NCBI GenBank assembly: GCA_016705365.1
Contig: JADIYI010000008.1
Coordinates: forward strand, 1,349,572-1,413,571
Origin: Gammaproteobacteria bacterium
Lineage (GTDB): Bacteria > Pseudomonadota > Gammaproteobacteria > Pseudomonadales > UBA5518
Reading direction: 5' to 3'
Length of the DNA stretch: 64,000 nucleotides
The notes beneath the pieces are model-generated. The model was not told the origin of the DNA, did not search any database, and worked only from the letters and a program-made list of their open reading frames with translations. This document shows, piece by piece, positions 1-64,000 of the stretch (positions are counted from its first letter, which is position 1; every line of letters starts with the position of its first letter). The translations under genes and the position numbers were made by a program.

Positions 1-443
1 TCGATGGGCGCATCGATCTGCGCGAGATGGTGATCAGTATCTTCCTGCAGCGCCACCTGGTGGCGTCACCGGGCGAGCTGCGCGCGGTTCGTGCGCGTTA
101 TTCGAGACTCGAGCAATTGCAGGGACCGATCAGCCTGTTGTTTTCCGGCCTGGCATTTGCCGTCCACCCCGGCACCGACGAAGCCGCGCAAGCGTTCGCG
201 CGCGCGGCCAGCGCGACCCGGCTGGACGGTTTGCGCATGCTCGACAATGCCGCGATCGACTGGCCGTCGCTGTTTTCCGGGATGTGGCGTTTGCGGGCGG
301 CCTATCCATTGCTGAAGCCGCGCATCATCAAGGGTTGCCGTGCGGCTCTGGCCACCGATGGGTTGCCCGAGGGGCAGGCGGGCGAATTGCTGCACCTGGT
401 GGCGGCTGTGCTCGACTGTCCGGCAGGGGCCGCGCAAGCCTGA
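1..443 (+). CDS. hypothetical protein, C-terminal part (gene starts upstream of window)
   Basis: Frame open from base 3 (DGRIDLREMVISIF...) to the stop at 441-443; no family recognised. Confidence 0.4.
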   Translation, partial: DGRIDLREMVISIFLQRHLVASPGELRAVRARYSRLEQLQGPISLLFSGLAFAVHPGTDEAAQAFARAASATRLDGLRMLDNAAIDWPSLFSGMWRLRAAYPLLKPRIIKGCRAALATDGLPEGQAGELLHLVAAVLDCPAGAAQA

Positions 444-512
444 ACCACGCTGGTATCGGTGCGCGTGGCTCCTGTAGAATGAGGCGCAACAGCCACGGGG
501 CGGGGACTGGTC

Positions 513-926
513 ATGGCATCGAGGATTGCGCGCCGCCGCGCGGAGAGCGACGAGTCGGATATCGATCTGACGCCGATGCTCGATGTGGTGTTCATCATGC
601 TGATTTTTTTCATTGTCACGGCTTCCTTCGTCAAGGAAGTCGGCATCCAGGTGACACGGCCGCAGTCACAACAGAGCGAAGCGGATGCCGAGAACAAGAA
701 TATCCTGCTGACGGTCACTTCCAGCAATGAAATCTGGATTGCCGACCGGCGCATCGATGTGCGCTCGGTACGCGCCAACGTAGAGCAGCTTCATGCCGAG
801 AATCCGAAGGCGGCGGTGGTGATCCGCGCGCATGATGAATCCGACACCGGGATATTTGCCGGCATTGCCGATCAGGCGCGCGAGGCGGGTGTCTACGATG
901 TCTCGCTCGCCACTTACCGGGAGTAA
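513..926 (+). CDS. exbD: ExbD/TolR-family biopolymer transport protein
   Basis: 137 aa; N-terminal DIDLTPMLDVVFIMLIFFIV membrane anchor typical of ExbD/TolR. Confidence 0.85.
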   Translation: MASRIARRRAESDESDIDLTPMLDVVFIMLIFFIVTASFVKEVGIQVTRPQSQQSEADAENKNILLTVTSSNEIWIADRRIDVRSVRANVEQLHAENPKAAVVIRAHDESDTGIFAGIADQAREAGVYDVSLATYRE

Positions 927-999
927 TCACCCCGACGCCACTGCCGCGTTGCGCACATTGGCGCAGGTTTGCCGAACACACCGATCCGGGGTTTGATAT

Positions 1000-1266
1000 A
1001 TGCCAATCGAAAAACTGCGAGAGAACCTGACACGGCTGCGCGAGGAGATTGCGCGCGCCGATGACGGGGACCGCGATGCCCTTGCCGGGCTGGAGCAGCT
1101 TTCGCGCGAGGTCGAAAGGGAGCTCGAGCAGGAGCGCGCGCTGTCCGACCCCGCTGGGCTGGTGCAGGAGTTCGAGCGTTCCATTTCCGGTTTCGAGGCC
1201 TCGCATCCGAATCTCAGCGCGATCGTCAACAACGTGCTGATGCTGCTCGGCAGTATCGGGGTTTGA
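1000..1266 (+). CDS. DUF4404-like small coiled-coil protein
   Basis: 88 aa; acidic helical N-terminus and FEASHPNLSAIVNNVLMLLGSIGV tail resemble the DUF4404 family. Confidence 0.5.
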   Translation: MPIEKLRENLTRLREEIARADDGDRDALAGLEQLSREVERELEQERALSDPAGLVQEFERSISGFEASHPNLSAIVNNVLMLLGSIGV

Positions 1267-1298
1267 TGGCGCGGGCTGTCAGCCCTGGAGGTCGTTGC

Positions 1299-2273
1299 AT
1301 GATCGAGCTGCCCTTTCGTTTTCGACGCCTGCGCCGCAGCGAGGGATTGCGCCGGTTGGTGCGGGAGAACGCGCTTGCGACCGATGATCTGATCCTGCCG
1401 ATATTCGTCGAGGAAAAAATCGGGCAACCGGTGCCGATCATCTCCATGCCCGGGGTGTTTCGCTATCCCGAGGCGATGCTGGGGGAGCGCGTGGCGCGGG
1501 CTTGGAGCAAGGGAATCCGTGCCGTCATACTCTTCGGCGTATCCCATCACAAGGATGTCCGCGGCAGCGACAGCTGGAGTCCCGATGGCCTGATGGCGCG
1601 CATGATTCGGGCGGCGCGGGCTGCTGCGCCGGACATGGTCGTGATCAGTGACAACTGTTTCTGTGAATATACCGATCATGGTCACTGCGGCGTTGTCGAC
1701 GGTGAGCAGGTGCTGAACGATGACACGCTGGCGAATCTCGGGCTGCAGGCGCTGGTCGCGGCGCAGGCCGGAGTCGACATGCTGGCGCCCTCGGGCATGA
1801 TGGACGGCACGGTGCGGACGCTGCGCACGACCCTCGATGCGGCGGGTTTCACCCAGCTTCCGATCATGTCCTATTCGACGAAATTCGCGTCCGCATTTTA
1901 CGGGCCGTTCCGCGACGCGGTGGACAGCGGTTTCAAGGGCGAGCGCTCCAGCTACCAGATGGATATCGCCAACGGCCGCGAGGCAGTGGCGGAATCGGTG
2001 CTCGACGAGGAAGAGGGCGCGGACATCCTGATGGTCAAGCCGGGGATGGCCTACCTCGATGTGTTGCACAGGATTCGCGAGCGCTGCAGCCGACCGTTGG
2101 CGGTCTACCAGGTCAGCGGCGAGTACGCGATGATCAAGGCCGCGGTAGCCGCCGGAGTCATGGACGAGCGGGCTCTGGTTCTGGAGACCATGGTGGCGTT
2201 TCGCCGCGCCGGAGCCGACCTGGTGCTTACCTATTATGCGGAACAGATAGCCGACTGGCTGCGCGCGGGCTGA
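1299..2273 (+). CDS. hemB: porphobilinogen synthase (delta-aminolevulinic acid dehydratase)
   Basis: FRRLRRSEGLRRLVRENALATDDLILPIFV and ADILMVKPGMAYLDV motifs. ATG at 1299 is preceded by GGAGG; the track ORF begins at 1263. Confidence 0.9.
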   Translation: MIELPFRFRRLRRSEGLRRLVRENALATDDLILPIFVEEKIGQPVPIISMPGVFRYPEAMLGERVARAWSKGIRAVILFGVSHHKDVRGSDSWSPDGLMARMIRAARAAAPDMVVISDNCFCEYTDHGHCGVVDGEQVLNDDTLANLGLQALVAAQAGVDMLAPSGMMDGTVRTLRTTLDAAGFTQLPIMSYSTKFASAFYGPFRDAVDSGFKGERSSYQMDIANGREAVAESVLDEEEGADILMVKPGMAYLDVLHRIRERCSRPLAVYQVSGEYAMIKAAVAAGVMDERALVLETMVAFRRAGADLVLTYYAEQIADWLRAG

Positions 2274-2286
2274 ATACCGGCCGCGA

Positions 2287-4020
2287 TCAGCCTTTTTGCA
2301 TGAGGCGGCGCAGTTCGTGCAGCAGTCGCGGCACGATATCCGATACCGCCACTTCCTCCCGATCACCCCCGCCGGCGCGTTGCTTGTACTCGACCATGCC
2401 GTTGCCGAGCGAACGCTCGCCGATCACCACCTGGTGCGGGATGCCGATGAGTTCCATGTCGGCGAATTTCACCCCGGGCCGCTCGTCACGGTCATCGAGC
2501 AGCACATCGACGCCGGCAGCCATGAGCTGCGCATACAGCGACAGCGCCGCGGTCTTCACGGTTGCCGACTTCTGCATGTTCAGCGGCAGCAACGCCACCG
2601 TGAAAGGTGCGATTGCGGCGGGCCAGATGATGCCCTGGGCATCGTTGTTCTGCTCTATCGCGGCCGCCACGATGCGTGACACGCCGATGCCGTAACAGCC
2701 CATCGTGAGCGTGCGCTCGCTGCCGGCCTCATCCAGGACCCGTGCGCCGAGCGCCGCGCTGTATTTGTCGCCGAGCTTGAATATATGACCGACCTCGATG
2801 CCGCGGCGCACCGTCAGGGTGCCATGCCCATCGGGGCTGGGGTCGCCATCGACCACGTTGCGCAGATCGCACACCTCGGCGGGTACGCAGTCCCGGCCCC
2901 AGTTGACTCCGCGCAGGTGATGACCTTCGCGGTTCGCGCCACAAACGAAGTTGCTGACGGCCAATGCGCTGCGATCGACCAGTACCGGTATGCCGATGCC
3001 GACCGGTCCCAGCGACCCCGGGCGACATCCCAGCGCGTCCGCGATCGCCGCCTCGTCCGCCAGGCGCAGCGGGGAAGCGACCAGCGGGTGCGACTGCGCC
3101 TTTACCGCATTCAACTGGTGGTCGCCGCGCAGCACCAGAGCAACCAGTGCCGGTCCGTCTTCGCAACCGTCCACCACCAGGGTCTTCAGCAGCTGCGATT
3201 CGGGCAGTTCGAGCAGTGCCGCCACAGCCGCGATGGTGTGCGCACCGGGTGTGGCGACCAGCGTGTTCTCCTCGAGCGGCGCGCTGCAGTCCGCGGCCGG
3301 TGCGAGTGCTTCGGCCTTTTCCACGTTGGCGGCAAACTCGCCGGTGCTGCTGAAGGCAATCGCGTCCTCCCCGGAATCCGCAAGCACGTGGAACTCGTGC
3401 GATTCGCTGCCGCCGATGCTGCCGGTGTCGGCGAGCACGGCACGGAATTCGAGCCCGACGCGCTCGAAGATGCGAGTGTAGGCGCGGTACATCGCGCGAT
3501 AGGTCTCGTCGAGCGAGCTCGCGTCGAGGTGAAAGGAGTAAGCATCCTTCATGATGAATTCGCGGGCCCGCATCACGCCGAAGCGGGGCCGTATCTCGTC
3601 ACGGAACTTGGTCTGTATCTGATAGAAGTTCACCGGCAGCTGGCGGTAGCTGCGCAACTCGTTGCGGGCAATATCGGTAATGACCTCTTCATGGGTCGGG
3701 CCGAGGCAAAAGGGACGCTGGTGACGGTCCGCAAGGCGCAGCAATTCGGGGCCGTACTGTGCCCAGCGCCCCGATTCCTGCCACAGTTCTCCCGGCTGGA
3801 CCACGGGCATCAACAGCTCCTGTGCACCGCTGCGGTTCATTTCCTCGCGCACGATGGTCTCGACCTTGCGCAACACGCGAAGCCCCATCGGCAACCAGCT
3901 GTAGAGGCCCGATGCGAGACGCCGGATCAGGCCCGCCCGCAACATCAGCTGATGGCTGATGACCTCGGCATCGGAGGGAGTTTGCTTGAGGGTCGCGATC
4001 AGGATCTGGCTGGCATGCAT
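2287..4020 (-). CDS. proS: proline--tRNA ligase
   Basis: [43 protein letters not shown]-terminus; I used the internal ATG at 4020 of the 647-aa track ORF. Confidence 0.92.
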
Positions 4021-4123
4021 ACGGCTTGTTTTCCGGGGGCGGTTGCGCTTGAGGTCAGAGCGGATTCTACGATTCCATGCACGCAGCGTACAGGCTGCCA
4101 TGCCGGCGCGGGGGATGGTTCCA

Positions 4124-4348
4124 ATGGCGGAAAATGCCGATGCATTCGTGTTGCATGAGCAACTCGCGCGCGATTGCATCACGCTCGGCGACCTTGCGCT
4201 GTGCCGCGTGCTGTTGATGAACGACAGCAACTATCCCTGGATCATCCTGGTGCCGCGGCGCGCCGGCGCTGCCATATACCGAAAAGCAGCTGCGGGAAAA
4301 TTGCGCCAGCCTGCTGCCGCTGGGGCGAGTCGCGGTATGGAGGCATAA
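4124..4348 (+). pseudogene. truncated HIT-family hydrolase remnant (N-terminal ~44 aa only, no histidine triad)
   Basis: [39 protein letters not shown] matches HIT-like proteins. The sequence then diverges, and no HxHxH motif occurs in any frame before the terminator at 4347. Confidence 0.45.
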
Positions 4349-4382
4349 AAAAAACCCCCCGGGATTGCTCGCGGGGGGTTTT
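4347..4382. terminator. bidirectional rho-independent terminator
   Basis: aaaacccccc / ggggggtttt form a perfect 10-bp stem around a 12-nt loop, with A-run and T-run flanks; lies between convergent genes. Confidence 0.6.
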
Positions 4383-4395
4383 CGGCGTGCCTCGA

Positions 4396-4836
4396 TCAGC
4401 CCGCCATGTCCTTCAGCTTCTTGAGAGGCCGTATCTTGACGGATACCGACGCGGGCTTCGCCTTGCCCATCGCCATCTCGCCGGTGAACGGGTTCTTGCG
4501 CATCCCGGCCTTCACCGCCGGCTTTTTCCGGGTGTTGATCTTCAGCATGCCGGGCAGCACGAACTCGCCGGGGCCGTTCTTGCTGATGTGGCGACCGATG
4601 ATGCTGCCCAGCTCTTCGATCATTGCGCTGGCCTGCTTGCGCGATACCGCTGCGCGCGCAGTCAGTTCATTCAGGATCTGGGTCTTGCTCCACCGCTCCT
4701 TGACGGCGGTCGGCTTTGGCGCTGCGGCGGCCGCAGCTTTCTTCGGGGCTGTCTTGGGCGCAGCCTTTGTTGCAGGGGTCTTGCCAGCAGCTTTCCTGGG
4801 AGCTGCCTTGGCGGCTTTCTTTTTTCCAGCGGCCAT
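4396..4836 (-). CDS. HU/IHF-family DNA-binding protein with N-terminal Lys/Ala/Pro-rich histone-H1-like tail
   Basis: MAAGKKKAAKAAPRKAAGKTPATKAAPKTAPKKAAAAAAPKP tail, then an HU fold signature (SKTQILNELT...GEFVLPGMLKINTRKKPA...RKNPFTGE). ATG at 4836 with a GAAGGA RBS. Confidence 0.75.
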   Translation of the reverse strand: MAAGKKKAAKAAPRKAAGKTPATKAAPKTAPKKAAAAAAPKPTAVKERWSKTQILNELTARAAVSRKQASAMIEELGSIIGRHISKNGPGEFVLPGMLKINTRKKPAVKAGMRKNPFTGEMAMGKAKPASVSVKIRPLKKLKDMAG

Positions 4837-4950
4837 GTTGATTCCTTCTCGTTTATCAGTGGGTTTGTGGGGTGGCTTCCCGGCCAGGGAAGCCTTCTCA
4901 AATGCTGCAATTACGGGACTTTTTGCGTGCTTCGGCGTACAGCGAGCGTA

Positions 4951-4979
4951 TATATAATGCATTCACTTCGGCACGGCAA
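4951..4979 (-). promoter_or_regulatory. putative sigma70 promoter for the HU-like gene
   Basis: Minus strand reads TTGCCG, a 17-nt spacer, then TATATA, about 110 nt upstream of the ATG at 4836. Confidence 0.35.
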
Positions 4980-5195
4980 CATCGCAAAGCATTTTTATTG
5001 CACCACCATCGCCGGTGCGCTGCCGCGCCAACCGTCCGCGCGGCAGCGGATTTCGATCGCCGCGAGGTGAAAACCGGGACGAGTTGGCTTATTCGCGGCA
5101 GCATGGCTGCGGTATAATCGCGCACTTTTTCGGGGACGTCCCTGTTTGCGGCGTGTCCGGATGCATTCACGGGATAACCAGCAGGGGTCGCTCAC

Positions 5196-5525
5196 ATGCC
5201 CATCTACGAGTATCAGTGCCAGACGTGCGAACACGAACTGGAGAAATTGCAGAAGCTCTCGGATGCTCCGCTCAGCGTCTGCCCCCAATGCGGCGAGGCG
5301 GCCCTGAAGAAGAAGATCAGTGCGGCCGGTTTCCGTTTGAAAGGCAGCGGCTGGTACGAGACTGACTTCAAGAGCGGCAGCAAGAAGAACATTGCCGGGG
5401 ATACTGGTGCGGGCAGCGGCTCGACCCCATCTCCGGGAGGGGGCGAGTCGGCGGCCCCTGCTGCCGCGACCAAGCCGGCCGCAACATCCGGCGGGAGCAC
5501 CACGACTTCCGCAACGGGCGCCTGA
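5196..5525 (+). CDS. FmdB-family zinc-ribbon protein
   Basis: MPIYEYQCQTCEHE...CPQCG CxxC pairs; low-complexity Gly/Ser/Thr tail. Confidence 0.8.
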   Translation: MPIYEYQCQTCEHELEKLQKLSDAPLSVCPQCGEAALKKKISAAGFRLKGSGWYETDFKSGSKKNIAGDTGAGSGSTPSPGGGESAAPAAATKPAATSGGSTTTSATGA

Positions 5526-5561
5526 AGCGCGTCGTTCCTGTCTCACCCCCGGAAAACCAGC

Positions 5562-7325
5562 ATGCGCACTCATTATTGCGGCGATATCAGCACGGCGCAC
5601 GTCGCTCAGGAAGTAACGCTCTGCGGCTGGGCCGATCGCCGGCGCGATCATGGTGGCGTGATCTTCGTCGATCTGCGCGACCGCGAGGGTATCGTGCAGG
5701 TGGTGTTCGATCCGGATTCGGGAGAGCATTTCGATACCGCCGACCGGGTGCGCAGTGAATACGTGCTGCGGGTGCGTGGCCGGGTGCGTGCGCGGGGCGA
5801 GGGCACGGTGAACCCCGCGATGAAGACGGGTCAGGTGGAGGTCTATGCGCTCGAGGTCGAGATCCTGAATTCCTCGGATACGCCGCCATTCCAGCTGGAC
5901 GAGCACGTCAGTGTCGGAGAAGAGACCCGTTTGCGGTATCGCTATCTGGACCTGCGCCGCCCGGAGATGCTGAACAACCTGCGTCTGCGCTCCGATGTCA
6001 CGATGGCGATCCGCAATTTTCTCGGCACGCGCGGCTTCATGGATGTCGAGACGCCGATGCTGACGCGCGCCACCCCCGAGGGCGCGCGCGACTACCTGGT
6101 GCCTAGCCGCACCCATCCGGGACGGTTCTTTGCGCTGCCGCAATCGCCGCAATTGTTCAAGCAGCTGTTGATGGTCGCAGGCGTGGATCGTTACTACCAG
6201 ATCGTGAAGTGCTTTCGCGACGAGGATCTGCGCGCGGATCGCCAACCCGAGTTCACCCAGGTGGATATCGAGTTCTCCTTTGCCGACCAGCAAGAGATCA
6301 CCAGGGTGTCCGAGGAAATGGTCCGCAGCCTGTTTTCGCAGGTGCTGGGGGTCGAACTGGGCGAGTTCCCGGTTCTCGCGTGGGGCGATGCGATGGAACG
6401 GTTCGGCAGCGACAAGCCGGATCTGCGTATTCCGCTCGAACTGGTGGAAGTGCGCGACCTGATGCGCGAGGTCGATTTCCAGGTGTTCTCCGCGCCGGCC
6501 AATGATCCGGGGGGAAGAGTGGCCGCGCTCCGGGTTCCCGGCGGTGCGGCGCTGCTGAGCCGCAAGCAGATCGATGATTACACGCGCTTTGTCGGGATCT
6601 ACGGCGCGCGCGGCCTCGCTTATATCAAGGTCAACGACAGCACCGACCTCGAGGCGGGACTGCAATCGCCGGTGGTCAAGTTCCTGCCCCTGGATGTGCG
6701 TCGCGAATTGCTGGCACGTGTGGGTGCTGTCAATGGCGATCTGGTGTTTTTCGGTGCCGACAAGACGCGCATCGTGAACGAGGCGCTGGGTGCCCTGCGT
6801 TGCCGGCTTGGTGCGGACCTGAACCTCTATACCTGCAAGTGGGCGCCGTTGTGGGTGGTGGATTTCCCGATGTTCGAGCAAAACGACAAGGGACGCTGGA
6901 TCGCGCTGCACCATCCGTTTACCCGCCCTGCCTGTGCGCCGGAGGATCTGGTCAGCAACCCTGCCGGAGCGCTCTCGCAGGCCTACGACATGGTGCTGAA
7001 CGGCACCGAGCTTGGTGGCGGATCGCTGCGTATCCATACGCCCGAGACCCAGCAATCGGTATTCCGCATCCTTGGCATAGGCGAGGAGGAAGCGCGCGAG
7101 AAGTTCGGCTTCCTGCTCGATGCGCTGCGTTTCGGCTGCCCGCCGCACGGTGGTCTCGCCTTCGGTCTGGATCGGTTGGTGATGCTGATGACCGATTCGG
7201 CCTCGATACGTGACGTCATCGCATTCCCGAAGACACAAAGCGCGAATTGCCTGCTGACCGAGGCGCCGGGCCTGGTGGACGAGGCACAGCTCAAAGAGCT
7301 GCATATCCGGCTGCGCGGAGTTTGA
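5562..7325 (+). CDS. aspS: aspartate--tRNA ligase
   Basis: 587 aa; MRTHYCGDI...[22 protein letters not shown] and class II motifs ([24 protein letters not shown]). Confidence 0.95.
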
Positions 7326-7326
7326 G

Positions 7327-7845
7327 GTGGCGGTGATCCTGGGTGTCGATCCGGGGTCGCGTGTCACCGGTTTCGGGCTGATACGCTCCGAAGGCAGCCG
7401 GCTCGAGTACATCAGCAGCGGCTGCATCAGGCTTGGCAGCGAGGAATTGCCGTTGCGCCTGAAGCGCATTTTCGAATGCATGGGCGAGATCATCGAACAG
7501 CACGCTCCGGTCGAAGTGGCGGTCGAACAGGTGTTCATGGCGAAGAGCGCGGGTTCGGCGCTGAAGCTCGGACAGGCACGCGGAGCGGCCATCGTGGCCG
7601 CGGTGCATCGCGGCCTGCCGGTGTTCGAGTACTCGGCACGCCGCATCAAGCAGTCCGTCGTGGGCACCGGAGCCGCGAACAAGGAGCAGGTGCAGCACAT
7701 GGTGCGTACCTTGCTGAAGCTTCCCGCGGCACCGCAGGCCGATGCCGCCGATGCACTCGCCGCGGCGCTGTGCCATGCTCACACGCGTCAGAGCCTGGAG
7801 CGTCTTCCGGGAGCGGTTGGCACGCGCCGCGGGCGCCTGCGATGA
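7327..7845 (+). CDS. ruvC: crossover junction endodeoxyribonuclease RuvC
   Basis: [17 protein letters not shown] start, [13 protein letters not shown] near the C-terminus; GTG start. Confidence 0.9.
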
Positions 7846-7864
7846 GTCATTCAGGGGCCCCCAG

Positions 7865-8485
7865 ATGATCGGTCGGATACGTGGCATCATCCTCGAGAAG
7901 CAGGCGCCCGAGCTGGTCATCGACGTGCATGGCGTGGGTTACGAGTTGCAGGCGCCGCTCAGCACCTTCTACAAGCTGCCAGCCCCGGGGCAGGAAGTGG
8001 TGCTGTACACGCATTTCGTGGTGCGCGAGGACGCGCAGCAACTCTACGGCTTCTGGCAGCGCGAGGACCGCAGCCTGTTCCGCACGCTGATCCGGGTCAG
8101 CGGGGTCGGGCCCAAGCTCGCGCTGGCGATTCTCTCGGGCATGGATTCCGAGGAGTTCGTGCGCAGCGTGCAGCGCAATGACGCACGCGCACTGGTGAAC
8201 CTGCCTGGCGTGGGCAAGAAAACCGCCGAGCGGCTGATTGTCGAGATGCGTGATCGCCTCGACGAGTGGCGCCCGGAGCTGTCCGGGGGAAGTGTCGCGA
8301 CGCCGTCCTCCGATATCGTCGCCACGAGTCGCAATCGCATGGTGCAGGATGCCGAGAGCGCGCTGATAGCGCTCGGCTACAAGCCGCAGGAAGCCGCGCG
8401 CGCGGTCTCGGCAGCGCTCGATGACGAGGTGCTCGAGAGCGAGGAGCTGATCCGGCGCGCCCTGCAGGGCAAGGCGCGTGCATGA
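7865..8485 (+). CDS. ruvA: Holliday junction branch migration protein RuvA
   Basis: [28 protein letters not shown]; I used the internal ATG at 7865 of the track ORF. Confidence 0.92.
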
Positions 8486-8495
8486 GGAGCGCAGC

Positions 8496-9545
8496 ATGAT
8501 CGAAACCGACCGCCTGGTGGCCGCCGAGGTCAAGCAGAATGAGGACGTCATCGATCGTGCGGTGCGCCCGCGCACGCTTGCCGATTACGTGGGGCAACCG
8601 GTGGCGCGCGAACAGATGGAGATCTTCGTGGCGGCCGCGCGTGGTCGCAAGGAAGCGCTCGATCACACGCTGATCTACGGGCCGCCGGGTCTGGGCAAGA
8701 CCACACTGGCCCATATCATCGCCAACGAGATGGGTGTGTCGATGAGGAGCACCTCGGGTCCGGTGCTCGAGAAAGCCGGCGATCTCGCCGCACTGATGAC
8801 CAACCTCGAGCCGGGCGACGTGCTGTTCATCGACGAGATCCACCGTCTGAGCCCCCAGGTGGAAGAGGTGCTGTACCCGGCAATGGAGGATTTCCAGCTC
8901 GACATCATGATCGGCGAGGGGCCGGCCGCGCGTTCGATCAAGCTGGAGTTGCCGCAGTTCACACTGGTGGGTGCGACCACCCGCGCCGGACTCCTGACCT
9001 CGCCGCTGCGTGATCGCTTTGGCATCGTGCAGCGTCTCGAGTTCTATTCGGTGGCGGACCTCGCCTGGATCGTGGCACGCTCGGGACGGATTCTCGGCAT
9101 CGAACTCGAGGAGGCCGGCGCGCGCGAGATCGCGCGCCGCGCGCGCGGCACGCCACGTATCGCCAACCGCCTGTTGCGGAGGGTGCGCGATTTCGCGCAG
9201 GTGCGCCATGACGGACGGATCAGTGCGCAGATCGCCGACGCGGCGCTCAACATGCTGAGCGTCGACCAACAGGGCTTCGATCACATGGATCGCCGGCTGT
9301 TGCTGGCGATGATCGAGAAGTTCGATGGCGGTCCGGTGGGCGTGGAGAGCCTGGCCTCGGCCATCAGCGAGGAGCGGGGCACGATCGAGGACGTGCTCGA
9401 GCCGTTCCTGATCCAGCAGGGTTACATGATGCGTACCCCGCGCGGGCGCATGGTCACGCGCGCGGCCTATCTGCACTTCGGACTGCAGCCGCGGGTCAGC
9501 ATGGCCAATATGGATCTGCTCGGGCAGGCGGAGGATGAGCCTTGA
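8496..9545 (+). CDS. ruvB: Holliday junction DNA helicase RuvB
   Basis: MIETDRLV...[11 protein letters not shown] Walker A; GAGGAG RBS before the ATG at 8496. Confidence 0.95.
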
Positions 9546-9979
9546 GCGGCGGCTGGAGCAGTGACGAGTTTCGGCTGCCGCTGCGGGTATATATAGAAGA
9601 CACGGACGCTGGCGGCATCGTCTATTACGTGAATTACCTGAAATATTTCGAGCGTGCACGGACCGAGCTGATGCGCAGTCACGGGTTTGCCCGGCCCGCG
9701 CTGCCCGAGGCCGGCCTGATGTTCGTGGTCAATTCGCTGCAGGTCGACTACCTCAGCCCGGCGCGGCTCGATGACGAACTGATGGCCTGTGCGCGGCTAT
9801 GCGGCGGCGGCCGCGCCCGGCTGCTGTTCGCGCAACGGATCCTGCGCGCGGGGCAGGATATCTGTCGCGCCGAGGTCAGCGTGGCATGCGTGAGCCCGGC
9901 CACCGGCAAACCCTGCGCGCTGCCGGCGCGGATGCGCGCCGTGTTGAATGGCGGCGGCCCGGGGACCCAAACCGATTAA
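9542..9979 (+). CDS. ybgC: tol-pal-associated acyl-CoA thioesterase YbgC
   Basis: [29 protein letters not shown] hot-dog thioesterase motif; position upstream of tolQ; TTG start is uncertain. Confidence 0.8.
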
Positions 9980-9997
9980 TCGCAATGGAGAAATGAC

Positions 9998-10696
9998 GTG
10001 AACGAAGAGTTATCGCTCTGGGAGCTGGTGCTGAACGCCAGTTTCGTGGTGCAACTGGTGATGTTGCTGCTGTTCATGGCCTCGGTCGTCTCCTGGGGCA
10101 TGATCGTGCAGCGTGCCCTGTTGCTGCGCCGCGCGAAGCAGCAGTTGCTGGGTTTCGAGCAGACCTTCTGGTCGGGCATCGATCTCAGCCAGCTCTACCG
10201 TGACGGCAGCAGCCGGCTCGAGAACGGCGAACGGCTCGAGGGCGTCGAGAACCTGTTCCGCGCCGGCTTCAAGGAATTCACCCGCCTGCGTCAGCAAGAG
10301 GGCATCGATTCCGACGCGATCATGGAAGGTGCCCAGCGCGCGATGCGGGTCGCACTCTCGCGCGAGGAAGAGCATCTCGAGCGTCACCTGCCCTTCCTGG
10401 CGACGGTAGGCTCCACCAGTCCGTATGTGGGTCTTTTCGGTACCGTTTGGGGAATCATGCACTCCTTCCGCGGTCTCGCCAATGTGCACCAGGCGACGCT
10501 CGCCACCGTGGCACCCGGTATCTCCGAAGCCCTGATTGCCACCGCGATGGGCTTGTTCGCGGCGATCCCTGCGGTGATTGCCTACAACCGCTACTCGGCG
10601 CGGGTCGAGAACCTGATTGCCAACTACGAAACTTTCGCCGAGGAATTTTCCAGCATTCTCCATCGCCAGGCCCACGCGGTCAGAAAGAGCGCCTGA
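9998..10696 (+). CDS. tolQ: Tol-Pal system protein TolQ
   Basis: 232 aa MotA/TolQ/ExbB family; LATVGSTSPYVGLFGTVWGIM. Confidence 0.9.
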   Translation: MNEELSLWELVLNASFVVQLVMLLLFMASVVSWGMIVQRALLLRRAKQQLLGFEQTFWSGIDLSQLYRDGSSRLENGERLEGVENLFRAGFKEFTRLRQQEGIDSDAIMEGAQRAMRVALSREEEHLERHLPFLATVGSTSPYVGLFGTVWGIMHSFRGLANVHQATLATVAPGISEALIATAMGLFAAIPAVIAYNRYSARVENLIANYETFAEEFSSILHRQAHAVRKSA

Positions 10697-10714
10697 GGCT
10701 CCGAGGAAACCATC

Positions 10715-11128
10715 ATGCCACGGCAACGCCGCAAACCCATCGCCGAGATCAACGTCGTTCCCTATATCGACGTGATGCTGGTCCTGCTCATTATTTTCAT
10801 GATCACCGCACCGATGCTGATGCAGGGCGTCGAGGTGGAACTGCCCGATGCGCCGTCGGAGCCGATTTCCAACCAGGATGACGAGCCATTGATCGTCTCG
10901 ATCAAGGCCGACGGCGGCTTTTACATCAACCTGGGTGCCGAACCGGAGAAATCCGCGAGCCTCGAGGTGATCAGCGACAAGGTGAGCAAGATCCTCAAGG
11001 CAAAGCCCAAGACGCCGGTGCTGGTCTGGGGTGACGAGAAGGTGGCGTACGGGATCGTCGTGACACTGATGGCCGAGTTGCAGAAGGCGGGCGCAAAAAA
11101 TGTCGGCCTGGTGACCGAGAATCCCTGA
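10715..11128 (+). CDS. tolR: Tol-Pal system protein TolR
   Basis: EINVVPYIDVMLVLLIIFMITAP anchor; follows tolQ. Confidence 0.9.
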   Translation: MPRQRRKPIAEINVVPYIDVMLVLLIIFMITAPMLMQGVEVELPDAPSEPISNQDDEPLIVSIKADGGFYINLGAEPEKSASLEVISDKVSKILKAKPKTPVLVWGDEKVAYGIVVTLMAELQKAGAKNVGLVTENP

Positions 11129-11131
11129 AGC

Positions 11132-11908
11132 ATGCGCTCGCTGGAGGGGTTCATTCTGCCTGCGCTGGTCACGGTGCTGCTGCATGCAGTGCTGATACTG
11201 GCGCTGACCGCGAATTGGCAAAACAACCGCGATCCCGCTGCGCGGGTCGTGCCGCGGCATGTGCGGGCGCAGCTCGTGACGCTCGACAAGGCGAGCGCGA
11301 AGCCGGCTCGGAAAGCCGTCGCGTCGCGTCCCATGCCGCCGCCACCCAAGCCGAAAGCCGAACCGCCGAAACCGAAGGTGGAAGCGCCGAAACCCAAACC
11401 CCAGCCGCCGAAGCCGCAGCCAAAACCGCAGGCGAAGCCACAAGCCAAGCCGGCAGCGAAGCCTCCGCCCGATCCCAAGGTGCAGCAGCAGGCGCGCCAG
11501 CGCGAAGAGCAGCAGCGCAAGGCGGTTGAACGCCAGCGCCAGATGGAGCGCGAGATGGCGCTGGCGCTCGCTGCCGAGGACGAGGCCATGCAGGCCGAGA
11601 ATGACGAAGCGTTCGCGATGACCTACACCGATGCGATCGCGGCGGCCATAGAAGACAACTGGAGCCGTCCGCCCAGCGCGCGGCGCGGTATGGAAGTGAT
11701 ATTGAGGCTACAATTGATCCCGACCGGCGAAGTGGTGGCGGTAAGCGTGCTGAAAAGCAGCGGCGACGAGGCCTTCGACCGTTCTGCGATCAACGCGGTG
11801 CACAGGGCCGCGCGCTTTCCGGAAGTCGCCCAGGCACCGCCCAAGGTGTTCGAGAGCCATCTCCGGAGCTTGCAGCTGAAGTTTAACCCGGAGGATTTGC
11901 GTCTGTGA
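11132..11908 (+). CDS. tolA: Tol-Pal system protein TolA
   Basis: N-terminal TM segment, PKPK/Q-rich linker, C-terminal TolA/TonB-like domain; operon position. Confidence 0.8.
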   Translation: MRSLEGFILPALVTVLLHAVLILALTANWQNNRDPAARVVPRHVRAQLVTLDKASAKPARKAVASRPMPPPPKPKAEPPKPKVEAPKPKPQPPKPQPKPQAKPQAKPAAKPPPDPKVQQQARQREEQQRKAVERQRQMEREMALALAAEDEAMQAENDEAFAMTYTDAIAAAIEDNWSRPPSARRGMEVILRLQLIPTGEVVAVSVLKSSGDEAFDRSAINAVHRAARFPEVAQAPPKVFESHLRSLQLKFNPEDLRL

Positions 11909-13203
11909 TCATGCGCTTTGCTGGTATTGTCCTGTTGCTGTTCTGCGGCGCGTTGAGTGCGGCCGAACTGACCATCGAGATCACGTCGGGCAATGACAAC
12001 CCGACCTCGATTGCGGTGGTGCCGTTCGGTGCTCCGCCCGGGCTGCTGCCGCCGGAGGCCATCGACTCGATCGTGTCGGCGGATCTGCAGCGCAGCGGCC
12101 TGTTCGCGCCGCTCAAGGTTTCCGACATGATCGCGCAACCGCACGATCAGTCCGAAGTGTTCTACAACGACTGGCGCCTGCTCGGGGTCGATTACCTGGT
12201 GGTCGGGCGCATGACGCGCGATGCCGCGGGTCTCTACCGGGCGCAGTTCGAACTCCACGATGTGCTGCGTCAGAGTCGCCTGTCGCAGGAAACCGTCAAT
12301 GGCTCCGAGGCGCAACTGCGTGACATTGCGCACTATATCAGTGACAAGGTGTACGAGAAGCTGACCGGTGTGCGCGGAGCGTTCTCCACCAAGGTGGCTT
12401 ATGTCTCCGCCGCGCAACTTGGACCGAACCGCCAGAGTTTCCGTCTGATCAAGGCCGATGCCGATGGCGAGCGCGCCCAGACGATCCTCGAATCATCGGA
12501 GCCGATCCTGTCACCGGCCTGGTCGCCGGATGGCAAGCAGCTTGCCTATGTGTCCTTCGAGGATCACCGCCCCGGTATCTACAAGCAGGTCATCGCGAGT
12601 GGCCAGCGCGAGAAGCTCACCTCGTTTCCGGGCCTCAACAGCGCGCCCGCGTGGTCGCCCGATGGCCGGCGCATGGCGATGGTGCTGTCAAAGGACGACA
12701 ACCCCGAGATCTACATGCTCGACCTCGTGACGCGCCAGTTCACGCGCCTCACCCAACACTTCGCGATCGATACCGAGCCGTCCTGGATGCCCGACGGGCG
12801 ATCATTGCTGTTTACCTCGGATCGCGGTGGCAAACCCCACATCTACCAGATCGACATCACGACGCGCGAACTCAAACGCCTCACATTCGAGGGAGCCTAC
12901 AACGCCCGTCCGCGCGCCATGCCCGACGGGTCGGGAATCATCTATGTTCACCGCAGCCAGCCAGGAGGCCCGTTCCATATTGCACTGCAGAATCTGCAGC
13001 GCAACACGGTCAAGGTGCTGACTGAAACCAGTTACGACGAATCACCCAGTGTCGCGCCCAACGGGAGCATGATAATTTACGCGACGAAGCGATTGGGTAA
13101 GGGTATACTCGGCGTCGTATCGGTGGATGCCAATGTCAAGTATTTCCTGCCCTCAGCCTCGCGTGATGTGCGCGAGCCGGCGTGGTCCCCGTACATCAAA
13201 TGA
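11905..13203 (+). CDS. tolB: Tol-Pal system beta-propeller protein TolB
   Basis: Signal peptide; repeated PAWSPDG / PSWMPDG propeller motifs. Confidence 0.92.
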   Translation: MIMRFAGIVLLLFCGALSAAELTIEITSGNDNPTSIAVVPFGAPPGLLPPEAIDSIVSADLQRSGLFAPLKVSDMIAQPHDQSEVFYNDWRLLGVDYLVVGRMTRDAAGLYRAQFELHDVLRQSRLSQETVNGSEAQLRDIAHYISDKVYEKLTGVRGAFSTKVAYVSAAQLGPNRQSFRLIKADADGERAQTILESSEPILSPAWSPDGKQLAYVSFEDHRPGIYKQVIASGQREKLTSFPGLNSAPAWSPDGRRMAMVLSKDDNPEIYMLDLVTRQFTRLTQHFAIDTEPSWMPDGRSLLFTSDRGGKPHIYQIDITTRELKRLTFEGAYNARPRAMPDGSGIIYVHRSQPGGPFHIALQNLQRNTVKVLTETSYDESPSVAPNGSMIIYATKRLGKGILGVVSVDANVKYFLPSASRDVREPAWSPYIK

Positions 13204-13775
13204 AATCATTCCGTCCATCAGAGGATACCCTAGCCGTGAGCGTGAAGAGCCTGAAATTGAGTCGGTTTGCAGCGATGGTCATGTTGGCCGCGATGGTTGC
13301 CGCCTGTAGCGGCAACAAGGGTGACAGCGGTGCCTCTACCGGCGACACCATGGGTGACGGCACCGCAATGGGTGACGGCAGTGCCACCTCGATCGGTACC
13401 GGCACCGATGGGGGTCTCACACCCGAGGAAATGCGCATGCGCGCGGAGCAGGGTGGTCTGCAGTACGTGTTTTATTTCGATTTCGACCAGTCGCAGCTGA
13501 GCCCGGAAATCCGTGCCGCACTCGATGCGCAGGCAGCGGTCCTGCGTAACAGCAATACGCCCGTGCGTATCGAAGGCCATGCCGATGAGCGCGGCACGCG
13601 CGAATACAATCTTGCACTCGGCGAGCGCCGTGCCAAGGCGGTGTCCCAATACCTGATTCTGCAGGGTATCGATCGCAGCCGTGTTGAAACCATCAGCTAT
13701 GGCGAAGAGCGCCCCGCAGCGCTTGGCGAGGATGAAGCCAGCTGGTCGCGCAACCGGCGCGTCGAGCTGAAGTGA
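13200..13775 (+). CDS. pal: peptidoglycan-associated lipoprotein Pal
   Basis: Lipobox LAAMVAAC; OmpA-like C-terminus (GHADERGTREYNLALGERRA...NRRVEL); ATGA overlap with tolB. Confidence 0.88.
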   Translation: MKSFRPSEDTLAVSVKSLKLSRFAAMVMLAAMVAACSGNKGDSGASTGDTMGDGTAMGDGSATSIGTGTDGGLTPEEMRMRAEQGGLQYVFYFDFDQSQLSPEIRAALDAQAAVLRNSNTPVRIEGHADERGTREYNLALGERRAKAVSQYLILQGIDRSRVETISYGEERPAALGEDEASWSRNRRVELK

Positions 13776-14602
13776 CGCGGCGCGTGATGCGTGCCCTGAC
13801 GGCCCTGGTGGCCGTCGTTTTGCTCGCCCAGCCGGCCTGTGCGCAGGTCGAGGTCGTGGAGCCAGGTGCTGCTGGCGCGCCGCCCGCACCCCGTTCGGCG
13901 GCAGTTCCCTCGAGTAGCAAGGCGACGGTCGCCGCCGCTGCCGGCAATTCCAGCGGCGAGCTCTTCTACCAGTTGCAGGTGCTGCAGGATGAGCTGATGA
14001 AGCTGCGTGGCATTGTCGAAGAGCAGGGGGAGGAACTGCGCCAGCTCAAGCAGCAGCGGCTCGATGATTACATCAGCCTCGACCGCCGCATCGGCGGAGG
14101 CTCGGCAGCGCCACCCCCTGATCCCGCTCCGGCGTCCGATGTCCCGATAGATGCCACGCAGGCACCTTCGGCTCCGGCGCCATCGATGGCAGCCAGTACC
14201 GCACCACGCACGGCTCCCGCGGCCGGCGAGGAGCCCGCCTATCAGGCGGCCTATGAGCGGGTGCGCAACCGCCAGTTTCCGGAAGCCATTGTTGCGTTCA
14301 ACGATTTCGTGGCGCAATACCCCAACGGTTCCTATACCGGTAACGCGCACTACTGGCTCGGCGAACTGTATCTGCTGGATGGCGACAATGCGGCCGCGAA
14401 AAGGAATTTCGAGACCCTGCTGAACAATTTTGGCGATAACCGCAAGGTGCCCGATGCGATGTTCAAGCTGGGCCGCATCTATCACCAGGACGGTGATGAC
14501 GCCCGCGCGAAAGAGCTGCTGCAGAAGGTCGCCAACGATTATGCGGGATCGGACAGTTCGGCACCGCGCCTGGCCCGTGAATACCTGCAGCAGAATTTCT
14601 GA
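13772..14602 (+). CDS. cpoB: cell division coordinator CpoB (YbgF), TPR protein
   Basis: Signal peptide, coiled coil (LFYQLQVLQDELMKLRG) and C-terminal TPR (YPNGSYTGNAHYWLGELY); follows pal. Confidence 0.8.
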   Translation: MTRRVMRALTALVAVVLLAQPACAQVEVVEPGAAGAPPAPRSAAVPSSSKATVAAAAGNSSGELFYQLQVLQDELMKLRGIVEEQGEELRQLKQQRLDDYISLDRRIGGGSAAPPPDPAPASDVPIDATQAPSAPAPSMAASTAPRTAPAAGEEPAYQAAYERVRNRQFPEAIVAFNDFVAQYPNGSYTGNAHYWLGELYLLDGDNAAAKRNFETLLNNFGDNRKVPDAMFKLGRIYHQDGDDARAKELLQKVANDYAGSDSSAPRLAREYLQQNF

Positions 14603-14660
14603 AGCCACCAAAAATGCCTTGTCTTTTATCGTTCAATCGGTACCATACGCGTCCTTCAAA

Positions 14661-14736
14661 GGGTCGTTAGCTCAGTTGGTAGAGCAGTTGGCTTTTAACC
14701 AATTGGTCGCTGGTTCGAATCCAGCACGACCCACCA
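14661..14736 (+). tRNA. tRNA-Lys (anticodon UUU), CCA encoded
   Basis: Cloverleaf read by eye: acceptor gggtcgt/acgaccc, anticodon loop cTTTTAa, T-arm gctgg-ttcgaat-ccagc. Confidence 0.93.
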
Positions 14737-14787
14737 CCCATAAAAAAGCCGGGCAACGCCCGGCTTTTTTATGGGTGGTGGGTCGTG
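14725..14787 (+). terminator. 29-bp perfect hairpin with T-run that includes the last 12 nt of tRNA-Lys
   Basis: cacgacccaccacccataaaaaagccggg / cccggcttttttatgggtggtgggtcgtg pair perfectly around a 5-nt loop (14754-14758). Confidence 0.6.
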
Positions 14788-15077
14788 TTGTCATGGTTCG
14801 ACCAGCCGGTTCGACAAATCGGCAGGAGTGCCGATTTGGACGCCGGTGCGAAGCGCCGGCGCCCGCAGGGCGAGCGCCACGGAAGGCGCGAGTCAATCCA
14901 GCACGACCGAGTACGCCGCCCCGGCTTTTTTATGGGTGGTGGGTCGTGTTGTCATGGTTCGACCAGCCGGTTCGACAAATCGGCAGGAGTGCCGATTTGG
15001 ACGCCGGTGCGAAGCGCCGGCGCCCGCAGGGCGAGCGCCACGGAAGGCGCGAGTCAATCCAGCACGACCGAGTACGC
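14759..15077. repeat. tandem direct repeat, 2 copies of a 161-bp unit
   Basis: 14759-14916 is identical by eye to 14920-15077. Each unit ends in tcaatccagcacgacc, resembling the tRNA-Lys 3' end tcgaatccagcacgacc. Confidence 0.85.
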
Positions 15078-15341
15078 TTGCCCAATTTCCCCGGGCTTTT
15101 TTGTCTCTGCGTTCCATCAAAAGCGTTGCGAACGGAACGCCCAGAATCTAAAATCCAATCACGCGGCGGCTGATTTTTGGTCGCTGGTGCCACCGCAAGT
15201 GGCTGGTGGGCGCCGTGTCGCTGGCTGGAGTTGCATCCGGGAAGAAATGTTTCTTCTTCGGTCGACGCGTTCGGCGCTTGTTGGATTGAGTGAGTCCGGA
15301 TCGGATAGGCTTGGCCAATCCGGAATTGACAGGATTCCATC

Positions 15342-16097
15342 TTGAAATACATCGATATCGACACCCTGAAAAGCATCGACACCGCGGCCTTTCGCGCGGT
15401 GAGACCCTTTCCGTGGATCAACCCGCAGGGCTTTTTGACCGACGAAGGTCTTGCAGAGCTCACTTCGAATATGCCCGACATTTCCCTGTTCGAATCCACT
15501 TTTGGGTACGTCCGCAAGAACAATCAGGCCAAACATCGCCGCTATACCCTCGAGTACGACGACGGACTGGACATCTCTCCCGCCTGGGAAGCATTCATCG
15601 CAGAGCTGCGCAGCCCGGAATACCGGCAATTCGTGAACGAGATGATGGGCACGAAACAGATCAGTCTACGGATGCATTGGCACTACGCCCCCACCGGCTG
15701 TGATGTGTCGCCGCACTGCGATTCCCAGGTAAAGCTCGGCTCACATATCTTCTACATGAACACCCGTGACGAATGGGATTCTGCCTGGGGCGGTCAAACG
15801 GTGATCCTCGATGACCAAGGCCGGTTCCCGAGCGATTCGGCGCCCGCCTTCGACGACTTTGATCAGGAATGGGTCGCCGAAACGATGGACAATCACAGCG
15901 TCATTTTTGGCCGTAGAGGCAATTCCTGGCACGGCGTCAGGACCATCAACGCTCCGGAAGGAGCGATGCGCAAGATTTTTATCCTGGTTTACGAGGATGC
16001 CCGACCTCTCAAGCTTTTGAGAAAGCGCATGAAACGTTTGCTGACCGGAAAATCGACCGATATCGAGGCGGAACGACTTCGGAAGAACTGGGTCTGA
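15342..16097 (+). CDS. 2OG-Fe(II) oxygenase superfamily protein
   Basis: 251 aa; HxD (SPHCDS) and distal SWHGV...R motifs; WGGQTVILDD; TTG start; visibly more AT-rich than neighbours. Confidence 0.7.
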   Translation: MKYIDIDTLKSIDTAAFRAVRPFPWINPQGFLTDEGLAELTSNMPDISLFESTFGYVRKNNQAKHRRYTLEYDDGLDISPAWEAFIAELRSPEYRQFVNEMMGTKQISLRMHWHYAPTGCDVSPHCDSQVKLGSHIFYMNTRDEWDSAWGGQTVILDDQGRFPSDSAPAFDDFDQEWVAETMDNHSVIFGRRGNSWHGVRTINAPEGAMRKIFILVYEDARPLKLLRKRMKRLLTGKSTDIEAERLRKNWV

Positions 16098-16206
16098 GTG
16101 GGCTTCCAGCCCGAGAATCGGGGGTTGGCTGCGAGAAATTGGCGTGGTGGAAGGGAAAAGAGGGGGAAAAGGGGACGGATTTATTTATTCTGAGTGACCG
16201 AGGTGA

Positions 16207-16284
16207 CCCGCCCAGCAGGCGGCCGAGAAAGCTGACATTGCTGCGCAGGGAGGAGTAGTCGGGCGGGTCGGAAATGCTGTCCAT
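16207..16284 (-). pseudogene. ppc: 5' remnant of phosphoenolpyruvate carboxylase gene (about 26 codons)
   Basis: MDSISDPPDYSSLRSNVSFLGRLLG matches the conserved Ppc N-terminus (E. coli YSALRSNVSMLGKVLG). Similarity ends abruptly near 16207. Confidence 0.4.
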
Positions 16285-16655
16285 TTGCCTCGCCTGGTGC
16301 CTGCGCGAATTATGCCGGTGCTTCGCTCGTCGGGCGCAGTGATGCGGCCTTCATCGTTATAGGTCGGCGCCCGGACCGGCGGGTCAGGGGCAATGGCGGG
16401 CAGGGTGCGCGAACCCCAGGTTCTGGAGCCCGCGCGCATCCTGCTGCAGTATCTCGGCCGCGATTTCTATTCCATCAATGCGAGGATAAATCTGTCCCCA
16501 TATTCGCATACGCCGCCTTTATCGCACTCAATCCGCTGTATTGCGCCGAGGGCACCAGCGACGACCTGATCCAGCCCGGACGCGACAGTTACTGGATATT
16601 CGAAGCGGGCAGCAAGACCAGCGATGCCGGTTTCGGGGAACTCCAGCAGCGCATC

Positions 16656-16904
16656 ATGTCCAATCCCCTTCGCTACGAGGACGGCCGGCTTGGTTACTCG
16701 AGCAGCGGGTGCGAGCTGGAACTGCAGTACCAGGGAGAGTTCCGTATTGATAATGTTCCTCGGGACCTCGAGTACCCGCGCTTTGACTCGCCGTACGTGC
16801 AGGCGCCGAGGAAACCAGAGACAATCACCATTACCCACGACGAAAAGTCGTTGCACCTGGATTTCTACGGGCTGAAACGGGAGATGGGGGTGCCGGCAGC
16901 TTAA
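16656..16904 (+). CDS. hypothetical protein or 3' gene fragment
   Basis: Unbiased protein-like sequence. The frame stays open and protein-like upstream (..SYWIFEAGSKTSDAGFGELQQRI) with no start codon, which suggests a truncated gene. Confidence 0.3.
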   Translation: MSNPLRYEDGRLGYSSSGCELELQYQGEFRIDNVPRDLEYPRFDSPYVQAPRKPETITITHDEKSLHLDFYGLKREMGVPAA

Positions 16905-17261
16905 CTGCAGGCCATGGGCTGGAGCTGCACAAACCAGGCTCAACGGCCAGCAGGTAATCCGCGCTCAGAGCATTGGCGGCGTACGGATCATTGGCCGTGG
17001 TCTTCAGCTCCCACGTGCCGGTGCTCGTGGCCTGCGAGTAGCCATCATCGTTGTTCTTGATCGCCGGGGCCGACGGCTTCTCCTCGCGACTGGCGATAAA
17101 CGCGAGTGGCAGCGTATCCAGGTACACATAAGCAGTAGGTGCGCGCGTCCGGATATGTCATTGTTCGACCGCTGACCCGGCCGATCTTCCATCGATGCAA
17201 ACCAAGTTCGCCGGTGCCTGCTTATCCCGCTAAAATGCAGTCCGTCATTCCTGGATCCACC

Positions 17262-18005
17262 ATGCATTCAATCGAACTCGATGATGGACGGCGGGTGCCC
17301 TACAGCATCCGCGTGTCGCGCCGCAGTCGTCGGGTGCGGCTGACGATCGATCCGCGCAATGGCGTGGTGATGGTGACACCGCCGGGCGTGGACCGGCAGT
17401 GGCTGACGGAGCTGGCCGCGAGCTGGCGTGGCTGGGTTGCGACCCAGATCGATCAGATGGGCATCGGCGAGCTGCAACCCACGACGGGCGACCGCGTCGC
17501 ATTGCCTGATTGCATTGAACTCGCTGCGCTGGGTGAGCGCTGGGAGATCTGCTATCGCTACACGCCTTCGGCCGCGGCGAGGGTGCGCCAGAGCGGAGCG
17601 GGTCGTTTGCTGCTGAGCGGTGATTGCGCGAACCACGGCGCCTGCCGTCGCGCATTGGTACGCTGGCTCGGTCGTCGTGCACGCGAGGTGCTGCCTGCAT
17701 GGCTGGAGGAGGTCTCGGCCGCGACCGGGCTGCCTTTTTCCAGTGTCGTGATCCGTGCCCAGCGCAGCCGTTGGGGAAGTTGTTCGGCGAAGGGTGATAT
17801 CAGTCTGAATTACCAGTTGCTGTTCCTGCCCCGGGAGCTCGCGCGCCATGTGCTGCTGCACGAACTCTGTCATACCGTCGAGCTGAATCATTCGGCGCGG
17901 TTCTGGCGCACAGTGCACCGCTTCGAGCCCGAACTCGAGCGGATGCGCAAGGATATGCGGCGTTCGTGGTCGCATGTTCCCGCCTGGGTGAACGAAGCCG
18001 CCTGA
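17262..18005 (+). CDS. YgjP-like (DUF45) M48-type metal-dependent hydrolase
   Basis: HELCHTVELNHSARFW (HExxH) and WGSCSAKGDISLNYQL motifs; start at the internal ATG 17262. Confidence 0.8.
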   Translation: MHSIELDDGRRVPYSIRVSRRSRRVRLTIDPRNGVVMVTPPGVDRQWLTELAASWRGWVATQIDQMGIGELQPTTGDRVALPDCIELAALGERWEICYRYTPSAAARVRQSGAGRLLLSGDCANHGACRRALVRWLGRRAREVLPAWLEEVSAATGLPFSSVVIRAQRSRWGSCSAKGDISLNYQLLFLPRELARHVLLHELCHTVELNHSARFWRTVHRFEPELERMRKDMRRSWSHVPAWVNEAA

Positions 18006-18077
18006 GACCGGGCGCCGGTCGGCGTGCAAATTCGCTGTGCTATGATTCGCGCCCCAAACCGGGACGGGGAATACACG

Positions 18078-19160
18078 ATGGCTGGTGATCCGATGGATCT
18101 CGGGCAAATGGCAACCGAGGCGGAACTCGTCAAGGCGTTTCTGCATGCGCGGCACCCGGTCGAGTTGTCGCAAGCCGAAATCGCAGGTTACAAGACCCGG
18201 ATCAGCGCGCTGCTGCGCGAAAAGAATGCCGTGCTGGTGGCGCACTATTACACCTCTCCGCTGGTGCAGGCGCTTGCCGAGGAGACCGGCGGAATCGTGT
18301 CGGACTCGCTGCAGATGGCGCGTTTCGGTCACGATCATCCGGCGAGCACCCTGGTGGTTGCCGGGGTGCGCTTCATGGGCGAAACCGCCAAGATCCTGAC
18401 TCCCGCCAAACGCGTCCTGATGCCGACGCTCGAAGCCACCTGTTCGCTCGATGTGGGCTGCCCGCCCGATCTTTTTTCCCGCTTCTGCGACGAGCACCCG
18501 GAGCGCACGGTGGTCGTCTATGCCAACACCTCGGCCGCGGTGAAGGCGCGCTCCGACTGGGTTGTGACGTCGAGCATTGCACTCGATGTGGTGGAGTACC
18601 TCGGCAGTCGCGGCGAGAAGATCCTGTGGGCGCCGGACAAGTATCTCGGCTCCTGGGTGCAACGTGAAACCGGTGCCGATATGGTGCTGTGGGACGGCAG
18701 CTGCATCGTTCACGAAGAGTTCAAGGCCAAGGGTGTGGAAGACCTGTTGAGGGTCTACCCGGACGCTGGCGTGCTGGTGCACCCGGAATCGCCGCAGCCG
18801 GTGATTGCCCTTGCCGATGTGGTGGGCAGCACCACGCAGATCATCGAAGCGGCGCGCAAGCTGCCGCATCCGCGCTTCGTGGTGGCAACTGATCAGGGAA
18901 TCTTCTATCAGCTGCAGAAGCAGGTGCCGGACAAGGAATTCATCATTGCGCCAACCGCGGGCGAGGGCGCGACCTGTCGCAGCTGCTCGCACTGCCCGTG
19001 GATGGCGATGAACGATCTGCAGGCGTTGCTGAGCACCCTGGAGCAGGAAGACAACGAAATCGAGGTGGACGAGCAACTCGCCGCCAAGGCCATGCTGCCG
19101 TTGCAGCGCATGCTGAATTTCTCGCGCGAACGCCATGTTGCGGTGCGCGGCAACGCCTGA
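18078..19160 (+). CDS. nadA: quinolinate synthase
   Basis: [22 protein letters not shown] and CIVHEEF motifs; the exact start is uncertain (18078, 18093 or 18108). Confidence 0.9.
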
Positions 19161-19172
19161 AATCCGTCTCGT

Positions 19173-20666
19173 CTACAAATCGATTTCCTGGCGCATTTCC
19201 TGGATATCCGCAATCCGCGCCTGCACGCTCGCGCTGGTGTGGAAGTTGCCATCGGCGAGGTCGAGGGCATAGCCGAGCTGGCGCTCGGCGCGATCGAGGG
19301 CCCCGTTGAGGATGAAATATTCGGCCCGCGCGCGATGAACATCGACGATGTTGCCTGCCAGCCCGTGGGTTTCGGCCAGTGCGTACCACACCTGCGGATC
19401 GTCGGGGTGGAGCTTTGACTGGCTGACCAGCACCCGTTCGGCGGTTTTTGCATCGCCGGTTTTCAGCAGCGCGTCGGCATAGCTCATCGAGAGCGGCCGG
19501 TTGTCGGGATTCAGAGCCAGCAGCTTGCGCCGGCGGGAAACGGCATCCGCGGCCCTGCCCGAAGCGACGTCGATATCGGATGCGGCGAGCGTGAAGGCAA
19601 TGTTGCCGGGGTAGTTCTTCAGCAGCGGCGATAGCTCGTTGCGCGCGGCCTCGAGTTCGTTGGCGCGGGTGAGCGCAAGCACCAGTCCGTAGACATTGCC
19701 GATCGCGAGACCGCCGTCCTTTTCGATCTCCGCGCGAAAGCGCTTGATGGAGTAGCCCGGCGTCTCGTCGAAGCCGACCTGTACCCGCGCCTGCATCAAG
19801 CCGAAATCTTCGCTGTCCTGGCGCCCCTGGTCGGAGTAGTTGCGGGCGCGGTTCTGGGCATCGGCGACGCGGCTCTCGGTGACCGGGTGCGAAAGCAGGA
19901 ATTCCGGCGGCCGGCGCGTGTTGTAGCGCATTGACTCGAGCATGCGCGAGAACATCCGGGGCATGCCGTTGGCGTCGTAGCCGGCATTCACCAGGGTCAG
20001 CATGCCGATACGGTCGGCTTCGCGTTCGTGTGAACGGCTGAAGCGCAATTGCTGCTGCTGGATGGCGGCCTGGCTGGTGGTGATCGCCGCCATTCCCGCA
20101 TCGCCGCCCGCCGTGGCCGCGATCACCAGGCTGGTGAGCAGCGCGAGCATGTTGGGCACCGCATTGCGCTTGGCTTCCTCCACGCTGCGCGCGAAATGGC
20201 GCTGGCTGAGGTGCGCCAGTTCGTGCCCGATCACCGAAGCCAGCTCATCCTCGTGCTTGGCATAAAGCAGCAAGCCGTCATGGATGCCGACCACCCCGCC
20301 GGGTACGGCAAAGGCATTGATCGTCGGGTTGTCCACCACCACCACCGTCAGATGCGCATCCGAGAGCTGGCTGTGCGCCGCGAGATCGAACACCACATGC
20401 TCCAGGTAATCCTCGAGCAGGGGATCGGAAACGGTGCGCACCTGGCTGCGGAACATGCGCAGCCAGGCCTGGCCGATGCGGCGTTCCTGCTGCGGAGATA
20501 CATAGGCCGAGGATGTGTCACCAAGTTCCGGCAGTGCAATATCGACCGCCGTCGCCGGTGCCGCGACATGGCAGCACAGCACGGCAAAGCCGCAGACGAG
20601 CGCCGCGCGCACAAAGCCTCTGGAACGTGGAGCGGGTTTCAGCAACGGGGAGCAGGTCCTGTGCAT
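19173..20666 (-). CDS. M48 metalloprotease with C-terminal TPR domain (BepA/YfgC-like)
   Basis: HELAHLSQRHF HExxH motif, signal peptide from the ATG at 20666, TPR-like C-terminal half. Confidence 0.85.
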   Translation of the reverse strand: MHRTCSPLLKPAPRSRGFVRAALVCGFAVLCCHVAAPATAVDIALPELGDTSSAYVSPQQERRIGQAWLRMFRSQVRTVSDPLLEDYLEHVVFDLAAHSQLSDAHLTVVVVDNPTINAFAVPGGVVGIHDGLLLYAKHEDELASVIGHELAHLSQRHFARSVEEAKRNAVPNMLALLTSLVIAATAGGDAGMAAITTSQAAIQQQQLRFSRSHEREADRIGMLTLVNAGYDANGMPRMFSRMLESMRYNTRRPPEFLLSHPVTESRVADAQNRARNYSDQGRQDSEDFGLMQARVQVGFDETPGYSIKRFRAEIEKDGGLAIGNVYGLVLALTRANELEAARNELSPLLKNYPGNIAFTLAASDIDVASGRAADAVSRRRKLLALNPDNRPLSMSYADALLKTGDAKTAERVLVSQSKLHPDDPQVWYALAETHGLAGNIVDVHRARAEYFILNGALDRAERQLGYALDLADGNFHTSASVQARIADIQEMRQEIDL

Positions 20667-20785
20667 GTGCCTGGAAATGTCGGGAGCTTTGAGTGCCTGC
20701 AGCGCAAATAATTCCCTCCTTGCGCGCAATGCGTTGGGCTGCCCGGAAGCCGCGCGTATACTAGCATGCCGATCCGTGACCACCA

Positions 20786-21055
20786 GTGCCGCCGATGCAA
20801 CTGCCGATTGACGAAGTGGATGCCCGTGGCATGTCCTGCCCGTTGCCCCTGCTGAAGGCCAAGAAAGCCCTCAATGCGCTGGGGCCCGGGGCGTTGCTGC
20901 GGGTGCTCGCGACCGATACCGGTTCGGTGCGTGACTTCCGCGTGTTCTGCGAGCAGAGCGGCAATGTACTGCTCGAATCCACGGAACTTGACGGCGTTTA
21001 CAGCTATCTGCTGCAGAAGCGCGCGAATTCGACCGGCGCTGCCCCCCGATGCTGA
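20786..21055 (+). CDS. TusA/SirA-family sulfurtransferase
   Basis: ARGMSCPLPLLKAKKAL CPxP motif; 89 aa. Confidence 0.8.
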   Translation: MPPMQLPIDEVDARGMSCPLPLLKAKKALNALGPGALLRVLATDTGSVRDFRVFCEQSGNVLLESTELDGVYSYLLQKRANSTGAAPRC

Positions 21056-22140
21056 AAATCGTCCAGAAGTGGGTCGATCGCTATTTCGCCGAAGAGGAAG
21101 CGGTGATCCTTCTGCTGTTGCTGCTCGGATCGCTGCTGGTCATTGCCACCATCGGCGATGTGGTGGCGCCGGTGATAGCCAGCATGGTGCTTGCGTTCAT
21201 GATGCAGGGCGTGGTCGGCCAGCTTGCGCGCCGCGGCCTGCCCGAGCCGCTGGCGCTGGGGCTCGCTTTCGCACTTTTCATCGGTGCGTTCCTGCTGTTT
21301 CTGTTGATCCTGCTGCCGCTGGCGTGGAGGCAGCTGGGCAACCTGCTCGCGGATCTGCCGCGCATGGTGGACGCGGTTCGCGACGCATTGATGCTGTTGC
21401 CGCATCGCTATCCCACGCTGATCAGCGAGAGCCAGGCAAGGGAGCTCATCGACAGCGGCAGTCGCGATATTGCCCGCCTTGGACAGAGCGCGTTTTCCTT
21501 CTCCATTGCCCACCTGCCGGGTTTCATCGGCATGGCGATCTACCTGGTAATCGTGCCGTTGCTGGTGTTTTTCTTTCTCAAGGACCGGCATGTGATTCTC
21601 GCCTGGTTTGCCGCGCTGCTGCCGGCGCGGCGGCCGCAGATGTCCCGCATCTGGCACGAAATGGATCTGCAACTGGCAAATTACGTGCGTGGCAAGGGCA
21701 TGGAGATCCTGATCGTCGGCAGCGTCTCGATCATCACCTTCATGCTGTTCGGGTTGGACTACTCGCTGCTGCTCGGATTTCTGGTCGGGTTGTCGGTGGT
21801 GATTCCCTATGTCGGCGCGGTGCTGGTGACACTGCCGGTGGCGCTGGTGGCGCTGTTTCAATGGGGGTTGAGCCCGCTGTTCGGTTACCTGATGCTGGCC
21901 TACCTGGTGATCCAGGTGCTCGATGGCAATGTACTGGTGCCGTGGCTGTTTTCCGAGGCCAACAGCCTGCACCCGATCGCGATCATCCTTGCGGTGCTCC
22001 TGTTCGGTTCCATCTGGGGAGTCTGGGGGACGTTCTTCGCCATTCCGCTCGCCACCCTGATCAAGGCCACGATGAATGCATGGCCGAGTTCACAATCCGG
22101 AGAATCGGCATTGAACCTGCCGCAGGGTCCTGCGGTCTGA
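21049..22140 (+). CDS. AI-2E family transporter (PerM/YhhT-like)
   Basis: 363 aa polytopic membrane protein; GKGMEILIVG...IPYVGAVL...HPIAIILAVLLFG pattern. Confidence 0.85.
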   Translation: MLKIVQKWVDRYFAEEEAVILLLLLLGSLLVIATIGDVVAPVIASMVLAFMMQGVVGQLARRGLPEPLALGLAFALFIGAFLLFLLILLPLAWRQLGNLLADLPRMVDAVRDALMLLPHRYPTLISESQARELIDSGSRDIARLGQSAFSFSIAHLPGFIGMAIYLVIVPLLVFFFLKDRHVILAWFAALLPARRPQMSRIWHEMDLQLANYVRGKGMEILIVGSVSIITFMLFGLDYSLLLGFLVGLSVVIPYVGAVLVTLPVALVALFQWGLSPLFGYLMLAYLVIQVLDGNVLVPWLFSEANSLHPIAIILAVLLFGSIWGVWGTFFAIPLATLIKATMNAWPSSQSGESALNLPQGPAV

Positions 22141-22168
22141 ACATTTTCTCGTTACGTTGGAGACGCTG

Positions 22169-25072
22169 ATGCAGTCTAAGCTGGTGCGCCACGCGGGGCT
22201 GGTCCTGGTGCTGGCGCTTTTGTGCGCCTGCGCAACGGTGCCGCGCAATACGGGTCCGGTCATCAAGGGTGAGCTCGATCCACGCGAATACCGTTATCTC
22301 GAACTGCCGAACCGCATGCGCGTGATCCTGGTGTCGGACCCCGCGAGTGACAAGGCGGCGGCCAGCTTGCAGGTGCGCGCCGGCAGCGGGGATGATCCCG
22401 AGGGGCGCCAGGGGCTGGCGCATTTCCTCGAGCACATGCTGTTTCTGGGCACCGGAAAATATCCGGATCCGGCGGAGTACCAGGCATTCATCAACGCCCA
22501 TGGCGGCTCCAACAACGCCTACACCTCGGTTGATCACACCAATTATTTCTTTGACGTGGAGCCGGACAGCCTGGTGCCCGCGCTGGATCGTTTCGCGCAG
22601 TTTTTTGTCGCGCCGCTGTTCAATCGCGAATATGTCGCGCGCGAGATGAACGCGGTGGATTCCGAGTACAAGCTGGGGTTGAAGGACGACGGTCGTCGCG
22701 AGTACGACGTGTTGCGCGAGCTGGTACAGCCGGGGCATCCGCTGGCAAAACTTGCGGTCGGCAACCTGCAGACGCTGGGGGAGGGGTCCGGGGATATACG
22801 GGCCGACCTGCTGGGTTTCTACGAGAAACATTACTCCGCCAACCTGATGACGCTGGTGGTGCTGGGGCGCGAATCACTCGATGAACTGTCCGCGATGGTC
22901 GAGGCGCGTTTTGCCGCAGTGCCTGACCGCGGAGCAAAGGCGCGAGAGCATGCGCCGGCGCTGTTTGCGCCGGGAACGCTGCCGCTCGAGGTACACGTCC
23001 GGCCCGAAAAGGAATTGCGGGAGCTGAGCCTGCTGTTTCCGGTCCCGTCGGCGCGCGCGATGTACGGCGCAAAGCCGCTGGAATACATCGGCAACCTGCT
23101 TGGCCACGAAGGCCCCGGCAGCGCGCTGTCGCTGCTCAAGGAGCGCGGCTGGGCCGAGGGGCTCGGAGCCGGTGCCGGATTCGACCTGTACGGCGAGGAT
23201 GCGTTTCAGATCAACGTGCAACTCACCGAAGCAGGTATCGCGCATTATCGCGAGGTGGCAGGCCTCGTGTTTGCCTCGATCGACCTGCTGCGCGATCAGG
23301 GCGTGGCGGAGTGGCGCTTTCGCGAACAAGGCAGCCTGGGAGAGCTGGATTTCCGTTTTCGGGAGAAGGGCAGTCCTACCGGAGCGGTGATCGGCATTGC
23401 CAATGCGCTGCAGGATTACCCGGTCGCGGAAGTCTTGCGTGGCCCGTACCTGTTTCGCGATTACGACAGTGCGCTGATTGCGCGCTACCTGGGTTATCTG
23501 CGCCCGGACAACGTGTTGTTGACGCTGACGCATCCCGGTATCGCCACGGATCGCGTGAGCGCCTGGTTCCAGACACCCTACAGCGTGAGCCGCCCGCAGC
23601 TGGCGGAAGTCGCGGCGGACGTTGCCGGTCGCGCCGCGCTGACCCTGCCGAAGCCGAACGAATTCATCCCCGGGAGGTTGGCGATCAAGGCGCCGGGCGC
23701 GGCTGTCGGTCGTCCCGAGGCCGTGGTGGAGCAGCCCGATTACCGGTTGTGGCACCTCCAGGACGCGCAGTTCCTGGCGCCCAAGGCTTCGATTTTCTTC
23801 CGCGTGTTGTCGGATACGGCAAACGCATCGGCGCGCAATGCCGCGCTCATGGCGCTCTATACCCGGCTGGTCGAGGATCAGTTGAACGAGTTTGCCTACC
23901 CGGCAACGCTGGCCGGATTGCAATACAGCATCGCACCGAGCAGCGGCGGATTCAGCGTCAGGATCGGCGGTTATGACGACAAGCAGGTGGTGCTGCTGGA
24001 GAAAATCCTGCATGCATTGCGCGAGCAGCAGTTCGATGGAACGCGTTTCGAGGCGCTCAAGACGGAGTTGCTGCGCAGTTGGGGCAACAGCGTGCGCGAG
24101 CGACCCTATGTCCAGCTGCTCGATGGCCTGGGCGAGTCGCTGGTGAAGCGGAACTGGTCCGATGCCGAGTTGCAGGCCGCGCTCGCCCCCGAGGACGCGG
24201 CGGCATTGGCCGGGCTGACCCGGCAAATGTACCAGCGGGCCGCGCTGGAGGTGCTGGTTCACGGCAATTTCGGGCGCGACGAGGCGAAGCGCATCGGTTC
24301 GCTGGTCTACTCCGCGCTGCGTTCCGGCACCCACACGCCGGCGCAACCGGCGCCGGTCGAGATCGTCGCCCTGGGGCGGGGGCAGCAGGTGCGCGAGTTC
24401 AAGGTCGATCACCCCGACTCGGCCCTGCTGTTCTACCTCCAGGGCGGTGCCGCGAGTTATGCCGAGCGCGCGCGTATCGCGCTCAGCGCACAGATCGTCA
24501 GTGCGCCCTTTTTCAATGAACTGCGCACCGAGAAGCAACTCGGCTATGTGGTGTTCGCACAGCCCTATCCGCTGTTCCGGGTGCCGGGCCTGCTGCTGGC
24601 GGTACAGTCCCCCGGCAGCGGGCCGGTTGCATTGACGGCGGCCGTCACTTCCTTCCTGAAACACCAGGCGCAGACGGCGGCCGATTTGCCGCAGGCGGAA
24701 TTCGAGAGGCACCGGCGCGCGCTGGTCGATCGCCTGAACGAGTCGGCGAAATCGCTGGCCGAGCAAAGCGACCGGCTGTGGGCTGATCTGTCGCTCGGCG
24801 CCTACGGATTCGACGACCGGGCGCGGGTAGCCGCCGAGGTGGAGCGTATCGACAGGCAGCAGTGGGTCGATTACTTCCGGGCCAATCTGGACGGAGCCGC
24901 GGGCCGCGCGATGGTGCTTTACAGTCGCGGCAGCGCGCAGGCTCCGGGCGCTGCGCAGACCGTTCCGGGGCATGCAGTGACCGGCGCCGATCGCTGGCGT
25001 GACGATGCCAAATACTACCGTTTTGACTGGAGCGCCGCAGTGCAAGAATCACCTGCGGCACTACACTTGTAG
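22169..25072 (+). CDS. M16 (insulinase/pitrilysin-like) zinc peptidase, probable lipoprotein
   Basis: HFLEHMLFLGT inverted zinc motif (HxxEH); N-terminal LVLALLCAC signal; ATG at 22169 after GGAGA. Confidence 0.88.
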   Translation: MQSKLVRHAGLVLVLALLCACATVPRNTGPVIKGELDPREYRYLELPNRMRVILVSDPASDKAAASLQVRAGSGDDPEGRQGLAHFLEHMLFLGTGKYPDPAEYQAFINAHGGSNNAYTSVDHTNYFFDVEPDSLVPALDRFAQFFVAPLFNREYVAREMNAVDSEYKLGLKDDGRREYDVLRELVQPGHPLAKLAVGNLQTLGEGSGDIRADLLGFYEKHYSANLMTLVVLGRESLDELSAMVEARFAAVPDRGAKAREHAPALFAPGTLPLEVHVRPEKELRELSLLFPVPSARAMYGAKPLEYIGNLLGHEGPGSALSLLKERGWAEGLGAGAGFDLYGEDAFQINVQLTEAGIAHYREVAGLVFASIDLLRDQGVAEWRFREQGSLGELDFRFREKGSPTGAVIGIANALQDYPVAEVLRGPYLFRDYDSALIARYLGYLRPDNVLLTLTHPGIATDRVSAWFQTPYSVSRPQLAEVAADVAGRAALTLPKPNEFIPGRLAIKAPGAAVGRPEAVVEQPDYRLWHLQDAQFLAPKASIFFRVLSDTANASARNAALMALYTRLVEDQLNEFAYPATLAGLQYSIAPSSGGFSVRIGGYDDKQVVLLEKILHALREQQFDGTRFEALKTELLRSWGNSVRERPYVQLLDGLGESLVKRNWSDAELQAALAPEDAAALAGLTRQMYQRAALEVLVHGNFGRDEAKRIGSLVYSALRSGTHTPAQPAPVEIVALGRGQQVREFKVDHPDSALLFYLQGGAASYAERARIALSAQIVSAPFFNELRTEKQLGYVVFAQPYPLFRVPGLLLAVQSPGSGPVALTAAVTSFLKHQAQTAADLPQAEFERHRRALVDRLNESAKSLAEQSDRLWADLSLGAYGFDDRARVAAEVERIDRQQWVDYFRANLDGAAGRAMVLYSRGSAQAPGAAQTVPGHAVTGADRWRDDAKYYRFDWSAAVQESPAALHL

Positions 25073-25103
25073 CCATGCCCTCCGAGAGCAGGTAGCACGT
25101 CAT

Positions 25104-26270
25104 ATGCTGAACAAGACGGCGCTCATTGTTGATGATTCGCGCACTGCCAGCCAGATGCTGCGACTCATGCTCGAGCGCGAGGAGTTCCAGGTCGACGTGC
25201 TGGGAAATGCCGAAGCCGCGATCGGTTATCTGCGCGATCATCGGCCCGGCATCATATTCATGGATCACCTGATGCCTGGCATGGACGGATTCCAGGCGGT
25301 CAAGGAAATCAAGAGCACGGTCGCAACCTCGACCATTCCGATCGTGATGTACACGGCCAAGTCCGGTGAGCTCTATGTCGGACAGGCGCATGCGCTCGGC
25401 GCGGTCGATATCCTGCCCAAGCCCCCCACGCGTGAAACCCTGCGCGCCGTATTCCGGCGTATCGACGAGCGTGTGGAGGCCGCCAACGAGCCGGCGCCGG
25501 AGCCGGTCGTCGAGATCGTTGCACGCGCGCCAGCGCAGCCACCGGCCCTCGAGGCAGTAGTGGTCGCGGATGATGTCGAATTCGCCGCCGCCGACGTGGC
25601 GCACCCGCATAACGCCGAGCGCGGTACCGTGGTGCCGGCGCCGGGCCCGGATTTCCTGCGCGACGTGACCGGGGAGTCCGAGGACACCGGCTCTTCGTGG
25701 CAACGCGTCTCGTGGTGGCTGGCGGCGGCCGCGGCGGCGGCGTCATTTGTGCTTGGCACGCAGTTTTCCGCCCGGGAATCCGCGGACAGCCCCTATTTGC
25801 GCACCCTGTCGTGGGCGTTGAGCGAGAGCTTCCGTTACCCCTACGAGGAGGCACCGTTCGCGGGTGAGCGGGTCGAGCGGATTCGCACCCTGGTGGAACA
25901 TCTCGCGCAGGCCGGGTTCAAGGGCACGCTGAGGCTGGAAGGCAACGCGGGACAGTTTTGCCTGGTTGCGGCTTCCGGCGGCTGGCGGGTAGCGGATGCG
26001 GCGCTGCCGATAGAGTCCTGCGAAATGATCGGCCTCAGCCCGCAGGAAGCGCGTCAGGCCAGCGGGCGCCAGTCGGCGGAATTCCGCGAGTTGCTGCAGA
26101 AATTGCCGCTGCTCGCCGGCCCGGATATCAGGCTGGAAATCGAGGCGCTCGGCGATCGCAACCCGTATCGACCTTATCCACCGCACGACCAGGTCGCATC
26201 GGCAGGCGACTGGAACCGTATTGCGGCGGAAAACAATCGCATCACGGTCAGCGTGACGCCGCGTTCCTGA
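25104..26270 (+). CDS. response regulator receiver protein with a TM segment and an uncharacterised C-terminal domain
   Basis: REC domain (ALIVDDS...FMDHLMPGMDG...PIVMYTAK). Pro/Ala linker, hydrophobic WWLAAAAAAASFVLG, then ~190 aa of no recognised family. Confidence 0.75.
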   Translation: MLNKTALIVDDSRTASQMLRLMLEREEFQVDVLGNAEAAIGYLRDHRPGIIFMDHLMPGMDGFQAVKEIKSTVATSTIPIVMYTAKSGELYVGQAHALGAVDILPKPPTRETLRAVFRRIDERVEAANEPAPEPVVEIVARAPAQPPALEAVVVADDVEFAAADVAHPHNAERGTVVPAPGPDFLRDVTGESEDTGSSWQRVSWWLAAAAAAASFVLGTQFSARESADSPYLRTLSWALSESFRYPYEEAPFAGERVERIRTLVEHLAQAGFKGTLRLEGNAGQFCLVAASGGWRVADAALPIESCEMIGLSPQEARQASGRQSAEFRELLQKLPLLAGPDIRLEIEALGDRNPYRPYPPHDQVASAGDWNRIAAENNRITVSVTPRS

Positions 26271-26418
26271 TCCCGGCCTGTGTATTGCGGCGTCTGTTGG
26301 CGCCCGGCTGCAGCAGTTGTAGAGTACACGCATCCAATTGTCATTGCAGTCTATTAACGATGACCGATCGGTTAACATTGACCGCTCGACCGATGCCGCA
26401 AATTGCAGGGGAGTTTTC

Positions 26419-29070
<2,652 letters not shown>

Positions 29071-29112
29071 ACGGATGAGTCGCCGGGCAGGCGCCGCGAG
29101 AAGGAAGCGAGT

Positions 29113-30774
29113 GTGAAACAGCAGGCCGTAACAGTTCCCGATCTGGGCGGCGCCGATGATGTCGAAGTCATCGAGGTCGTGGTTGCCGACGGAGCGTCGG
29201 TCAGCCCCTAGCAGACCCTGATCGTCGTCGAATCCGACAAGGCGTCAATGGAAATACCCGCGCCCGGCGCGGGTATCGTTCGCGGCATCACGGTGAAGGT
29301 CGGTGACCGGGTGCGCCAGGGCGACACGATCCTGATGCTGGAATCCGTATCCGGGTCGGCCCCCGTGCCGGCGGCTTCTGCCGCGGAACCGGTTCCGGAG
29401 CCAGTGGCGAGCGCGGGACCGGCGCTTGCGTCCGTTGCACCCGCGCCGGAAATTGTGCAACCCGCAGCACCTGGCACCGGTGCCGGGCGTGATATGGCGC
29501 TGACGATTCCGGATCTGGGCGGTGCCAGCAGCGTCGAAGTGATCGAGCTGGCGGTGCATGTCGGCGACCAGGTGGCGGAAGGCGCGCCATTGCTGGTGCT
29601 CGAAGGCGACAAGGCCTCGATGGAATTGCCGGCGCCGGCTGCCGGCACGGTGCTGGCTCTCGAGGTGAAGGTCGGTTCCCGGGTGCAGGGCGGTCAATCC
29701 ATCGGCGTTCTGCGCGTGGCCGCGGCAAGTGCCGCCGCGCCCGCCGCCACGAACGCGCCACCGGTGGCACCGGTCGCCGCCAGTGAGAGCGATACCGTAA
29801 CCGGGATCAATCGAGTGCTGGAAAAGGAGCAGCGGCATGCTGCGGCGCAACCGCTCGAGCGGGCGTCGGCCAAAGGCAACATGGTCTATGCCGGCCCGGC
29901 AGTACGCCAGCTCGCGCGCGAGCTTGGCGTCACGCTCGCCGGGGTCGCGGGCACCGGACCCAAGGGGCGGATCCTCAAGGAGGATGTGCAGTCCTGGGTC
30001 AAGACACGGCTCGCCGCCGCACCTGCGAGCGCGGCCACCGCGCTGCCATCGATACCGGAGGTGGATTTCGCCGCATTCGGACCGGTCGAAACCGTGGCCC
30101 TGAGCAATTTCCAGAAGGCGACCGTCGGCAACATGCTGCGCAGCTGGCTCAACGTGCCGCATGTGACGCAGTTCGATTTTGCCGATGTCACCGACCTGGA
30201 GGCCTTCCGCTCCGGTCTCAAGCCCGAGATGCAGCAGCGCAACAACAAGCTCACACCGCTGGCGTTCCTGCTGGTCGCGGTGGCGCGCGCGTTGCGTGAA
30301 CATCCCCGCTTCAATGCCTCGCTGCACCCCGATGGCGCGCAGCTGGTGTTCAAGCAATACGTACATGTCGGTATTGCGGTGGACACACCGCAGGGGCTGG
30401 CGGTTCCGGTGATTCGCGACGTGAATACCAAGAGCATGTGGGAACTCGCCGCCGAGGCCCGCGAACTTGCGGAAAAGGCGCGCAACCGCAAACTGAAGCT
30501 GATCGATATGCAAGGTTCGTGCTTCACGATTTCGAGCCTCGGCAATATCGGTGGCGAGGGTTTCACGCCGATCGTGAACGCCCCCGAGGTCGCGATCCTC
30601 GGTGTCTCGAAGCTCGCGGTGCGCCCGGTCTGGAGCGGCACGGAATTCCTGCCGCGCAAGACCTTGCCGCTGTCGCTGTCCTATGATCATCGGGTGATCA
30701 ACGGTGCCGATGCCGGACAGTTCATGAGCTCGCTCGTGGCCATGCTGGCCGATATCCGGCGCTTGCTTCTGTGA
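29113..30774 (+). CDS. aceF: dihydrolipoyllysine-residue acetyltransferase (PDH E2), interrupted by an in-frame TAG at 29209-29211
   Basis: GTG at 29113 after AAGGAAG. Lipoyl domain 1 reads VTVPDLGG...[19 protein letters not shown]; intact lipoyl domain 2 (LVLEGDKASMELP); E3-binding domain; DHRVINGA catalytic motif. Confidence 0.85.
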
Positions 30775-30833
30775 GCGCTCATCCGCGCGCAGGCAGGCGC
30801 GTCCACCAGACAGCGCCGCGGAGCTGAAGCACG

Positions 30834-31889
30834 ATGACACGACTGACGACAGCGGATATCACGCCGGCGCGCCTCAGTGAATTTCACGCGCTGGAGCCGA
30901 TACCGGAGGAGCGGCGCGGCGCGCTGCTGCAGCAAGCGCAGATCCGCCGGCTCGGCCCGGGCGAGGTATTGCTGAGGGCGCGCATGCCTGCCGATACCAG
31001 CCTGTTCCTGATCCAGGGCGAGTTCGAGGTGCAGGAGTCCGCGAGCGTGCGCTACAAGCTCTACGCCGGTGGCGCTCAGGCCCGCCATGCACTCGAAGAG
31101 CGGCTTGGGGCGAGCGCCTCGTTGCGCGCGATCGGCGAGGTGAGCATGCTTGCGATCGAGCGCAGGCTCATCGAAGAGGCGATAAGCAACCGGGACCAGG
31201 AGGCTTTCACGATCGAGTACGCACCGGTCAGCATCCGCGAGGCGCCGAGGGTCGAGAAAAAAACCGTCGAGGACTGGAGCACGCGACTGCGCAATTCCAC
31301 GTTGCTGAGCGCGATGCCTGCGGCCGATGTGCTGCGTTTTTTCATGGAACTCGAGCGCGTCGAGCTCCGTGCCGGTGACGATATCGTCAACGTCGGCGGC
31401 CGCAACGACTATTTCCACGTCCTGTTCGAGGGCTCTGCCGAGTTGTCGGGCGATCCGGCAGGCATTGGCGCGGCGCTCGAACTGGTGCCGGGCAGTCATT
31501 TCGGCGCGGAGGCGATGATCGGCGGCACGCCGAGCAATGTCACGGTACGCATGAAAACCGCCGGAGCGCTCGGCCGGCTCGGCAAGCAGCAATTCGACCG
31601 GATCCTGCGCCCGGTGCTGGTTCCTGTCGCCGATCCGGATACTGCAGCGGGCTTGCTCGACGATTCCGGCATGCGCTGCGAGTTGCTCGATATCCGCCCG
31701 GCGCAGGAGTCCGCGGGCGCTCGGCGCGACGGAGCACTCGGGCTGTCCGTCGAGTCGTTGCGCGATTCACTCCACCAGCTTGCTGCCGGATCGACTTTCC
31801 TGGTTGCTCCCGAAGGGGGGCAGCACGCCGAGCTGGGAGTGTTTCTGCTGCGCCAGGCCGGCCGCGACGCCTACCTGCTGAGCGATTAG
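30834..31889 (+). CDS. protein with two cyclic-nucleotide-binding-like domains and a C-terminal rhodanese-like (Cys-less) region
   Basis: Two cNMP-like beta-barrel segments ([24 protein letters not shown]; [24 protein letters not shown]). The tail [10 protein letters not shown]...FLVAPEGG resembles rhodanese but lacks the active-site Cys. Confidence 0.65.
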
Positions 31890-31959
31890 CTCGTGTCGTG
31901 GCCGTGCGCCAAACCGGTATAATGCGCGCCCCGAACCCGTCTCGAAACAGGACCGCTCG

Positions 31960-33153
31960 ATGATCATCAAGCCAAAAGTGCGTGGATTCATGTGCATCAC
32001 CGCGCATCCCGCCGGATGTGCGGCAAGCGTGGCGCAGCAGATTGCCCATGTGCGCTCCAATGGCCCGATTCCCGATGCGCCGAAGCGGGTGCTGGTGATC
32101 GGCGCCTCCACCGGCTACGGACTCGCCTCGCGGATCACGGCTGCGTTTGGCGGCGGTGCGGCAACGGTGGGGGTTTTCTTCGAGAAGGAAGGCACCGAGG
32201 GCAAATGCGGCACTGCGGGCTGGTACAACTCCGCGGCCTTCCACCAGCAAGCCGCAGCCGCGGGGCTCCCGGCATGGAGCGTGAATGGGGATGCCTTTTC
32301 CACCGGGATCAAGGACCGCACGGTGGACCTGGTGCGGCGCGAACTCGGCGAGGTGGACCTGGTGATTTACAGCCTGGCCTCGCCGCGACGCACCCATCCG
32401 CTGACCGGCGTGACCCATAAATCGACGCTGAAGCCGATTGGCAAGCGAGTCGAGGAGCGCACCCTCGACACCGACCGGCGCGAGATCAAACAGGTCGTGC
32501 TGGAGGCCGCCAGCGACGAGGAAATCGCCGATACCGTCGCGGTGATGGGCGGCGAGGACTGGGAGATGTGGATCGATCGCCTCGGCGCGGAAGGCCTGCT
32601 CGCGCCGGGCGCGCGCACCACGGCGTATACCTACCTGGGGGATCGCATCACCTGGTCGATCTACTGGGATGGCACCATCGGCGCCGCCAAGAAGGATCTC
32701 GACACCACCGCCCTCAGGCTAAACCGCAAGCTCGCCGCGAGTGGCGGCAAGGCCTATGTGTCGGTGCTGAAGGCGGTTGTCACGCAGGCGAGTTCCGCCA
32801 TTCCGATCATGCCGCTCTACCTGGCGTTGCTCTTTCGGGTGATGAAGGCGCGCGGTACCCACGAGGGATGCATCGAGCAGATCGACGGCTTGTTCCGTTC
32901 GGCGCTGCTGGTCGATTCCCCGAGCCTCGATGACAGCGGGCGCCTGCGCATGGATGGCAAGGAACTTGTGCCGGAGGTGCAGCGCGAGGTAGAGCGTCTG
33001 TGGCCGCTGGTGGAAAGCGGGAACCTCGACGAGCTGACGGATTTCGCGGGTTACCAGGCCGAGTTCCTGCACCTGTTCGGTTTCGGATTTGCCGGCGTTG
33101 ACTACGATGCCGATGTGGATACGGTCACGCCGACCGCGAACCTGGTGTCATGA
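31960..33153 (+). CDS. fabV: enoyl-[acyl-carrier-protein] reductase FabV (trans-2-enoyl-CoA reductase family)
   Basis: [20 protein letters not shown]...[17 protein letters not shown]-terminus is diagnostic. Confidence 0.9.
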
Positions 33154-33983
33154 TCACGCTCGAACCCGGGCGCGTCAGCGAACTCTCGGCACGGGTAAGG
33201 CGCATCATCGCCCCGAACCCGGGAGTGATGACCGGCCCGGGAACCAACAGCTACCTGCTCGGGCGCGAGCAGATCGCTGTTGTCGATCCGGGGCCCGATG
33301 ATACGGCGCACCTCGATGCGATCATCGCCGCCGGAGAAGGACGCATCCGCTGGATCGTGGTCACCCACACCCACGAGGATCATTCGCCAGCTGCCGCGCC
33401 GCTGGCGCGCGCCACTGGCGCCGAGCTGTGGGGCGCCGCGGCACCGGATGATTTTTACCAGGATCACAGCTTCGTGCCCGATGTGGCACTGGCGGAATAC
33501 AGCTGCCTGCGGACCGCGGAGTTCACCCTGCGCGCGATCCACACCCCCGGACACGTGAGCAATCACTACTGCCTGCTGCTCGAGGAAGAAGGCATGTTGT
33601 TCACCGGCGACCACATCATGAACGGCTCCACCGTGGTGATCATTCCGCCGAGCGGCGACATGAAGGAATATCTCGATTCGCTGGAAAAGCTCAAGGCCTG
33701 TCCGTTGCGGCATCTCGCGCCGGGGCACGGCGAGTTGATGCCCGAGCCGTTCGCGGCTATCGAGGCATTGATCGCGCATCGTCTGAAGCGCGAGGCCAAG
33801 GTAGCGAAGGTGTTGGCCGCGGGCGCCGGCACGCTCGATGAGCTGGTGCTGCGAGCCTATGACGATGTGCCCGTCGCAATGCACCCGATGGCGAAATACT
33901 CGCTGTGGGCGCACCTGTTGAAGCTGGAGCGCGAGGCGCGCGCGCAGTGTCGCGATGAGCGCTGGAGCATCGCGGGACGATAG
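33150..33983 (+). CDS. MBL-fold metallo-hydrolase
   Basis: [13 protein letters not shown] (HxHxDH) motif; 277 aa. Confidence 0.8.
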
Positions 33984-35387
33984 TTATTGTTCCGGGTGCA
34001 GCCTGTCCGGTGAGATGATTGCAGCAGGCACTGCAGTGCTCGCCGGCAGCAACTTCATCCAGCGATCGGAGCGAAAGCGCCATACCAGCAGAACGTTCTT
34101 GACCGCGTAATCCGCAACCAGCGTCGCGTAGATCCAGCCGACCGGAAATCCGAACCGATCGAGCACCAGGGCCAGCCCGAAGCGCACCACGATCAGTCCC
34201 ATGATCACGTTCAGCAGCGGAAAGCGCGTATCGCCCGCGCCGCGCAACGCGCCGCCCAGGCAGAATTCCACCGCCAGCATCGGCAGGATCGCGGTGAATG
34301 AATAGATCACCAGCACCGTGTGTTCGGCGATTGCCTGGTCGCCGCTCAGCCACAGGGCAACCGGCAGCGCGTACCAGGCGAGCAGCAGGCCGGGTGCGGT
34401 GAGCACCACTACCGTTACGCGCAGCGCGCGTATCGTGACCAGGCGTGCATTGGCGATGGACCCTGCCCCGATTTGCTGTCCGACCAGCACTGAAACGGCA
34501 ATCGAGAAGCCGAATCCTATCACCATCGCGAGCGAGAGCAGGCTGACGCCGGTCCCGTAGGCGGCGAACGCGGCCGCACCGTGGTGCGCGACCACCCACA
34601 GAAAGGCGATCACCCCGCCCTGCAGGAAGCCCTGCTCCAGTGCCGCCGGATAACCAAGCTTCCACAAGGCGGCCACCCGTTCGCGATAGCGGCCATCGGG
34701 GCGTGTCCGTTTCAGCAGCAGAAGACTGCGGTGCCAGGCGGCGAAAGCCAGTGCCGTGCCGCAGAGGTTTCCCAGTCCAAGGCCGATCGCGATAAACCGT
34801 ACATGTGGCTGCAAGCCGAATGGCGGATCATTGGACCAGTGCCATGCCAGGACCACGCACAGGCCGTTGGTCAGCAACGAGAACAGTACCGGTGTGCGGG
34901 CATCCCCGGCGGCGCGCAACGAGGTGGCCAGCACCATGAAAACCGCCATCGGGGCAAAAAACAGCGTCATCCAGCGTGCATAGGCCAGCGATTCCGCGTA
35001 GGCGCCGGCGTCGAGTCCGAACAGACCGATCAGCGCCGGAGCCGCGACCCAGGTGAGCGCCGTGAGTGCCACACCGAGTGCGGCGCCGAGACCGAGCGCA
35101 ATCCCGAGCAGCTGGTTTGCCTCCTCCCGCCTGCCGGCGCCCCAGGCGTTGGCAATCAGTGCCAGGGTGCCGGCATTGATGCCCGCGGCGATTGCGAGAA
35201 ATACGTTGTAGAGCCGTGTTCCGGCGTTCACCGCGACCACCGCGTCCGGGCCCAGCGTGGCGGCGATGCGGATCATGAAAATGCCGACCAGGGATGCGAG
35301 CAGGAATACCGCGCCCGAGGGCAAGGCGAGCGCAAGTATCGATACGATGGAAACCGGCGAGTCCGGGCGCGCCGCGGGTGCTGTCAT
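33984..35387 (-). CDS. MATE-family efflux transporter
   Basis: ~467 aa, 12-TM-like profile; the ATG at 35387 makes an ATGA overlap with the upstream GGDEF gene stop. Confidence 0.85.
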   Translation of the reverse strand: MTAPAARPDSPVSIVSILALALPSGAVFLLASLVGIFMIRIAATLGPDAVVAVNAGTRLYNVFLAIAAGINAGTLALIANAWGAGRREEANQLLGIALGLGAALGVALTALTWVAAPALIGLFGLDAGAYAESLAYARWMTLFFAPMAVFMVLATSLRAAGDARTPVLFSLLTNGLCVVLAWHWSNDPPFGLQPHVRFIAIGLGLGNLCGTALAFAAWHRSLLLLKRTRPDGRYRERVAALWKLGYPAALEQGFLQGGVIAFLWVVAHHGAAAFAAYGTGVSLLSLAMVIGFGFSIAVSVLVGQQIGAGSIANARLVTIRALRVTVVVLTAPGLLLAWYALPVALWLSGDQAIAEHTVLVIYSFTAILPMLAVEFCLGGALRGAGDTRFPLLNVIMGLIVVRFGLALVLDRFGFPVGWIYATLVADYAVKNVLLVWRFRSDRWMKLLPASTAVPAAIISPDRLHPEQ

Positions 35388-36595
35388 GAACAATCCGCAA
35401 GCACCCGGTTCTTGCCTTCCTGCTTCGCCCGGCGCAGTGATTCGTCGGCACGGTGCAGCAGGTTCATCGGATCCGAGTCCTCGGGAGTCAGCGTCGCGAC
35501 CCCGGCGCTGAAGGTGATCGCGATATGGCGCGAGCTGAAGGACTCCTGGCAGATGTGCTGACGCATGCGCTCGAGCAGCTGCATTGCGGCCGGCAGGCTC
35601 GAATCGGGCATCAGGACCACGAATTCCTCGCCGCCGTAGCGCGCCACCATGTCGACGCCGCGCAGCTGGTTGCGCACCGAGGCGGCAAACTGCGCGAGCA
35701 CCTCGTCACCGGCGATCACGCCGTGCAGCTTGTTGGTGCGGCCGAAGTCGTCGAGATCGAGCAATGCAATCGAAAGCGGATTGCCATAACGGCGCGAGCG
35801 TCCGAACTCGCGATCCAGCGCTTCGAACAGCTGGCGGCGATTGGCCACGCCGGTCAGCGGGTCGGTCATCGCCAGCCGCTCGAGTTGCTGGTTTGCGGTC
35901 TCCAGCGCCCGGCTGCGCTCGGCCAGCTCCGTGTTCAGTTGCGCCAGCTGCGCGGTTCTCTCGAGCAACGCAAGGTTGCTGGCCTCCAGCGCATGCGTGG
36001 ACACGAAGCCCTGTCGGCGCGCGGTCTCGAGATGAATGGCCAGGTAGGCTCCTGCCGCCGAGATTGCGGCCAGCGCCAGCAGGAACATGATCTGTGGTGG
36101 TCCGGTTATCGTTTCGAAGGCAATCACGCTGCACCAGGTCAACACCAGTCCAGTGCCCTGCAGTGCCAGCAACTGGGTTCGTTCGGCGCTGTGCAGGACT
36201 GCGAGCGGCAGGCAGATCACCACGTACGCCGAGGCATCCGTGATGTGCGCATCGAGCGTCGTCAGCATGGCCGCGCCGATCAGCGGCAGCATGATCCAGG
36301 CATTGTCGAGTCGGCAGTTCAGGCGTCGGTCGGATGTGAGCGGAAGGCGTCCGGACACCAGCGCGAGCAGTGCCACGCCAGCGAGGTAGGCAAATGCAAG
36401 CGCGTAGCACTCCTCCCGGGTGAGAACGCCATCGCGGGCGACCAGATCGAGATAGAAATAGGAGGCCAGGTAGGCCCCGGACAGTGGCAACAGCAGCAGG
36501 CTGAACATCCAGCGGTGACGCGCGTTCTGAGCGCCGCGATAGCCGAGGTAGGCTATGTCGGCGGATGCCTCGTTGCGATTGATGGATTGCTCCAT
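35384..36595 (-). CDS. membrane-anchored diguanylate cyclase (GGDEF)
   Basis: N-terminal multi-TM region, coiled coil, DPLTGVANRR...RYGGEEFVVLM GGDEF domain. Confidence 0.88.
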   Translation of the reverse strand: MEQSINRNEASADIAYLGYRGAQNARHRWMFSLLLLPLSGAYLASYFYLDLVARDGVLTREECYALAFAYLAGVALLALVSGRLPLTSDRRLNCRLDNAWIMLPLIGAAMLTTLDAHITDASAYVVICLPLAVLHSAERTQLLALQGTGLVLTWCSVIAFETITGPPQIMFLLALAAISAAGAYLAIHLETARRQGFVSTHALEASNLALLERTAQLAQLNTELAERSRALETANQQLERLAMTDPLTGVANRRQLFEALDREFGRSRRYGNPLSIALLDLDDFGRTNKLHGVIAGDEVLAQFAASVRNQLRGVDMVARYGGEEFVVLMPDSSLPAAMQLLERMRQHICQESFSSRHIAITFSAGVATLTPEDSDPMNLLHRADESLRRAKQEGKNRVLADCS

Positions 36596-36745
36596 GGGTT
36601 GGTACGCTGTCGCTGACGTTCGCTTACAGCATAGCTTCCGACGGCATCCGGCAACAGGCTTTCCTCGCCGGTTGGGAACGACTGCTCGAGAGGGTCGTCG
36701 TATTGCGCGATCTGCGCAAAAAAAACACAGAAGAATTACGAATAA

Positions 36746-36774
36746 TTGCCTAGTTGACGAGCAGTGGGTAGAAT
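36746..36774 (+). promoter_or_regulatory. putative sigma70 promoter for the acyl-CoA ligase operon
   Basis: TTGCCT, a 17-nt spacer, then TAGAAT, about 50 nt upstream of the GTG at 36825. Confidence 0.35.
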
Positions 36775-36824
36775 TTGCGTTGAATCATGCCTGTATTCAA
36801 GCGTCTTTGCGATGGAGGCCCCGG

Positions 36825-38384
36825 GTGAACGAGATCGATTCCCTGCCCCTTACCATGCCTCGCCTGCTGGCCTGGGCCGCGGCGCGGGCTCCAGAACGCA
36901 TTGCGCTGGAGGAAGCGGGGCTGCAACTCGATTACGCCGCGTTGGATGCGGCTCGCCGCCGCGCGGCGAAAGCCTTTCTTGCCGCGGGCACAGGCCATGG
37001 CGATCGCGTCGCGATCTGGGCGCCGAATCGTCATGAGTGGATCGTGGCCGCGACCGGCGCCCAGAGCATCGGGGCGATCGTGGTGCCGCTCAACACGCGG
37101 ATGAAAGGTGCGGAGGCGGGCTATATCCTGCGCCGCAGCGGCGCGCGCATGCTGTTCACGGTCGGCGAGTTTTCCGGCAATCGCTATCCGCAGATGCTCG
37201 AGGGTATCGAACTGCCGGCGCTGCAGCGAGTGTTGTGCTTCGGAGAAGCTGATTGGCTGGAGTTTCTTGCGGCCGGGGAGGGCATCGACGAGGCCGTGCT
37301 CGCGGCGCGCGAAGCGGCGGTGCAGCCCGAGGACACGCTCGATCTGATGTTCACCTCCGGCACCACCGGCAATCCCAAGGGGGTGATGACCGGGCACGGG
37401 CAGAATATTCGCGCCTTCGATACCTGGAGCCGCACGGTCGGGCTGTGCGCCGATGACAATTACCTGATCATCAATCCTTTCTTTCATTCCTTCGGCTACA
37501 AGGCCGGCTGGATGGCGGCGATCATCCGCGGCGCGCGCATCCTGCCGGTCGCGAGCTTCGATGTCGACGAGGTGTTGCGGCGCATCCAGTTCGAGCGCGT
37601 CAGCATGCTGCCGGGGCCGCCGACCATCTACCAGTCCCTGCTGGCGCATTCCGAGCGGCGCAATTACGATCTCTCGTCGTTGCGTCTCGCGGTTACCGGC
37701 GCGGCGTTGGTGCCGCTCGACCTGATCCGGCGCATGCGCAGCGAGCTCGGATTCCGCACCGTGCTGACCGCCTACGGGCTTACCGAGACCTGCGGCGTGG
37801 TAACCGTCAGCAGCGTCGACGATGCGCCTGAACTGATCGCGACCAGTGCGGGGCGCGCGATGCCGGGGGTCGAGCTGCGATGCGTGAACAATGGCGGGGT
37901 CGCGGTTCCTGCCGGGGAACCGGGCGAGGTGCAGGTGCGTGGCTACAACGTCATGCAGGGCTATTTCGATGATCCCGAAGCGACCGCGGAGGCGATCAGC
38001 GCCGATGGCTGGTTGCATACCGGCGACATCGGCGTGATGAATGAAGACGGGTATCTGCGCATCACCGACCGCATCAAGGACATGTTCATCGTCGGCGGCT
38101 TCAACTGTTATCCGGCGGAGATCGAGAATCTGCTGTGCTCGATGGAAGGGGTGGCCCAGAGCGCGGTGATCGGGGTCGCGGACGAGCGCATGGGCGAAGT
38201 CGCCAAGGCATTTATCGTGCGCCGCCCGGGCGCTTCGCTCGAGGCCGACGAGGTGATTGCGTGGTGCCGGCGCAACATGGCGAACTACAAGGTACCGCGC
38301 AGCGTGGAGTTTCTCGATGCGCTGCCGCTCAATGCCGCGGGCAAGGTGCTGAAAACCACGTTGCGGGCGCTGGAAAACGCGTGA
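36825..38384 (+). CDS. AMP-dependent acyl-CoA synthetase (FadD3-like)
   Basis: TSGTTGNPKGV AMP-binding motif, YGLTE, GWLHTGD; GTG at 36825 after GGAGG. Confidence 0.85.
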   Translation: MNEIDSLPLTMPRLLAWAAARAPERIALEEAGLQLDYAALDAARRRAAKAFLAAGTGHGDRVAIWAPNRHEWIVAATGAQSIGAIVVPLNTRMKGAEAGYILRRSGARMLFTVGEFSGNRYPQMLEGIELPALQRVLCFGEADWLEFLAAGEGIDEAVLAAREAAVQPEDTLDLMFTSGTTGNPKGVMTGHGQNIRAFDTWSRTVGLCADDNYLIINPFFHSFGYKAGWMAAIIRGARILPVASFDVDEVLRRIQFERVSMLPGPPTIYQSLLAHSERRNYDLSSLRLAVTGAALVPLDLIRRMRSELGFRTVLTAYGLTETCGVVTVSSVDDAPELIATSAGRAMPGVELRCVNNGGVAVPAGEPGEVQVRGYNVMQGYFDDPEATAEAISADGWLHTGDIGVMNEDGYLRITDRIKDMFIVGGFNCYPAEIENLLCSMEGVAQSAVIGVADERMGEVAKAFIVRRPGASLEADEVIAWCRRNMANYKVPRSVEFLDALPLNAAGKVLKTTLRALENA

Positions 38385-38386
38385 AC

Positions 38387-38878
38387 ATGGCTCCGGCGCG
38401 CACCACGTTCCTGGGCGAGATGGCCTCGCTCGATGATGTGGACCGGCGCCTGATCGAACTGTTGCGCGCCGATGGGCGGATGGCATTTCGCGCCCTTGCC
38501 GATGCGCTCGGTGTCACCGAATCGGGGGCGCGGGCGCGGGTGCGCCAGCTCGAGACCTCGGGTTTCATGAAGGTGGTGGCGGTAGCCGATGCCGAGGCCG
38601 CCGGTTTCGAATTGCTGCTGGCGGTGGGCGTTGAAGTCGAGGGGCGGCCGGCACTCGAGGTTGCCGAGGCGCTGGCCGCGTTGCCGGAAGTGTTTTCGGT
38701 GAGCCAGGTGGTCGGTACCTACGATATCGAGTTGCTGATGGTGGCGCGTGATCACGAGCACCTCGCGGAGCTCGTTACCGCGACGCTGGTGCGTATCCCG
38801 GGAGTGCGGCGCATTCTTACCGGCCTCGCGGTGGATGTGCTGAAGAATCAGCCGGACTGGGTGCCGTTCGATGACTAG
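38387..38878 (+). CDS. Lrp/AsnC-family transcriptional regulator
   Basis: LDDVDRRLIELLRADGRMAFRALADALGVTESGARARVRQLE HTH; starts 2 nt after the ligase stop. Confidence 0.8.
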   Translation: MAPARTTFLGEMASLDDVDRRLIELLRADGRMAFRALADALGVTESGARARVRQLETSGFMKVVAVADAEAAGFELLLAVGVEVEGRPALEVAEALAALPEVFSVSQVVGTYDIELLMVARDHEHLAELVTATLVRIPGVRRILTGLAVDVLKNQPDWVPFDD

Positions 38879-39374
38879 ACGGCGTCTCGACGAGGTGGAC
38901 CGGCGCATACTCGATTACCTGTCGCGTGATGCGCGTACCAGCAACCGGCGCATCGCCGATGAGCTCGGCGTCACCGAGGGCACGGTGCGTGCGCGCATCA
39001 AGCGGATGGAAGACGAGGATCAGATCCGGATAACCGCGCTGACCAATATCCGCAAGCTCGACAACCCGACGCTGGCGTTCATCTGGATCGAGGTCGATCG
39101 CGGTGCGCAGTGCCGGGAGGTTGCCGAAGCGCTGGCGCACGATCCGCAGATCGGCTTTGTCGCGGTGATGGTTGGTCGATTCGACATACTCGCGATCACG
39201 CTGGTGCAGTCGGCGGCACAGTTGAGCGAATTCCTGCACAGCACGGTGCACGCAATCCCGGGCGTGCGGCACACGGAGTGCTCGCTGGGTGCGCGTTTCG
39301 TGAAGCACGATTACCGGATCAGTCGAATCGTGAGGAGGCCGGAAGAGATCCATGCTGGCGTCCGAATTGCGTAG
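38871..39374 (+). CDS. Lrp/AsnC-family transcriptional regulator
   Basis: LDEVDRRILDYLSRDARTSNRRIADELGVTEGTVRARIKRME HTH; 8-nt overlap with the preceding Lrp gene. Confidence 0.85.
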   Translation: MTRRRLDEVDRRILDYLSRDARTSNRRIADELGVTEGTVRARIKRMEDEDQIRITALTNIRKLDNPTLAFIWIEVDRGAQCREVAEALAHDPQIGFVAVMVGRFDILAITLVQSAAQLSEFLHSTVHAIPGVRHTECSLGARFVKHDYRISRIVRRPEEIHAGVRIA

Positions 39375-39432
39375 ATTGAGGATTAAAATTTGGTGTACTT
39401 TATAAATATATGGCTTTGATGGCCTTGTATGC

Positions 39433-39456
39433 GTAAAATTGCACAATTAATTTTAC
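39433..39456. promoter_or_regulatory. candidate operator: 8-bp inverted repeat in a strongly AT-rich intergenic region
   Basis: gtaaaatt-gcacaatt-aattttac lies within the 39375-39518 AT-rich spacer between the Lrp genes and the CoA-transferase operon. Confidence 0.3.
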
Positions 39457-39518
39457 TATTTGAGTGTTCGCCGCGTATTCCGGCGGGTCGTTATGGCTAA
39501 GGGCAGGAGAGATTGCGG

Positions 39519-40397
39519 ATGAACAAGGTGATGAATGCCGGCGAGGTGGTCAGGAAGCTCGACAGCGGTATGACGATTGGTATCGGTGGCTGGGGGCCGC
39601 GGCGCAAGCCGATGGCGCTGGTGCGCGAGATCCTGAGGTCCGATATCAAGGATCTGACCGTGGTCGCCTACGGTGGCGCGGATGTGGGCATGCTGTGCGC
39701 GGCGGGCAAGGTGCGCAAGCTGGTATTCGCGTTCGTGTCCCTGGATTTCATCCCGCTCGAGCCCTGGTTTCGCCTGGCGCGCCAGAATGGCAGCATCGAG
39801 ACCATGGAGATCGACGAGGGCATGTTCCTGCTGGGGTTGCGCGCGGCCGCGATGAAGCTGCCGTTCCTGCCGACCCGCATTGGCCTCGGAACCGATGTGC
39901 TCAAGTACAACCCGCAGATCAAGACCATAGTGTCGCCCTATGCCGATGGGCGCGAGCTGGTCGCGATGCCGGCGCTCGAGCTCGATGCGGCGCTGATTCA
40001 CGTCGATCGCGCGGATGCGCGCGGGGTGTGCCAGATCAAGGGGCCCGATCACTACATGGACGATGTGTTCGCGCGCGCGGCGCGTGAGACTTTCGTGAGC
40101 TGCGACGAGTTGGTCGAGAGCAGTTTTTTCGCCTCTGCGGAAGAGGCGCGTCATGTGTACTGGGAGCGCTCGGAGACCACCGGCGTGGTGCATATCCCGG
40201 GTGGCGCGCACCCCAGCAGCTGCAACCCGTTGTATGGCTTCGACGTGGCGCATTTCAAGACCTACGCAGCCTCCGCAGGCGCGGAAAACGGCTGGCAGGA
40301 ATACATGCAGAAATACGTGGGTGCTTCCGAGGAACACTACCGGGAGCAGGTTGGTGGCCTCGCGGCCATCCGCAAGCTTGCCCTGCCCACGTATTGA
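39519..40397 (+). CDS. CoA-transferase subunit A (IpdA-like)
   Basis: GMTIGIGGWGPRRKPMALVREI glutaconate-CoA-transferase-type motif; ATG at 39519 after AGGAGA. Confidence 0.85.
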   Translation: MNKVMNAGEVVRKLDSGMTIGIGGWGPRRKPMALVREILRSDIKDLTVVAYGGADVGMLCAAGKVRKLVFAFVSLDFIPLEPWFRLARQNGSIETMEIDEGMFLLGLRAAAMKLPFLPTRIGLGTDVLKYNPQIKTIVSPYADGRELVAMPALELDAALIHVDRADARGVCQIKGPDHYMDDVFARAARETFVSCDELVESSFFASAEEARHVYWERSETTGVVHIPGGAHPSSCNPLYGFDVAHFKTYAASAGAENGWQEYMQKYVGASEEHYREQVGGLAAIRKLALPTY

Positions 40398-40410
40398 AAG
40401 GAGACACCCC

Positions 40411-41211
40411 ATGAATGCACCGGACTACACGCTCGCGGAATTGATGATCACGGCAGCCTCCGAGGCCTGGCGCGGCGACGGTGAAGTGCTCGCCACTGGC
40501 ATTGGCCTGTTGCCGCGGCTCGCGGCATCACTGTCGATGCTGAGCAGCAATCCGGACCTGCTGATGACGGACTCAGAGGCTTTCCTGCTGTCGGCACCGA
40601 ACCCGGTGGGGGCGCGTGCTGCCGATTTTGCGCCGGCTTACGAGACCTGGATGGGCTTCTCGCGCATCTTCGACAACGTCTGGGGCGGCAAGCGCCATGC
40701 GATGGTCGGGCCGACCCAGATCGATCGCTTCGGGCAGGCCAATATTTCCTGCATCGGGGACCATGCAAAACCCAAGGTGCAGATGCTCGGGGTGCGCGGT
40801 TTTCCCGGCAATTCGATCAGTCACGCCAATTCCTTTTTCGTGCCCGCGCACAACAATCGCGTGTTCAAGTCGGGGGAGTGTGACACGGTCTGCTCGATCG
40901 GCTACAACCCGGCGCGTCTGGCAAAGGGATACCGCCTCGGTGAGGTCGATATCCGCCTTATCATCACCGATCTGTGCGTGATGGATTTCGGTGGCCCCGG
41001 GTACCAGATGCGCATCCGCTCCCTGCATCCGGGCATCGGCGTCGAACAGGTGCAGCAGAACACCGGCTTCGAGCTCTGCATACCTGCCGCTATCCCGGTC
41101 ACCGCGGCACCCACCGAAGAGCAGTTGGCAATCATCCGCCGTATGGATCCGCACAACCTGCGCGCGCGCGAGTTGAAGGACAATCCACCCGGCGACCGTT
41201 CGCGCGGATAA
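40411..41211 (+). CDS. CoA-transferase subunit B (IpdB-like)
   Basis: MNAPDYTLAELMITAASEAW...; adjacent to subunit A; GGAGA RBS. Confidence 0.85.
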   Translation: MNAPDYTLAELMITAASEAWRGDGEVLATGIGLLPRLAASLSMLSSNPDLLMTDSEAFLLSAPNPVGARAADFAPAYETWMGFSRIFDNVWGGKRHAMVGPTQIDRFGQANISCIGDHAKPKVQMLGVRGFPGNSISHANSFFVPAHNNRVFKSGECDTVCSIGYNPARLAKGYRLGEVDIRLIITDLCVMDFGGPGYQMRIRSLHPGIGVEQVQQNTGFELCIPAAIPVTAAPTEEQLAIIRRMDPHNLRARELKDNPPGDRSRG

Positions 41212-41222
41212 GGACCGATCCA

Positions 41223-42293
41223 ATGTCCGAAATGCTGCATACCCGTCTGACCGAGCTACTGGGTTGCCGTTATCCCATCGTGCAGACCGCGATGGGCTGG
41301 GTGGCCGATCCCCGGCTCGTTGCCGCGACCGGCAATGCCGGTGGTTTTGGTTTCCTGGCCGGGGCGACCATTCCTGCGCAGCAGATGGAAGCCGATATCC
41401 TGCGCACCAAGGAACTGAGCAGCGCGCCGTTTGGCGTGAATTTCCATATGTACCAGCCGAATGCGGCGGCAATCGTCGACCTGGTGGTGAAGCACGGTGT
41501 GCGCGCGGTCAGTTACAGCCGTTCGCCCGGGCCGGCGTTCATCCGCAAGCTCAAGGATGCGGGCGTGGTGTGCATGCCCACCGTAGGCGCGGTCAAGCAC
41601 GCGGTGAAAGCGGTCGAGCTGGGTGCCGATGCGGTGACTGTGCAGGGTGGCGAGGGTGGCGGTCACACCGGTTCGGTGCCGACCACGCTGTTGCTGCCCG
41701 ACGTGGTGTGCCGGGTGAAGGTGCCGGTGATCGGTGCCGGTGGCTTCAAGGACGGGCGTGGACTGGTGGCGGCGATGGCTTTCGGTGCCGAGGGCATCGC
41801 GATGGGCACCCGCTTTCTGATGACCAGCGACAGCCCGGTGCCGCTCGCCACCAAGCAGCGCTACCTGAGCTGTGCGAACCCGGCCGATATCATCGTCTCG
41901 CGGGCGATAGACGGCATGCCGCAACGCATGGTGATGAACGAGATGCTCGGTGAGCTGGAGCGCGCCGGCGCCCTGAAAAAACTGTTGATCGCGCTGCGCA
42001 ATGGCCTGGCGTTTCGCCGCCACACCGGCGCGGGCATCCTGCAATTGCTGAAATCCGCGATCGCGATGCAGCGTGACGACGACGGTCTGACGCTCTCGCA
42101 GGCAATCATGTCGGCCAATGCGCCGATGATCATCCAGCGCGCGATGGTCGATGGTCACCCCGAACAGGGCGTGTTGCCGAGCGGACAGGTCGCCGGCGTG
42201 ATCTCCGACCTGCCGGACTGCGCGGAACTGATTGCACGCATCGTTGCCGAGGCCGAGGAGTGCCTGGGTGCGCTGGCGGCACGGTCGAAATGA
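41223..42293 (+). CDS. nitronate monooxygenase-family FMN enzyme (NMO; IpdC-like)
   Basis: RYPIVQTAMGWVADPRLVAATGNAGGFGFL and GGEGGGHTG motifs. Confidence 0.85.
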   Translation: MSEMLHTRLTELLGCRYPIVQTAMGWVADPRLVAATGNAGGFGFLAGATIPAQQMEADILRTKELSSAPFGVNFHMYQPNAAAIVDLVVKHGVRAVSYSRSPGPAFIRKLKDAGVVCMPTVGAVKHAVKAVELGADAVTVQGGEGGGHTGSVPTTLLLPDVVCRVKVPVIGAGGFKDGRGLVAAMAFGAEGIAMGTRFLMTSDSPVPLATKQRYLSCANPADIIVSRAIDGMPQRMVMNEMLGELERAGALKKLLIALRNGLAFRRHTGAGILQLLKSAIAMQRDDDGLTLSQAIMSANAPMIIQRAMVDGHPEQGVLPSGQVAGVISDLPDCAELIARIVAEAEECLGALAARSK

Positions 42294-42440
42294 CGAGAGA
42301 AGCCATGCGGAGCTTGCGAATCCGGCCGCCGTGCCGGTCTCGATGACGGGAACTCCGCGCCTTGGCTCGAAATCGAAGTGCCGGCGTGTGGGTTCGATTC
42401 TTTGGATGCACCAGGAAACTACTGCAGGAGCGACCCCGAT

Positions 42441-43199
42441 ATGAGCAAACCATTCAGCACCACGATCGGTGAAGGTATCGCGGAACTGGTGTTCGACCAT
42501 CCGCCGGTGAATGCGTTCGACAGCGCGGGCTGGGCGGCGATTGCCGCCGAGATCGAGGCGCTCGGAACCAACGATGCGGTGCGCGTGATCATCATCGCGG
42601 CCGAGGGGCGCGGTTTCTGCGCCGGCGTGGATATCAAGGAGCTGGCCTCCGACCGCTCGCTGATCGTGAAGGTCAACAAGGGCAATTACGATACCTTTCG
42701 CGCGGTACATCTGAACCCGAAGCCGGTGATCGTGGCGGTGCATGGCTTCGTGCTGGGCGGCGGCATCGGGATCAGCGGCGCGGCGGATATCGTGGTGGCA
42801 TCCGAGTGCGCGCGTTTTGGCGTACCCGAGGTCGATCGCGGCGCGATGGGCGGCGGGGCGCATCTGCAGCGCCTGTTCCCGGTACAGAAAGTGCGTTACA
42901 TGTATTTTACCGGCGAGATGATCGACGCCGCCGAAGCCTATCGTCTCGGCGCCGTCGAGCGCGTGGTACCGCGCGCGCAGTTGCGTGCCGCGGCGCGCGA
43001 GATCGCGGTCAAGATCGCGGCCAAGAGCCCGGCGATGATCAGCCTTGCCAAGGAGGCGCTCAACGGAATCGAGGACGGCAACCTCGAGGACAAGTACCGC
43101 GGCGAACAGGGCTTCACGCTGGAGGCGTACTCCACCAAGGATTCGCAGGAAGCGCGTGATGCATTCGTGCAGAAGCGCGATGCGAAATTCACCGGCTGA
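42441..43199 (+). CDS. enoyl-CoA hydratase/isomerase family protein (EchA20-like)
   Basis: FCAGVDIKEL and GFVLGGGIGISGAADIVVAS crotonase motifs. Confidence 0.88.
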   Translation: MSKPFSTTIGEGIAELVFDHPPVNAFDSAGWAAIAAEIEALGTNDAVRVIIIAAEGRGFCAGVDIKELASDRSLIVKVNKGNYDTFRAVHLNPKPVIVAVHGFVLGGGIGISGAADIVVASECARFGVPEVDRGAMGGGAHLQRLFPVQKVRYMYFTGEMIDAAEAYRLGAVERVVPRAQLRAAAREIAVKIAAKSPAMISLAKEALNGIEDGNLEDKYRGEQGFTLEAYSTKDSQEARDAFVQKRDAKFTG

Positions 43200-43217
43200 A
43201 TACGGAACCACAGACGC

Positions 43218-44384
43218 ATGAACCTGGAATTCACCCCCGCGCAGAACGCGTTCAGGCAGGAAATCCGCAGCTGGCTCGCGGCGCATGTGCCGGCCGAACC
43301 GTTGCCGAGTTTCGATACCGCGGAGGGCTTCAGGCAGCACCGCGCGTGGGAGGCAAAGCTCAACAGCGGCCGCTGGGGCATGGTCACCTGGCCGCAAGAG
43401 CTCGGTGGGCGCGGCTGCGATCTCATCGAGTGGCTGATCTTCGAGGAGGAATACTGGCGTGCCGGCGCACCGTTGCGGGTAAACCAGAACGGCATCTTCC
43501 TGCTCGGCCCCACCTTGATGGAATACGGCACCGCCGAGCAGAAGCAGCGCTTCCTGCCAAAAATGGCAACCGGTGAGGAGGTGTGGTGCCAGGGCTGGTC
43601 GGAACCCGGTGCCGGATCGGATATGGCGGCGATTCGCGCCAAGGCCGAGCGCCGGGGTGATCACTACGTGATCAACGGCCAGAAGACCTGGTCGACGCGT
43701 GCGGTATGGGCCGACTGGTGCTTCGGCATGTTCCGCTCCGATCCCGCTTCCGAACGGCACAAGGGCCTCACGTTCATCCTCGTGCCGATGAATCTCGAGG
43801 GCATCACCGTGCGTCCGATCCCGCAGCTCGATGGACTGCCCGGTTTCGCGGAAATATTTTTCGACAACGTGAAGGTGCCCGTTGATTGCCGCCTCGGTGA
43901 CGAGGGGCGTGGCTGGAGCGTCGCGATGGCAACGGCCGGCTTCGAGCGCGGCCTGATGCTGCGCAGCCCGGCGCGCTTTCAGCAGACCGCCGCCCGGCTG
44001 GTCCAGCTCTACCGGGCCAACCGCACCAGCGCCGATCGCGATCCCGCGGTGCGCGATGCGGTGATCCGCGCCTGGATGGATGCCGAGGCCTATTGCCTGA
44101 CCACCTACCAGACCGCCTGCCGCCTGATCAATGGCGGCAAGATCGGCGAGGAGGCCAGCACCAACAAGATTTTCTGGTCGGAGCTCGATCAGCGCATGCA
44201 CGAAACCGCACTCGCGATTCTCGGTGCGCGCGCCGAGCTGTTGCCGCACGCACCGGATGCCGGCGATGTCGGCAACTGGCTCGACGGTTTCCTGTTTTCG
44301 CAGTCCGGCAGCATCTACGCCGGTGCCAACGAGATACAGCGCAACATCATTGCCCAGCGTCTGCTCGGCATGCCGCGCGCCTGA
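43218..44384 (+). CDS. acyl-CoA dehydrogenase
   Basis: 388 aa; WCQGWSEPGAGSD and YAGANEIQRNIIAQRLLG motifs. Confidence 0.9.
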   Translation: MNLEFTPAQNAFRQEIRSWLAAHVPAEPLPSFDTAEGFRQHRAWEAKLNSGRWGMVTWPQELGGRGCDLIEWLIFEEEYWRAGAPLRVNQNGIFLLGPTLMEYGTAEQKQRFLPKMATGEEVWCQGWSEPGAGSDMAAIRAKAERRGDHYVINGQKTWSTRAVWADWCFGMFRSDPASERHKGLTFILVPMNLEGITVRPIPQLDGLPGFAEIFFDNVKVPVDCRLGDEGRGWSVAMATAGFERGLMLRSPARFQQTAARLVQLYRANRTSADRDPAVRDAVIRAWMDAEAYCLTTYQTACRLINGGKIGEEASTNKIFWSELDQRMHETALAILGARAELLPHAPDAGDVGNWLDGFLFSQSGSIYAGANEIQRNIIAQRLLGMPRA

Positions 44385-44397
44385 GCGGAGAACCCGG

Positions 44398-45447
44398 ATG
44401 GATTTCAGCTTTTCCGAAGACCAGCAACTGTTTCAGCAGAGCGCGCGCGATTTCCTGCGTACCGAGATCACGCCCGAGCGTATCCGTGAATCGTGGGACA
44501 ACGCCAGCGGGCGTTCGGACGCGTTGTGGTCGCAACTCGGTGCGCTTGGGCTCAACGGGATCCTGGTGCCCGAGGCGCACGACGGTCTCGGCATGAACGA
44601 GGTGGATTTCGTGCTGCTGGCCGAGGAGTGCGGCTACGTGGCATTGGCCGAACCGCTGGTGGAAACGGTACTGGTCGGCGTGCCGCTGCTGCGTGATTGC
44701 GGGAATGCCTCGCTGGCAGCGCAGTGGCTACCGCGCATTGCGGCGGGCGAGGCGCGCATCGCGATCGGCCTCGCTTGCAATCCGCTGGTGGCCGATGCCC
44801 ACGTCGCCAACCTGTTGCTGCTGCAACATGGCGAGGAATTGCACGCGGTGCCACCGGAGGCGGTGCAGCTCACGGCCAACCCGAGCCTGGATCCCTCGCG
44901 CAGGTTGTTCCGCGTTGATTGGCAGCCTGTGGCCGCCACGCTCGTAGTCGCCGGCGCGACGGGGCGGGCCTTGCTCGATGCGGCCCTGAACCGCGCGGCG
45001 CTCGGTGCGGCGGCGCAATGCCTCGGGCTCACGCAACGCCTGGTCGACCTGTCGGTCGCCTACACGCGGGACCGCCAGCAGTTCGGCCAGCCAATAGGCT
45101 CCTTCCAGGCGGTGCAGCACCTGCTGGCCAATGTCGCGGTGAAACTCGATTATGCAAGAGCACCGGTCCATCGGGCCGCTTACGATATCGCGCACGGCTC
45201 GGCTCGCGCGGCGGTGTCGGTTTCGCACGCCAAGCTCGTGGCCTGCGAGGCGGCGCTGCTGGCGGCGCGCAACAGCATCCAGGTGCACGGGGCGATGGGC
45301 TACACCTGGGAAGTAGATGTGCATATCTTCGCCAAGCGCGCGTGGTCGCTCGACAGCGCCTGGGGCGATCGCGCGTTTCACAAGCAGCGGGTGGCGGATT
45401 TCGTGCTCTGCGACGGGGCGCGGATCGGCGCGGCGGAAACTTTCTGA
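44398..45447 (+). CDS. acyl-CoA dehydrogenase family protein (short, partner-subunit-like)
   Basis: MDFSFSEDQQLFQQSARDFL...; ACAD C-terminal domain (FGQPIGSFQAVQH). Confidence 0.85.
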   Translation: MDFSFSEDQQLFQQSARDFLRTEITPERIRESWDNASGRSDALWSQLGALGLNGILVPEAHDGLGMNEVDFVLLAEECGYVALAEPLVETVLVGVPLLRDCGNASLAAQWLPRIAAGEARIAIGLACNPLVADAHVANLLLLQHGEELHAVPPEAVQLTANPSLDPSRRLFRVDWQPVAATLVVAGATGRALLDAALNRAALGAAAQCLGLTQRLVDLSVAYTRDRQQFGQPIGSFQAVQHLLANVAVKLDYARAPVHRAAYDIAHGSARAAVSVSHAKLVACEAALLAARNSIQVHGAMGYTWEVDVHIFAKRAWSLDSAWGDRAFHKQRVADFVLCDGARIGAAETF

Positions 45448-45491
45448 CAATCCGGACGATTCCGGAATCATGAACAACAGAGGATCGAACA

Positions 45492-46643
45492 ATGGCCGAA
45501 GCCTATATCGTTGATGCCCTGCGTACGCCGACCGGAAGACGCAAGGGATCGCTGGCGCATGTGCACGGTGCCGATCTCGGTGCGCACGTGCTGAAGGCGC
45601 TGGTCGCGCGCAACCCGATACCCGATCATGAATACGAGGACGTGGTGTTCGGCTGTCTCGATAACATCGGTCCGCTCGCGGGTTGCATCGCGCGTACCTG
45701 CTGGGTCGCGGCCGGACTGGCGCAGAACGTGCCGGGCGTGACCATCGACCGCCAGTGCGGCTCCTCGCAGCAGGCGGTGCATTTCGCGGCGCAGGCAGTG
45801 ATGAGCGGCGTGCATGATGTGATCGTTGCCGGCGGCGTGCAGACCATGACCCAGATCCCGATCAGCGCAGCCATGACGGCTGCCGCACCGCTCGGCTTCA
45901 GCGATCCGTTCTCCGGCTCCAAGGGCTGGGTGGAGCGCTATGGCAATGTGGAGGTCTCGCAATTCAATTCCGCGGAAATGATTGCCGGCAAGTGGAATCT
46001 CTCGCGCCGCGAGATGGAGGAGTTCGCACTCGAAAGCCATCGGCGCGCCATCGAGGCCATCGACGCGGGACGTTTCGATCGCGAGATCGTGCCCTGCGAA
46101 GGCCTGCTGATGGACGAGACCGCGCGCCGTGATACCAGCCTCGAGCGCATGGCCACGCTGCAGCCGTTGATTCCCGACGGGCGGATCACGGCGGCGGTCT
46201 CGAGCCAGACCTGCGATGCGGCGTCGGCGATGCTGATCGTCTCGGAAGCGGCACTGAAGCGCTACAACCTCAAGCCGCGCGCACGTATCCACCATATGAG
46301 CATCTGGGCCGACGACCCGGTATGGATGCTGACCGCGCCGATCCCGGCCACCCAGCGCGCGCTGAAGAAGACCGGCATGAAGCTCGCTGACATCGACCTG
46401 GTCGAGATCAACGAGGCCTTCGCGCCGGTGCCGATGGCCTGGCTGAAGGACATCGGCTATCCGCATGAGCGCACCAATGTGAATGGCGGCGCGATCGCGC
46501 TCGGACATCCACTCGGCGCGACCGGCACCAAGCTGATGACCACGCTGCTGCACGAACTCGAACGCCGCGGCGGGCGTTATGGCCTGCAGACCATGTGCGA
46601 GGGCGGCGGCCAGGCGAATGTCACGATTATCGAGCGATTGTGA
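45492..46643 (+). CDS. acetyl-CoA C-acyltransferase (thiolase; FadA6-like)
   Basis: AYIVDALRTPTGRRKG, DRQCGSSQQA, NGGAIALGHPLGATG, CEGGGQA. Confidence 0.92.
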   Translation: MAEAYIVDALRTPTGRRKGSLAHVHGADLGAHVLKALVARNPIPDHEYEDVVFGCLDNIGPLAGCIARTCWVAAGLAQNVPGVTIDRQCGSSQQAVHFAAQAVMSGVHDVIVAGGVQTMTQIPISAAMTAAAPLGFSDPFSGSKGWVERYGNVEVSQFNSAEMIAGKWNLSRREMEEFALESHRRAIEAIDAGRFDREIVPCEGLLMDETARRDTSLERMATLQPLIPDGRITAAVSSQTCDAASAMLIVSEAALKRYNLKPRARIHHMSIWADDPVWMLTAPIPATQRALKKTGMKLADIDLVEINEAFAPVPMAWLKDIGYPHERTNVNGGAIALGHPLGATGTKLMTTLLHELERRGGRYGLQTMCEGGGQANVTIIERL

Positions 46644-46821
46644 GTGAGGCGAGGCCGCCGCCCGGCACCACACCTGCGGGACACGCCGTAAACACATCCC
46701 TGTGGGCTCCGGCGTCGCCATCCAGGCGACGCAGGGTCCCGCTAGCGTGGTGCCGGGCAGCGGCCTCGCGACCAGGTTGGTGGGAGCGACGGATATTGGA
46801 TAGTTGTCGTGCCAGCGACGC

Positions 46822-47112
46822 AGGGCAGCGCTCGGGGCGGGCTCGCGCTTGAGCGCGCTTTGTTCGGAAAATCGTCGGGAACGATTTTGCGAACAACGGT
46901 AGCCGCCGCACAGGGATGTGCCAGGCGGCGGTAGCGGGAGCGCGAGCCCGCCCCGGGCGCTGCCCGGAATACCTGGCAAGGTGTTGGCATGGCGAAAGCG
47001 CGAGCCCGCCCCGGGCGCTGCCCGGAATTCATGGCAATGACTTGGAATTGCCAGAGCGAGAGCCTCGCCCCGGGAGGAGCCCGGAATACGTGGTAATGCG
47101 GAGACGAGCGGA
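46822..47112. repeat. intergenic repeat cluster: one inverted copy plus three tandem (~58-bp period) copies of a GC-rich core
   Basis: Core gcgcgagcccgccccgggcgctgcccggaat at 46939 and 46997, degenerate at ~47055, reverse-complemented at 46822-46857. More nested inverted repeats lie between 46648 and 46920. Confidence 0.7.
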
Positions 47113-47146
47113 AATTTGAAGTTGCAGCGAAACAGGAGCGAAGCAA

Positions 47147-48028
47147 ATGGCGGGACTATGTGACGGACGGGTGGTGATCATTACCGGGGCCGGTGGCGGG
47201 CTGGGGCGCGAGTATGCGCTTGCCTTTGCGGCAGAGGGTGCGCGGGTCGTGGTCAACGACATCAATGCGCAGGCCGCGCAACGCACCGTGGCGGAAATCG
47301 AGGCGCGCGGCGCGCGCGCGATTGCCAACACCGGGGATATCACCAGCTACGCGGATGCGGGCACAATCGTGAAGGCCGCGCTCGATGCCTTTGGCGATCT
47401 GCACGTGGTGGTGAACAACGCCGGCATCTGCCGTGACCGCATGTTCGTGAGCCTCAGCGAGCAGGACTGGGACGAGGTGATCCGGGTGCATCTGAAAGGG
47501 CATTTCTGCATCAGCAGTCATGCCTGCAACCATTGGCGCGCGCAGGCCAAGGAAGGACACAAGGTCAGCGGCCGGATCATCAATACCAGTTCCGGTGCGG
47601 GTTTGCAGGGCGCGGTCGGGCAGGCGAACTATTCCGCCGCAAAGGGTGGTATCGCCTCGCTCACGCTGGTACAGGCCGCGGAGCTGCGACGCTACAACGT
47701 CACCGCAAACGCACTGGCGCCGTCGGCGCGCACCGGTATGACCGAAAACGTATTCGCGGACATGATGAAAAAACCCGAGGATGGCAGCTTCGATCAATAC
47801 GACCCGGCCAACGTGGCGCCGCTGGTGGTGTGGCTCGGCAGCGAGGCATCGGGGCAGGTAACGGGTCGTGTGTTCGAGATCGAGGGCGGGCGCATTGCGA
47901 TTGGCGATGGCTGGCGCAGCACGGCGGGCATCGATGCCGGGCGACGCTGGGAACCCGCGGAAGTCGGCTCGGCCATGGAGAAGCTGCTGGCCGACGAAGT
48001 GCCGGCGCAGAAGGTATTCGGTACCTGA
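47147..48028 (+). CDS. SDR-family oxidoreductase (hydroxyacyl-CoA dehydrogenase-like)
   Basis: VVIITGAGGGLGREYAL, NNAGI, YSAAKGG catalytic motif. Confidence 0.88.
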   Translation: MAGLCDGRVVIITGAGGGLGREYALAFAAEGARVVVNDINAQAAQRTVAEIEARGARAIANTGDITSYADAGTIVKAALDAFGDLHVVVNNAGICRDRMFVSLSEQDWDEVIRVHLKGHFCISSHACNHWRAQAKEGHKVSGRIINTSSGAGLQGAVGQANYSAAKGGIASLTLVQAAELRRYNVTANALAPSARTGMTENVFADMMKKPEDGSFDQYDPANVAPLVVWLGSEASGQVTGRVFEIEGGRIAIGDGWRSTAGIDAGRRWEPAEVGSAMEKLLADEVPAQKVFGT

Positions 48029-48091
48029 GCAGCGCATTCGGAGCAGGCGGGCCGCTTTGCCCGGGTGGCGAGCGAGAGACAGGAACAATCG

Positions 48092-49249
48092 ATGGAATTC
48101 GCATTTACCGAAGAGCAGCAGATGATCCGCGAGACCGCGGCGCAGTTTCTTGCCGACAACAGCGCATCCGCGGCTGTGCGCGCGGCGATGGCCGGCGAAA
48201 CCGGCTTCGACGCGACGCTGTGGCAGCGTATCTGTGGCGAGATGTGCTGGAGCGCGATCCACATTCCCGAGGCCTTTGGCGGTCTCGGGCTCGGCTATGT
48301 GGAACTCGCCGCAGTGCTCGAGGAGATGGGCAAGCACCTGTTGTGCGCGCCGTTTTTCTCATCGGTCTGTCTCGGCGCCAATGCGCTGCTGGTTGCGGGA
48401 AGCGAGCAGCAGAAAGCTGAATTCCTGCCGCGCATCGCGGATGGATCGCTGCGCGCCACGCTGGCGTGGTGTGACGCCTCGGGTCGCTGGGATGGCAATG
48501 GCATCAGTGCGCAGTGCACGCGCCGGAACGAGCAATTCCTGCTGAACGGAAGCTACCGTTTCGTGGTCGATGGCCACAGCGCGGACCTGCTGATCGTCGC
48601 GGCACGCGCACCGGGAAGCGTTGGCAACGAAGGCCTCAGCCTGTTCGCGGTGGCAGCCGATACGCCCGGCATCAGGCGCAGCTGGCTGCCGGGCATGGAC
48701 CAGACGCGCAAGCTGGCGCAGATCGAATTCGATGATGTCCTGATCGATGCCGTGGCGCTGCTCGGCGAAGAGGGTGTGGCGTGGCAGGCACTCGAGCGGA
48801 CGCTGCAACTCGCGACCATCGCGCTCGCCGCCGAGCAGGCCGGCGGCGCGCAGCGGATTCTCGACATGACGGTTGCCTACACCAGGGAACGACAGCAGTT
48901 CGGCCGCGCCATCGCGAGTTTCCAGGCGATCAAGCACAAGGCCGCCGACATGATGCTGAAGGCCGAATCCTCTCGCTCGGCGGTGTACTACGCCGCCTGC
49001 GTTGCCCAGGAGGCGTTCGCGGGCGGCCCGCTCGGCAGCGAGCTCGCGAGCGCCGCGAGCCTCGCCAAGGCCTGGTGCAGCGAGGCGTATTTCCACAACG
49101 CGGGCACCGCGCTGCAACTGTACGGTGGCGTGGGTTTCACCTGGGAATACGATGTGCATCTGTACTTCAAGCGGGCCCGCGCCAGCGAGAGTTTTCTCGG
49201 CGATGCGAGCGCGCATCGCGAACGCATTGCGCTGGGGTTGGACTTATGA
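48092..49249 (+). CDS. acyl-CoA dehydrogenase
   Basis: MEFAFTEEQQMIRE...; RQQFGRAIASFQAIKH. Confidence 0.88.
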   Translation: MEFAFTEEQQMIRETAAQFLADNSASAAVRAAMAGETGFDATLWQRICGEMCWSAIHIPEAFGGLGLGYVELAAVLEEMGKHLLCAPFFSSVCLGANALLVAGSEQQKAEFLPRIADGSLRATLAWCDASGRWDGNGISAQCTRRNEQFLLNGSYRFVVDGHSADLLIVAARAPGSVGNEGLSLFAVAADTPGIRRSWLPGMDQTRKLAQIEFDDVLIDAVALLGEEGVAWQALERTLQLATIALAAEQAGGAQRILDMTVAYTRERQQFGRAIASFQAIKHKAADMMLKAESSRSAVYYAACVAQEAFAGGPLGSELASAASLAKAWCSEAYFHNAGTALQLYGGVGFTWEYDVHLYFKRARASESFLGDASAHRERIALGLDL

Positions 49250-50439
49250 ATCTCGGGTTCAGCGAACAGGACGAGCGTTTTCGCGCGCAAGTGGCCGCGT
49301 GGCTGCGCGAGAATTTGTGCGGGGAGTTCGAGAAGATCCGCTTTCGCGGCGGCCCCGGCGACGAACACATGTACTCGGCCGAGCGCAAGGTCTGGGAGCA
49401 GCGCATGGCAGCGGGCGGCTGGACCTGTATCGGCTGGCCGCGGGCATACGGCGGTCGTGACGCGAGCATCGAGCAGCAGGTGATTTTCCACGAGGAGTAC
49501 GCACGGGCCGGCGGACCGGGCCGGGTCGGTCATATCGGTGAAGGCCTGGCCGGCCCCACCATCATCGCCTACGGCAGCGAGGAGCAGAAACAACGCCTGT
49601 TGCCGGGAATACGTGCCGGCACCGAGTTGTGGTGCCAGGGCTATTCCGAACCCGGTGCGGGTTCCGACCTGGCGAATGTCAAAACCCGCGCGCGTCGCGA
49701 CGAGGCCAGCGGCAGCTGGCTGATCAACGGCCAGAAGGTCTGGACATCGCTGGCGCACGAATCCGACTGGTGCTTCGTGATCGCGCGCACCGATCCGCAA
49801 TCGGTCGGTCATGCGGGTCTGGGTTTTTTCCTGGTGCGCATGGCCCAGCCCGGAGTCACGGTACGCCCGATCGAGCAACTGACGGGCACCTCGGAGTTCA
49901 ACGAGGTGTTCTTTGACGATGCCATCTGTGAGGCAAACGACATGCTCGGCCAGCCCGGTGAGGGCTGGAAAATCGCCATGGCGCTGCTCGGTTTCGAGCG
50001 TGGTACCTCGACCCTGGGCCAGCAGATGCTGTTCCAGAACGAACTCGACGAAGTGGTGCGTATCGCGCGCGAGAACGGTCGCGGCAAGGATCCGGTGCTG
50101 CGTCAGCGCATTGCGGATGCCTGGATCGGCTTGCGCATCATGCGCTACAACGCGATGCGCATGCTGTCGGGCACGGCCGACGGTTCACTTTCGCGCGAAG
50201 CGATGATCTACAAGCTGTACTGGGCAGTGTGGCACCGCAACCTCGGCAAGCTGGCGATGGATGTGCTCGGCCCGGAAGCCGAGATTCTCGAAGCGGCGCC
50301 CTACGGCCTGAGCCGGCTCCAGTCGCTGTTCCTGTTCACGCGCTCGGATACCATTTACGGCGGCACCAACCAGATCCAGCGCAACATCATCGCCGAGCGG
50401 GCGCTCGGCATGCCCAAGGAGCCGCGCGTGCGCGGTTGA
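49246..50439 (+). CDS. acyl-CoA dehydrogenase
   Basis: MNLGFSEQDERFR...; WCQGYSEPGAGSD; YGGTNQIQRNIIAERALG; ATGA overlap with the upstream ACAD gene. Confidence 0.88.
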   Translation: MNLGFSEQDERFRAQVAAWLRENLCGEFEKIRFRGGPGDEHMYSAERKVWEQRMAAGGWTCIGWPRAYGGRDASIEQQVIFHEEYARAGGPGRVGHIGEGLAGPTIIAYGSEEQKQRLLPGIRAGTELWCQGYSEPGAGSDLANVKTRARRDEASGSWLINGQKVWTSLAHESDWCFVIARTDPQSVGHAGLGFFLVRMAQPGVTVRPIEQLTGTSEFNEVFFDDAICEANDMLGQPGEGWKIAMALLGFERGTSTLGQQMLFQNELDEVVRIARENGRGKDPVLRQRIADAWIGLRIMRYNAMRMLSGTADGSLSREAMIYKLYWAVWHRNLGKLAMDVLGPEAEILEAAPYGLSRLQSLFLFTRSDTIYGGTNQIQRNIIAERALGMPKEPRVRG

Positions 50440-50474
50440 TGCGCCGGTACCAGACTCAATACGGGGAACGATCG

Positions 50475-51260
50475 ATGTCACTGTCACCACGTTATGTAGA
50501 AGGCCACGAGCTGCTGGCCGGAAAATCGGTGCTGATCACGGCCGCGGCCGGCGCCGGAATCGGCTTTGCCGCCGCGAGAAAATGCGTGGAGGAGGGCTGC
50601 CGCGCGATATTCGTCAGCGATATCCACGAGGGGCGCACCGCGCAGGCGGTCGAGGCGCTGAAGGCGCTCGGTGGCACGCAGTTGGTGTTCGGCAGGGTTG
50701 CGAACGTGACCGTCGAGGAGCAGGTGCAGGCGCTCATCGACGAAGCCGAGACAAGGCTCGGCGGCGTCGACGTGCTGATCAACAACGCCGGTCTCGGTGG
50801 CACGAAGCCGCTGGTCGACATGAGTGACGAGGAGTGGTTCCGGGTGCTCGACATCACCCTGAACGGCACCATGCGCATGATGCGCGCGATGCTGCGCATC
50901 ATGCAGCCGCGCCAGGCGGGCGTGATCGTCAACAACGCCTCGGTGCTGGGCTGGCGCGCGCAGCCCGATCAATGTCATTACGCCGCGGCCAAGGCTGGTG
51001 TGATGGCGCTGACCCGCTGCGCGGCGATGGAAGCCGCGCCGTTCGGTATCCGCATCAACGCGGTGTCACCCTCGCTCGCGATGCACGATTTCCTGAAGAA
51101 GACCACGCCGGTCGAACTGCTGCGGGCACTCGAGGCAAAGGAGGCCTTCGGCCGCGGTGCGGAGGTGTGGGAGGTGGCGAACGTGATGGTGTTCCTCGCC
51201 AGCGACTACGCGAGCTACATGACCGGAGAGAACGTGCCGGTCAGCAGCCAGCACGCCTGA
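50475..51260 (+). CDS. SDR-family oxidoreductase (IpdF-like)
   Basis: KSVLITAAAGAGIGFA, NNAGLGG, YAAAKAG. Confidence 0.88.
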   Translation: MSLSPRYVEGHELLAGKSVLITAAAGAGIGFAAARKCVEEGCRAIFVSDIHEGRTAQAVEALKALGGTQLVFGRVANVTVEEQVQALIDEAETRLGGVDVLINNAGLGGTKPLVDMSDEEWFRVLDITLNGTMRMMRAMLRIMQPRQAGVIVNNASVLGWRAQPDQCHYAAAKAGVMALTRCAAMEAAPFGIRINAVSPSLAMHDFLKKTTPVELLRALEAKEAFGRGAEVWEVANVMVFLASDYASYMTGENVPVSSQHA

Positions 51261-51391
51261 TCGCGCATACTCGGCGCGGCGCGCCGGGTGTCACATTTGG
51301 TCATGCGCAATCGGAGTCTGCGGACAATCGCTTTGGCTGCGCGAAAAGTATACTGGCACGGATTCAATAACACGGCTGCGAGGATATTCCC

Positions 51392-53539
51392 ATGTCACGG
51401 ACTGCCTATTCCCATCTGCTTTCGCCCGGTCGCATCGGCACCCTCGAATTGCGCAATCGCATCGTCGTGGCCGCGATGGGCGCCAATTTCGGTGAACTGG
51501 ACGGCGCGAGCAGCGAACTCCTCGTCGCCTACCACGAGGAGCAGGCGCGTGGCGGCGTCGGGCTGATCGTCTCGGGCGCCTGCGGCGTGATGTACCCGGT
51601 GGGGAAGGTACAGCCGTGGCAGATCGCGATCTCCGAGGACCGCTTCATTCCGGGGCTGAAAAAAGTCGTCGATGCCGTGCATCGTCACGGGGCAAAGTTT
51701 GCGGTGCAGTTGCACATGGGCGGCCTGGTGGCGGGCGACGACACGCGCGAGGGACGCCCGCAATGGTGCCCGTCCGTGCCTGAACCCATGAAGGGCGATT
51801 TCATCGACGGCTTTCTGCTGGATGAGCTGAAGTCCTTCGCGGGCGCCGGGGTGCCGACCTACAAGGTGCTGGAGCACGAGGACATTCAGGTCGTGGTGAA
51901 AGCCTACGCCGCGGGTGCGCGGCGTGCAAAGCAGGCGGGTTGCGACGCCGTCGAGATCCACGGCGGGCACGGTTACCTGCTGTCGTCGTTCCTCTCGCCA
52001 AAAACCAACAAGCGCACTGACGAGTACGGCGGGAGCGTGGAAAACCGCTCGCGCTTCCTGCTCGAGGTAGTGCGTGCGGTGCGTGCCGAGGTCGGCGCCG
52101 ATTTTGCGGTGTGGGTCAAGCTCGATTCGCGCGAGGTGGGCAAGGAAGGCGGCATCACGCTGGAGCACGCAACGGCCACGGCACGGCTGGTGGAGGCGGC
52201 GGGTGCGGATGGGATCGCGGTCAGTGCCTACCACGATACCGGCCAGGGCAAGCTGCATTCGGGCTCGAATATTCCGCATGAGCCGAATACCAATCTCCCG
52301 GCGGCCGCCGCGATCAAGGCGGCAGTCTCGATATCGGTCATCGCTGCGGGCCGGGTGGAGCCCGAGCACGCCGATGCCGAGATCCGGGCCGGCAAATTCG
52401 ATTTTCTGGCCATGGGCCGCAAGCTGCTGGCCGACCCGCAGCTGCCGAACAAGCTCGCGGCGGGCAAGGTGGACGAGGTCCGCCCTTGTATCTATTGCTA
52501 TACCTGCGTCAGCGCGATCTACACCCGCGAACGCATGCGCTGTGCGGTGAATACCGAGCTCGGTATCGAATACCTGCGCGTGAATGCGCCCCGGCCCTCG
52601 GTGCGCAAACGCGTCGTGGTGGTCGGCGGCGGGCCTGGCGGCATGGAAGCGGCGCGACGCCTGGCGCGTGACGGACACGAGGTCGTGCTGCTCGAGAAGA
52701 GCGAGCGGCTCGGCGGCACGCTGCGTTTTGCCGCGCTGGCCTATGCCGCGAACGAACGCCTGCTCGACTGGCTGCGCCTGCAGATCGAGACCTCGGATGT
52801 CGACCTGCGGCTCAATACGCTGGCGACCCCCGAGTTGCTGAAATCGCTGCATCCGGACGAGGTGGTGGTGGCGACCGGCGCGCGGCGCAACATGCCGCCG
52901 ATTCCCGGCAGCGAACTCCCGCACGTGTTCAGTGGCGACGATATGCGCGGGATGATGCTCGGCGACAGTTCACCGGCCCTGCAGCAGAAGACGTCGCTGC
53001 TCACGCGTATAGCGACCAAGGCGGGTGCGGCAACAGGGCTCACCGCGAATCTCGATTTCGTGCGCAAGGCCACGCACGCCTGGATGCCGCTCGGCAAAAG
53101 CGTCGCGATCATCGGCGGCGAACTGGTGGGGCTGGAACTCGCGGAATTCCTGGTCGAGCGCGGGCGCAGCGTCACGATCATCGACGAGGCGCCGCGCTTC
53201 GGCGCCGGCATGACGCTGGTGCGGCGTCTGCGGCTGCTCGCCGAGTTGCGCGAACACGGGCTCGGCCTGTATCCCGGTTCGAAGGACATCCGCATCGCGA
53301 CCGGGAAGGTCGCGTTTGTCGACAGCGCGGGCACTGCGCACAGCGTTGCCGCCGAGCACGTCATCGTGGCCAAGGGTGCGACCGGCGATTCCACGCAGGC
53401 CGACGCCTTCCGCGCCGCGGGTCTGCGTGTTCACGAGGTCGGCGACGGCAGCGGTGTAGGCTATATCGAGGGCGCGATGCGCGGTGCGCTGCGCGCGGTG
53501 GATGCAATCAATGCGGGGGAAGCGGTTACGGGACCCTGA
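51392..53539 (+). CDS. NADH:flavin oxidoreductase of the 2,4-dienoyl-CoA reductase family (OYE domain, 4Fe-4S, FAD/NAD domain)
   Basis: LLSPGRIGTLELRNRIVVAAMG, GCDAVEIHGGHGYLLSSFLSP, CIYCYTC, VVVVGGGPGGMEAA. Confidence 0.88.
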   Translation: MSRTAYSHLLSPGRIGTLELRNRIVVAAMGANFGELDGASSELLVAYHEEQARGGVGLIVSGACGVMYPVGKVQPWQIAISEDRFIPGLKKVVDAVHRHGAKFAVQLHMGGLVAGDDTREGRPQWCPSVPEPMKGDFIDGFLLDELKSFAGAGVPTYKVLEHEDIQVVVKAYAAGARRAKQAGCDAVEIHGGHGYLLSSFLSPKTNKRTDEYGGSVENRSRFLLEVVRAVRAEVGADFAVWVKLDSREVGKEGGITLEHATATARLVEAAGADGIAVSAYHDTGQGKLHSGSNIPHEPNTNLPAAAAIKAAVSISVIAAGRVEPEHADAEIRAGKFDFLAMGRKLLADPQLPNKLAAGKVDEVRPCIYCYTCVSAIYTRERMRCAVNTELGIEYLRVNAPRPSVRKRVVVVGGGPGGMEAARRLARDGHEVVLLEKSERLGGTLRFAALAYAANERLLDWLRLQIETSDVDLRLNTLATPELLKSLHPDEVVVATGARRNMPPIPGSELPHVFSGDDMRGMMLGDSSPALQQKTSLLTRIATKAGAATGLTANLDFVRKATHAWMPLGKSVAIIGGELVGLELAEFLVERGRSVTIIDEAPRFGAGMTLVRRLRLLAELREHGLGLYPGSKDIRIATGKVAFVDSAGTAHSVAAEHVIVAKGATGDSTQADAFRAAGLRVHEVGDGSGVGYIEGAMRGALRAVDAINAGEAVTGP

Positions 53540-53640
53540 GTCGTGTGGTGGTGGAAACGGCTTCTGTGGATACAGCACGTGCTTCGACGCCAAACGTATC
53601 GAAAAAGTACGCGTCGTCAGCACGATGGTCGTTGCGGCGC

Positions 53641-53712
53641 CTATATACCGGCAATTGCCTCATCCACATCCCGGTTGGCTTGGCCGCGGGGGATGACAGG
53701 CTTGGCTTTCAC
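53641..53712 (-). pseudogene. parE: ParE-family toxin gene remnant (23 codons then TAG)
   Basis: A GTG overlapping the parD stop (GTGA) encodes VKAKPVIPRGQANRDVDEAIAGI*, which matches ParE N-termini. No continuation is seen in any frame. Confidence 0.5.
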
Positions 53713-53960
53713 GCTTTGGGGCTGGACTTGGCGCTTTGGCGCATCCGGCTGCGCAGACCTTCAAAGTAGCTGGCAGCGGCTGGTGCGACAGATGCGGAAG
53801 ATGCACCCGCGAGCAGCAGACCACGCAGTTGCAGACGATCCTGATCCTTGCGGATCAGTTCGCGCACGTACTCGCTGCTGGTGCCGTAGCCACGCTGGCT
53901 GACCTGATCGTCAACGAAGGATTTCAGCGTTTCGGGCAGGGAAATATTCATGGTGCTCAT
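53709..53960 (-). CDS. parD: ParD-family (RHH) type II antitoxin
   Basis: MSTMNISLPETLKSFVDDQVSQRGYGTSSEYVRELIRKDQDR is a typical ParD antitoxin N-terminus. Confidence 0.8.
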   Translation of the reverse strand: MSTMNISLPETLKSFVDDQVSQRGYGTSSEYVRELIRKDQDRLQLRGLLLAGASSASVAPAAASYFEGLRSRMRQSAKSSPKA

Positions 53961-54309
53961 GCCTGCAAGATAGGCGGTTTGGCAAAAACTGACAATATGC
54001 ACTTCCCGCCCCATCTGCCGTTCGAAGGGAGGTGAGTATTCCCTGGTCGGCGGTGGCAGCGAGATCGCCCGGCGCGAAAAGCTACATCACTCGACGGTCA
54101 ACTCGATATGGCTGCTGGCGGTTTCCGCGTCTTAGACGACGGAGCCGTGGACTAAAACGCACGTGATGTCTCCGGCGAGCGGTGCGAGCGCTTAGTGGAT
54201 GAGTGCCACCATGGCGACGGTCTTGCGTACCAGCGCGCACAGTTCCTCGACGATTTGAGGTGCGCCGAGCAGGGGGCCATCCACGAAGCGTTTGACGCGG
54301 CGTGGGGTA

Positions 54310-55713
54310 TCAGAGGACACCTGCGTCTGCAAACTCAATCATCAGAGCAATTGCGCGGCCACAGTTATCGACGAGGGCGCGAAAATGCGACCTCAGATCG
54401 CCGTGCTGCGCGATCAGTGCCTCGCGGATCGCCTTGGCGTCCGATCCGCCTGCGTGGCCCTTCATCTTGGTGCGCAAGTCGTGCAGCGATTTCAGTGGGG
54501 CCACGACAGCAGTTGCCTCCTCCTCGTTTACCTGTGCATGCATAAGGACCTCGCCGATCAGTTTCAGGCTGCCCCATTGCGGCTCGATGGTGATACCGGC
54601 TGCTTCGGCTTTCGACTTGAAATAGCTTCTGCTCAACCCCTCGACGACCAACTGGTCGAGGGCCATCAGTTCATTTGCCCACTCTTCCTGGCTGGCCGTA
54701 ACTGGGTAGTGCACGCGACCTGGCAGCTTTGGATTCTTCAGGCTCCACCACGCTATTCCTGCACCGTTCAACACTTCGAGGCGTCTTTTCAGGCTTGCCA
54801 GCGGGTCCGGGGAGGTGTCCCACTGTGCCAGGAAGTCGGATTTGTAAGCGCGCGCTGAGATCCCCGCCTTGGGCGCCTCGTTGAACGACTTCCAGTAGAG
54901 TTGTTCAGCATATGGCAGAAGGCTGAGATCGCAGAGGTAGGCGTGCGCCTGGCCTGCCTCGTTGATGTCGTAGCTCTTCAGGAACCACGCCCCACGGCAA
55001 TGAATGGATCGTCCTTCGATCTGGTACTTGTCCGGGTCTGCTTTGTACTTCAGCAATATTTCCGGCCGGAAAAACGCGGGGCTGGTTTGAAATGGCAGAT
55101 CGGATTCGACGAAGTAGTTGCCGAGATGAACGGGATCGCATGAGCACTCGTGCACCACAGCGTGCTTCCAGTCGTGGGCTATGAAGGTGGCGTACTGTTT
55201 TGGTTCGGGGGATTCCCACATCAGGCGTCGCCGTAGCCGATGGTTGATGACAGGCGCGGTCACCTGAAACCCGCGCAGATAGCTTTCACGGCCCGCGTTG
55301 GCGCGACCACGGTAATAGAGGTTTTCTTCGACTAGGCTGACATGTTCCTCGGGGCCATCGCCCCAGCTGGTAAAATTTCCAGGGTCGAACCGTGTGGAAT
55401 CGAACAGCAAGACGTACGACGATTCGAACATCAAGAGCAGCACATCGAGGTCTTCGCGCTTGATCGTGACCACGAGGCCATCCTGCAGTTTATGGATACG
55501 CACAACCTCTTCGACGTCACCGTTTTCATCCAGCCGGCAGTAGGCGCTGCGTTCAGGCACGAGATGCAGCCCCAACAAGTGCGCTACCTTTTGCGAGAGT
55601 TCGACGTAGGTGTGGTTGTCCCGGTGGCCGTCGAACTCACGGATGAACAGCAATTGTTCACCAAGCTCAAGCGTCCTCGATCCGCAACTGCTCAAGGGCG
55701 GTTCGATCCACAT
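54310..55713 (-). CDS. uncharacterised 467-aa protein at the 3' end of the type I R-M operon (C-terminal R-x5-H motif)
   Basis: Long ORF with unbiased composition in an AT-richer segment, same strand as and contiguous with the hsd genes; no family recognised by eye. Confidence 0.75.
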   Translation of the reverse strand: MWIEPPLSSCGSRTLELGEQLLFIREFDGHRDNHTYVELSQKVAHLLGLHLVPERSAYCRLDENGDVEEVVRIHKLQDGLVVTIKREDLDVLLLMFESSYVLLFDSTRFDPGNFTSWGDGPEEHVSLVEENLYYRGRANAGRESYLRGFQVTAPVINHRLRRRLMWESPEPKQYATFIAHDWKHAVVHECSCDPVHLGNYFVESDLPFQTSPAFFRPEILLKYKADPDKYQIEGRSIHCRGAWFLKSYDINEAGQAHAYLCDLSLLPYAEQLYWKSFNEAPKAGISARAYKSDFLAQWDTSPDPLASLKRRLEVLNGAGIAWWSLKNPKLPGRVHYPVTASQEEWANELMALDQLVVEGLSRSYFKSKAEAAGITIEPQWGSLKLIGEVLMHAQVNEEEATAVVAPLKSLHDLRTKMKGHAGGSDAKAIREALIAQHGDLRSHFRALVDNCGRAIALMIEFADAGVL

Positions 55714-55991
55714 CTGCCGTTCCGATAGAGGTGCGATTCGCCGTTGAGATACTGCCGCGCCGGAGTGCGCGGGCGATAACGATCGAACTCGGCCAGTTGC
55801 CGGCTGATCCAGCCAACGCGTTTCCGCACCCGCTCGGCGATCAATGCCTGCGGGCAGCCCAGCGGTGCGCGCACCAGCACGCGACTGTCGGGGTGCACCT
55901 CGATGACCAGCGTCTGGCGCGAGGCCAAAAAGCGCACTTCGTAGCGAATCGTATCAGGGCCGTAGGTGAGAATGCCGACCATGGTCTTCAT
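55692..55991 (-). pseudogene. truncated DUF45/YgjP-like metallohydrolase gene (N-terminal ~90 aa, no HExxH)
   Basis: TIRYEVRFLASRQTLVIEVHPDSRVLVRAP...RKRVGWISRQL...YLNGESHLY matches DUF45 N-termini (compare 17262-18005). Stops before the catalytic region; ATGA overlap with the hsdR stop. Confidence 0.6.
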
Positions 55992-58900
55992 CCCGCCATC
56001 CGGTGATGGGCGAGCTGCAATGCTTTCTCGATAATCTTGTCCATTTCGTCGGTGGAAAGCGGGATCCCGCGCGCGCCCTTCAGCTCGTCATAGAGGTAGT
56101 CGTCGATCTCGTTCATGGTCCGGCGCTGGGCATCGAGATCATCCCAGTAGCCCACCTTGCGGTTGCGCCGGAAGATGTCCCACACCGCCATGGCCGCCTG
56201 GATGGCGATCGTCTGCGCCTGTTCGGCGTCGTTCAGGTGGTTCGCCAAAATGGGGCGCAGCAGGCCATAGACGGCGGCCGCGTCGGCGTCACCGTTTAGC
56301 GCGGGCGGCAGGTCGTCGCCCTTGCGGGAGACGACGGCATCCTTGATCGCGGTGACGCGCTGAAGGTATTCCAGATCGGACAGGCGCCTGGCGCGGTAAT
56401 CATCGATGGCCTGCTGGATAAGCCTGGAGAACTTCTCGTAAAAGGCCGGGTCCTGCTCCAGTCGTTCGCTGATGGCACGCTTGGTGGCGTGGGCTATCGT
56501 GTCGGCTTTGGCGCCGAGGCTTTTTCCACTACCTGCGCCTAGCTCCTCCACCACCCTTTGGAATGCGGCCTCGTCGAAAATGTTCACTGGCGCGTTGATC
56601 TGCACCACCTCAGAGGCCGAGATGTGTGTGTCCAGCAGCTTCTGGATGCGCGGCTCGAAATCGCGATAATCCACCGACTCGGCGTAGCGCAGCTTCACCG
56701 CCGCCTTGAGATTGACGAAGCGCTTCAGGTCGTTCTTGTAGGCGCGCAGCTTCTGCTCGGGTGTCTCGGTGATGAAACGTTCGCTGGAGAGCGCGATCGC
56801 CAGTGTCTTGGCGTAGGCCGACAGCCGCTCGTAGAAATCGGCGCGCAGCTTCTCGTCAGCCAGCAGCTGTTCGAAGGCTTCCTCGTCCTGGCGGTTCTTC
56901 ACTGCCTTGAACAGGTCCCATAATTCGGCATGGCGCTGCGCCAGCGCCCTGGTTTCTTCATGGATCGAGGTCAGCGCACCTTCGAGATCCGCCGCCTCGA
57001 ATCCTTCCAAAGCGCTGTAGGTGGTCAGCGCCTGGTCCAGTTCGCCCAGCACGCCCACGTAGTCGATGACGTAGCCAAAGTCCTTGGCCTTGCTGCCGGA
57101 TTCGTCCTCGTACAGGCGATTGACCCGGGCAATGGCCTGCAGCAAGGAATGGTCCTTGAGCCGGCGGGCCAGATAGAGCACCGTGTTGCGCGGTGCATCG
57201 AAGCCGGTCAGCAGCTTGTCCACCACGATCAGGATTTCCGGCTCGTCACCGAACTTGAAGGCGTTGACGATCTGCTTGTTATAGTCCTCCTCCGAGCCGT
57301 AGCGCTTCATCATGCGCTGCCAGAAGGCCACTACCGCATCGGCGGATTCCTCGGCGTCGATTTCGTCGAAGCCTTCGCGCTCGTCGGGTGGCGAGATGAT
57401 CACCTCGCTGGTGACCGCGCCCAGCTCATCCAGGAATGCCTTGTAGCGCAGCGCGGCCGCCTTGTTGGGCGCAACCAGCTGCGCCTTGAAGCCGGTACCC
57501 TGCCAGTTCTGGCGGTAATGCTCGCTGATATCGAAGGCGCGCATGTAAATCACCTGCTCGGCCTTGTTGAGCATTTCCGCGCGGGCGTACTTCTTTTTGA
57601 GATCCGCCTTCTGCTGGTCTGTCAGCCCCTGGGTGTGACGCTCGAACCAGATGTCGATGGCGGCCTGGTTCTGCTCCAGTTCCACCATGCGGCCTTCGTA
57701 GAGCAGCGGCACGATGGCGCCGTCGGCTACCGCCTGGTCGATGGCATAGGTGTGGATCACGCCGCCGAACCTGGCCACATCGCTCTTCTCGCGCGTCAAC
57801 AGCGGCGTGCCGGTGAAGCCGATGTAGCAGGCATTGGGAAACATCTGACGCATGCGCGCCGAGTAGCCGCCGAGCTGGGTGCGCTGGGTTTCGTCCACGA
57901 GCACGAAGATATCGGGCGAGGCATCGCTGAATTTCTTGTAGGCCAGCGCCTTGTCGAACTTGTGCACCAGGGTGGTGACGATGTGCGACTTTCCATCGGC
58001 CACGAGATCCACGAGATGACGGCCGCTCTCGGCCCGGTCGGGCGAGAGGCCGCAGGCGGCAAAGGTGTTGCCGAGCTGCTTGTCCAGGTCCACGCGGTCG
58101 GTCACCAGCACGATGCGCGGATTGCGGATGGCTGGCTCCAGCGCCAACGCGCGGGCCAGCATCACCATGGTCAGCGATTTGCCCGAGCCCTGGGTATGCC
58201 AGACGATGCCGCCCCGGCGCTTGCCACTGTCGTCCGTCTGTTTGACTCGCGCGAGCACCTCGCGGATGGCGAACACCTGCTGGTAGCGCGCGATCTTGCG
58301 CACACCGCCGTCGAACACGGTGAAGGCCCAGGCCATCTCCAGCAGGCGCTCGGGGCGGCACAGCGCGTAGAGCGCGCGATCCTGTGCGGTCACCTGGCGG
58401 GCGACCAGGTAGGGCGCGATCTCCTCGCGCACGCCCAGTTCCGCAAATGCCAGATCGAACAGCGAGGCCTTGACCGATTCCGGCAGCGGACGGTCCAAGA
58501 GCGGCGAAATCGCGACGTTCGCGATGTCTTCTTTCCACTTCGACCAGAACTTGGCCGGGGTGCCAGTGGTGGCGTAGCGGGCCTCGTTCTTGTTCATCGC
58601 CAGCACGGTCTGCACATAGGTGAACAGGCGCGGGATGTACTCGTCGCGCTGGTTGCGGATGGTCTGCGAGATGGCCTGTGCCACCTCGACCTTGGGCGAC
58701 TTGCATTCGATCACCGCGAAGGGAATGCCGTTGACGAACAGCACGATGTCGGGCCGACAGGTCTCGACGCTGCGGGTGCGCTCCACCGCGAACTCGGCAG
58801 CCACGTGATAGACGTTGTTGTCCGGGTCGCGCCAATCCACGTAGTTCAGGGTGAAGCTCTTCAGGTCGCCCTCGATGGACTGTTCCAGCGCCACGCCCAA

Positions 58901-59203
58901 TGTCAGCAAGTCGTAGACCGCCTCGTTGGTCTTGAGCAGGCCGTCGTACTTGACGTGCTTCAGCCGCTGGATGGCGCTCTGGATGTTCTCCTCGCTGAAG
59001 AGGTAGCTGCCGCCCTTGTGCAGGATGCGGTTCAGCTTCTTTAGCTGCTCGCGCAGGATTTCTTCCAGCAGGACGTTGGCGGCCCTGCCGCCCCGCGCAG
59101 CCAACGCCTCGGCGGGTGTCAGATACTGGAAGCCCAGATTGACCAGCACCTGCAGGGCAGGAATCTGGGAGAGGTGTTTTTCGTCGAAGCGGAAGCTGTC
59201 CAT
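55988..59203 (-). CDS. hsdR: type I restriction enzyme, R subunit
   Basis: 1071 aa. N-terminal nuclease region (PDIVLFVNGIPFAVIECK), helicase motif I HTQGSGKSLTM, DExx box VLVDETQR. Confidence 0.93.
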   Translation of the reverse strand: MDSFRFDEKHLSQIPALQVLVNLGFQYLTPAEALAARGGRAANVLLEEILREQLKKLNRILHKGGSYLFSEENIQSAIQRLKHVKYDGLLKTNEAVYDLLTLGVALEQSIEGDLKSFTLNYVDWRDPDNNVYHVAAEFAVERTRSVETCRPDIVLFVNGIPFAVIECKSPKVEVAQAISQTIRNQRDEYIPRLFTYVQTVLAMNKNEARYATTGTPAKFWSKWKEDIANVAISPLLDRPLPESVKASLFDLAFAELGVREEIAPYLVARQVTAQDRALYALCRPERLLEMAWAFTVFDGGVRKIARYQQVFAIREVLARVKQTDDSGKRRGGIVWHTQGSGKSLTMVMLARALALEPAIRNPRIVLVTDRVDLDKQLGNTFAACGLSPDRAESGRHLVDLVADGKSHIVTTLVHKFDKALAYKKFSDASPDIFVLVDETQRTQLGGYSARMRQMFPNACYIGFTGTPLLTREKSDVARFGGVIHTYAIDQAVADGAIVPLLYEGRMVELEQNQAAIDIWFERHTQGLTDQQKADLKKKYARAEMLNKAEQVIYMRAFDISEHYRQNWQGTGFKAQLVAPNKAAALRYKAFLDELGAVTSEVIISPPDEREGFDEIDAEESADAVVAFWQRMMKRYGSEEDYNKQIVNAFKFGDEPEILIVVDKLLTGFDAPRNTVLYLARRLKDHSLLQAIARVNRLYEDESGSKAKDFGYVIDYVGVLGELDQALTTYSALEGFEAADLEGALTSIHEETRALAQRHAELWDLFKAVKNRQDEEAFEQLLADEKLRADFYERLSAYAKTLAIALSSERFITETPEQKLRAYKNDLKRFVNLKAAVKLRYAESVDYRDFEPRIQKLLDTHISASEVVQINAPVNIFDEAAFQRVVEELGAGSGKSLGAKADTIAHATKRAISERLEQDPAFYEKFSRLIQQAIDDYRARRLSDLEYLQRVTAIKDAVVSRKGDDLPPALNGDADAAAVYGLLRPILANHLNDAEQAQTIAIQAAMAVWDIFRRNRKVGYWDDLDAQRRTMNEIDDYLYDELKGARGIPLSTDEMDKIIEKALQLAHHRMAG

Positions 59204-59206
59204 GAC

Positions 59207-60127
59207 TCAAATCCCCAGCATGCCGCCAACGGGCGGCAGTAGGCGATTGATCGTGGCTTCCGCCTGAATGGAATTACCAGAACGTTCTTGGGACTGCGCA
59301 AGCGATGCGAGCTGTTTCAGGCGGCTTACTGCATCCTGCTTCCATTGCGGTGCTGACCAGTCGGCCATTAAGGAGTTAGCGGCCTGAATGAAGTAGTCTG
59401 CCAATTGACGAGAGGCAAGCAACCCAAAAAAGCCATATCCCTGGCCAGCAATATGTTGTTCCAGTGCATAGGACTCGAATGGGTACTTCGCCGTGGCGTT
59501 CCAGTATTTCATGGCTCGGATCAGCGGCTTGATGAGATTGCCGTTGGCCTGATTCGCGCTGCTCAGTGTCTGGTTGAAACCGTTCGGGTCGGTATCCTGC
59601 CAACTCTGATAACCGGAGCCTTTGCCTGGGATCTGCAGGTCGCTGAACCAGTTCCGCACGGCGGGCACCAGCTCGAAGCGAATATGGTTGAGTTCCAGCA
59701 CTACAGTTGGGTGCGATTGCGCCACTTCGGAGCGGGCGTACTTGATCTCTGTAAAACGACGCAGACGGTCCAGGTAGCTTTGCGGCTGCAACCCGCTGTC
59801 CGAAAAGATGGTGGCCCACTGACGGAACTGGGTGCCGCGCGGGGAGCGCACCCGGTAGCCGACGGCCAGGATCATGTCGAGGCTGTAAGCCTTTGTTTTG
59901 TAGCTCTTCCCGTCACTGGCAGTTGTCAAGTATTCCTTGACGACTGCCGCTGACAGCTCACCCTCGGCCAGGATGTTCTTGATGTGCAGGCTGATGTTCT
60001 GCTTTGAGGTATCAAACAGGGTTGCCATTTCCAGCTGGGTCAGCCAGACGCTGCCGCCCTCGGCACGCAGCTGAATGACGGCGCTGCCATCCTCTGCGGT
60101 GTAGAGGATCAGTTCGCCGCCGCTCAC
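59207..60127 (-). CDS. mosaic ORF: RhuM-type N-terminal HTH module fused to the C-terminal part of a nucleotidyltransferase-like (SMODS/MNT-type) protein
   Basis: aa 1-106 (LILYTAEDGS...WLTQLEMATLF..NISLHIKNILAEGEL...AVGYRVRSPRGTQFRQWAT) are RhuM-like. aa ~130-230 (IRFELVPAV...WQDTDPNGF...LIKPLIRAMKYWN...FESYALEQHI) look like an NTase C-terminal region without the N-terminal GS/DxD catalytic motifs. Confidence 0.7.
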   Translation of the reverse strand: MSGGELILYTAEDGSAVIQLRAEGGSVWLTQLEMATLFDTSKQNISLHIKNILAEGELSAAVVKEYLTTASDGKSYKTKAYSLDMILAVGYRVRSPRGTQFRQWATIFSDSGLQPQSYLDRLRRFTEIKYARSEVAQSHPTVVLELNHIRFELVPAVRNWFSDLQIPGKGSGYQSWQDTDPNGFNQTLSSANQANGNLIKPLIRAMKYWNATAKYPFESYALEQHIAGQGYGFFGLLASRQLADYFIQAANSLMADWSAPQWKQDAVSRLKQLASLAQSQERSGNSIQAEATINRLLPPVGGMLGI

Positions 60128-60975
60128 TTTTTCTTCTCCAGCTTCTTCTTGCTCTTTTCGATCTGCTGGATGCTGGCCTCGGGCGTGGGCAGAAACTCGG
60201 GCATGGTGCCACCCAAGTCGGCAATGGTCTGGCGCACCTTCTGACCAACCTCGAAGTGGGTCTGATTGGCCTTCTGCTTGCCGCGCACATGGTCCCGACG
60301 CAACTTCTCCTCTGTCTGGGTGGCGCGGAACAGGTTGGCGGCCAGCTCCGTACTGCCCATGTGGTCGAGGATTTTCTGGCTCTTCTTGAGGCCCTTGGCG
60401 GAATGAATGTCCTTGGCACCGCGCCCGCCATACAGACCCTTGTACCCGTGATCCTGGAAGATGGCGTAGTCCAGCGGCGTTTCCACACCGGCATCCTTGG
60501 CAGCGGCCGCCAGGTGCTTGTTGTGGGTGGCCAGCTCGTTGCGGATAGCCAGACGCTTGTCGTCCTCGCTGAGTCGGGCGAAAGTCTCGTTATCGCGCAG
60601 CTCCTGGCGGCGGGTCTGCAGGGCGAAGTAGGTCTGGCCGTTGGCGATGACCGGCTTGGCCGGATCGCCGTTCTGCACGATCAGGTAGCAGGCGTAGCGG
60701 GGCAGGCGGATGTCGGTCACCTGGCGTTTGGCGCCCGAGCCGATTTCGACCATACCGAGGACATCCTCGAAATGGTCGGCCTCGGGGTGGCCGCTGTTGC
60801 GGCAGGCTTCCTTGGCCCGTTCGATTACCGGCAGGAAGTGGCGGTATTCCGAGTACTCCAGCACGCGGGCAAGCTGGCGCGCCATCCAGTATTCGTTGCC
60901 GTCGGCATCGAACTGGCGGATGCTCTCGAAGGTCTGGTGGTGCTGGTCGACGATGGGTTTGCCGGTTTTTTTCAT
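60124..60975 (-). CDS. dinD: DNA-damage-inducible protein D homologue
   Basis: HHQTFESIRQ..., RYACYLIVQNGDP, QTYFALQTRRQEL, ILDHMGSTELAANLFRATQTE, GGTMPEFLPTPE: full-length resemblance to E. coli DinD as I recall it. Confidence 0.85.
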   Translation of the reverse strand: MKKTGKPIVDQHHQTFESIRQFDADGNEYWMARQLARVLEYSEYRHFLPVIERAKEACRNSGHPEADHFEDVLGMVEIGSGAKRQVTDIRLPRYACYLIVQNGDPAKPVIANGQTYFALQTRRQELRDNETFARLSEDDKRLAIRNELATHNKHLAAAAKDAGVETPLDYAIFQDHGYKGLYGGRGAKDIHSAKGLKKSQKILDHMGSTELAANLFRATQTEEKLRRDHVRGKQKANQTHFEVGQKVRQTIADLGGTMPEFLPTPEASIQQIEKSKKKLEKKK

Positions 60976-62531
60976 ACGCCCAGCTCCTTCAAGTATTGCT
61001 TCATACGCGTGCGCACCTCTACCAGCTCTCCCTCTAGGCGTTCGATCTCCAGCTCCACGGCGGCGACATCGATCTCTTCCTCTTCCTCGAAGGTATCCAC
61101 ATAGCGCGGGATGTTGAGGTTGAAGTCGTTATCGGCAATCTCCTGCAGGCCCGCGACGTGGGCGTACTTGTCCATCGGCTGACGGGCGCGGAAGGTGGTC
61201 AGCACCCTGGCCCTGTGCTCGTCGAGCAGGACGTTCTGGTTCTTGCCGCTCTGGTAGTCGCGGCTGGCGTCGATGAACAGCACCTCCTGGCAGGCCTCGC
61301 GGGCGCCACCCTTTTCGCGGGCGCGGTCGAACACCAAGATGGCGACCGGGATCGAGGTGGTGGGGAACAGGTTGCCCGGCAGGCCGATGACGGCATCGAG
61401 CAGGTTCTCCTCGATCAGGGCGCGGCGGATGCGGCCCTCGGCACCGCCCCGGAACAGCACGCCGTGCGGTACCACTACGGCCACGCGGCCTTCCTGCGGC
61501 AGCGCGGTTTCGATCATGTGGGTGACGAAGGCGTAGTCACCTTTGGACTTGGGTGGCAGGCCGCGCCAGAAGCGGTTGTAGCGATCCGCTTGGGCTTCAC
61601 TGGCACCCCATTTGTCGAGCCTGAAGGGCGGATTGGCCACCACTACGTTGAAGCGCATCAGGCGATCGGCCTCCACCAGCGCCGGGCTGTTGAGGGTGTC
61701 GCCCCATTCGATGCGCGCGGCATCCTTGCCGTGCAGGAACATGTTCATGCGCGCCAGTGCCCAGGTGCTGCCGTTGACCTCCTGGCCGAACAGGGCGAAA
61801 TCGCGGCTGCCTTGCGCCTCGACCAGCGCGGCGGCTTCGATCAGCAGACCGCCGGCGCCGCAGGTGGGGTCGCAGATGCGGTCGCCGGGCTTGGGAGTCG
61901 CCAGTTGCGCCAGCAGCTTCGACACCTGCTTGGGTGTGTAGAACTCGCCGGCCTTCTTGCCGGCGTCGGAGGCGAAGCGCTCGATCAGGTAGATATAGGT
62001 GTCGCCGATTACGTCTTCGGAGACGCGCGACGGGCGCAGGTCCAGCTTGGCGAAATCACCCAGCAGGTTTTCCAGGCGGCGGTTGCGGTCCTTGGTTTTG
62101 CCTAGATTGGCTTCTGAGTTGAAGTCGATATTGCGGAACACGCCTTCGAGCTTGGCCTTGTTGGCCTCCTCGATGTGGTCGAGCACGATGTTGATCAGCT
62201 CGCCCAGGTTGGCCGCCTTGCGCCGCTCGTACAGAGCGTGGAAGTCGGCCAGAAAGCGGTCGGTGATTTCGCCGGTTTTCTCGTCCTTGAACTCGACGTA
62301 GGGCAGGGTGAAGCGCTCGCGCTCCAGCTTGCGGCGGATGCGCTCTTCGTTGTTGCCGTACTCCTTCTGGTACTCGGCATAGTGGTCGGCCCACTGGTCG
62401 CTTATGTATTTCAGGAACAGCATCACCAGGATGTAGTCCTTGTACTGCGCCGGATCGATGACGCCGCGAAATGTGTCGCAGGCGGCCCAGGCCGTGTTGT
62501 TGACGTCTTGTTGGGTGAGCTGGTCGGTCAT
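60972..62531 (-). CDS. hsdM: type I restriction-modification system, M subunit (N6-adenine methyltransferase)
   Basis: ATG at 62531; HsdM N-terminal domain (YKDYILVMLFLKYISD), DPTCGAGGLL SAM motif, VVANPPF catalytic motif. Confidence 0.93.
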   Translation of the reverse strand: MTDQLTQQDVNNTAWAACDTFRGVIDPAQYKDYILVMLFLKYISDQWADHYAEYQKEYGNNEERIRRKLERERFTLPYVEFKDEKTGEITDRFLADFHALYERRKAANLGELINIVLDHIEEANKAKLEGVFRNIDFNSEANLGKTKDRNRRLENLLGDFAKLDLRPSRVSEDVIGDTYIYLIERFASDAGKKAGEFYTPKQVSKLLAQLATPKPGDRICDPTCGAGGLLIEAAALVEAQGSRDFALFGQEVNGSTWALARMNMFLHGKDAARIEWGDTLNSPALVEADRLMRFNVVVANPPFRLDKWGASEAQADRYNRFWRGLPPKSKGDYAFVTHMIETALPQEGRVAVVVPHGVLFRGGAEGRIRRALIEENLLDAVIGLPGNLFPTTSIPVAILVFDRAREKGGAREACQEVLFIDASRDYQSGKNQNVLLDEHRARVLTTFRARQPMDKYAHVAGLQEIADNDFNLNIPRYVDTFEEEEEIDVAAVELEIERLEGELVEVRTRMKQYLKELGV

Positions 62532-63097
62532 GGGGTGGTCTCGTGGGCAATCTTCATCAGAAGGTGGGTGGTCACGCGTTGGCGCAGGGCGGCGATCTGT
62601 GCCAGCAGCGATTGTTCCTGTTCGGCCAAGGCGGCGGCCTGCACGATGCTTCGCTGCGCGGCCAGTGCGGGCAGCGGCACGTCCAGCACCTTGAGGGCTT
62701 CGGCGCTGATCATCCGTACCGAGGTGCCCTCGGCCAGCGCTCCCAGTTGGGCCTGGGTGGCCGGTGCGTTGATGTACCAGCACAGATACTCGGGCAGCAC
62801 GCCGTGGGGCCGGATCAGCAGCATCGGCGCCGTGAGCACCGCCGAAGCGATCCCGTCCAGCACCAGTGCCGCGCCATTGCTGCGGCCGCGCGAGCGAAAG
62901 AGTAGATCGCCCGCGCGCAGCAGGTGGTGGGTCTTGCCCTTGGGCAGCGCCACCCTGATGGCATCCTCGGCATGCAGCAGATTGGCGTCGTCGATGTCCT
63001 TCATCTGGATCACCGTGACATCGCCCTGTGGGTCGTGCTCGAGGCGCGCCCGGAAGGGGTATCCCATCTGTACTTCCGCTAGTCTTCCTAGGTGCAT
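62528..63097 (-). CDS. hsdS: type I R-M specificity subunit, half-size (single target-recognition domain)
   Basis: 189 aa: LGRLAEVQMGYPF..., GDLLFRSRG, YLCWYINAP, then the conserved helix LPALAAQRSIVQAAALAEQEQSLL. Only one TRD plus one conserved region; ATGA overlap with hsdM. Confidence 0.8.
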   Translation of the reverse strand: MHLGRLAEVQMGYPFRARLEHDPQGDVTVIQMKDIDDANLLHAEDAIRVALPKGKTHHLLRAGDLLFRSRGRSNGAALVLDGIASAVLTAPMLLIRPHGVLPEYLCWYINAPATQAQLGALAEGTSVRMISAEALKVLDVPLPALAAQRSIVQAAALAEQEQSLLAQIAALRQRVTTHLLMKIAHETTP

Positions 63098-63136
63098 ATC
63101 TGCAAAAACGTCGTTACGACATAAGATGAAAGCGGC

Positions 63137-63165
63137 ATATTAGCGCTGAAATTACGCGCTGTAAA
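63137..63165 (-). promoter_or_regulatory. putative sigma70 promoter of the R-M operon
   Basis: Minus strand reads TTTACA, a 17-nt spacer, then TAATAT in an AT-rich stretch ~40 nt upstream of the hsdS ATG. Confidence 0.3.
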
Positions 63166-63400
63166 TATGCAGTAAAGGCGTTTCTACTAAATATAAAACA
63201 AGAAAGAGGAAATCGTTCGCGCAATGATGACTAACTCGCCTTCCAAGCACATCGGAGTCAGCGCTGCCCAAATTGGGTAGGTCTCTACCTGTTGTGGGGG
63301 GTATGGCTTACTAGACGAATGCCGCGCTACGCGCCCAGCTAAGTGTTTCTGACATACGGTCGGCGCCAAGCACTTGCAAATCAGGCGGACATCATGCCCC

Positions 63401-64000
63401 TCAGTCGTAGAGCATCCACTCCCGTCGCTGCTCGCGCCAGGTGTTCTCGTCGGGCTCTGCCATGGAGTCGAGATCGGCCGGCGTGGCCGCGGCATCGTCG
63501 ACCCATTCGCGCAGCAGCGTGCTGCCGTTGATCAGGTCGATCGCAAGGCGTCCGCTCTCGTACTCGTAGGGAAAATCGCGCCACAGCGGATAGTCGGGAC
63601 GCAGGCTTCGCAAGGCTTTGAATGCCAGCGCCTGCACGCGCCATGGACGAAACGCCGCGTGATCGTAGTGCAGCGGATCCTCGACGTGGATCTGCACGCC
63701 GTTACACAGCTGTCCGGCGTGCTTGTGGAAGGTCGGCTCGAACCAGCACTCGCGCAGCCTGCAACCGTGCAGCCAGCCGGGCGCAAGCGCTTGCATCGCG
63801 CGGATCAGCGCCCGCGCATCGATGTCCGGCGCGCCGAACAACTCCAGCGGGCGGGTGGTGCCGCGACCCTCCGAGAGCGTGGTGCCCTCCAGCATCACGG
63901 TACCGGCATAGGCGCGTGCCATCGACAGGTTCGGCGCGTTCGGGCTCGGGTTCACCCAGCTGCGCTCGCCGAGCGGCCATCCGTAGCCGGGCCCGGTGTC
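63401..64000 (-). CDS. DUF1343 (NamZ/YzbB-like exo-muramidase family) protein, C-terminal part; gene continues past the window end
   Basis: WVNPSPNAPN...YAGTVMLEGTTLSEGRGTTRPLELFGAP is the DUF1343 signature; the frame is open to base 64000. Confidence 0.8.
   Translation of the reverse strand, partial: DTGPGYGWPLGERSWVNPSPNAPNLSMARAYAGTVMLEGTTLSEGRGTTRPLELFGAPDIDARALIRAMQALAPGWLHGCRLRECWFEPTFHKHAGQLCNGVQIHVEDPLHYDHAAFRPWRVQALAFKALRSLRPDYPLWRDFPYEYESGRLAIDLINGSTLLREWVDDAAATPADLDSMAEPDENTWREQRREWMLYD

Follow-up and report, generated by a model that had tools for sequence, protein, structure and literature searches.

The question raised by this locus is which compound is degraded by a long row of acyl-CoA genes in an uncultured gammaproteobacterium from wastewater. 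The sequence-only reading had proposed the last two steroid rings, C and D, i.e., the degradation of HIP. HIP, 9,17-dioxo-1,2,3,4,10,19-hexanorandrostan-5-oic acid, is the two-ring remnant left once rings A and B are gone. The closest named relatives of the host are Halieaceae and Spongiibacteraceae, among which isolated steroid degraders are known (PMC5790920). The cluster occupies positions 36825/36855–53539 of the analysed stretch of 64 kb (the window) and comprises 15 genes, all on the plus strand, according to GC3-based gene calling and independent calls from four publicly available assemblies of this species. Families were assigned with NCBIfam and Pfam, and gene calls and assignments agreed with the families first listed. 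A long minus-strand ORF (38285–38908) was rejected as spurious, the first Lrp gene being read from the plus strand. The cluster is surrounded by housekeeping genes, with PDH and FabV upstream, in a synteny shared across Halieaceae-like genomes. The remaining sizeable ORFs in the window were either housekeeping or part of a type I restriction-modification island.

The first gene (36855–38384, with an alternative GTG start at 36825; public callers use both starts) encodes a HIP-CoA ligase of the FadD3/ScdA/StdA3 type. It passed the NCBIfam equivalog NF005801, “FadD3 family acyl-CoA ligase”, with 736.8 bits (cut-off 657), and its homologs in Halieaceae-like loci were 59–77% identical and unchanged in position. 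The CoA-transferase-like pair was indeed of the IpdAB type. IpdA/ScdL1 (39519–40397), the alpha subunit of COCHEA-CoA (ring C) hydrolase, matched best the PDB structures of IpdA from R. jostii (6CO6_A, 2.4e-76, 48% identity) and M. tuberculosis (6CON_A, 3e-73), whereas the next match, glutaconate CoA-transferase, reached just 1e-25. The beta subunit IpdB/ScdL2 (40411–41211) matched 6CO6_B (3.5e-53, 42% identity) and 6CON_B (9e-48), followed by the next match at 1.8e-14. The lead of IpdAB structures over true CoA transferases was 40–50 orders of magnitude in E-value. In addition, the catalytic Glu of IpdA is kept as Glu100, the same residue that is mutated in 6COJ (DEG to DAG). The following gene (41223–42293) encodes an NMO-family flavoenzyme (Pfam NMO, 229 bits) in the position of ScdK and was assigned to the IpdC/ScdK type. 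It was FabK-like in NCBIfam (219 bits, under cut-off), a likeness described for IpdC by Crowe et al. (PMC5380842). The EchA20/ScdY-type crotonase (42441–43199), in the position of ScdY, passed PRK07938 with 376 bits (cut-off 260), and its homologs were 78–93% identical in 80 gammaproteobacterial genomes.

Four ACAD genes were arranged in two adjacent pairs. The large subunit of the first pair (43218–44384) holds the position of ORF21 (PMC8399759, Table 1) and is of the FadE31/ORF21 (ScdM1) type, with best PDB matches to ChsE4 (4X28_A, 5e-52) and an IpdE1 homolog (6WY9_A, 7e-50). Its small partner, of the FadE32/ORF22 (ScdM2) type (44398–45447), lacks the middle domain, Pfam detecting the N and C domains alone; its best NCBIfam match, IpdE2, stayed at 141 bits under a cut-off of 450. 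The second pair consists of a ScdC1/IpdE2 (FadE33) type subunit (48092–49249; NCBIfam IpdE2, 198 bits, under cut-off; IpdE2 homolog 6WY8_A, 2.4e-42) and a ScdC2/IpdE1 (FadE30) type subunit (49246–50439), for which the top PDB match was the IpdE1 homolog 6WY9_A (7.6e-49). Among PDB structures, the large subunits were thus closest to the heterotetrameric (alpha2beta2) steroid ACADs ChsE4 and IpdE1. Three further genes passed their NCBIfam models and hold the corresponding scd positions: the FadA6/ScdF-type thiolase (45492–46643; PRK07801, 696 bits, cut-off 591), the ScdE-type SDR (47147–48028; PRK07791, 446 bits, cut-off 373) and the IpdF/ScdG-type SDR (50475–51260; PRK07831, 427 bits, cut-off 336).

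The cluster is interrupted between the thiolase and the ScdE-type SDR by a repeat-rich spacer of 503 bp (46644–47146), which contains a Y-shaped hairpin repeat (46649–46769), an inverted partial copy (46810–46850) and three tandem 58-nt repeats (46934–47098). The Y-shaped hairpin showed strong covariation and gave no match in Rfam. It is an element dispersed genome-wide and not specific for the cluster.

From IpdA through the second SDR, the gene order IpdA-IpdB-NMO-Ech-ACAD-ACAD-Thl-SDR-ACAD-ACAD-SDR was collinear with that of the scd genes in C. testosteroni CNB-2, ScdL1-L2-(N)-K-Y-ORF21-ORF22-F-E-C1-C2-G (PMC8399759, Table 1). The unit was kept in 80 gammaproteobacterial genomes with 55–93% identity, in Halieaceae-like gammaproteobacteria as 14 genes that include a tandem pair of Lrp/AsnC regulators. 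A BphC/TesB-type extradiol dioxygenase was found directly upstream of ipdA in 24 of the 80 (Pseudomonas, Endozoicomonas and related), and two Pseudomonas loci had a KshB-type reductase near the cluster as well. To judge from its sequence, the region very probably encodes the canonical lower pathway by which bacteria degrade steroids. The FadD3 equivalog, the IpdAB structures, the ChsE4/IpdE1 matches, the collinearity with scd and the TesB-type neighbours in these 24 genomes carry this assignment further than it was originally proposed.

With the same enzymes, the organism could possess the lower pathway only. Instead of degrading whole steroids, it would then scavenge bicyclic or alicyclic acids, of the HIP type or other, that neighbouring degraders set free or that stem from non-steroid terpenoids. 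No A/B-ring genes were present within the 64-kb window, as had been stated, neither among the ORF families nor with TesB-like and KshB-like queries from relatives. Side-chain steroid genes were absent from it as well, and the neighbourhood is of the housekeeping kind described above. Likewise, a TesB-type gene was never found within 10 kb of the cluster in the class-II architecture. Regulators and a ligase of its own are also part of the cluster, which could therefore act as a self-contained module from uptake to central metabolism. However, HIP and A/B-ring clusters are often apart in steroid degraders; in C. testosteroni a region of 120 kb has the tes cluster at one end and the scd cluster at the other (10.64898/2026.09.18.752586). 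Cholesterol supports growth of Halieaceae isolates, and KshA/HsaC-type matches occur in metagenomic Halieaceae (PMC5790920). For a genome of about 3 Mb, 64 kb devoid of A/B-ring genes are little informative, and we regard a lower pathway on its own as unlikely.

A non-steroid origin was suggested by the names of the ACADs, since three of the four had a pimeloyl-CoA dehydrogenase subunit (pimC_large or pimD_small) as their best name in NCBIfam, and cyclohexanecarboxyl-CoA dehydrogenase models matched too. All of these matches were far under their cut-offs (e.g., 241 vs. 624 bits), and ACADs of the FadE31/32 type are expected to resemble PimCD because their substrate is a dicarboxyl-CoA. Genes for IpdAB, the FadD3 equivalog and IpdC are absent from pim and bad/ali clusters, and the order of genes is that of the scd cluster, which makes dicarboxylate or alicyclic-acid beta-oxidation of the pimeloyl-CoA or cyclohexanecarboxylate type very improbable. 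A generic beta-oxidation operon for fatty or branched-chain acyl-CoA is hardly credible: ligase, ACAD, crotonase, SDR and thiolase superfamilies do occur in ordinary beta-oxidation, but the matches to FadD3 and the IpdAB structures are specific at the equivalog level, the ACADs are paired as heteromers, there is an NMO-type flavoenzyme, and the conserved gene order runs collinear with that of characterised steroid clusters.

For HIP degradation, we infer substrates and the order of steps by orthology to the Ipd enzymes of M. tuberculosis/R. jostii and the Scd enzymes of C. testosteroni. The FadD3-type ligase would form HIP-CoA, and the propionyl side chain would be shortened by the ScdC1C2/IpdE1E2-type ACAD pair, a hydratase missing from the cluster, the ScdE-type SDR as putative 3-hydroxyacyl-CoA dehydrogenase, and a thiolase. 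The enone HIEC-CoA would then be made by the IpdF-type SDR together with the flavoenzyme of the IpdC type, the latter introducing the double bond into 5-oxo HIC-CoA. Ring D would be opened hydrolytically by the EchA20-type crotonase and ring C by IpdAB, after which the FadA6-type thiolase is predicted to release acetyl-CoA. The resulting methyl-oxo-octanedioyl-CoA may enter beta-oxidation via the FadE31/32-type ACAD pair.

The two regulators, encoded at 38387–38878 and 38871–39374, each carry HTH_AsnC-type and AsnC_trans_reg domains. Their genes overlap by 8 nt and the proteins are 35% identical; for the first, every NCBIfam Lrp-type match remained under its cut-off. They correspond neither to KstR2 nor to TesR, and both are kept together in 35 class-II loci. 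Between them and ipdA lies an AT-rich intergenic region (39375–39518, 40% GC), a candidate promoter/operator by composition and motif search, with the inverted repeat GTAAAAT-N10-ATTTTAC at 39433–39456. The motif ATGCGTAGAAT...ATTTTACTG was found again at the same location in the closest MAGs, L005–L007 and L022. Expression of the cluster is probably governed by the tandem pair via this region. For Sphingobium sp. Chol11, too, a tandem Lrp/AsnC pair has been noted within the bile-salt cluster (PMC12882949).

The last gene (51392–53539) encodes a three-domain OYE/Fe-S/FAD flavoprotein of the FadH/NCR/BaiCD class, with best PDB matches to 2-naphthoyl-CoA reductase (6QKG, 1e-73) and FadH (1PS9, 3e-60). 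It shares the three-domain build of the large OYE Fe-S flavoenzymes 5beta-delta4-KSTD1, CasH, BaiCD, FadH and 2-naphthoyl-CoA reductase, and its Fe-S motif, C366-x2-C-x2-C-x11-C384, has the Cys spacing reported for 5beta-delta4-KSTD1, whereas it scored only 409 bits against the BaiCD equivalog cut-off of 825. It had been counted as a cluster gene of dienoyl-CoA-reductase type; it is present and adjacent, but not a conserved member, being absent from the HIP loci of all 80 relatives. Orthologs in other genomes occurred in different contexts, some of them steroid-like, and none adjoined a HIP cluster. Since the gene adjoins the cluster in this species only, its membership is unproven. The protein probably acts as an accessory enzyme, either an ene-reductase or a dehydrogenase, and may or may not serve the HIP pathway.

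In comparison with the cluster of C. testosteroni TA441/CNB-2, tesB-scdL1L2-N-K-Y-ORF21/22(M1M2)-F-E-C1C2-G-D-ORF33/J, the enzyme families, the order from ScdL1 to ScdG and a ScdA/FadD3-type ligase are shared. Here, however, the ligase heads the cluster, there is no adjacent tesB, the Fe-S flavoprotein is additional at the 3' end, and a tandem Lrp/AsnC pair stands against the LuxR-type TesR. The ScdN- and ScdD-type hydratases and the terminal second thiolase (ORF33/ScdJ type, carried by 27 relatives) were not found in the window. The HIP clusters of Pseudomonas (P. stutzeri Chol1, P. putida DOC21, Metapseudomonas resinovorans) and Endozoicomonas have the same core order with 66–83% protein identity. 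Unlike in the present cluster, ipdA is preceded in these class-I clusters by the TesB-like dioxygenase, a ScdN-like crotonase separates ipdB from ipdC, and the Lrp pair is missing. In many of them the ScdC1C2-type ACAD pair is also absent or displaced, as has been reported for P. stutzeri Chol1 (10.64898/2026.09.18.752586). The complement is nearly identical to the KstR2 regulon of M. tuberculosis and R. jostii RHA1 (fadD3, ipdAB, ipdC, echA20, fadE30-33, fadA6, ipdF, Rv3548c/49c), with one ligase, IpdAB (48% and 42% identity to the RHA1 proteins, catalytic Glu kept), IpdC, one crotonase, four ACADs, one thiolase and two SDRs. In contrast, the TetR-type KstR2 is absent, the host is proteobacterial, and the genes form one co-directional array instead of divergent operons. 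The cluster is an ordinary, well-conserved version of the known HIP gene cluster, which differs from the textbook versions in its regulator pair.

Because the G+C content of the window is approximately 64%, most of its long ORFs are spurious, and the genes were picked out by filtering the ORFs on codon-position G+C. One clear series was obtained, located between 36.5 and 53.5 kb and lying entirely on the plus strand. It starts with a ligase (36855-38384, or from an alternative GTG start at 36825) and two Lrp/AsnC regulators (38387-38878 and 38871-39374), followed by CoA-transferase-like alpha and beta subunits (39519-40397 and 40411-41211), an NMO-family flavoenzyme (41223-42293), a crotonase (42441-43199), a first pair of acyl-CoA dehydrogenases, ACADs (43218-44384 and 44398-45447), and a thiolase (45492-46643). 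After a spacer of 503 bp come a first SDR (47147-48028), a second ACAD pair (48092-49249 and 49246-50439), a second SDR (50475-51260), and a 715-aa flavoprotein of the OYE type (51392-53539). Public gene calls on four assemblies with identical proteins (GCA_016707795.1, GCA_017984115.1, GCA_020054605.1, and ENA ERZ23795167, labelled Pseudomonadales or Gammaproteobacteria MAGs) agreed with the filtered series, so the inventory of 15 genes and the coordinates proposed in the sequence-only reading were correct. A minus-strand ORF at 38285-38908 was discarded as second regulator, since its translation is Arg/His-rich nonsense and the true gene is the one on the plus strand at 38387-38878. In two public assemblies of the same species, L003 and L004, the small ACAD gene seems to be cut at its 3' end and the thiolase gene at its 5' end, and truncated proteins stand in the annotations. 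The apparent deletion of 640-760 bp is in reality a scaffold gap of 100 N, read directly in L003 (14622-14721) and inferred for L004 (14495-14594) from an identical 100-bp replacement.

The ligase passed the NCBIfam equivalog model for FadD3 (NF005801), scoring 736.8 bits where 657 were required. For the CoA-transferase-like alpha and beta subunits the best PDB match was IpdAB of R. jostii RHA1 (6CO6; 2.4e-76 and 3.5e-53, at 48% and 42% identity, respectively). IpdAB of M. tuberculosis (6CON) was also among the best solved relatives, while the next one, glutaconate CoA-transferase, matched at merely 1e-25 (alpha) and 2e-14 (beta). The alpha chain of 6COJ differs from that of 6CO6 by a Glu-to-Ala exchange (DEG to DAG), and the aligned Glu is kept in the window protein as Glu100. 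As a discriminator, the Glu found in the beta subunit of true CoA transferases was rejected, since the alignment with 1POI_B was one residue off around TDSEA/ESG and too ambiguous. The crotonase passed PRK07938, the thiolase PRK07801 (696 vs 591 bits), the first SDR PRK07791, and the second SDR PRK07831 (427 vs 336 bits); PRK07801 and PRK07831 are models which we take to be tied to Rv3556c and Rv3559c, respectively. The NMO-family protein matched Pfam NMO and is FabK-like, as IpdC was likewise described by Crowe et al. (PMC5380842). Its gene and that of the crotonase adjoin ipdAB in the places taken by ScdK and ScdY, and on grounds of synteny we infer that the two are orthologues of the characterised IpdC/ScdK and EchA20/ScdY.

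The four ACAD genes form two adjacent pairs of a large and a small subunit. The large subunits had their best PDB matches in ChsE4 (4X28) and an IpdE1 homolog (6WY9), both of which are steroid heterotetrameric ACADs. Against the IpdE2 model the small subunits reached 141 and 198 bits, under the cut-off of 450; one of them has no middle domain, and the other matched the IpdE2 model and 6WY8_A best, yet under the curated cut-off. Identities as PimCD or cyclohexanecarboxyl-CoA dehydrogenase were dismissed, as the scores fell far under the curated cut-offs. Judged by position, the first pair would correspond to FadE31/32 (ScdM1M2) and the second to FadE30/33 (IpdE1E2, ScdC1C2).

A scan with the crotonase as query, limited to one genome per species, gave 80 gammaproteobacterial loci with homologs of 78-93% identity. 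With few exceptions, the genes around this homolog were counterparts of the window genes, arranged in the same order. Two architectures could be recognized. In class I, comprising 24-27 loci from Pseudomonas citronellolis, P. pseudonitroreducens, other Pseudomonas, Endozoicomonas, Ferrimonas, Amphritea, and Zestomonas, a BphC/TesB-type extradiol dioxygenase lies immediately 5' of ipdA, and ipdB is separated from the NMO gene by an extra crotonase. Related genomes in which the orthologous cluster borders on a TesB-like gene number 24, and a KshB-type reductase lies close by in two of the Pseudomonas loci. Class II consists of 35 loci, including the four assemblies of the window's species, and covers Halioglobus, Haliea, Parahaliea, Seongchinamella, Sediminihaliea, and many MAGs. 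Here, a FadD3-type ligase and the tandem Lrp pair stand upstream in place of the class I genes. The class II loci often also share a FabV-MBL neighbourhood, which argues for vertical inheritance. A second thiolase follows the last SDR in 27 relatives, mostly of class II; the window cluster is of class II, with the flavoprotein instead of this thiolase.

The order in the window, IpdA-IpdB-NMO-crotonase-ACAD-ACAD-thiolase-SDR-ACAD-ACAD-SDR, is also that of Comamonas testosteroni CNB-2, i.e., ScdL1 (RS06515), ScdL2, [ScdN], ScdK, ScdY, ORF21, ORF22, ScdF, ..., ScdE, ScdC1, ScdC2, and ScdG (RS06580) (PMC8399759, Table 1). The same table equates the Scd genes with IpdA, IpdB, IpdC, EchA20, FadE31, FadE32, FadA6, FadE33/30, and IpdF. 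Due to this collinearity a pathway step can be assigned to each window gene. The FadD3 equivalog pass, the structure matches of IpdAB, and the scd-like gene order together support the original proposal of a cluster for degradation of steroid rings C and D, that is, of HIP, the two-ring remnant left once rings A and B are gone. We consider the window cluster very probably a member of the canonical HIP cluster, which according to reviews is conserved in every steroid degrader, whether aerobic or anaerobic (PMC8399759, PMC5790920).

A course of degradation can be proposed from the characterised orthologs (PMC5380842, 10.1101/2023.02.02.526766). The ligase would activate HIP. Shortening of the propionyl side chain would require the ScdC1C2/IpdE1E2-type ACAD, the ScdE-type SDR, and a thiolase, along with a hydratase for which no gene is present here. 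HIEC-CoA would then be formed via the IpdF-type SDR and the IpdC-type flavoenzyme, and ring D would be opened by the EchA20-type crotonase. IpdAB and the FadA6-type thiolase are predicted to open ring C with release of acetyl-CoA, after which the FadE31/32-type ACAD would start the oxidation of methyl-oxo-octanedioyl-CoA. The ScdN/ScdD hydratases and a second thiolase are absent locally.

The cluster had also been likened to the KstR2 regulon of Mycobacterium tuberculosis. This likeness holds for the enzyme set and fails for the regulator: the actinobacterial regulon is under the TetR-type repressor KstR2, whereas the window cluster contains two Lrp/AsnC genes and neither a TetR (KstR2) nor a LuxR (TesR) gene. 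KstR homologs were reported absent in bile-acid-degrading Proteobacteria (PMC8399759), and for the bile-salt cluster of Sphingobium sp. Chol11 a tandem Lrp/AsnC pair has been mentioned but not characterised (PMC12882949). Both window proteins have an N-terminal HTH_AsnC and a C-terminal AsnC_trans_reg (RAM) domain. Lrp, AsnC, LysM, and other equivalog models all scored under cut-off, and neither protein is therefore orthologous to a named regulator. The two genes overlap by 8 nt, their products share 35% identity, and the pair is kept with the cluster throughout class II. The gap of 144 bp between the second Lrp gene and ipdA (39375-39518) has 40% G+C in a genome of 64% G+C, and holds a unique inverted repeat, GTAAAAT-N10-ATTTTAC, at 39433-39456. 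The halves of the repeat come back in the closest MAGs (L005-L007, L022), which carry a related motif, ATGCGTAGAAT...ATTTTACTG, at the equivalent site. In Halieaceae proper the gap measures only 20-50 bp. As judged from its sequence, the inverted repeat is a plausible candidate operator.

The Fe-S flavoprotein (51392-53539) is built like FadH and BaiCD, with an OYE barrel, a 4Fe-4S cluster, and a FAD/NAD domain. Among solved structures it is closest to 2-naphthoyl-CoA reductase and E. coli FadH. The best NCBIfam model was BaiCD (409 bits vs a cut-off of 825). This identity was rejected at about half of the cut-off, and the protein was placed at family level only. Its cysteine motif, C366-x2-C-x2-C-x11-C384, shows the spacing given for 5beta-delta4-KSTD1 of Sphingobium sp. 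Chol11 (PMC8044976). The flavoprotein had been counted as part of the cluster, and as a conserved member it did not stand: none of the 80 related loci contained a homolog, including those in which the sequence 3' of the second SDR was covered, and the gene follows the cluster only in assemblies of the same species. Its orthologs lie elsewhere, in unrelated or differently steroid-like contexts, and were not consistent with a conserved cluster member. Two further types of gene context harbour orthologs of 66-69% identity. In Sphingomonas sp. KC8, a degrader of oestrogens and androgens, the ortholog (locus L085; CP016306.1, 2284342-2306495) adjoins a protein with its best solved match in 3-ketosteroid delta4-(5alpha)-dehydrogenase (4AT0, 5e-62), and the locus also has two SDRs, two luciferase-like oxidoreductases, and SnoaL-like proteins. 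In Pseudohalioglobus lutimaris and a Halioglobus MAG (L086 and L090) it closes a conserved operon of TetR, DUF1214, sulfotransferase, 3beta-HSD-like, polyketide-cyclase-like, ABM, and SDR genes, flanked by sulfatases and a TonB receptor. By their composition, both gene sets look like uncharacterised steroid- or sterol-sulfate-modifying ones. Other orthologs were in unrelated lipid-type contexts. Plausible substrates of the flavoprotein would be a steroid nucleus or a CoA ester with a double bond, and SteD/Sor1, an OYE-like reductase of 12-dehydroxylation, provides a functional precedent.

No A/B-ring genes (kshAB, kstD, tesB/hsaC, tesD/hsaD) were found within the 64-kb window, as had been stated from the sequence, and the remaining window genes include no steroid genes. 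Upstream are genes for ALAD, ProRS, AspRS, RuvCAB, Tol-Pal, NadA, peptidases, and PDH E1/E2, as well as those for a cNMP-binding protein, FabV, an MBL-fold protein, a MATE transporter, and a GGDEF protein. On the other side, a type I restriction-modification island of lower G+C lies downstream of the cluster, and NamZ comes after it. We regard it as unlikely that the lineage possesses the lower (C/D-ring) pathway only, as a self-contained module under the tandem Lrp pair, and cross-feeds on leaked HIP-type intermediates, the range of usable unsaturated intermediates being widened by the flavoprotein. If true, a Halieaceae-like wastewater lineage would live on intermediates from other degraders of steroids, bile acids, or oestrogens. 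Growth on cholesterol is on record for Halieaceae and Spongiibacteraceae isolates (PMC5790920). Assignment to the canonical HIP cluster is the reading that we retain.

The island directly 3' of the cluster (53540-63300; G+C 0.59-0.62) contains a minus-strand ORF of 467 aa without Pfam match (54310-55713), a type I hsdR (55988-59203), a Bro-N protein (60124-60975), and hsdM (60972-62783), and is probably an inserted defence island. It also includes a YgjP fragment; an intact YgjP-like gene is located at 17139-18005. At 14661-17100, a tRNA-Lys(UUU) gene is followed by approximately 2.4 kb of lower G+C (0.59), with ORFs giving no confident family match and a weak match to 2OG-Fe(II) oxygenases at 15342-16097. 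This stretch may be a small island remnant at the tRNA gene.

The spacer 3' of the thiolase (46644-47146) holds a Y-shaped hairpin of 120 nt at 46649-46769 (core 46684-46708), with a free energy of -94.9 kcal/mol and z = -8.4. Its invariant core is CGCCGT-RAA-hairpin-GGCTYG-hairpin-ACRG, in the window CGCCGTRAAYMCRTCCMTGKRGGCT...ACGG, and its outer stem is wholly variable in sequence and always self-complementary. Among 67 hairpin instances, compensatory changes were seen in 24 of the 29 predicted pairs. The hairpin had no Rfam match, and its sequence was not found in published literature. Copies were also present in the comparison loci L005, L006, L045, L048, L052, L054, L058, L060, L062, L067, L068, L071, and L074, and in metagenome loci from L091 on. 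In the related genomes every copy lies in intergenic gaps of the HIP cluster. The metagenome scan gave at least 120 stretches, with one near HIP genes among the matches listed, and no recurrent neighbour gene among the loci listed. Both orientations are found among the copies, which frequently form inverted pairs at a distance of 180-300 bp. A regulatory RNA specific for the HIP cluster was rejected on these observations; the scatter, the lack of a recurrent neighbour, and the two orientations indicate a dispersed repeat which is not part of the HIP-cluster finding, probably an undescribed REP/MITE-like structured repeat of Proteobacteria. In the same spacer, three tandem repeats of 58 nt (GCGAGCCCGCCCCGGGCGCTGCCCGGAATAC...) lie at 46934-47098, just 5' of the SDR gene, and an inverted partial copy lies at 46810-46850, 90 bp ahead of them; of the 29-nt core only these two exact copies exist in the 64-kb window.

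Compared with textbook HIP clusters, the window has another regulator type, a ligase-first layout, no linked ring-cleavage dioxygenase, and neither local ScdN/ScdD hydratases nor a second thiolase. These differences are unsurprising for a specialist, and knowledge of the HIP pathway itself is unchanged. The identical IpdB protein appears in the entries of 59 blocks of the assembly collection; 22 contigs carrying it were read. The finding adds an uncultured, frequently assembled wastewater gammaproteobacterium to the organisms with the canonical HIP pathway. It further records a second architecture of the cluster in gammaproteobacteria, with the ligase and the tandem Lrp/AsnC pair at the head and no adjacent ring-cleavage dioxygenase, which seems to be characteristic of Halieaceae-like bacteria. 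The result is of use in annotating the potential for steroid and hormone removal in activated sludge and marine metagenomes, and points to an uncharacterised type of regulator for the HIP pathway.

What the first reader, a model, noticed from the sequence alone, without database searches (positions are those of the whole stretch)
59207..60127. Mosaic ORF between dinD and hsdR: RhuM N-terminal module joined to a catalytic-motif-less nucleotidyltransferase C-terminus
Residues 1-106 match the N-terminal HTH-containing part of RhuM-family proteins up to ...GTQFRQWAT. The expected RhuM continuation is absent. Instead the sequence shows the pattern typical of the C-terminal part of SMODS/MNT-like nucleotidyltransferases: IRFELVPAV, WQDTDPNGF, LIKPLIRAMKYWN, FESYALEQHI. 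The N-terminal Gly-Ser and DxD catalytic motifs are missing. The breakpoint is near 59810. Despite looking like a recombination scar, the ORF keeps an ATGA overlap with dinD and ends 3 nt before the hsdR ATG. That suggests it is translated as part of the operon. It could be a decayed relic or a repurposed DNA-binding adaptor or sensor.
Basis: partly seen in the sequence, partly recalled or inferred. Interest (0 to 1): 0.6.

Follow-up and report, generated by a model that had tools for sequence, protein, structure and literature searches.

The report
Deletion scar fusing two defence genes
This open reading frame is the leftover of a roughly 2.6-kb deletion inside a restriction-modification operon that joined the front of one anti-phage gene (rhuM) in frame to the back of another (a CBASS cyclase), so it is a real but ordinary gene remnant and not a new kind of protein.

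Summary
The ORF at 60127..59207 (minus strand, 306 aa) is a chimera. Residues 1-106 are the N-terminal domain of a RhuM-family protein. Residues 107-306 correspond to residues 73-272 of a 272-aa SMODS/CD-NTase (CBASS cyclase). The Gly-Ser and DxD catalytic motifs are missing.

Relatives of the same type I R-M cassette show the undeleted order: half-hsdS, hsdM, (dinD), rhuM, hsdS, 2TM/SLATT effector, SMODS cyclase, hsdR, ygjP. Here a single roughly 2.6-kb deletion runs from rhuM codon 106 to cyclase codon 73. It removed the rest of rhuM, the full-length hsdS, the CBASS effector and the cyclase's catalytic part. The junction is at 59810|59809.

The fusion is not an assembly artefact. It occurs with the same junction and the same neighbours in more than 20 independent wastewater contigs and MAGs. 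All belong to one near-identical lineage.

There is no sign of decay and no sign of selection, because the event is too recent for the data to tell. The most likely reading is a young, catalytically dead remnant that is still co-transcribed. Interest is low.

The parts
59207..60127 (-). Chimeric ORF of 306 codons plus TGA. GTG start overlaps the dinD stop (GTGA).
59810..60127 (-). RhuM-derived module, codons 1-106. A complete N-terminal winged-helix-like domain that ends at ...FRQWAT.
   Evidence: Pfam and PADLOC. It is 90-93% identical at the amino-acid level to the N-termini of full-length RhuM in L007 and L010-L014. The AF2 model is compact, with pLDDT 79 and pTM 0.70.
59207..59809 (-). SMODS/CD-NTase-derived module, codons 107-306, equivalent to residues 73-272 of the intact 272-aa cyclase. 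It lacks the GS and DxD motifs and keeps the third acidic residue (E152).
   Evidence: PADLOC PDLC00769 profile positions 73-259 of 261. It is 89% identical to P0002 over the part of the query it aligns with (66% of the query).
59809..59810 (-). Deletion junction: rhuM ...CAGTGGGCCACC | ATCTTTTCGGAC... cyclase. In frame, with at most 1 nt of microhomology.
60124..60975 (-). dinD (283 aa, Bro-N domain plus the DinD family), the upstream gene in the operon.
   Evidence: NCBIfam NF008573, 450 bits against a cut-off of 242. PADLOC PDC-S13.
60972..62531 (-). hsdM (519 aa).
62528..63097 (-). Half-size HsdS-like gene (189 aa, one target-recognition domain). It is the only specificity-type gene left in the locus.
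   Evidence: PADLOC Specificity_I PDLC03199, E 6e-22. Conserved in all related cassettes.
55988..59203 (-). hsdR (1071 aa). It starts 3 nt after the chimeric ORF's stop.
55692..55991 (-). Truncated YgjP-like gene (99 codons, against 233 in relatives). This is a second deletion in the same operon.

Best explanation
**What happened.** The ORF is a deletion-generated chimera inside a type I restriction-modification operon that carried embedded defence genes. The ancestral order, preserved in relatives, was: half-hsdS, hsdM, dinD, rhuM, hsdS, 2TM/SLATT effector, SMODS cyclase, hsdR, ygjP. One illegitimate-recombination deletion of about 2.6 kb joined rhuM codon 106 in frame to cyclase codon 73.

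**What was lost.** The deletion removed:
- the conserved C-terminal two-thirds of RhuM;
- the full-length specificity gene hsdS;
- the CBASS membrane effector;
- the part of the cyclase that carries the Gly-Ser and DxD motifs.

**What remains.** The ORF keeps the original rhuM start, which is coupled to dinD. It also keeps the original cyclase stop, 3 nt before hsdR. It is therefore probably still transcribed and may be translated (inferred). Its product would be an intact RhuM N-domain attached to a nucleotidyltransferase remnant that cannot catalyse. No cognate effector is left for any signal to act on.

**Most likely status.** It is a young, non-functional remnant. It is still open only because too little time has passed for it to decay.
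For: **The two halves.** Each half hits a different family, with complementary partial profile coverage.

**The deletion, seen by DNA comparison.**
- blastn against the undeleted relative L003 follows rhuM to L003 position 5652, then jumps to position 8218 inside the cyclase gene. That is 2565 bp missing.
- The equivalent distance in L007 is 2619 bp.
- Junction sequences are shown.

**The missing interval in relatives.**
- It holds hsdS.
- It holds a 167-aa protein that matches the PADLOC CBASS 2TM effector model at E 1e-64.
- It holds the cyclase N-terminus.
- In every complete cassette of this family surveyed, at least 1208 bp separates rhuM from hsdR.
- dinD lies between hsdM and rhuM in L011.

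**Catalytic loss.** G50, S51, D67 and D69 are at least 90% conserved in intact homologues and fall in the deleted part.

**Structure.**
- AF2 gives pLDDT below 50 for the surviving catalytic-core piece (fusion residues about 129-178).
- It gives mostly 76-91 (two blocks at 66-68) for the helical C-lobe.
- The best structural match is P. aeruginosa CdnD.

**Real, not an artefact.** The same junction and neighbours occur in at least 22 contigs read, from 48 collection blocks. These include MAGs GCA_016717785.1, GCA_016707795.1, GCA_016703985.1, GCA_016709565.1 and GCA_964268245.1.

**A single origin.** Only the six members of one 90%-identity cluster, out of 387 proteins retrieved, contain both halves.

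**The locus is eroding elsewhere too.** A second deletion of about 791 bp truncates ygjP.
Against: - The remnant shows no decay. It has no stop or frameshift in any strain.
- It has no substitution at the 55 columns that are at least 95% conserved among 117 intact cyclases.
- dN/dS against intact relatives is 0.11-0.19, the same as between intact genes.
- The junction is in frame and falls exactly at the end of a predicted autonomous N-domain.
- Both translational signals are kept.

All of this is expected for a recent deletion, but it is also what a selected neo-gene would show. Within-lineage diversity is too low to decide: 1 synonymous and 0 non-synonymous changes in 12 contigs, plus M85I in other MAGs. 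No expression data were available.
Confidence: 0.8

Rival explanations
1. Neo-functionalised protein. The intact RhuM N-terminal DNA-binding-like domain, fused to the helical C-lobe of the cyclase, acts as a regulator, adaptor or sensor for the surrounding R-M/dinD operon.
For: - The N-domain is predicted to fold on its own (pLDDT 79).
- It is a shuffled module elsewhere: tandem copies in P0247 and P0256, and Bro-N/DinD-N fusions of 400-435 aa.
- The ORF is intact and fixed in all sampled strains.
- There is no excess of amino-acid change.
Against: - The fusion is confined to one near-clonal lineage at 99.3-99.7% nucleotide identity.
- No independent occurrence was found.
- The fragment between the two confident parts is modelled with pLDDT below 50.
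- Truncated or internally deleted RhuM fragments are common database debris.
- The same operon carries a second deletion.
Confidence: 0.1
2. Sequence-independent role. The ORF is kept open only because ribosomes must read through to its stop, 3 nt before the hsdR ATG, to maintain translational coupling and avoid polarity on hsdR.
For: - Genes in this cassette family are joined by 4-nt stop/start overlaps or 3-nt gaps.
- The deletion is in frame and retains both the dinD-coupled start and the native stop in front of hsdR.
Against: - An in-frame outcome has a one-in-three chance anyway.
- hsdR has its own purine-rich GGGGA stretch 8 nt upstream of its ATG (read), so it may not depend on coupling.
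- With the full-length hsdS gone, it is unclear that hsdR expression is still useful.
- This was not testable here.
Confidence: 0.08
3. Assembly or sequencing artefact: a chimeric contig that joins two loci.
For: The R-M cassette is shared at 85-90% identity among many co-occurring taxa. SNP patches in hsdM and hsdR could reflect some cross-assembly.
Against: The identical junction and flanks occur in short-read and long-contig assemblies from many independent samples, including contigs of up to 3.18 Mb.
Confidence: 0.01
4. A normal member of a single known family that aligns end to end.
For: NCBI annotates the protein as 'virulence RhuM family protein'.
Against: - Only positions 1-49 of 252 of the RhuM profile are matched.
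- The rest matches positions 73-259 of 261 of the cyclase profile.
- Full-length RhuM continues ...QWATTHLREYLVKGF, whereas this ORF continues ...QWATIFSDSGLQPQ.
Confidence: 0.01

Closest known systems
Minimal (type I) CBASS with a 2TM/SLATT effector and a 272-aa SMODS CD-NTase, as embedded in related R-M cassettes (L003, L004, L007, L009, L087)
   Same: Residues 107-306 are 81-89% identical to residues 73-272 of these cyclases. The stop codon sits in the same position, 3 nt before hsdR in L003.
   Different: The first 72 residues, which carry the GS and DxD motifs, are gone, and so is the whole effector gene. No cyclase activity and no signalling output are possible.
RhuM family (Pfam PF13310; PADLOC candidate PDC-S05). 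One tested representative reduced plating of T7 and T5 about 1000-fold (bioRxiv 10.1101/2024.09.26.614923).
   Same: Residues 1-106 are 90-93% identical to the N-terminus of full-length RhuM proteins in the same cassette family.
   Different: About 230 C-terminal residues are missing, equal to Pfam profile positions 50-252.
P. aeruginosa CdnD (PDB 6P82, 6P8J, 6P8U)
   Same: It is the best solved-structure match for the C-terminal part. Sequence: E 4e-6 over query residues 152-280. Foldseek: probability 1.00, 27% identity over about 141 columns.
   Different: CdnD is a complete enzyme regulated by HORMA/TRIP13 partners. Here only the back part remains and there are no partners.
Defence genes embedded in type I R-M operons, such as PrrC and the 'guilt-by-embedding' candidates (Payne et al., bioRxiv 10.1101/2024.01.29.577857)
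   Same: dinD, rhuM and the CBASS pair occupy the typical embedded positions between hsdM/hsdS and hsdR.
   Different: In this locus the embedded cargo has been partly deleted and is not intact.
Truncated or internally deleted RhuM fragments in public databases
   Same: Many proteins of 100-186 aa hold only the RhuM N-domain, followed by unrelated tails or by the distant RhuM C-terminal tail.
   Different: Here the tail is a recognisable, well-preserved piece of a neighbouring gene, and the ancestral arrangement can be reconstructed.

Membership tests
CD-NTase / SMODS (CBASS cyclase) | Gly-Ser activation-loop motif and [D/E]x[D/E] metal-binding motif in the N-terminal part of the Pol-beta-like core | tested here: not met
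   G50, S51, D67 and D69 are at least 90% conserved in 55 intact homologues. They lie in columns absent from the fusion. The profile match starts at position 73 of 261.
CD-NTase / SMODS (CBASS cyclase) | Third acidic residue and the helical C-lobe of the fold | tested here: met
   E152 in the FELVP motif is retained. The C-lobe is modelled mostly at pLDDT 76-91 and matches CdnD.
CD-NTase / SMODS (CBASS cyclase) | Score above the curated family threshold | tested here: not met
   NCBIfam CBASS_cyclase_b scores 66.9 bits against a cut-off of 200. The partial Pfam SMODS hit does pass its domain cut-off (61.3 against 26.5).
CBASS system | Cyclase gene adjacent to a cyclic-nucleotide-activated effector gene | tested here: not met
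   No effector gene is in the locus. The 2TM effector present in relatives (PDLC00712, E 1e-64) lies within the deleted interval.
RhuM family (PF13310 / PDC-S05) | N-terminal domain of about 105 aa ending ...FRQWAT | tested here: met
RhuM family (PF13310 / PDC-S05) | Full RhuM domain (Pfam profile positions 1-252; protein of about 330 aa) | tested here: not met
   Only profile positions 1-49 are matched. Full-length relatives match positions 1-250.
Type I restriction-modification operon | hsdM and hsdR present and intact | tested here: met
   Intact ORFs of 519 aa and 1071 aa, 91-94% identical to relatives.
Type I restriction-modification operon | Full-length two-domain hsdS | tested here: not met
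   No hit in the 64-kb window to the one full-length HsdS used as query (from L003; HsdS sequences are highly divergent). Only the 189-aa single-domain HsdS-like gene remains. Most of the 24 complete related cassettes gave a detectable hsdS hit, and all have at least 1.2 kb between rhuM and hsdR.
Type I restriction-modification operon | Methylation and restriction activity | not testable with these tools
   This needs methylome or restriction assays.

The most novel reading that the evidence does not exclude
The in-frame chimera could be a newly born functional gene. Its autonomous RhuM N-domain (winged-helix-like) would tether the helical C-lobe of a dead cyclase to DNA or to the R-M complex. 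It would then act as a regulator or decoy in an operon that now relies on a half-size HsdS.
Probability: 0.07. Interest if true: 0.5.

Novelty: new member of a known kind. Interest (0 to 1): 0.2.

Why it matters
The main value is for annotation and for reading defence repertoires correctly.

- NCBI names this protein 'virulence RhuM family protein'. PADLOC-type HMMs hit it as both a RhuM candidate and a CBASS cyclase. Automated pipelines could therefore count a RhuM defence and a CBASS cyclase that are not there.
- It is a clean, datable example of how cargo embedded in type I R-M operons is lost. One non-homologous deletion removed parts of three defence functions at once (RhuM, CBASS and hsdS), and it became fixed in a wastewater bacterial lineage.
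- It does not open a new mechanism.

Tried and rejected
- **AF2 on the whole fusion.** MAFFT misaligned mixed full-length cyclases and RhuM fragments (A1 and A2). The two halves were therefore modelled separately, so nothing can be said about packing between them.
- **Search with the N-terminal 106 aa.** It returned only proteins shorter than 190 aa. It did not yield a full-length near-identical RhuM or the pre-deletion allele.
- **Exact look-ups of dinD and of the fusion.** These aimed to find a strain of the same lineage with the undeleted locus. Every context carried the deletion.
- **P0123 (240 aa).** It looked like a disrupted allele. The DNA is an intact 306-codon ORF with a different start call and M85I.
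- **Apparent long alignments.** Query coverage of 86-91% by some 272-aa cyclases is spurious low-identity extension. The representative hits P0358 and P0380, which seemed to span the junction, have unrelated or canonical RhuM continuations.
- **Promoter and terminator scan.** It gave nothing above chance. There is one promoter-like site at 63165-63137 upstream of the half-hsdS.
- **Polymorphism, conserved-column and dN/dS tests.** They had no power to separate 'recent' from 'selected'.
- **Fold search of the N-domain.** No PDB match at E of 0.001 or better. Only weak winged-helix resemblances appeared.

Full report
**1. The observation**

The minus-strand ORF 60127..59207 encodes 306 aa. It ends with TGA at 59209-59207, 3 nt before the hsdR ATG at 59203.

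The two halves were searched separately.
- Pfam Virulence_RhuM covers residues 61-106, using only profile positions 1-49 of 252.
- Pfam SMODS covers residues 111-192, using only profile positions 85-164 of 164.
- PADLOC sharpens this. RhuM-type PDC-S05 models cover residues about 1-106 (best E 2e-45). The CBASS cyclase model PDLC00769 covers residues 107-298, equal to profile positions 73-259 of 261 (E 1.9e-68).
- NCBIfam's CBASS cyclase model scores 66.9 bits against a cut-off of 200, so this is a partial match.
- The upstream gene is a full DinD (450 bits against a cut-off of 242).

The mosaic is therefore real, and both halves are far beyond chance.

**2. What the undeleted locus looks like**

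The nearest relatives of the C-terminal half are 272-aa SMODS nucleotidyltransferases, up to 89% identical over the part of the query they align with (66% of the query). Their contigs show a conserved type I R-M cassette, in this order:
- a 189-aa single-domain HsdS-like gene;
- hsdM;
- rhuM (337 aa);
- a full-length hsdS;
- a 167-aa gene;
- the 272-aa SMODS gene;
- hsdR, starting 3 nt after the SMODS stop;
- a 233-aa YgjP-like gene.

The 167-aa protein matches the PADLOC CBASS '2TM effector' model (E 1.1e-64). It gives only weak SLATT hits in Pfam. The cargo is therefore a minimal effector-plus-cyclase CBASS.

A scan of species-representative genomes found 307 relatives. Each listed hit matched either residues 1-106 (a few alignments run on to residue 123) or residues 104-306, never both halves. 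Annotating those loci shows the same cassette in many proteobacterial MAGs and isolates.
- RhuM N-termini are up to 93% identical to the fusion.
- dinD lies between hsdM and rhuM in L011.
- The effector-cyclase pair is present in L007, L008 and L009.
- At least 1208 bp separates rhuM from hsdR in every complete cassette. That is enough room for hsdS, which was detected in most of them.

**3. The event**

blastn of the window against L003 follows hsdM. It skips dinD, which L003 lacks. It then follows rhuM up to L003 position 5652 (77% identity) and resumes at L003 position 8218 inside the cyclase gene (87%), running on through hsdR.

The missing 2565 bp (2619 bp when measured on L007) hold four things: the rest of rhuM, hsdS, the 2TM effector and the first 72 codons of the cyclase.

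At the junction, rhuM reads ...CAG TGG GCC ACC and the cyclase resumes ATC TTT TCG GAC. Several intact cyclases read ...DYMV-IFSDSGLQPQ, exactly as the fusion continues. The joint is at a codon boundary with at most 1 nt of microhomology. This points to illegitimate recombination and not to homologous exchange.

The direction of the event is clear. Both parental families are widespread as complete genes, while the fusion holds complementary fragments of each.

**4. Is it real, and how widespread is it?**

The fusion forms a single 90%-identity cluster. Its members occur in JGI, ENA, Logan and NCBI data, including several wastewater MAGs labelled Gammaproteobacteria or Pseudomonadales bacterium. 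Contigs reach 3.18 Mb.

The index lists it in 48 collection blocks. All places shown among the 22 contigs read have the same chromosomal neighbours: methylmalonyl-CoA mutase, sulfotransferase, NamZ, then the cassette, then an FMN oxidoreductase.

Operon sequences from 12 of these contigs are 99.3-99.7% identical to the window. One error-prone contig is 97% identical.

Of 387 proteins retrieved in three database searches, only the six cluster members contain both halves. The searches included a full HMMER scan of 1.84 billion representatives.

The fusion is therefore not an assembly artefact. It arose once and is fixed in one lineage.

**5. State of the product**

*Catalytic residues.* The catalytic Gly-Ser and DxD residues (G50, S51, D67, D69; at least 90% conserved in 55 intact homologues) are in the deleted part. 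Only the third acidic residue (E152 of the fusion) remains. It follows from established knowledge of Pol-beta-type and CD-NTase enzymes that such a protein cannot catalyse nucleotidyl transfer. No effector gene is left either.

*Structure models.*
- AF2 models the N-terminal 106 residues as a compact strand-helix-helix-hairpin-helix domain (pLDDT 79, pTM 0.70). The junction lies right after its last helix.
- PDB fold matches for that domain are only weak winged-helix resemblances.
- For the C-terminal 200 residues, the surviving piece of the catalytic core (fusion residues about 129-178) is modelled with pLDDT below 50.
- The helical C-lobe is modelled mostly at 76-91 (two blocks at 66-68). 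Its best structural match is P. aeruginosa CdnD.
- AF2 is not a stability test. The result is consistent with an incomplete core, no more.

**6. Selection or recency?**

- No strain carries a stop or a frameshift. An apparently shorter 240-aa entry is only a different start call.
- The cyclase-derived part has no change at 55 highly conserved columns.
- dN/dS against intact relatives is 0.11-0.19, the same as between intact genes.
- Within the lineage I saw one synonymous change in 12 contigs, plus M85I and one more synonymous change in other MAGs.
- The higher SNP density in hsdM and hsdR is confined to patches. These look like recombination with related cassettes or assembly mixing.

These data fit a recent deletion and cannot exclude selection.

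Two observations tilt toward erosion. A second deletion of about 791 bp truncates the ygjP-like gene of the same operon. Truncated or internally deleted RhuM fragments are also common in databases.

**7. Mechanism**

*Shown:* the gene order, the junction, the lost content, the recurrence and the single origin.

*Inferred:* the ORF is co-transcribed with hsdM, dinD and hsdR. It may be translated from the GTG, which has a GGAG 8 nt upstream within dinD. Its product is catalytically dead and probably without function.

*Alternatives:* a neo-functional DNA-binding adaptor, or an ORF kept open only to pass ribosomes to hsdR. Neither is excluded and neither is supported.

*Open question:* whether the R-M system still works with only the half-size HsdS-like gene. 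From my own knowledge, truncated HsdS proteins can dimerise to give palindromic specificities. This was not tested here.

**8. Comparison with what is known**

- Genes embedded in type I R-M operons are a described phenomenon (10.1101/2024.01.29.577857; PMC12629846).
- dinD and rhuM domains between type I core genes have been noted (PMC9881135).
- A RhuM-domain PDC-S05 representative protected E. coli against T7, T5 and T4 (10.1101/2024.09.26.614923).

The chimera fails the defining tests for membership of the CD-NTase family, of a CBASS system and of full RhuM. It is best filed as a deletion remnant of all three.

**9. Verdict**

This is an ordinary evolutionary by-product of local interest, mainly for annotation. 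Interest is 0.2.

Noticed in passing
window 55692..55991 (-), junction about 55724-55726: A second deletion in the same operon. The YgjP-like gene after hsdR is cut to 99 codons (233 in relatives). About 791 bp are missing relative to L010, which brings the next ORF directly against it. Present in all strains seen.
   Followed up: partly
window 54310..55713 (-): A 467-aa ORF with no Pfam or PADLOC match. A 92%-identical copy lies downstream of the intact cassette in a Lautropia MAG (L010). A 42-aa N-terminal piece is in L018. It may be further cargo of the cassette.
   Followed up: partly
window 62528..63097 (-): A 189-aa single-domain HsdS-like gene upstream of hsdM is conserved (54-84% aa identity) in every cassette of this family. 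Each undeleted cassette also has a full-length, highly divergent hsdS. Its role is unclear, and it is the only S-type gene left here.
   Followed up: partly
window 60124..60127; L011 about 9058-10430: The dinD/rhuM joint sits exactly on the stop/start overlap (GTGA here, against ATGA for hsdM/rhuM in relatives). L011 keeps a duplicated hsdM 3' end in front of rhuM and a 40%-identical RhuM N-fragment after dinD. This suggests cassette-like insertion at gene boundaries.
   Followed up: partly
window about 56300-57500 and 61900-62700 (hsdR, hsdM): Among 12 near-identical strain contigs, SNPs cluster in 400-nt patches (10-14 per patch) in hsdM and hsdR. The rest of the operon has 0-3 per 400 nt. 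This could be gene conversion from related cassettes or mixed assembly.
   Followed up: partly
window 60124..60975 (-): The window's dinD differs from nearly all other strain contigs at three residues (G74D, R90H, P92S; 9-10 of the other 11 contigs carry the alternative residue). An exact protein match was found only in GCA_016717785.1.
   Followed up: no
L008 6543-9794: In a Burkholderiaceae MAG the 2TM/SLATT effector gene of the embedded CBASS is split by an insertion of about 2.7 kb, and hsdR appears frameshifted. This is another decaying copy of the same cassette.
   Followed up: no
proteins P0247, P0256, P0268, P0276, P0302: The RhuM N-domain occurs as a tandem duplicate and behind a Bro-N/DinD-like domain in 400-435-aa proteins. 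It therefore behaves as a mobile module.
   Followed up: partly
window about 17295..17957 (+): A second, distant YgjP-like coding region (27% aa identity to the cassette's YgjP) lies elsewhere in the window.
   Followed up: no
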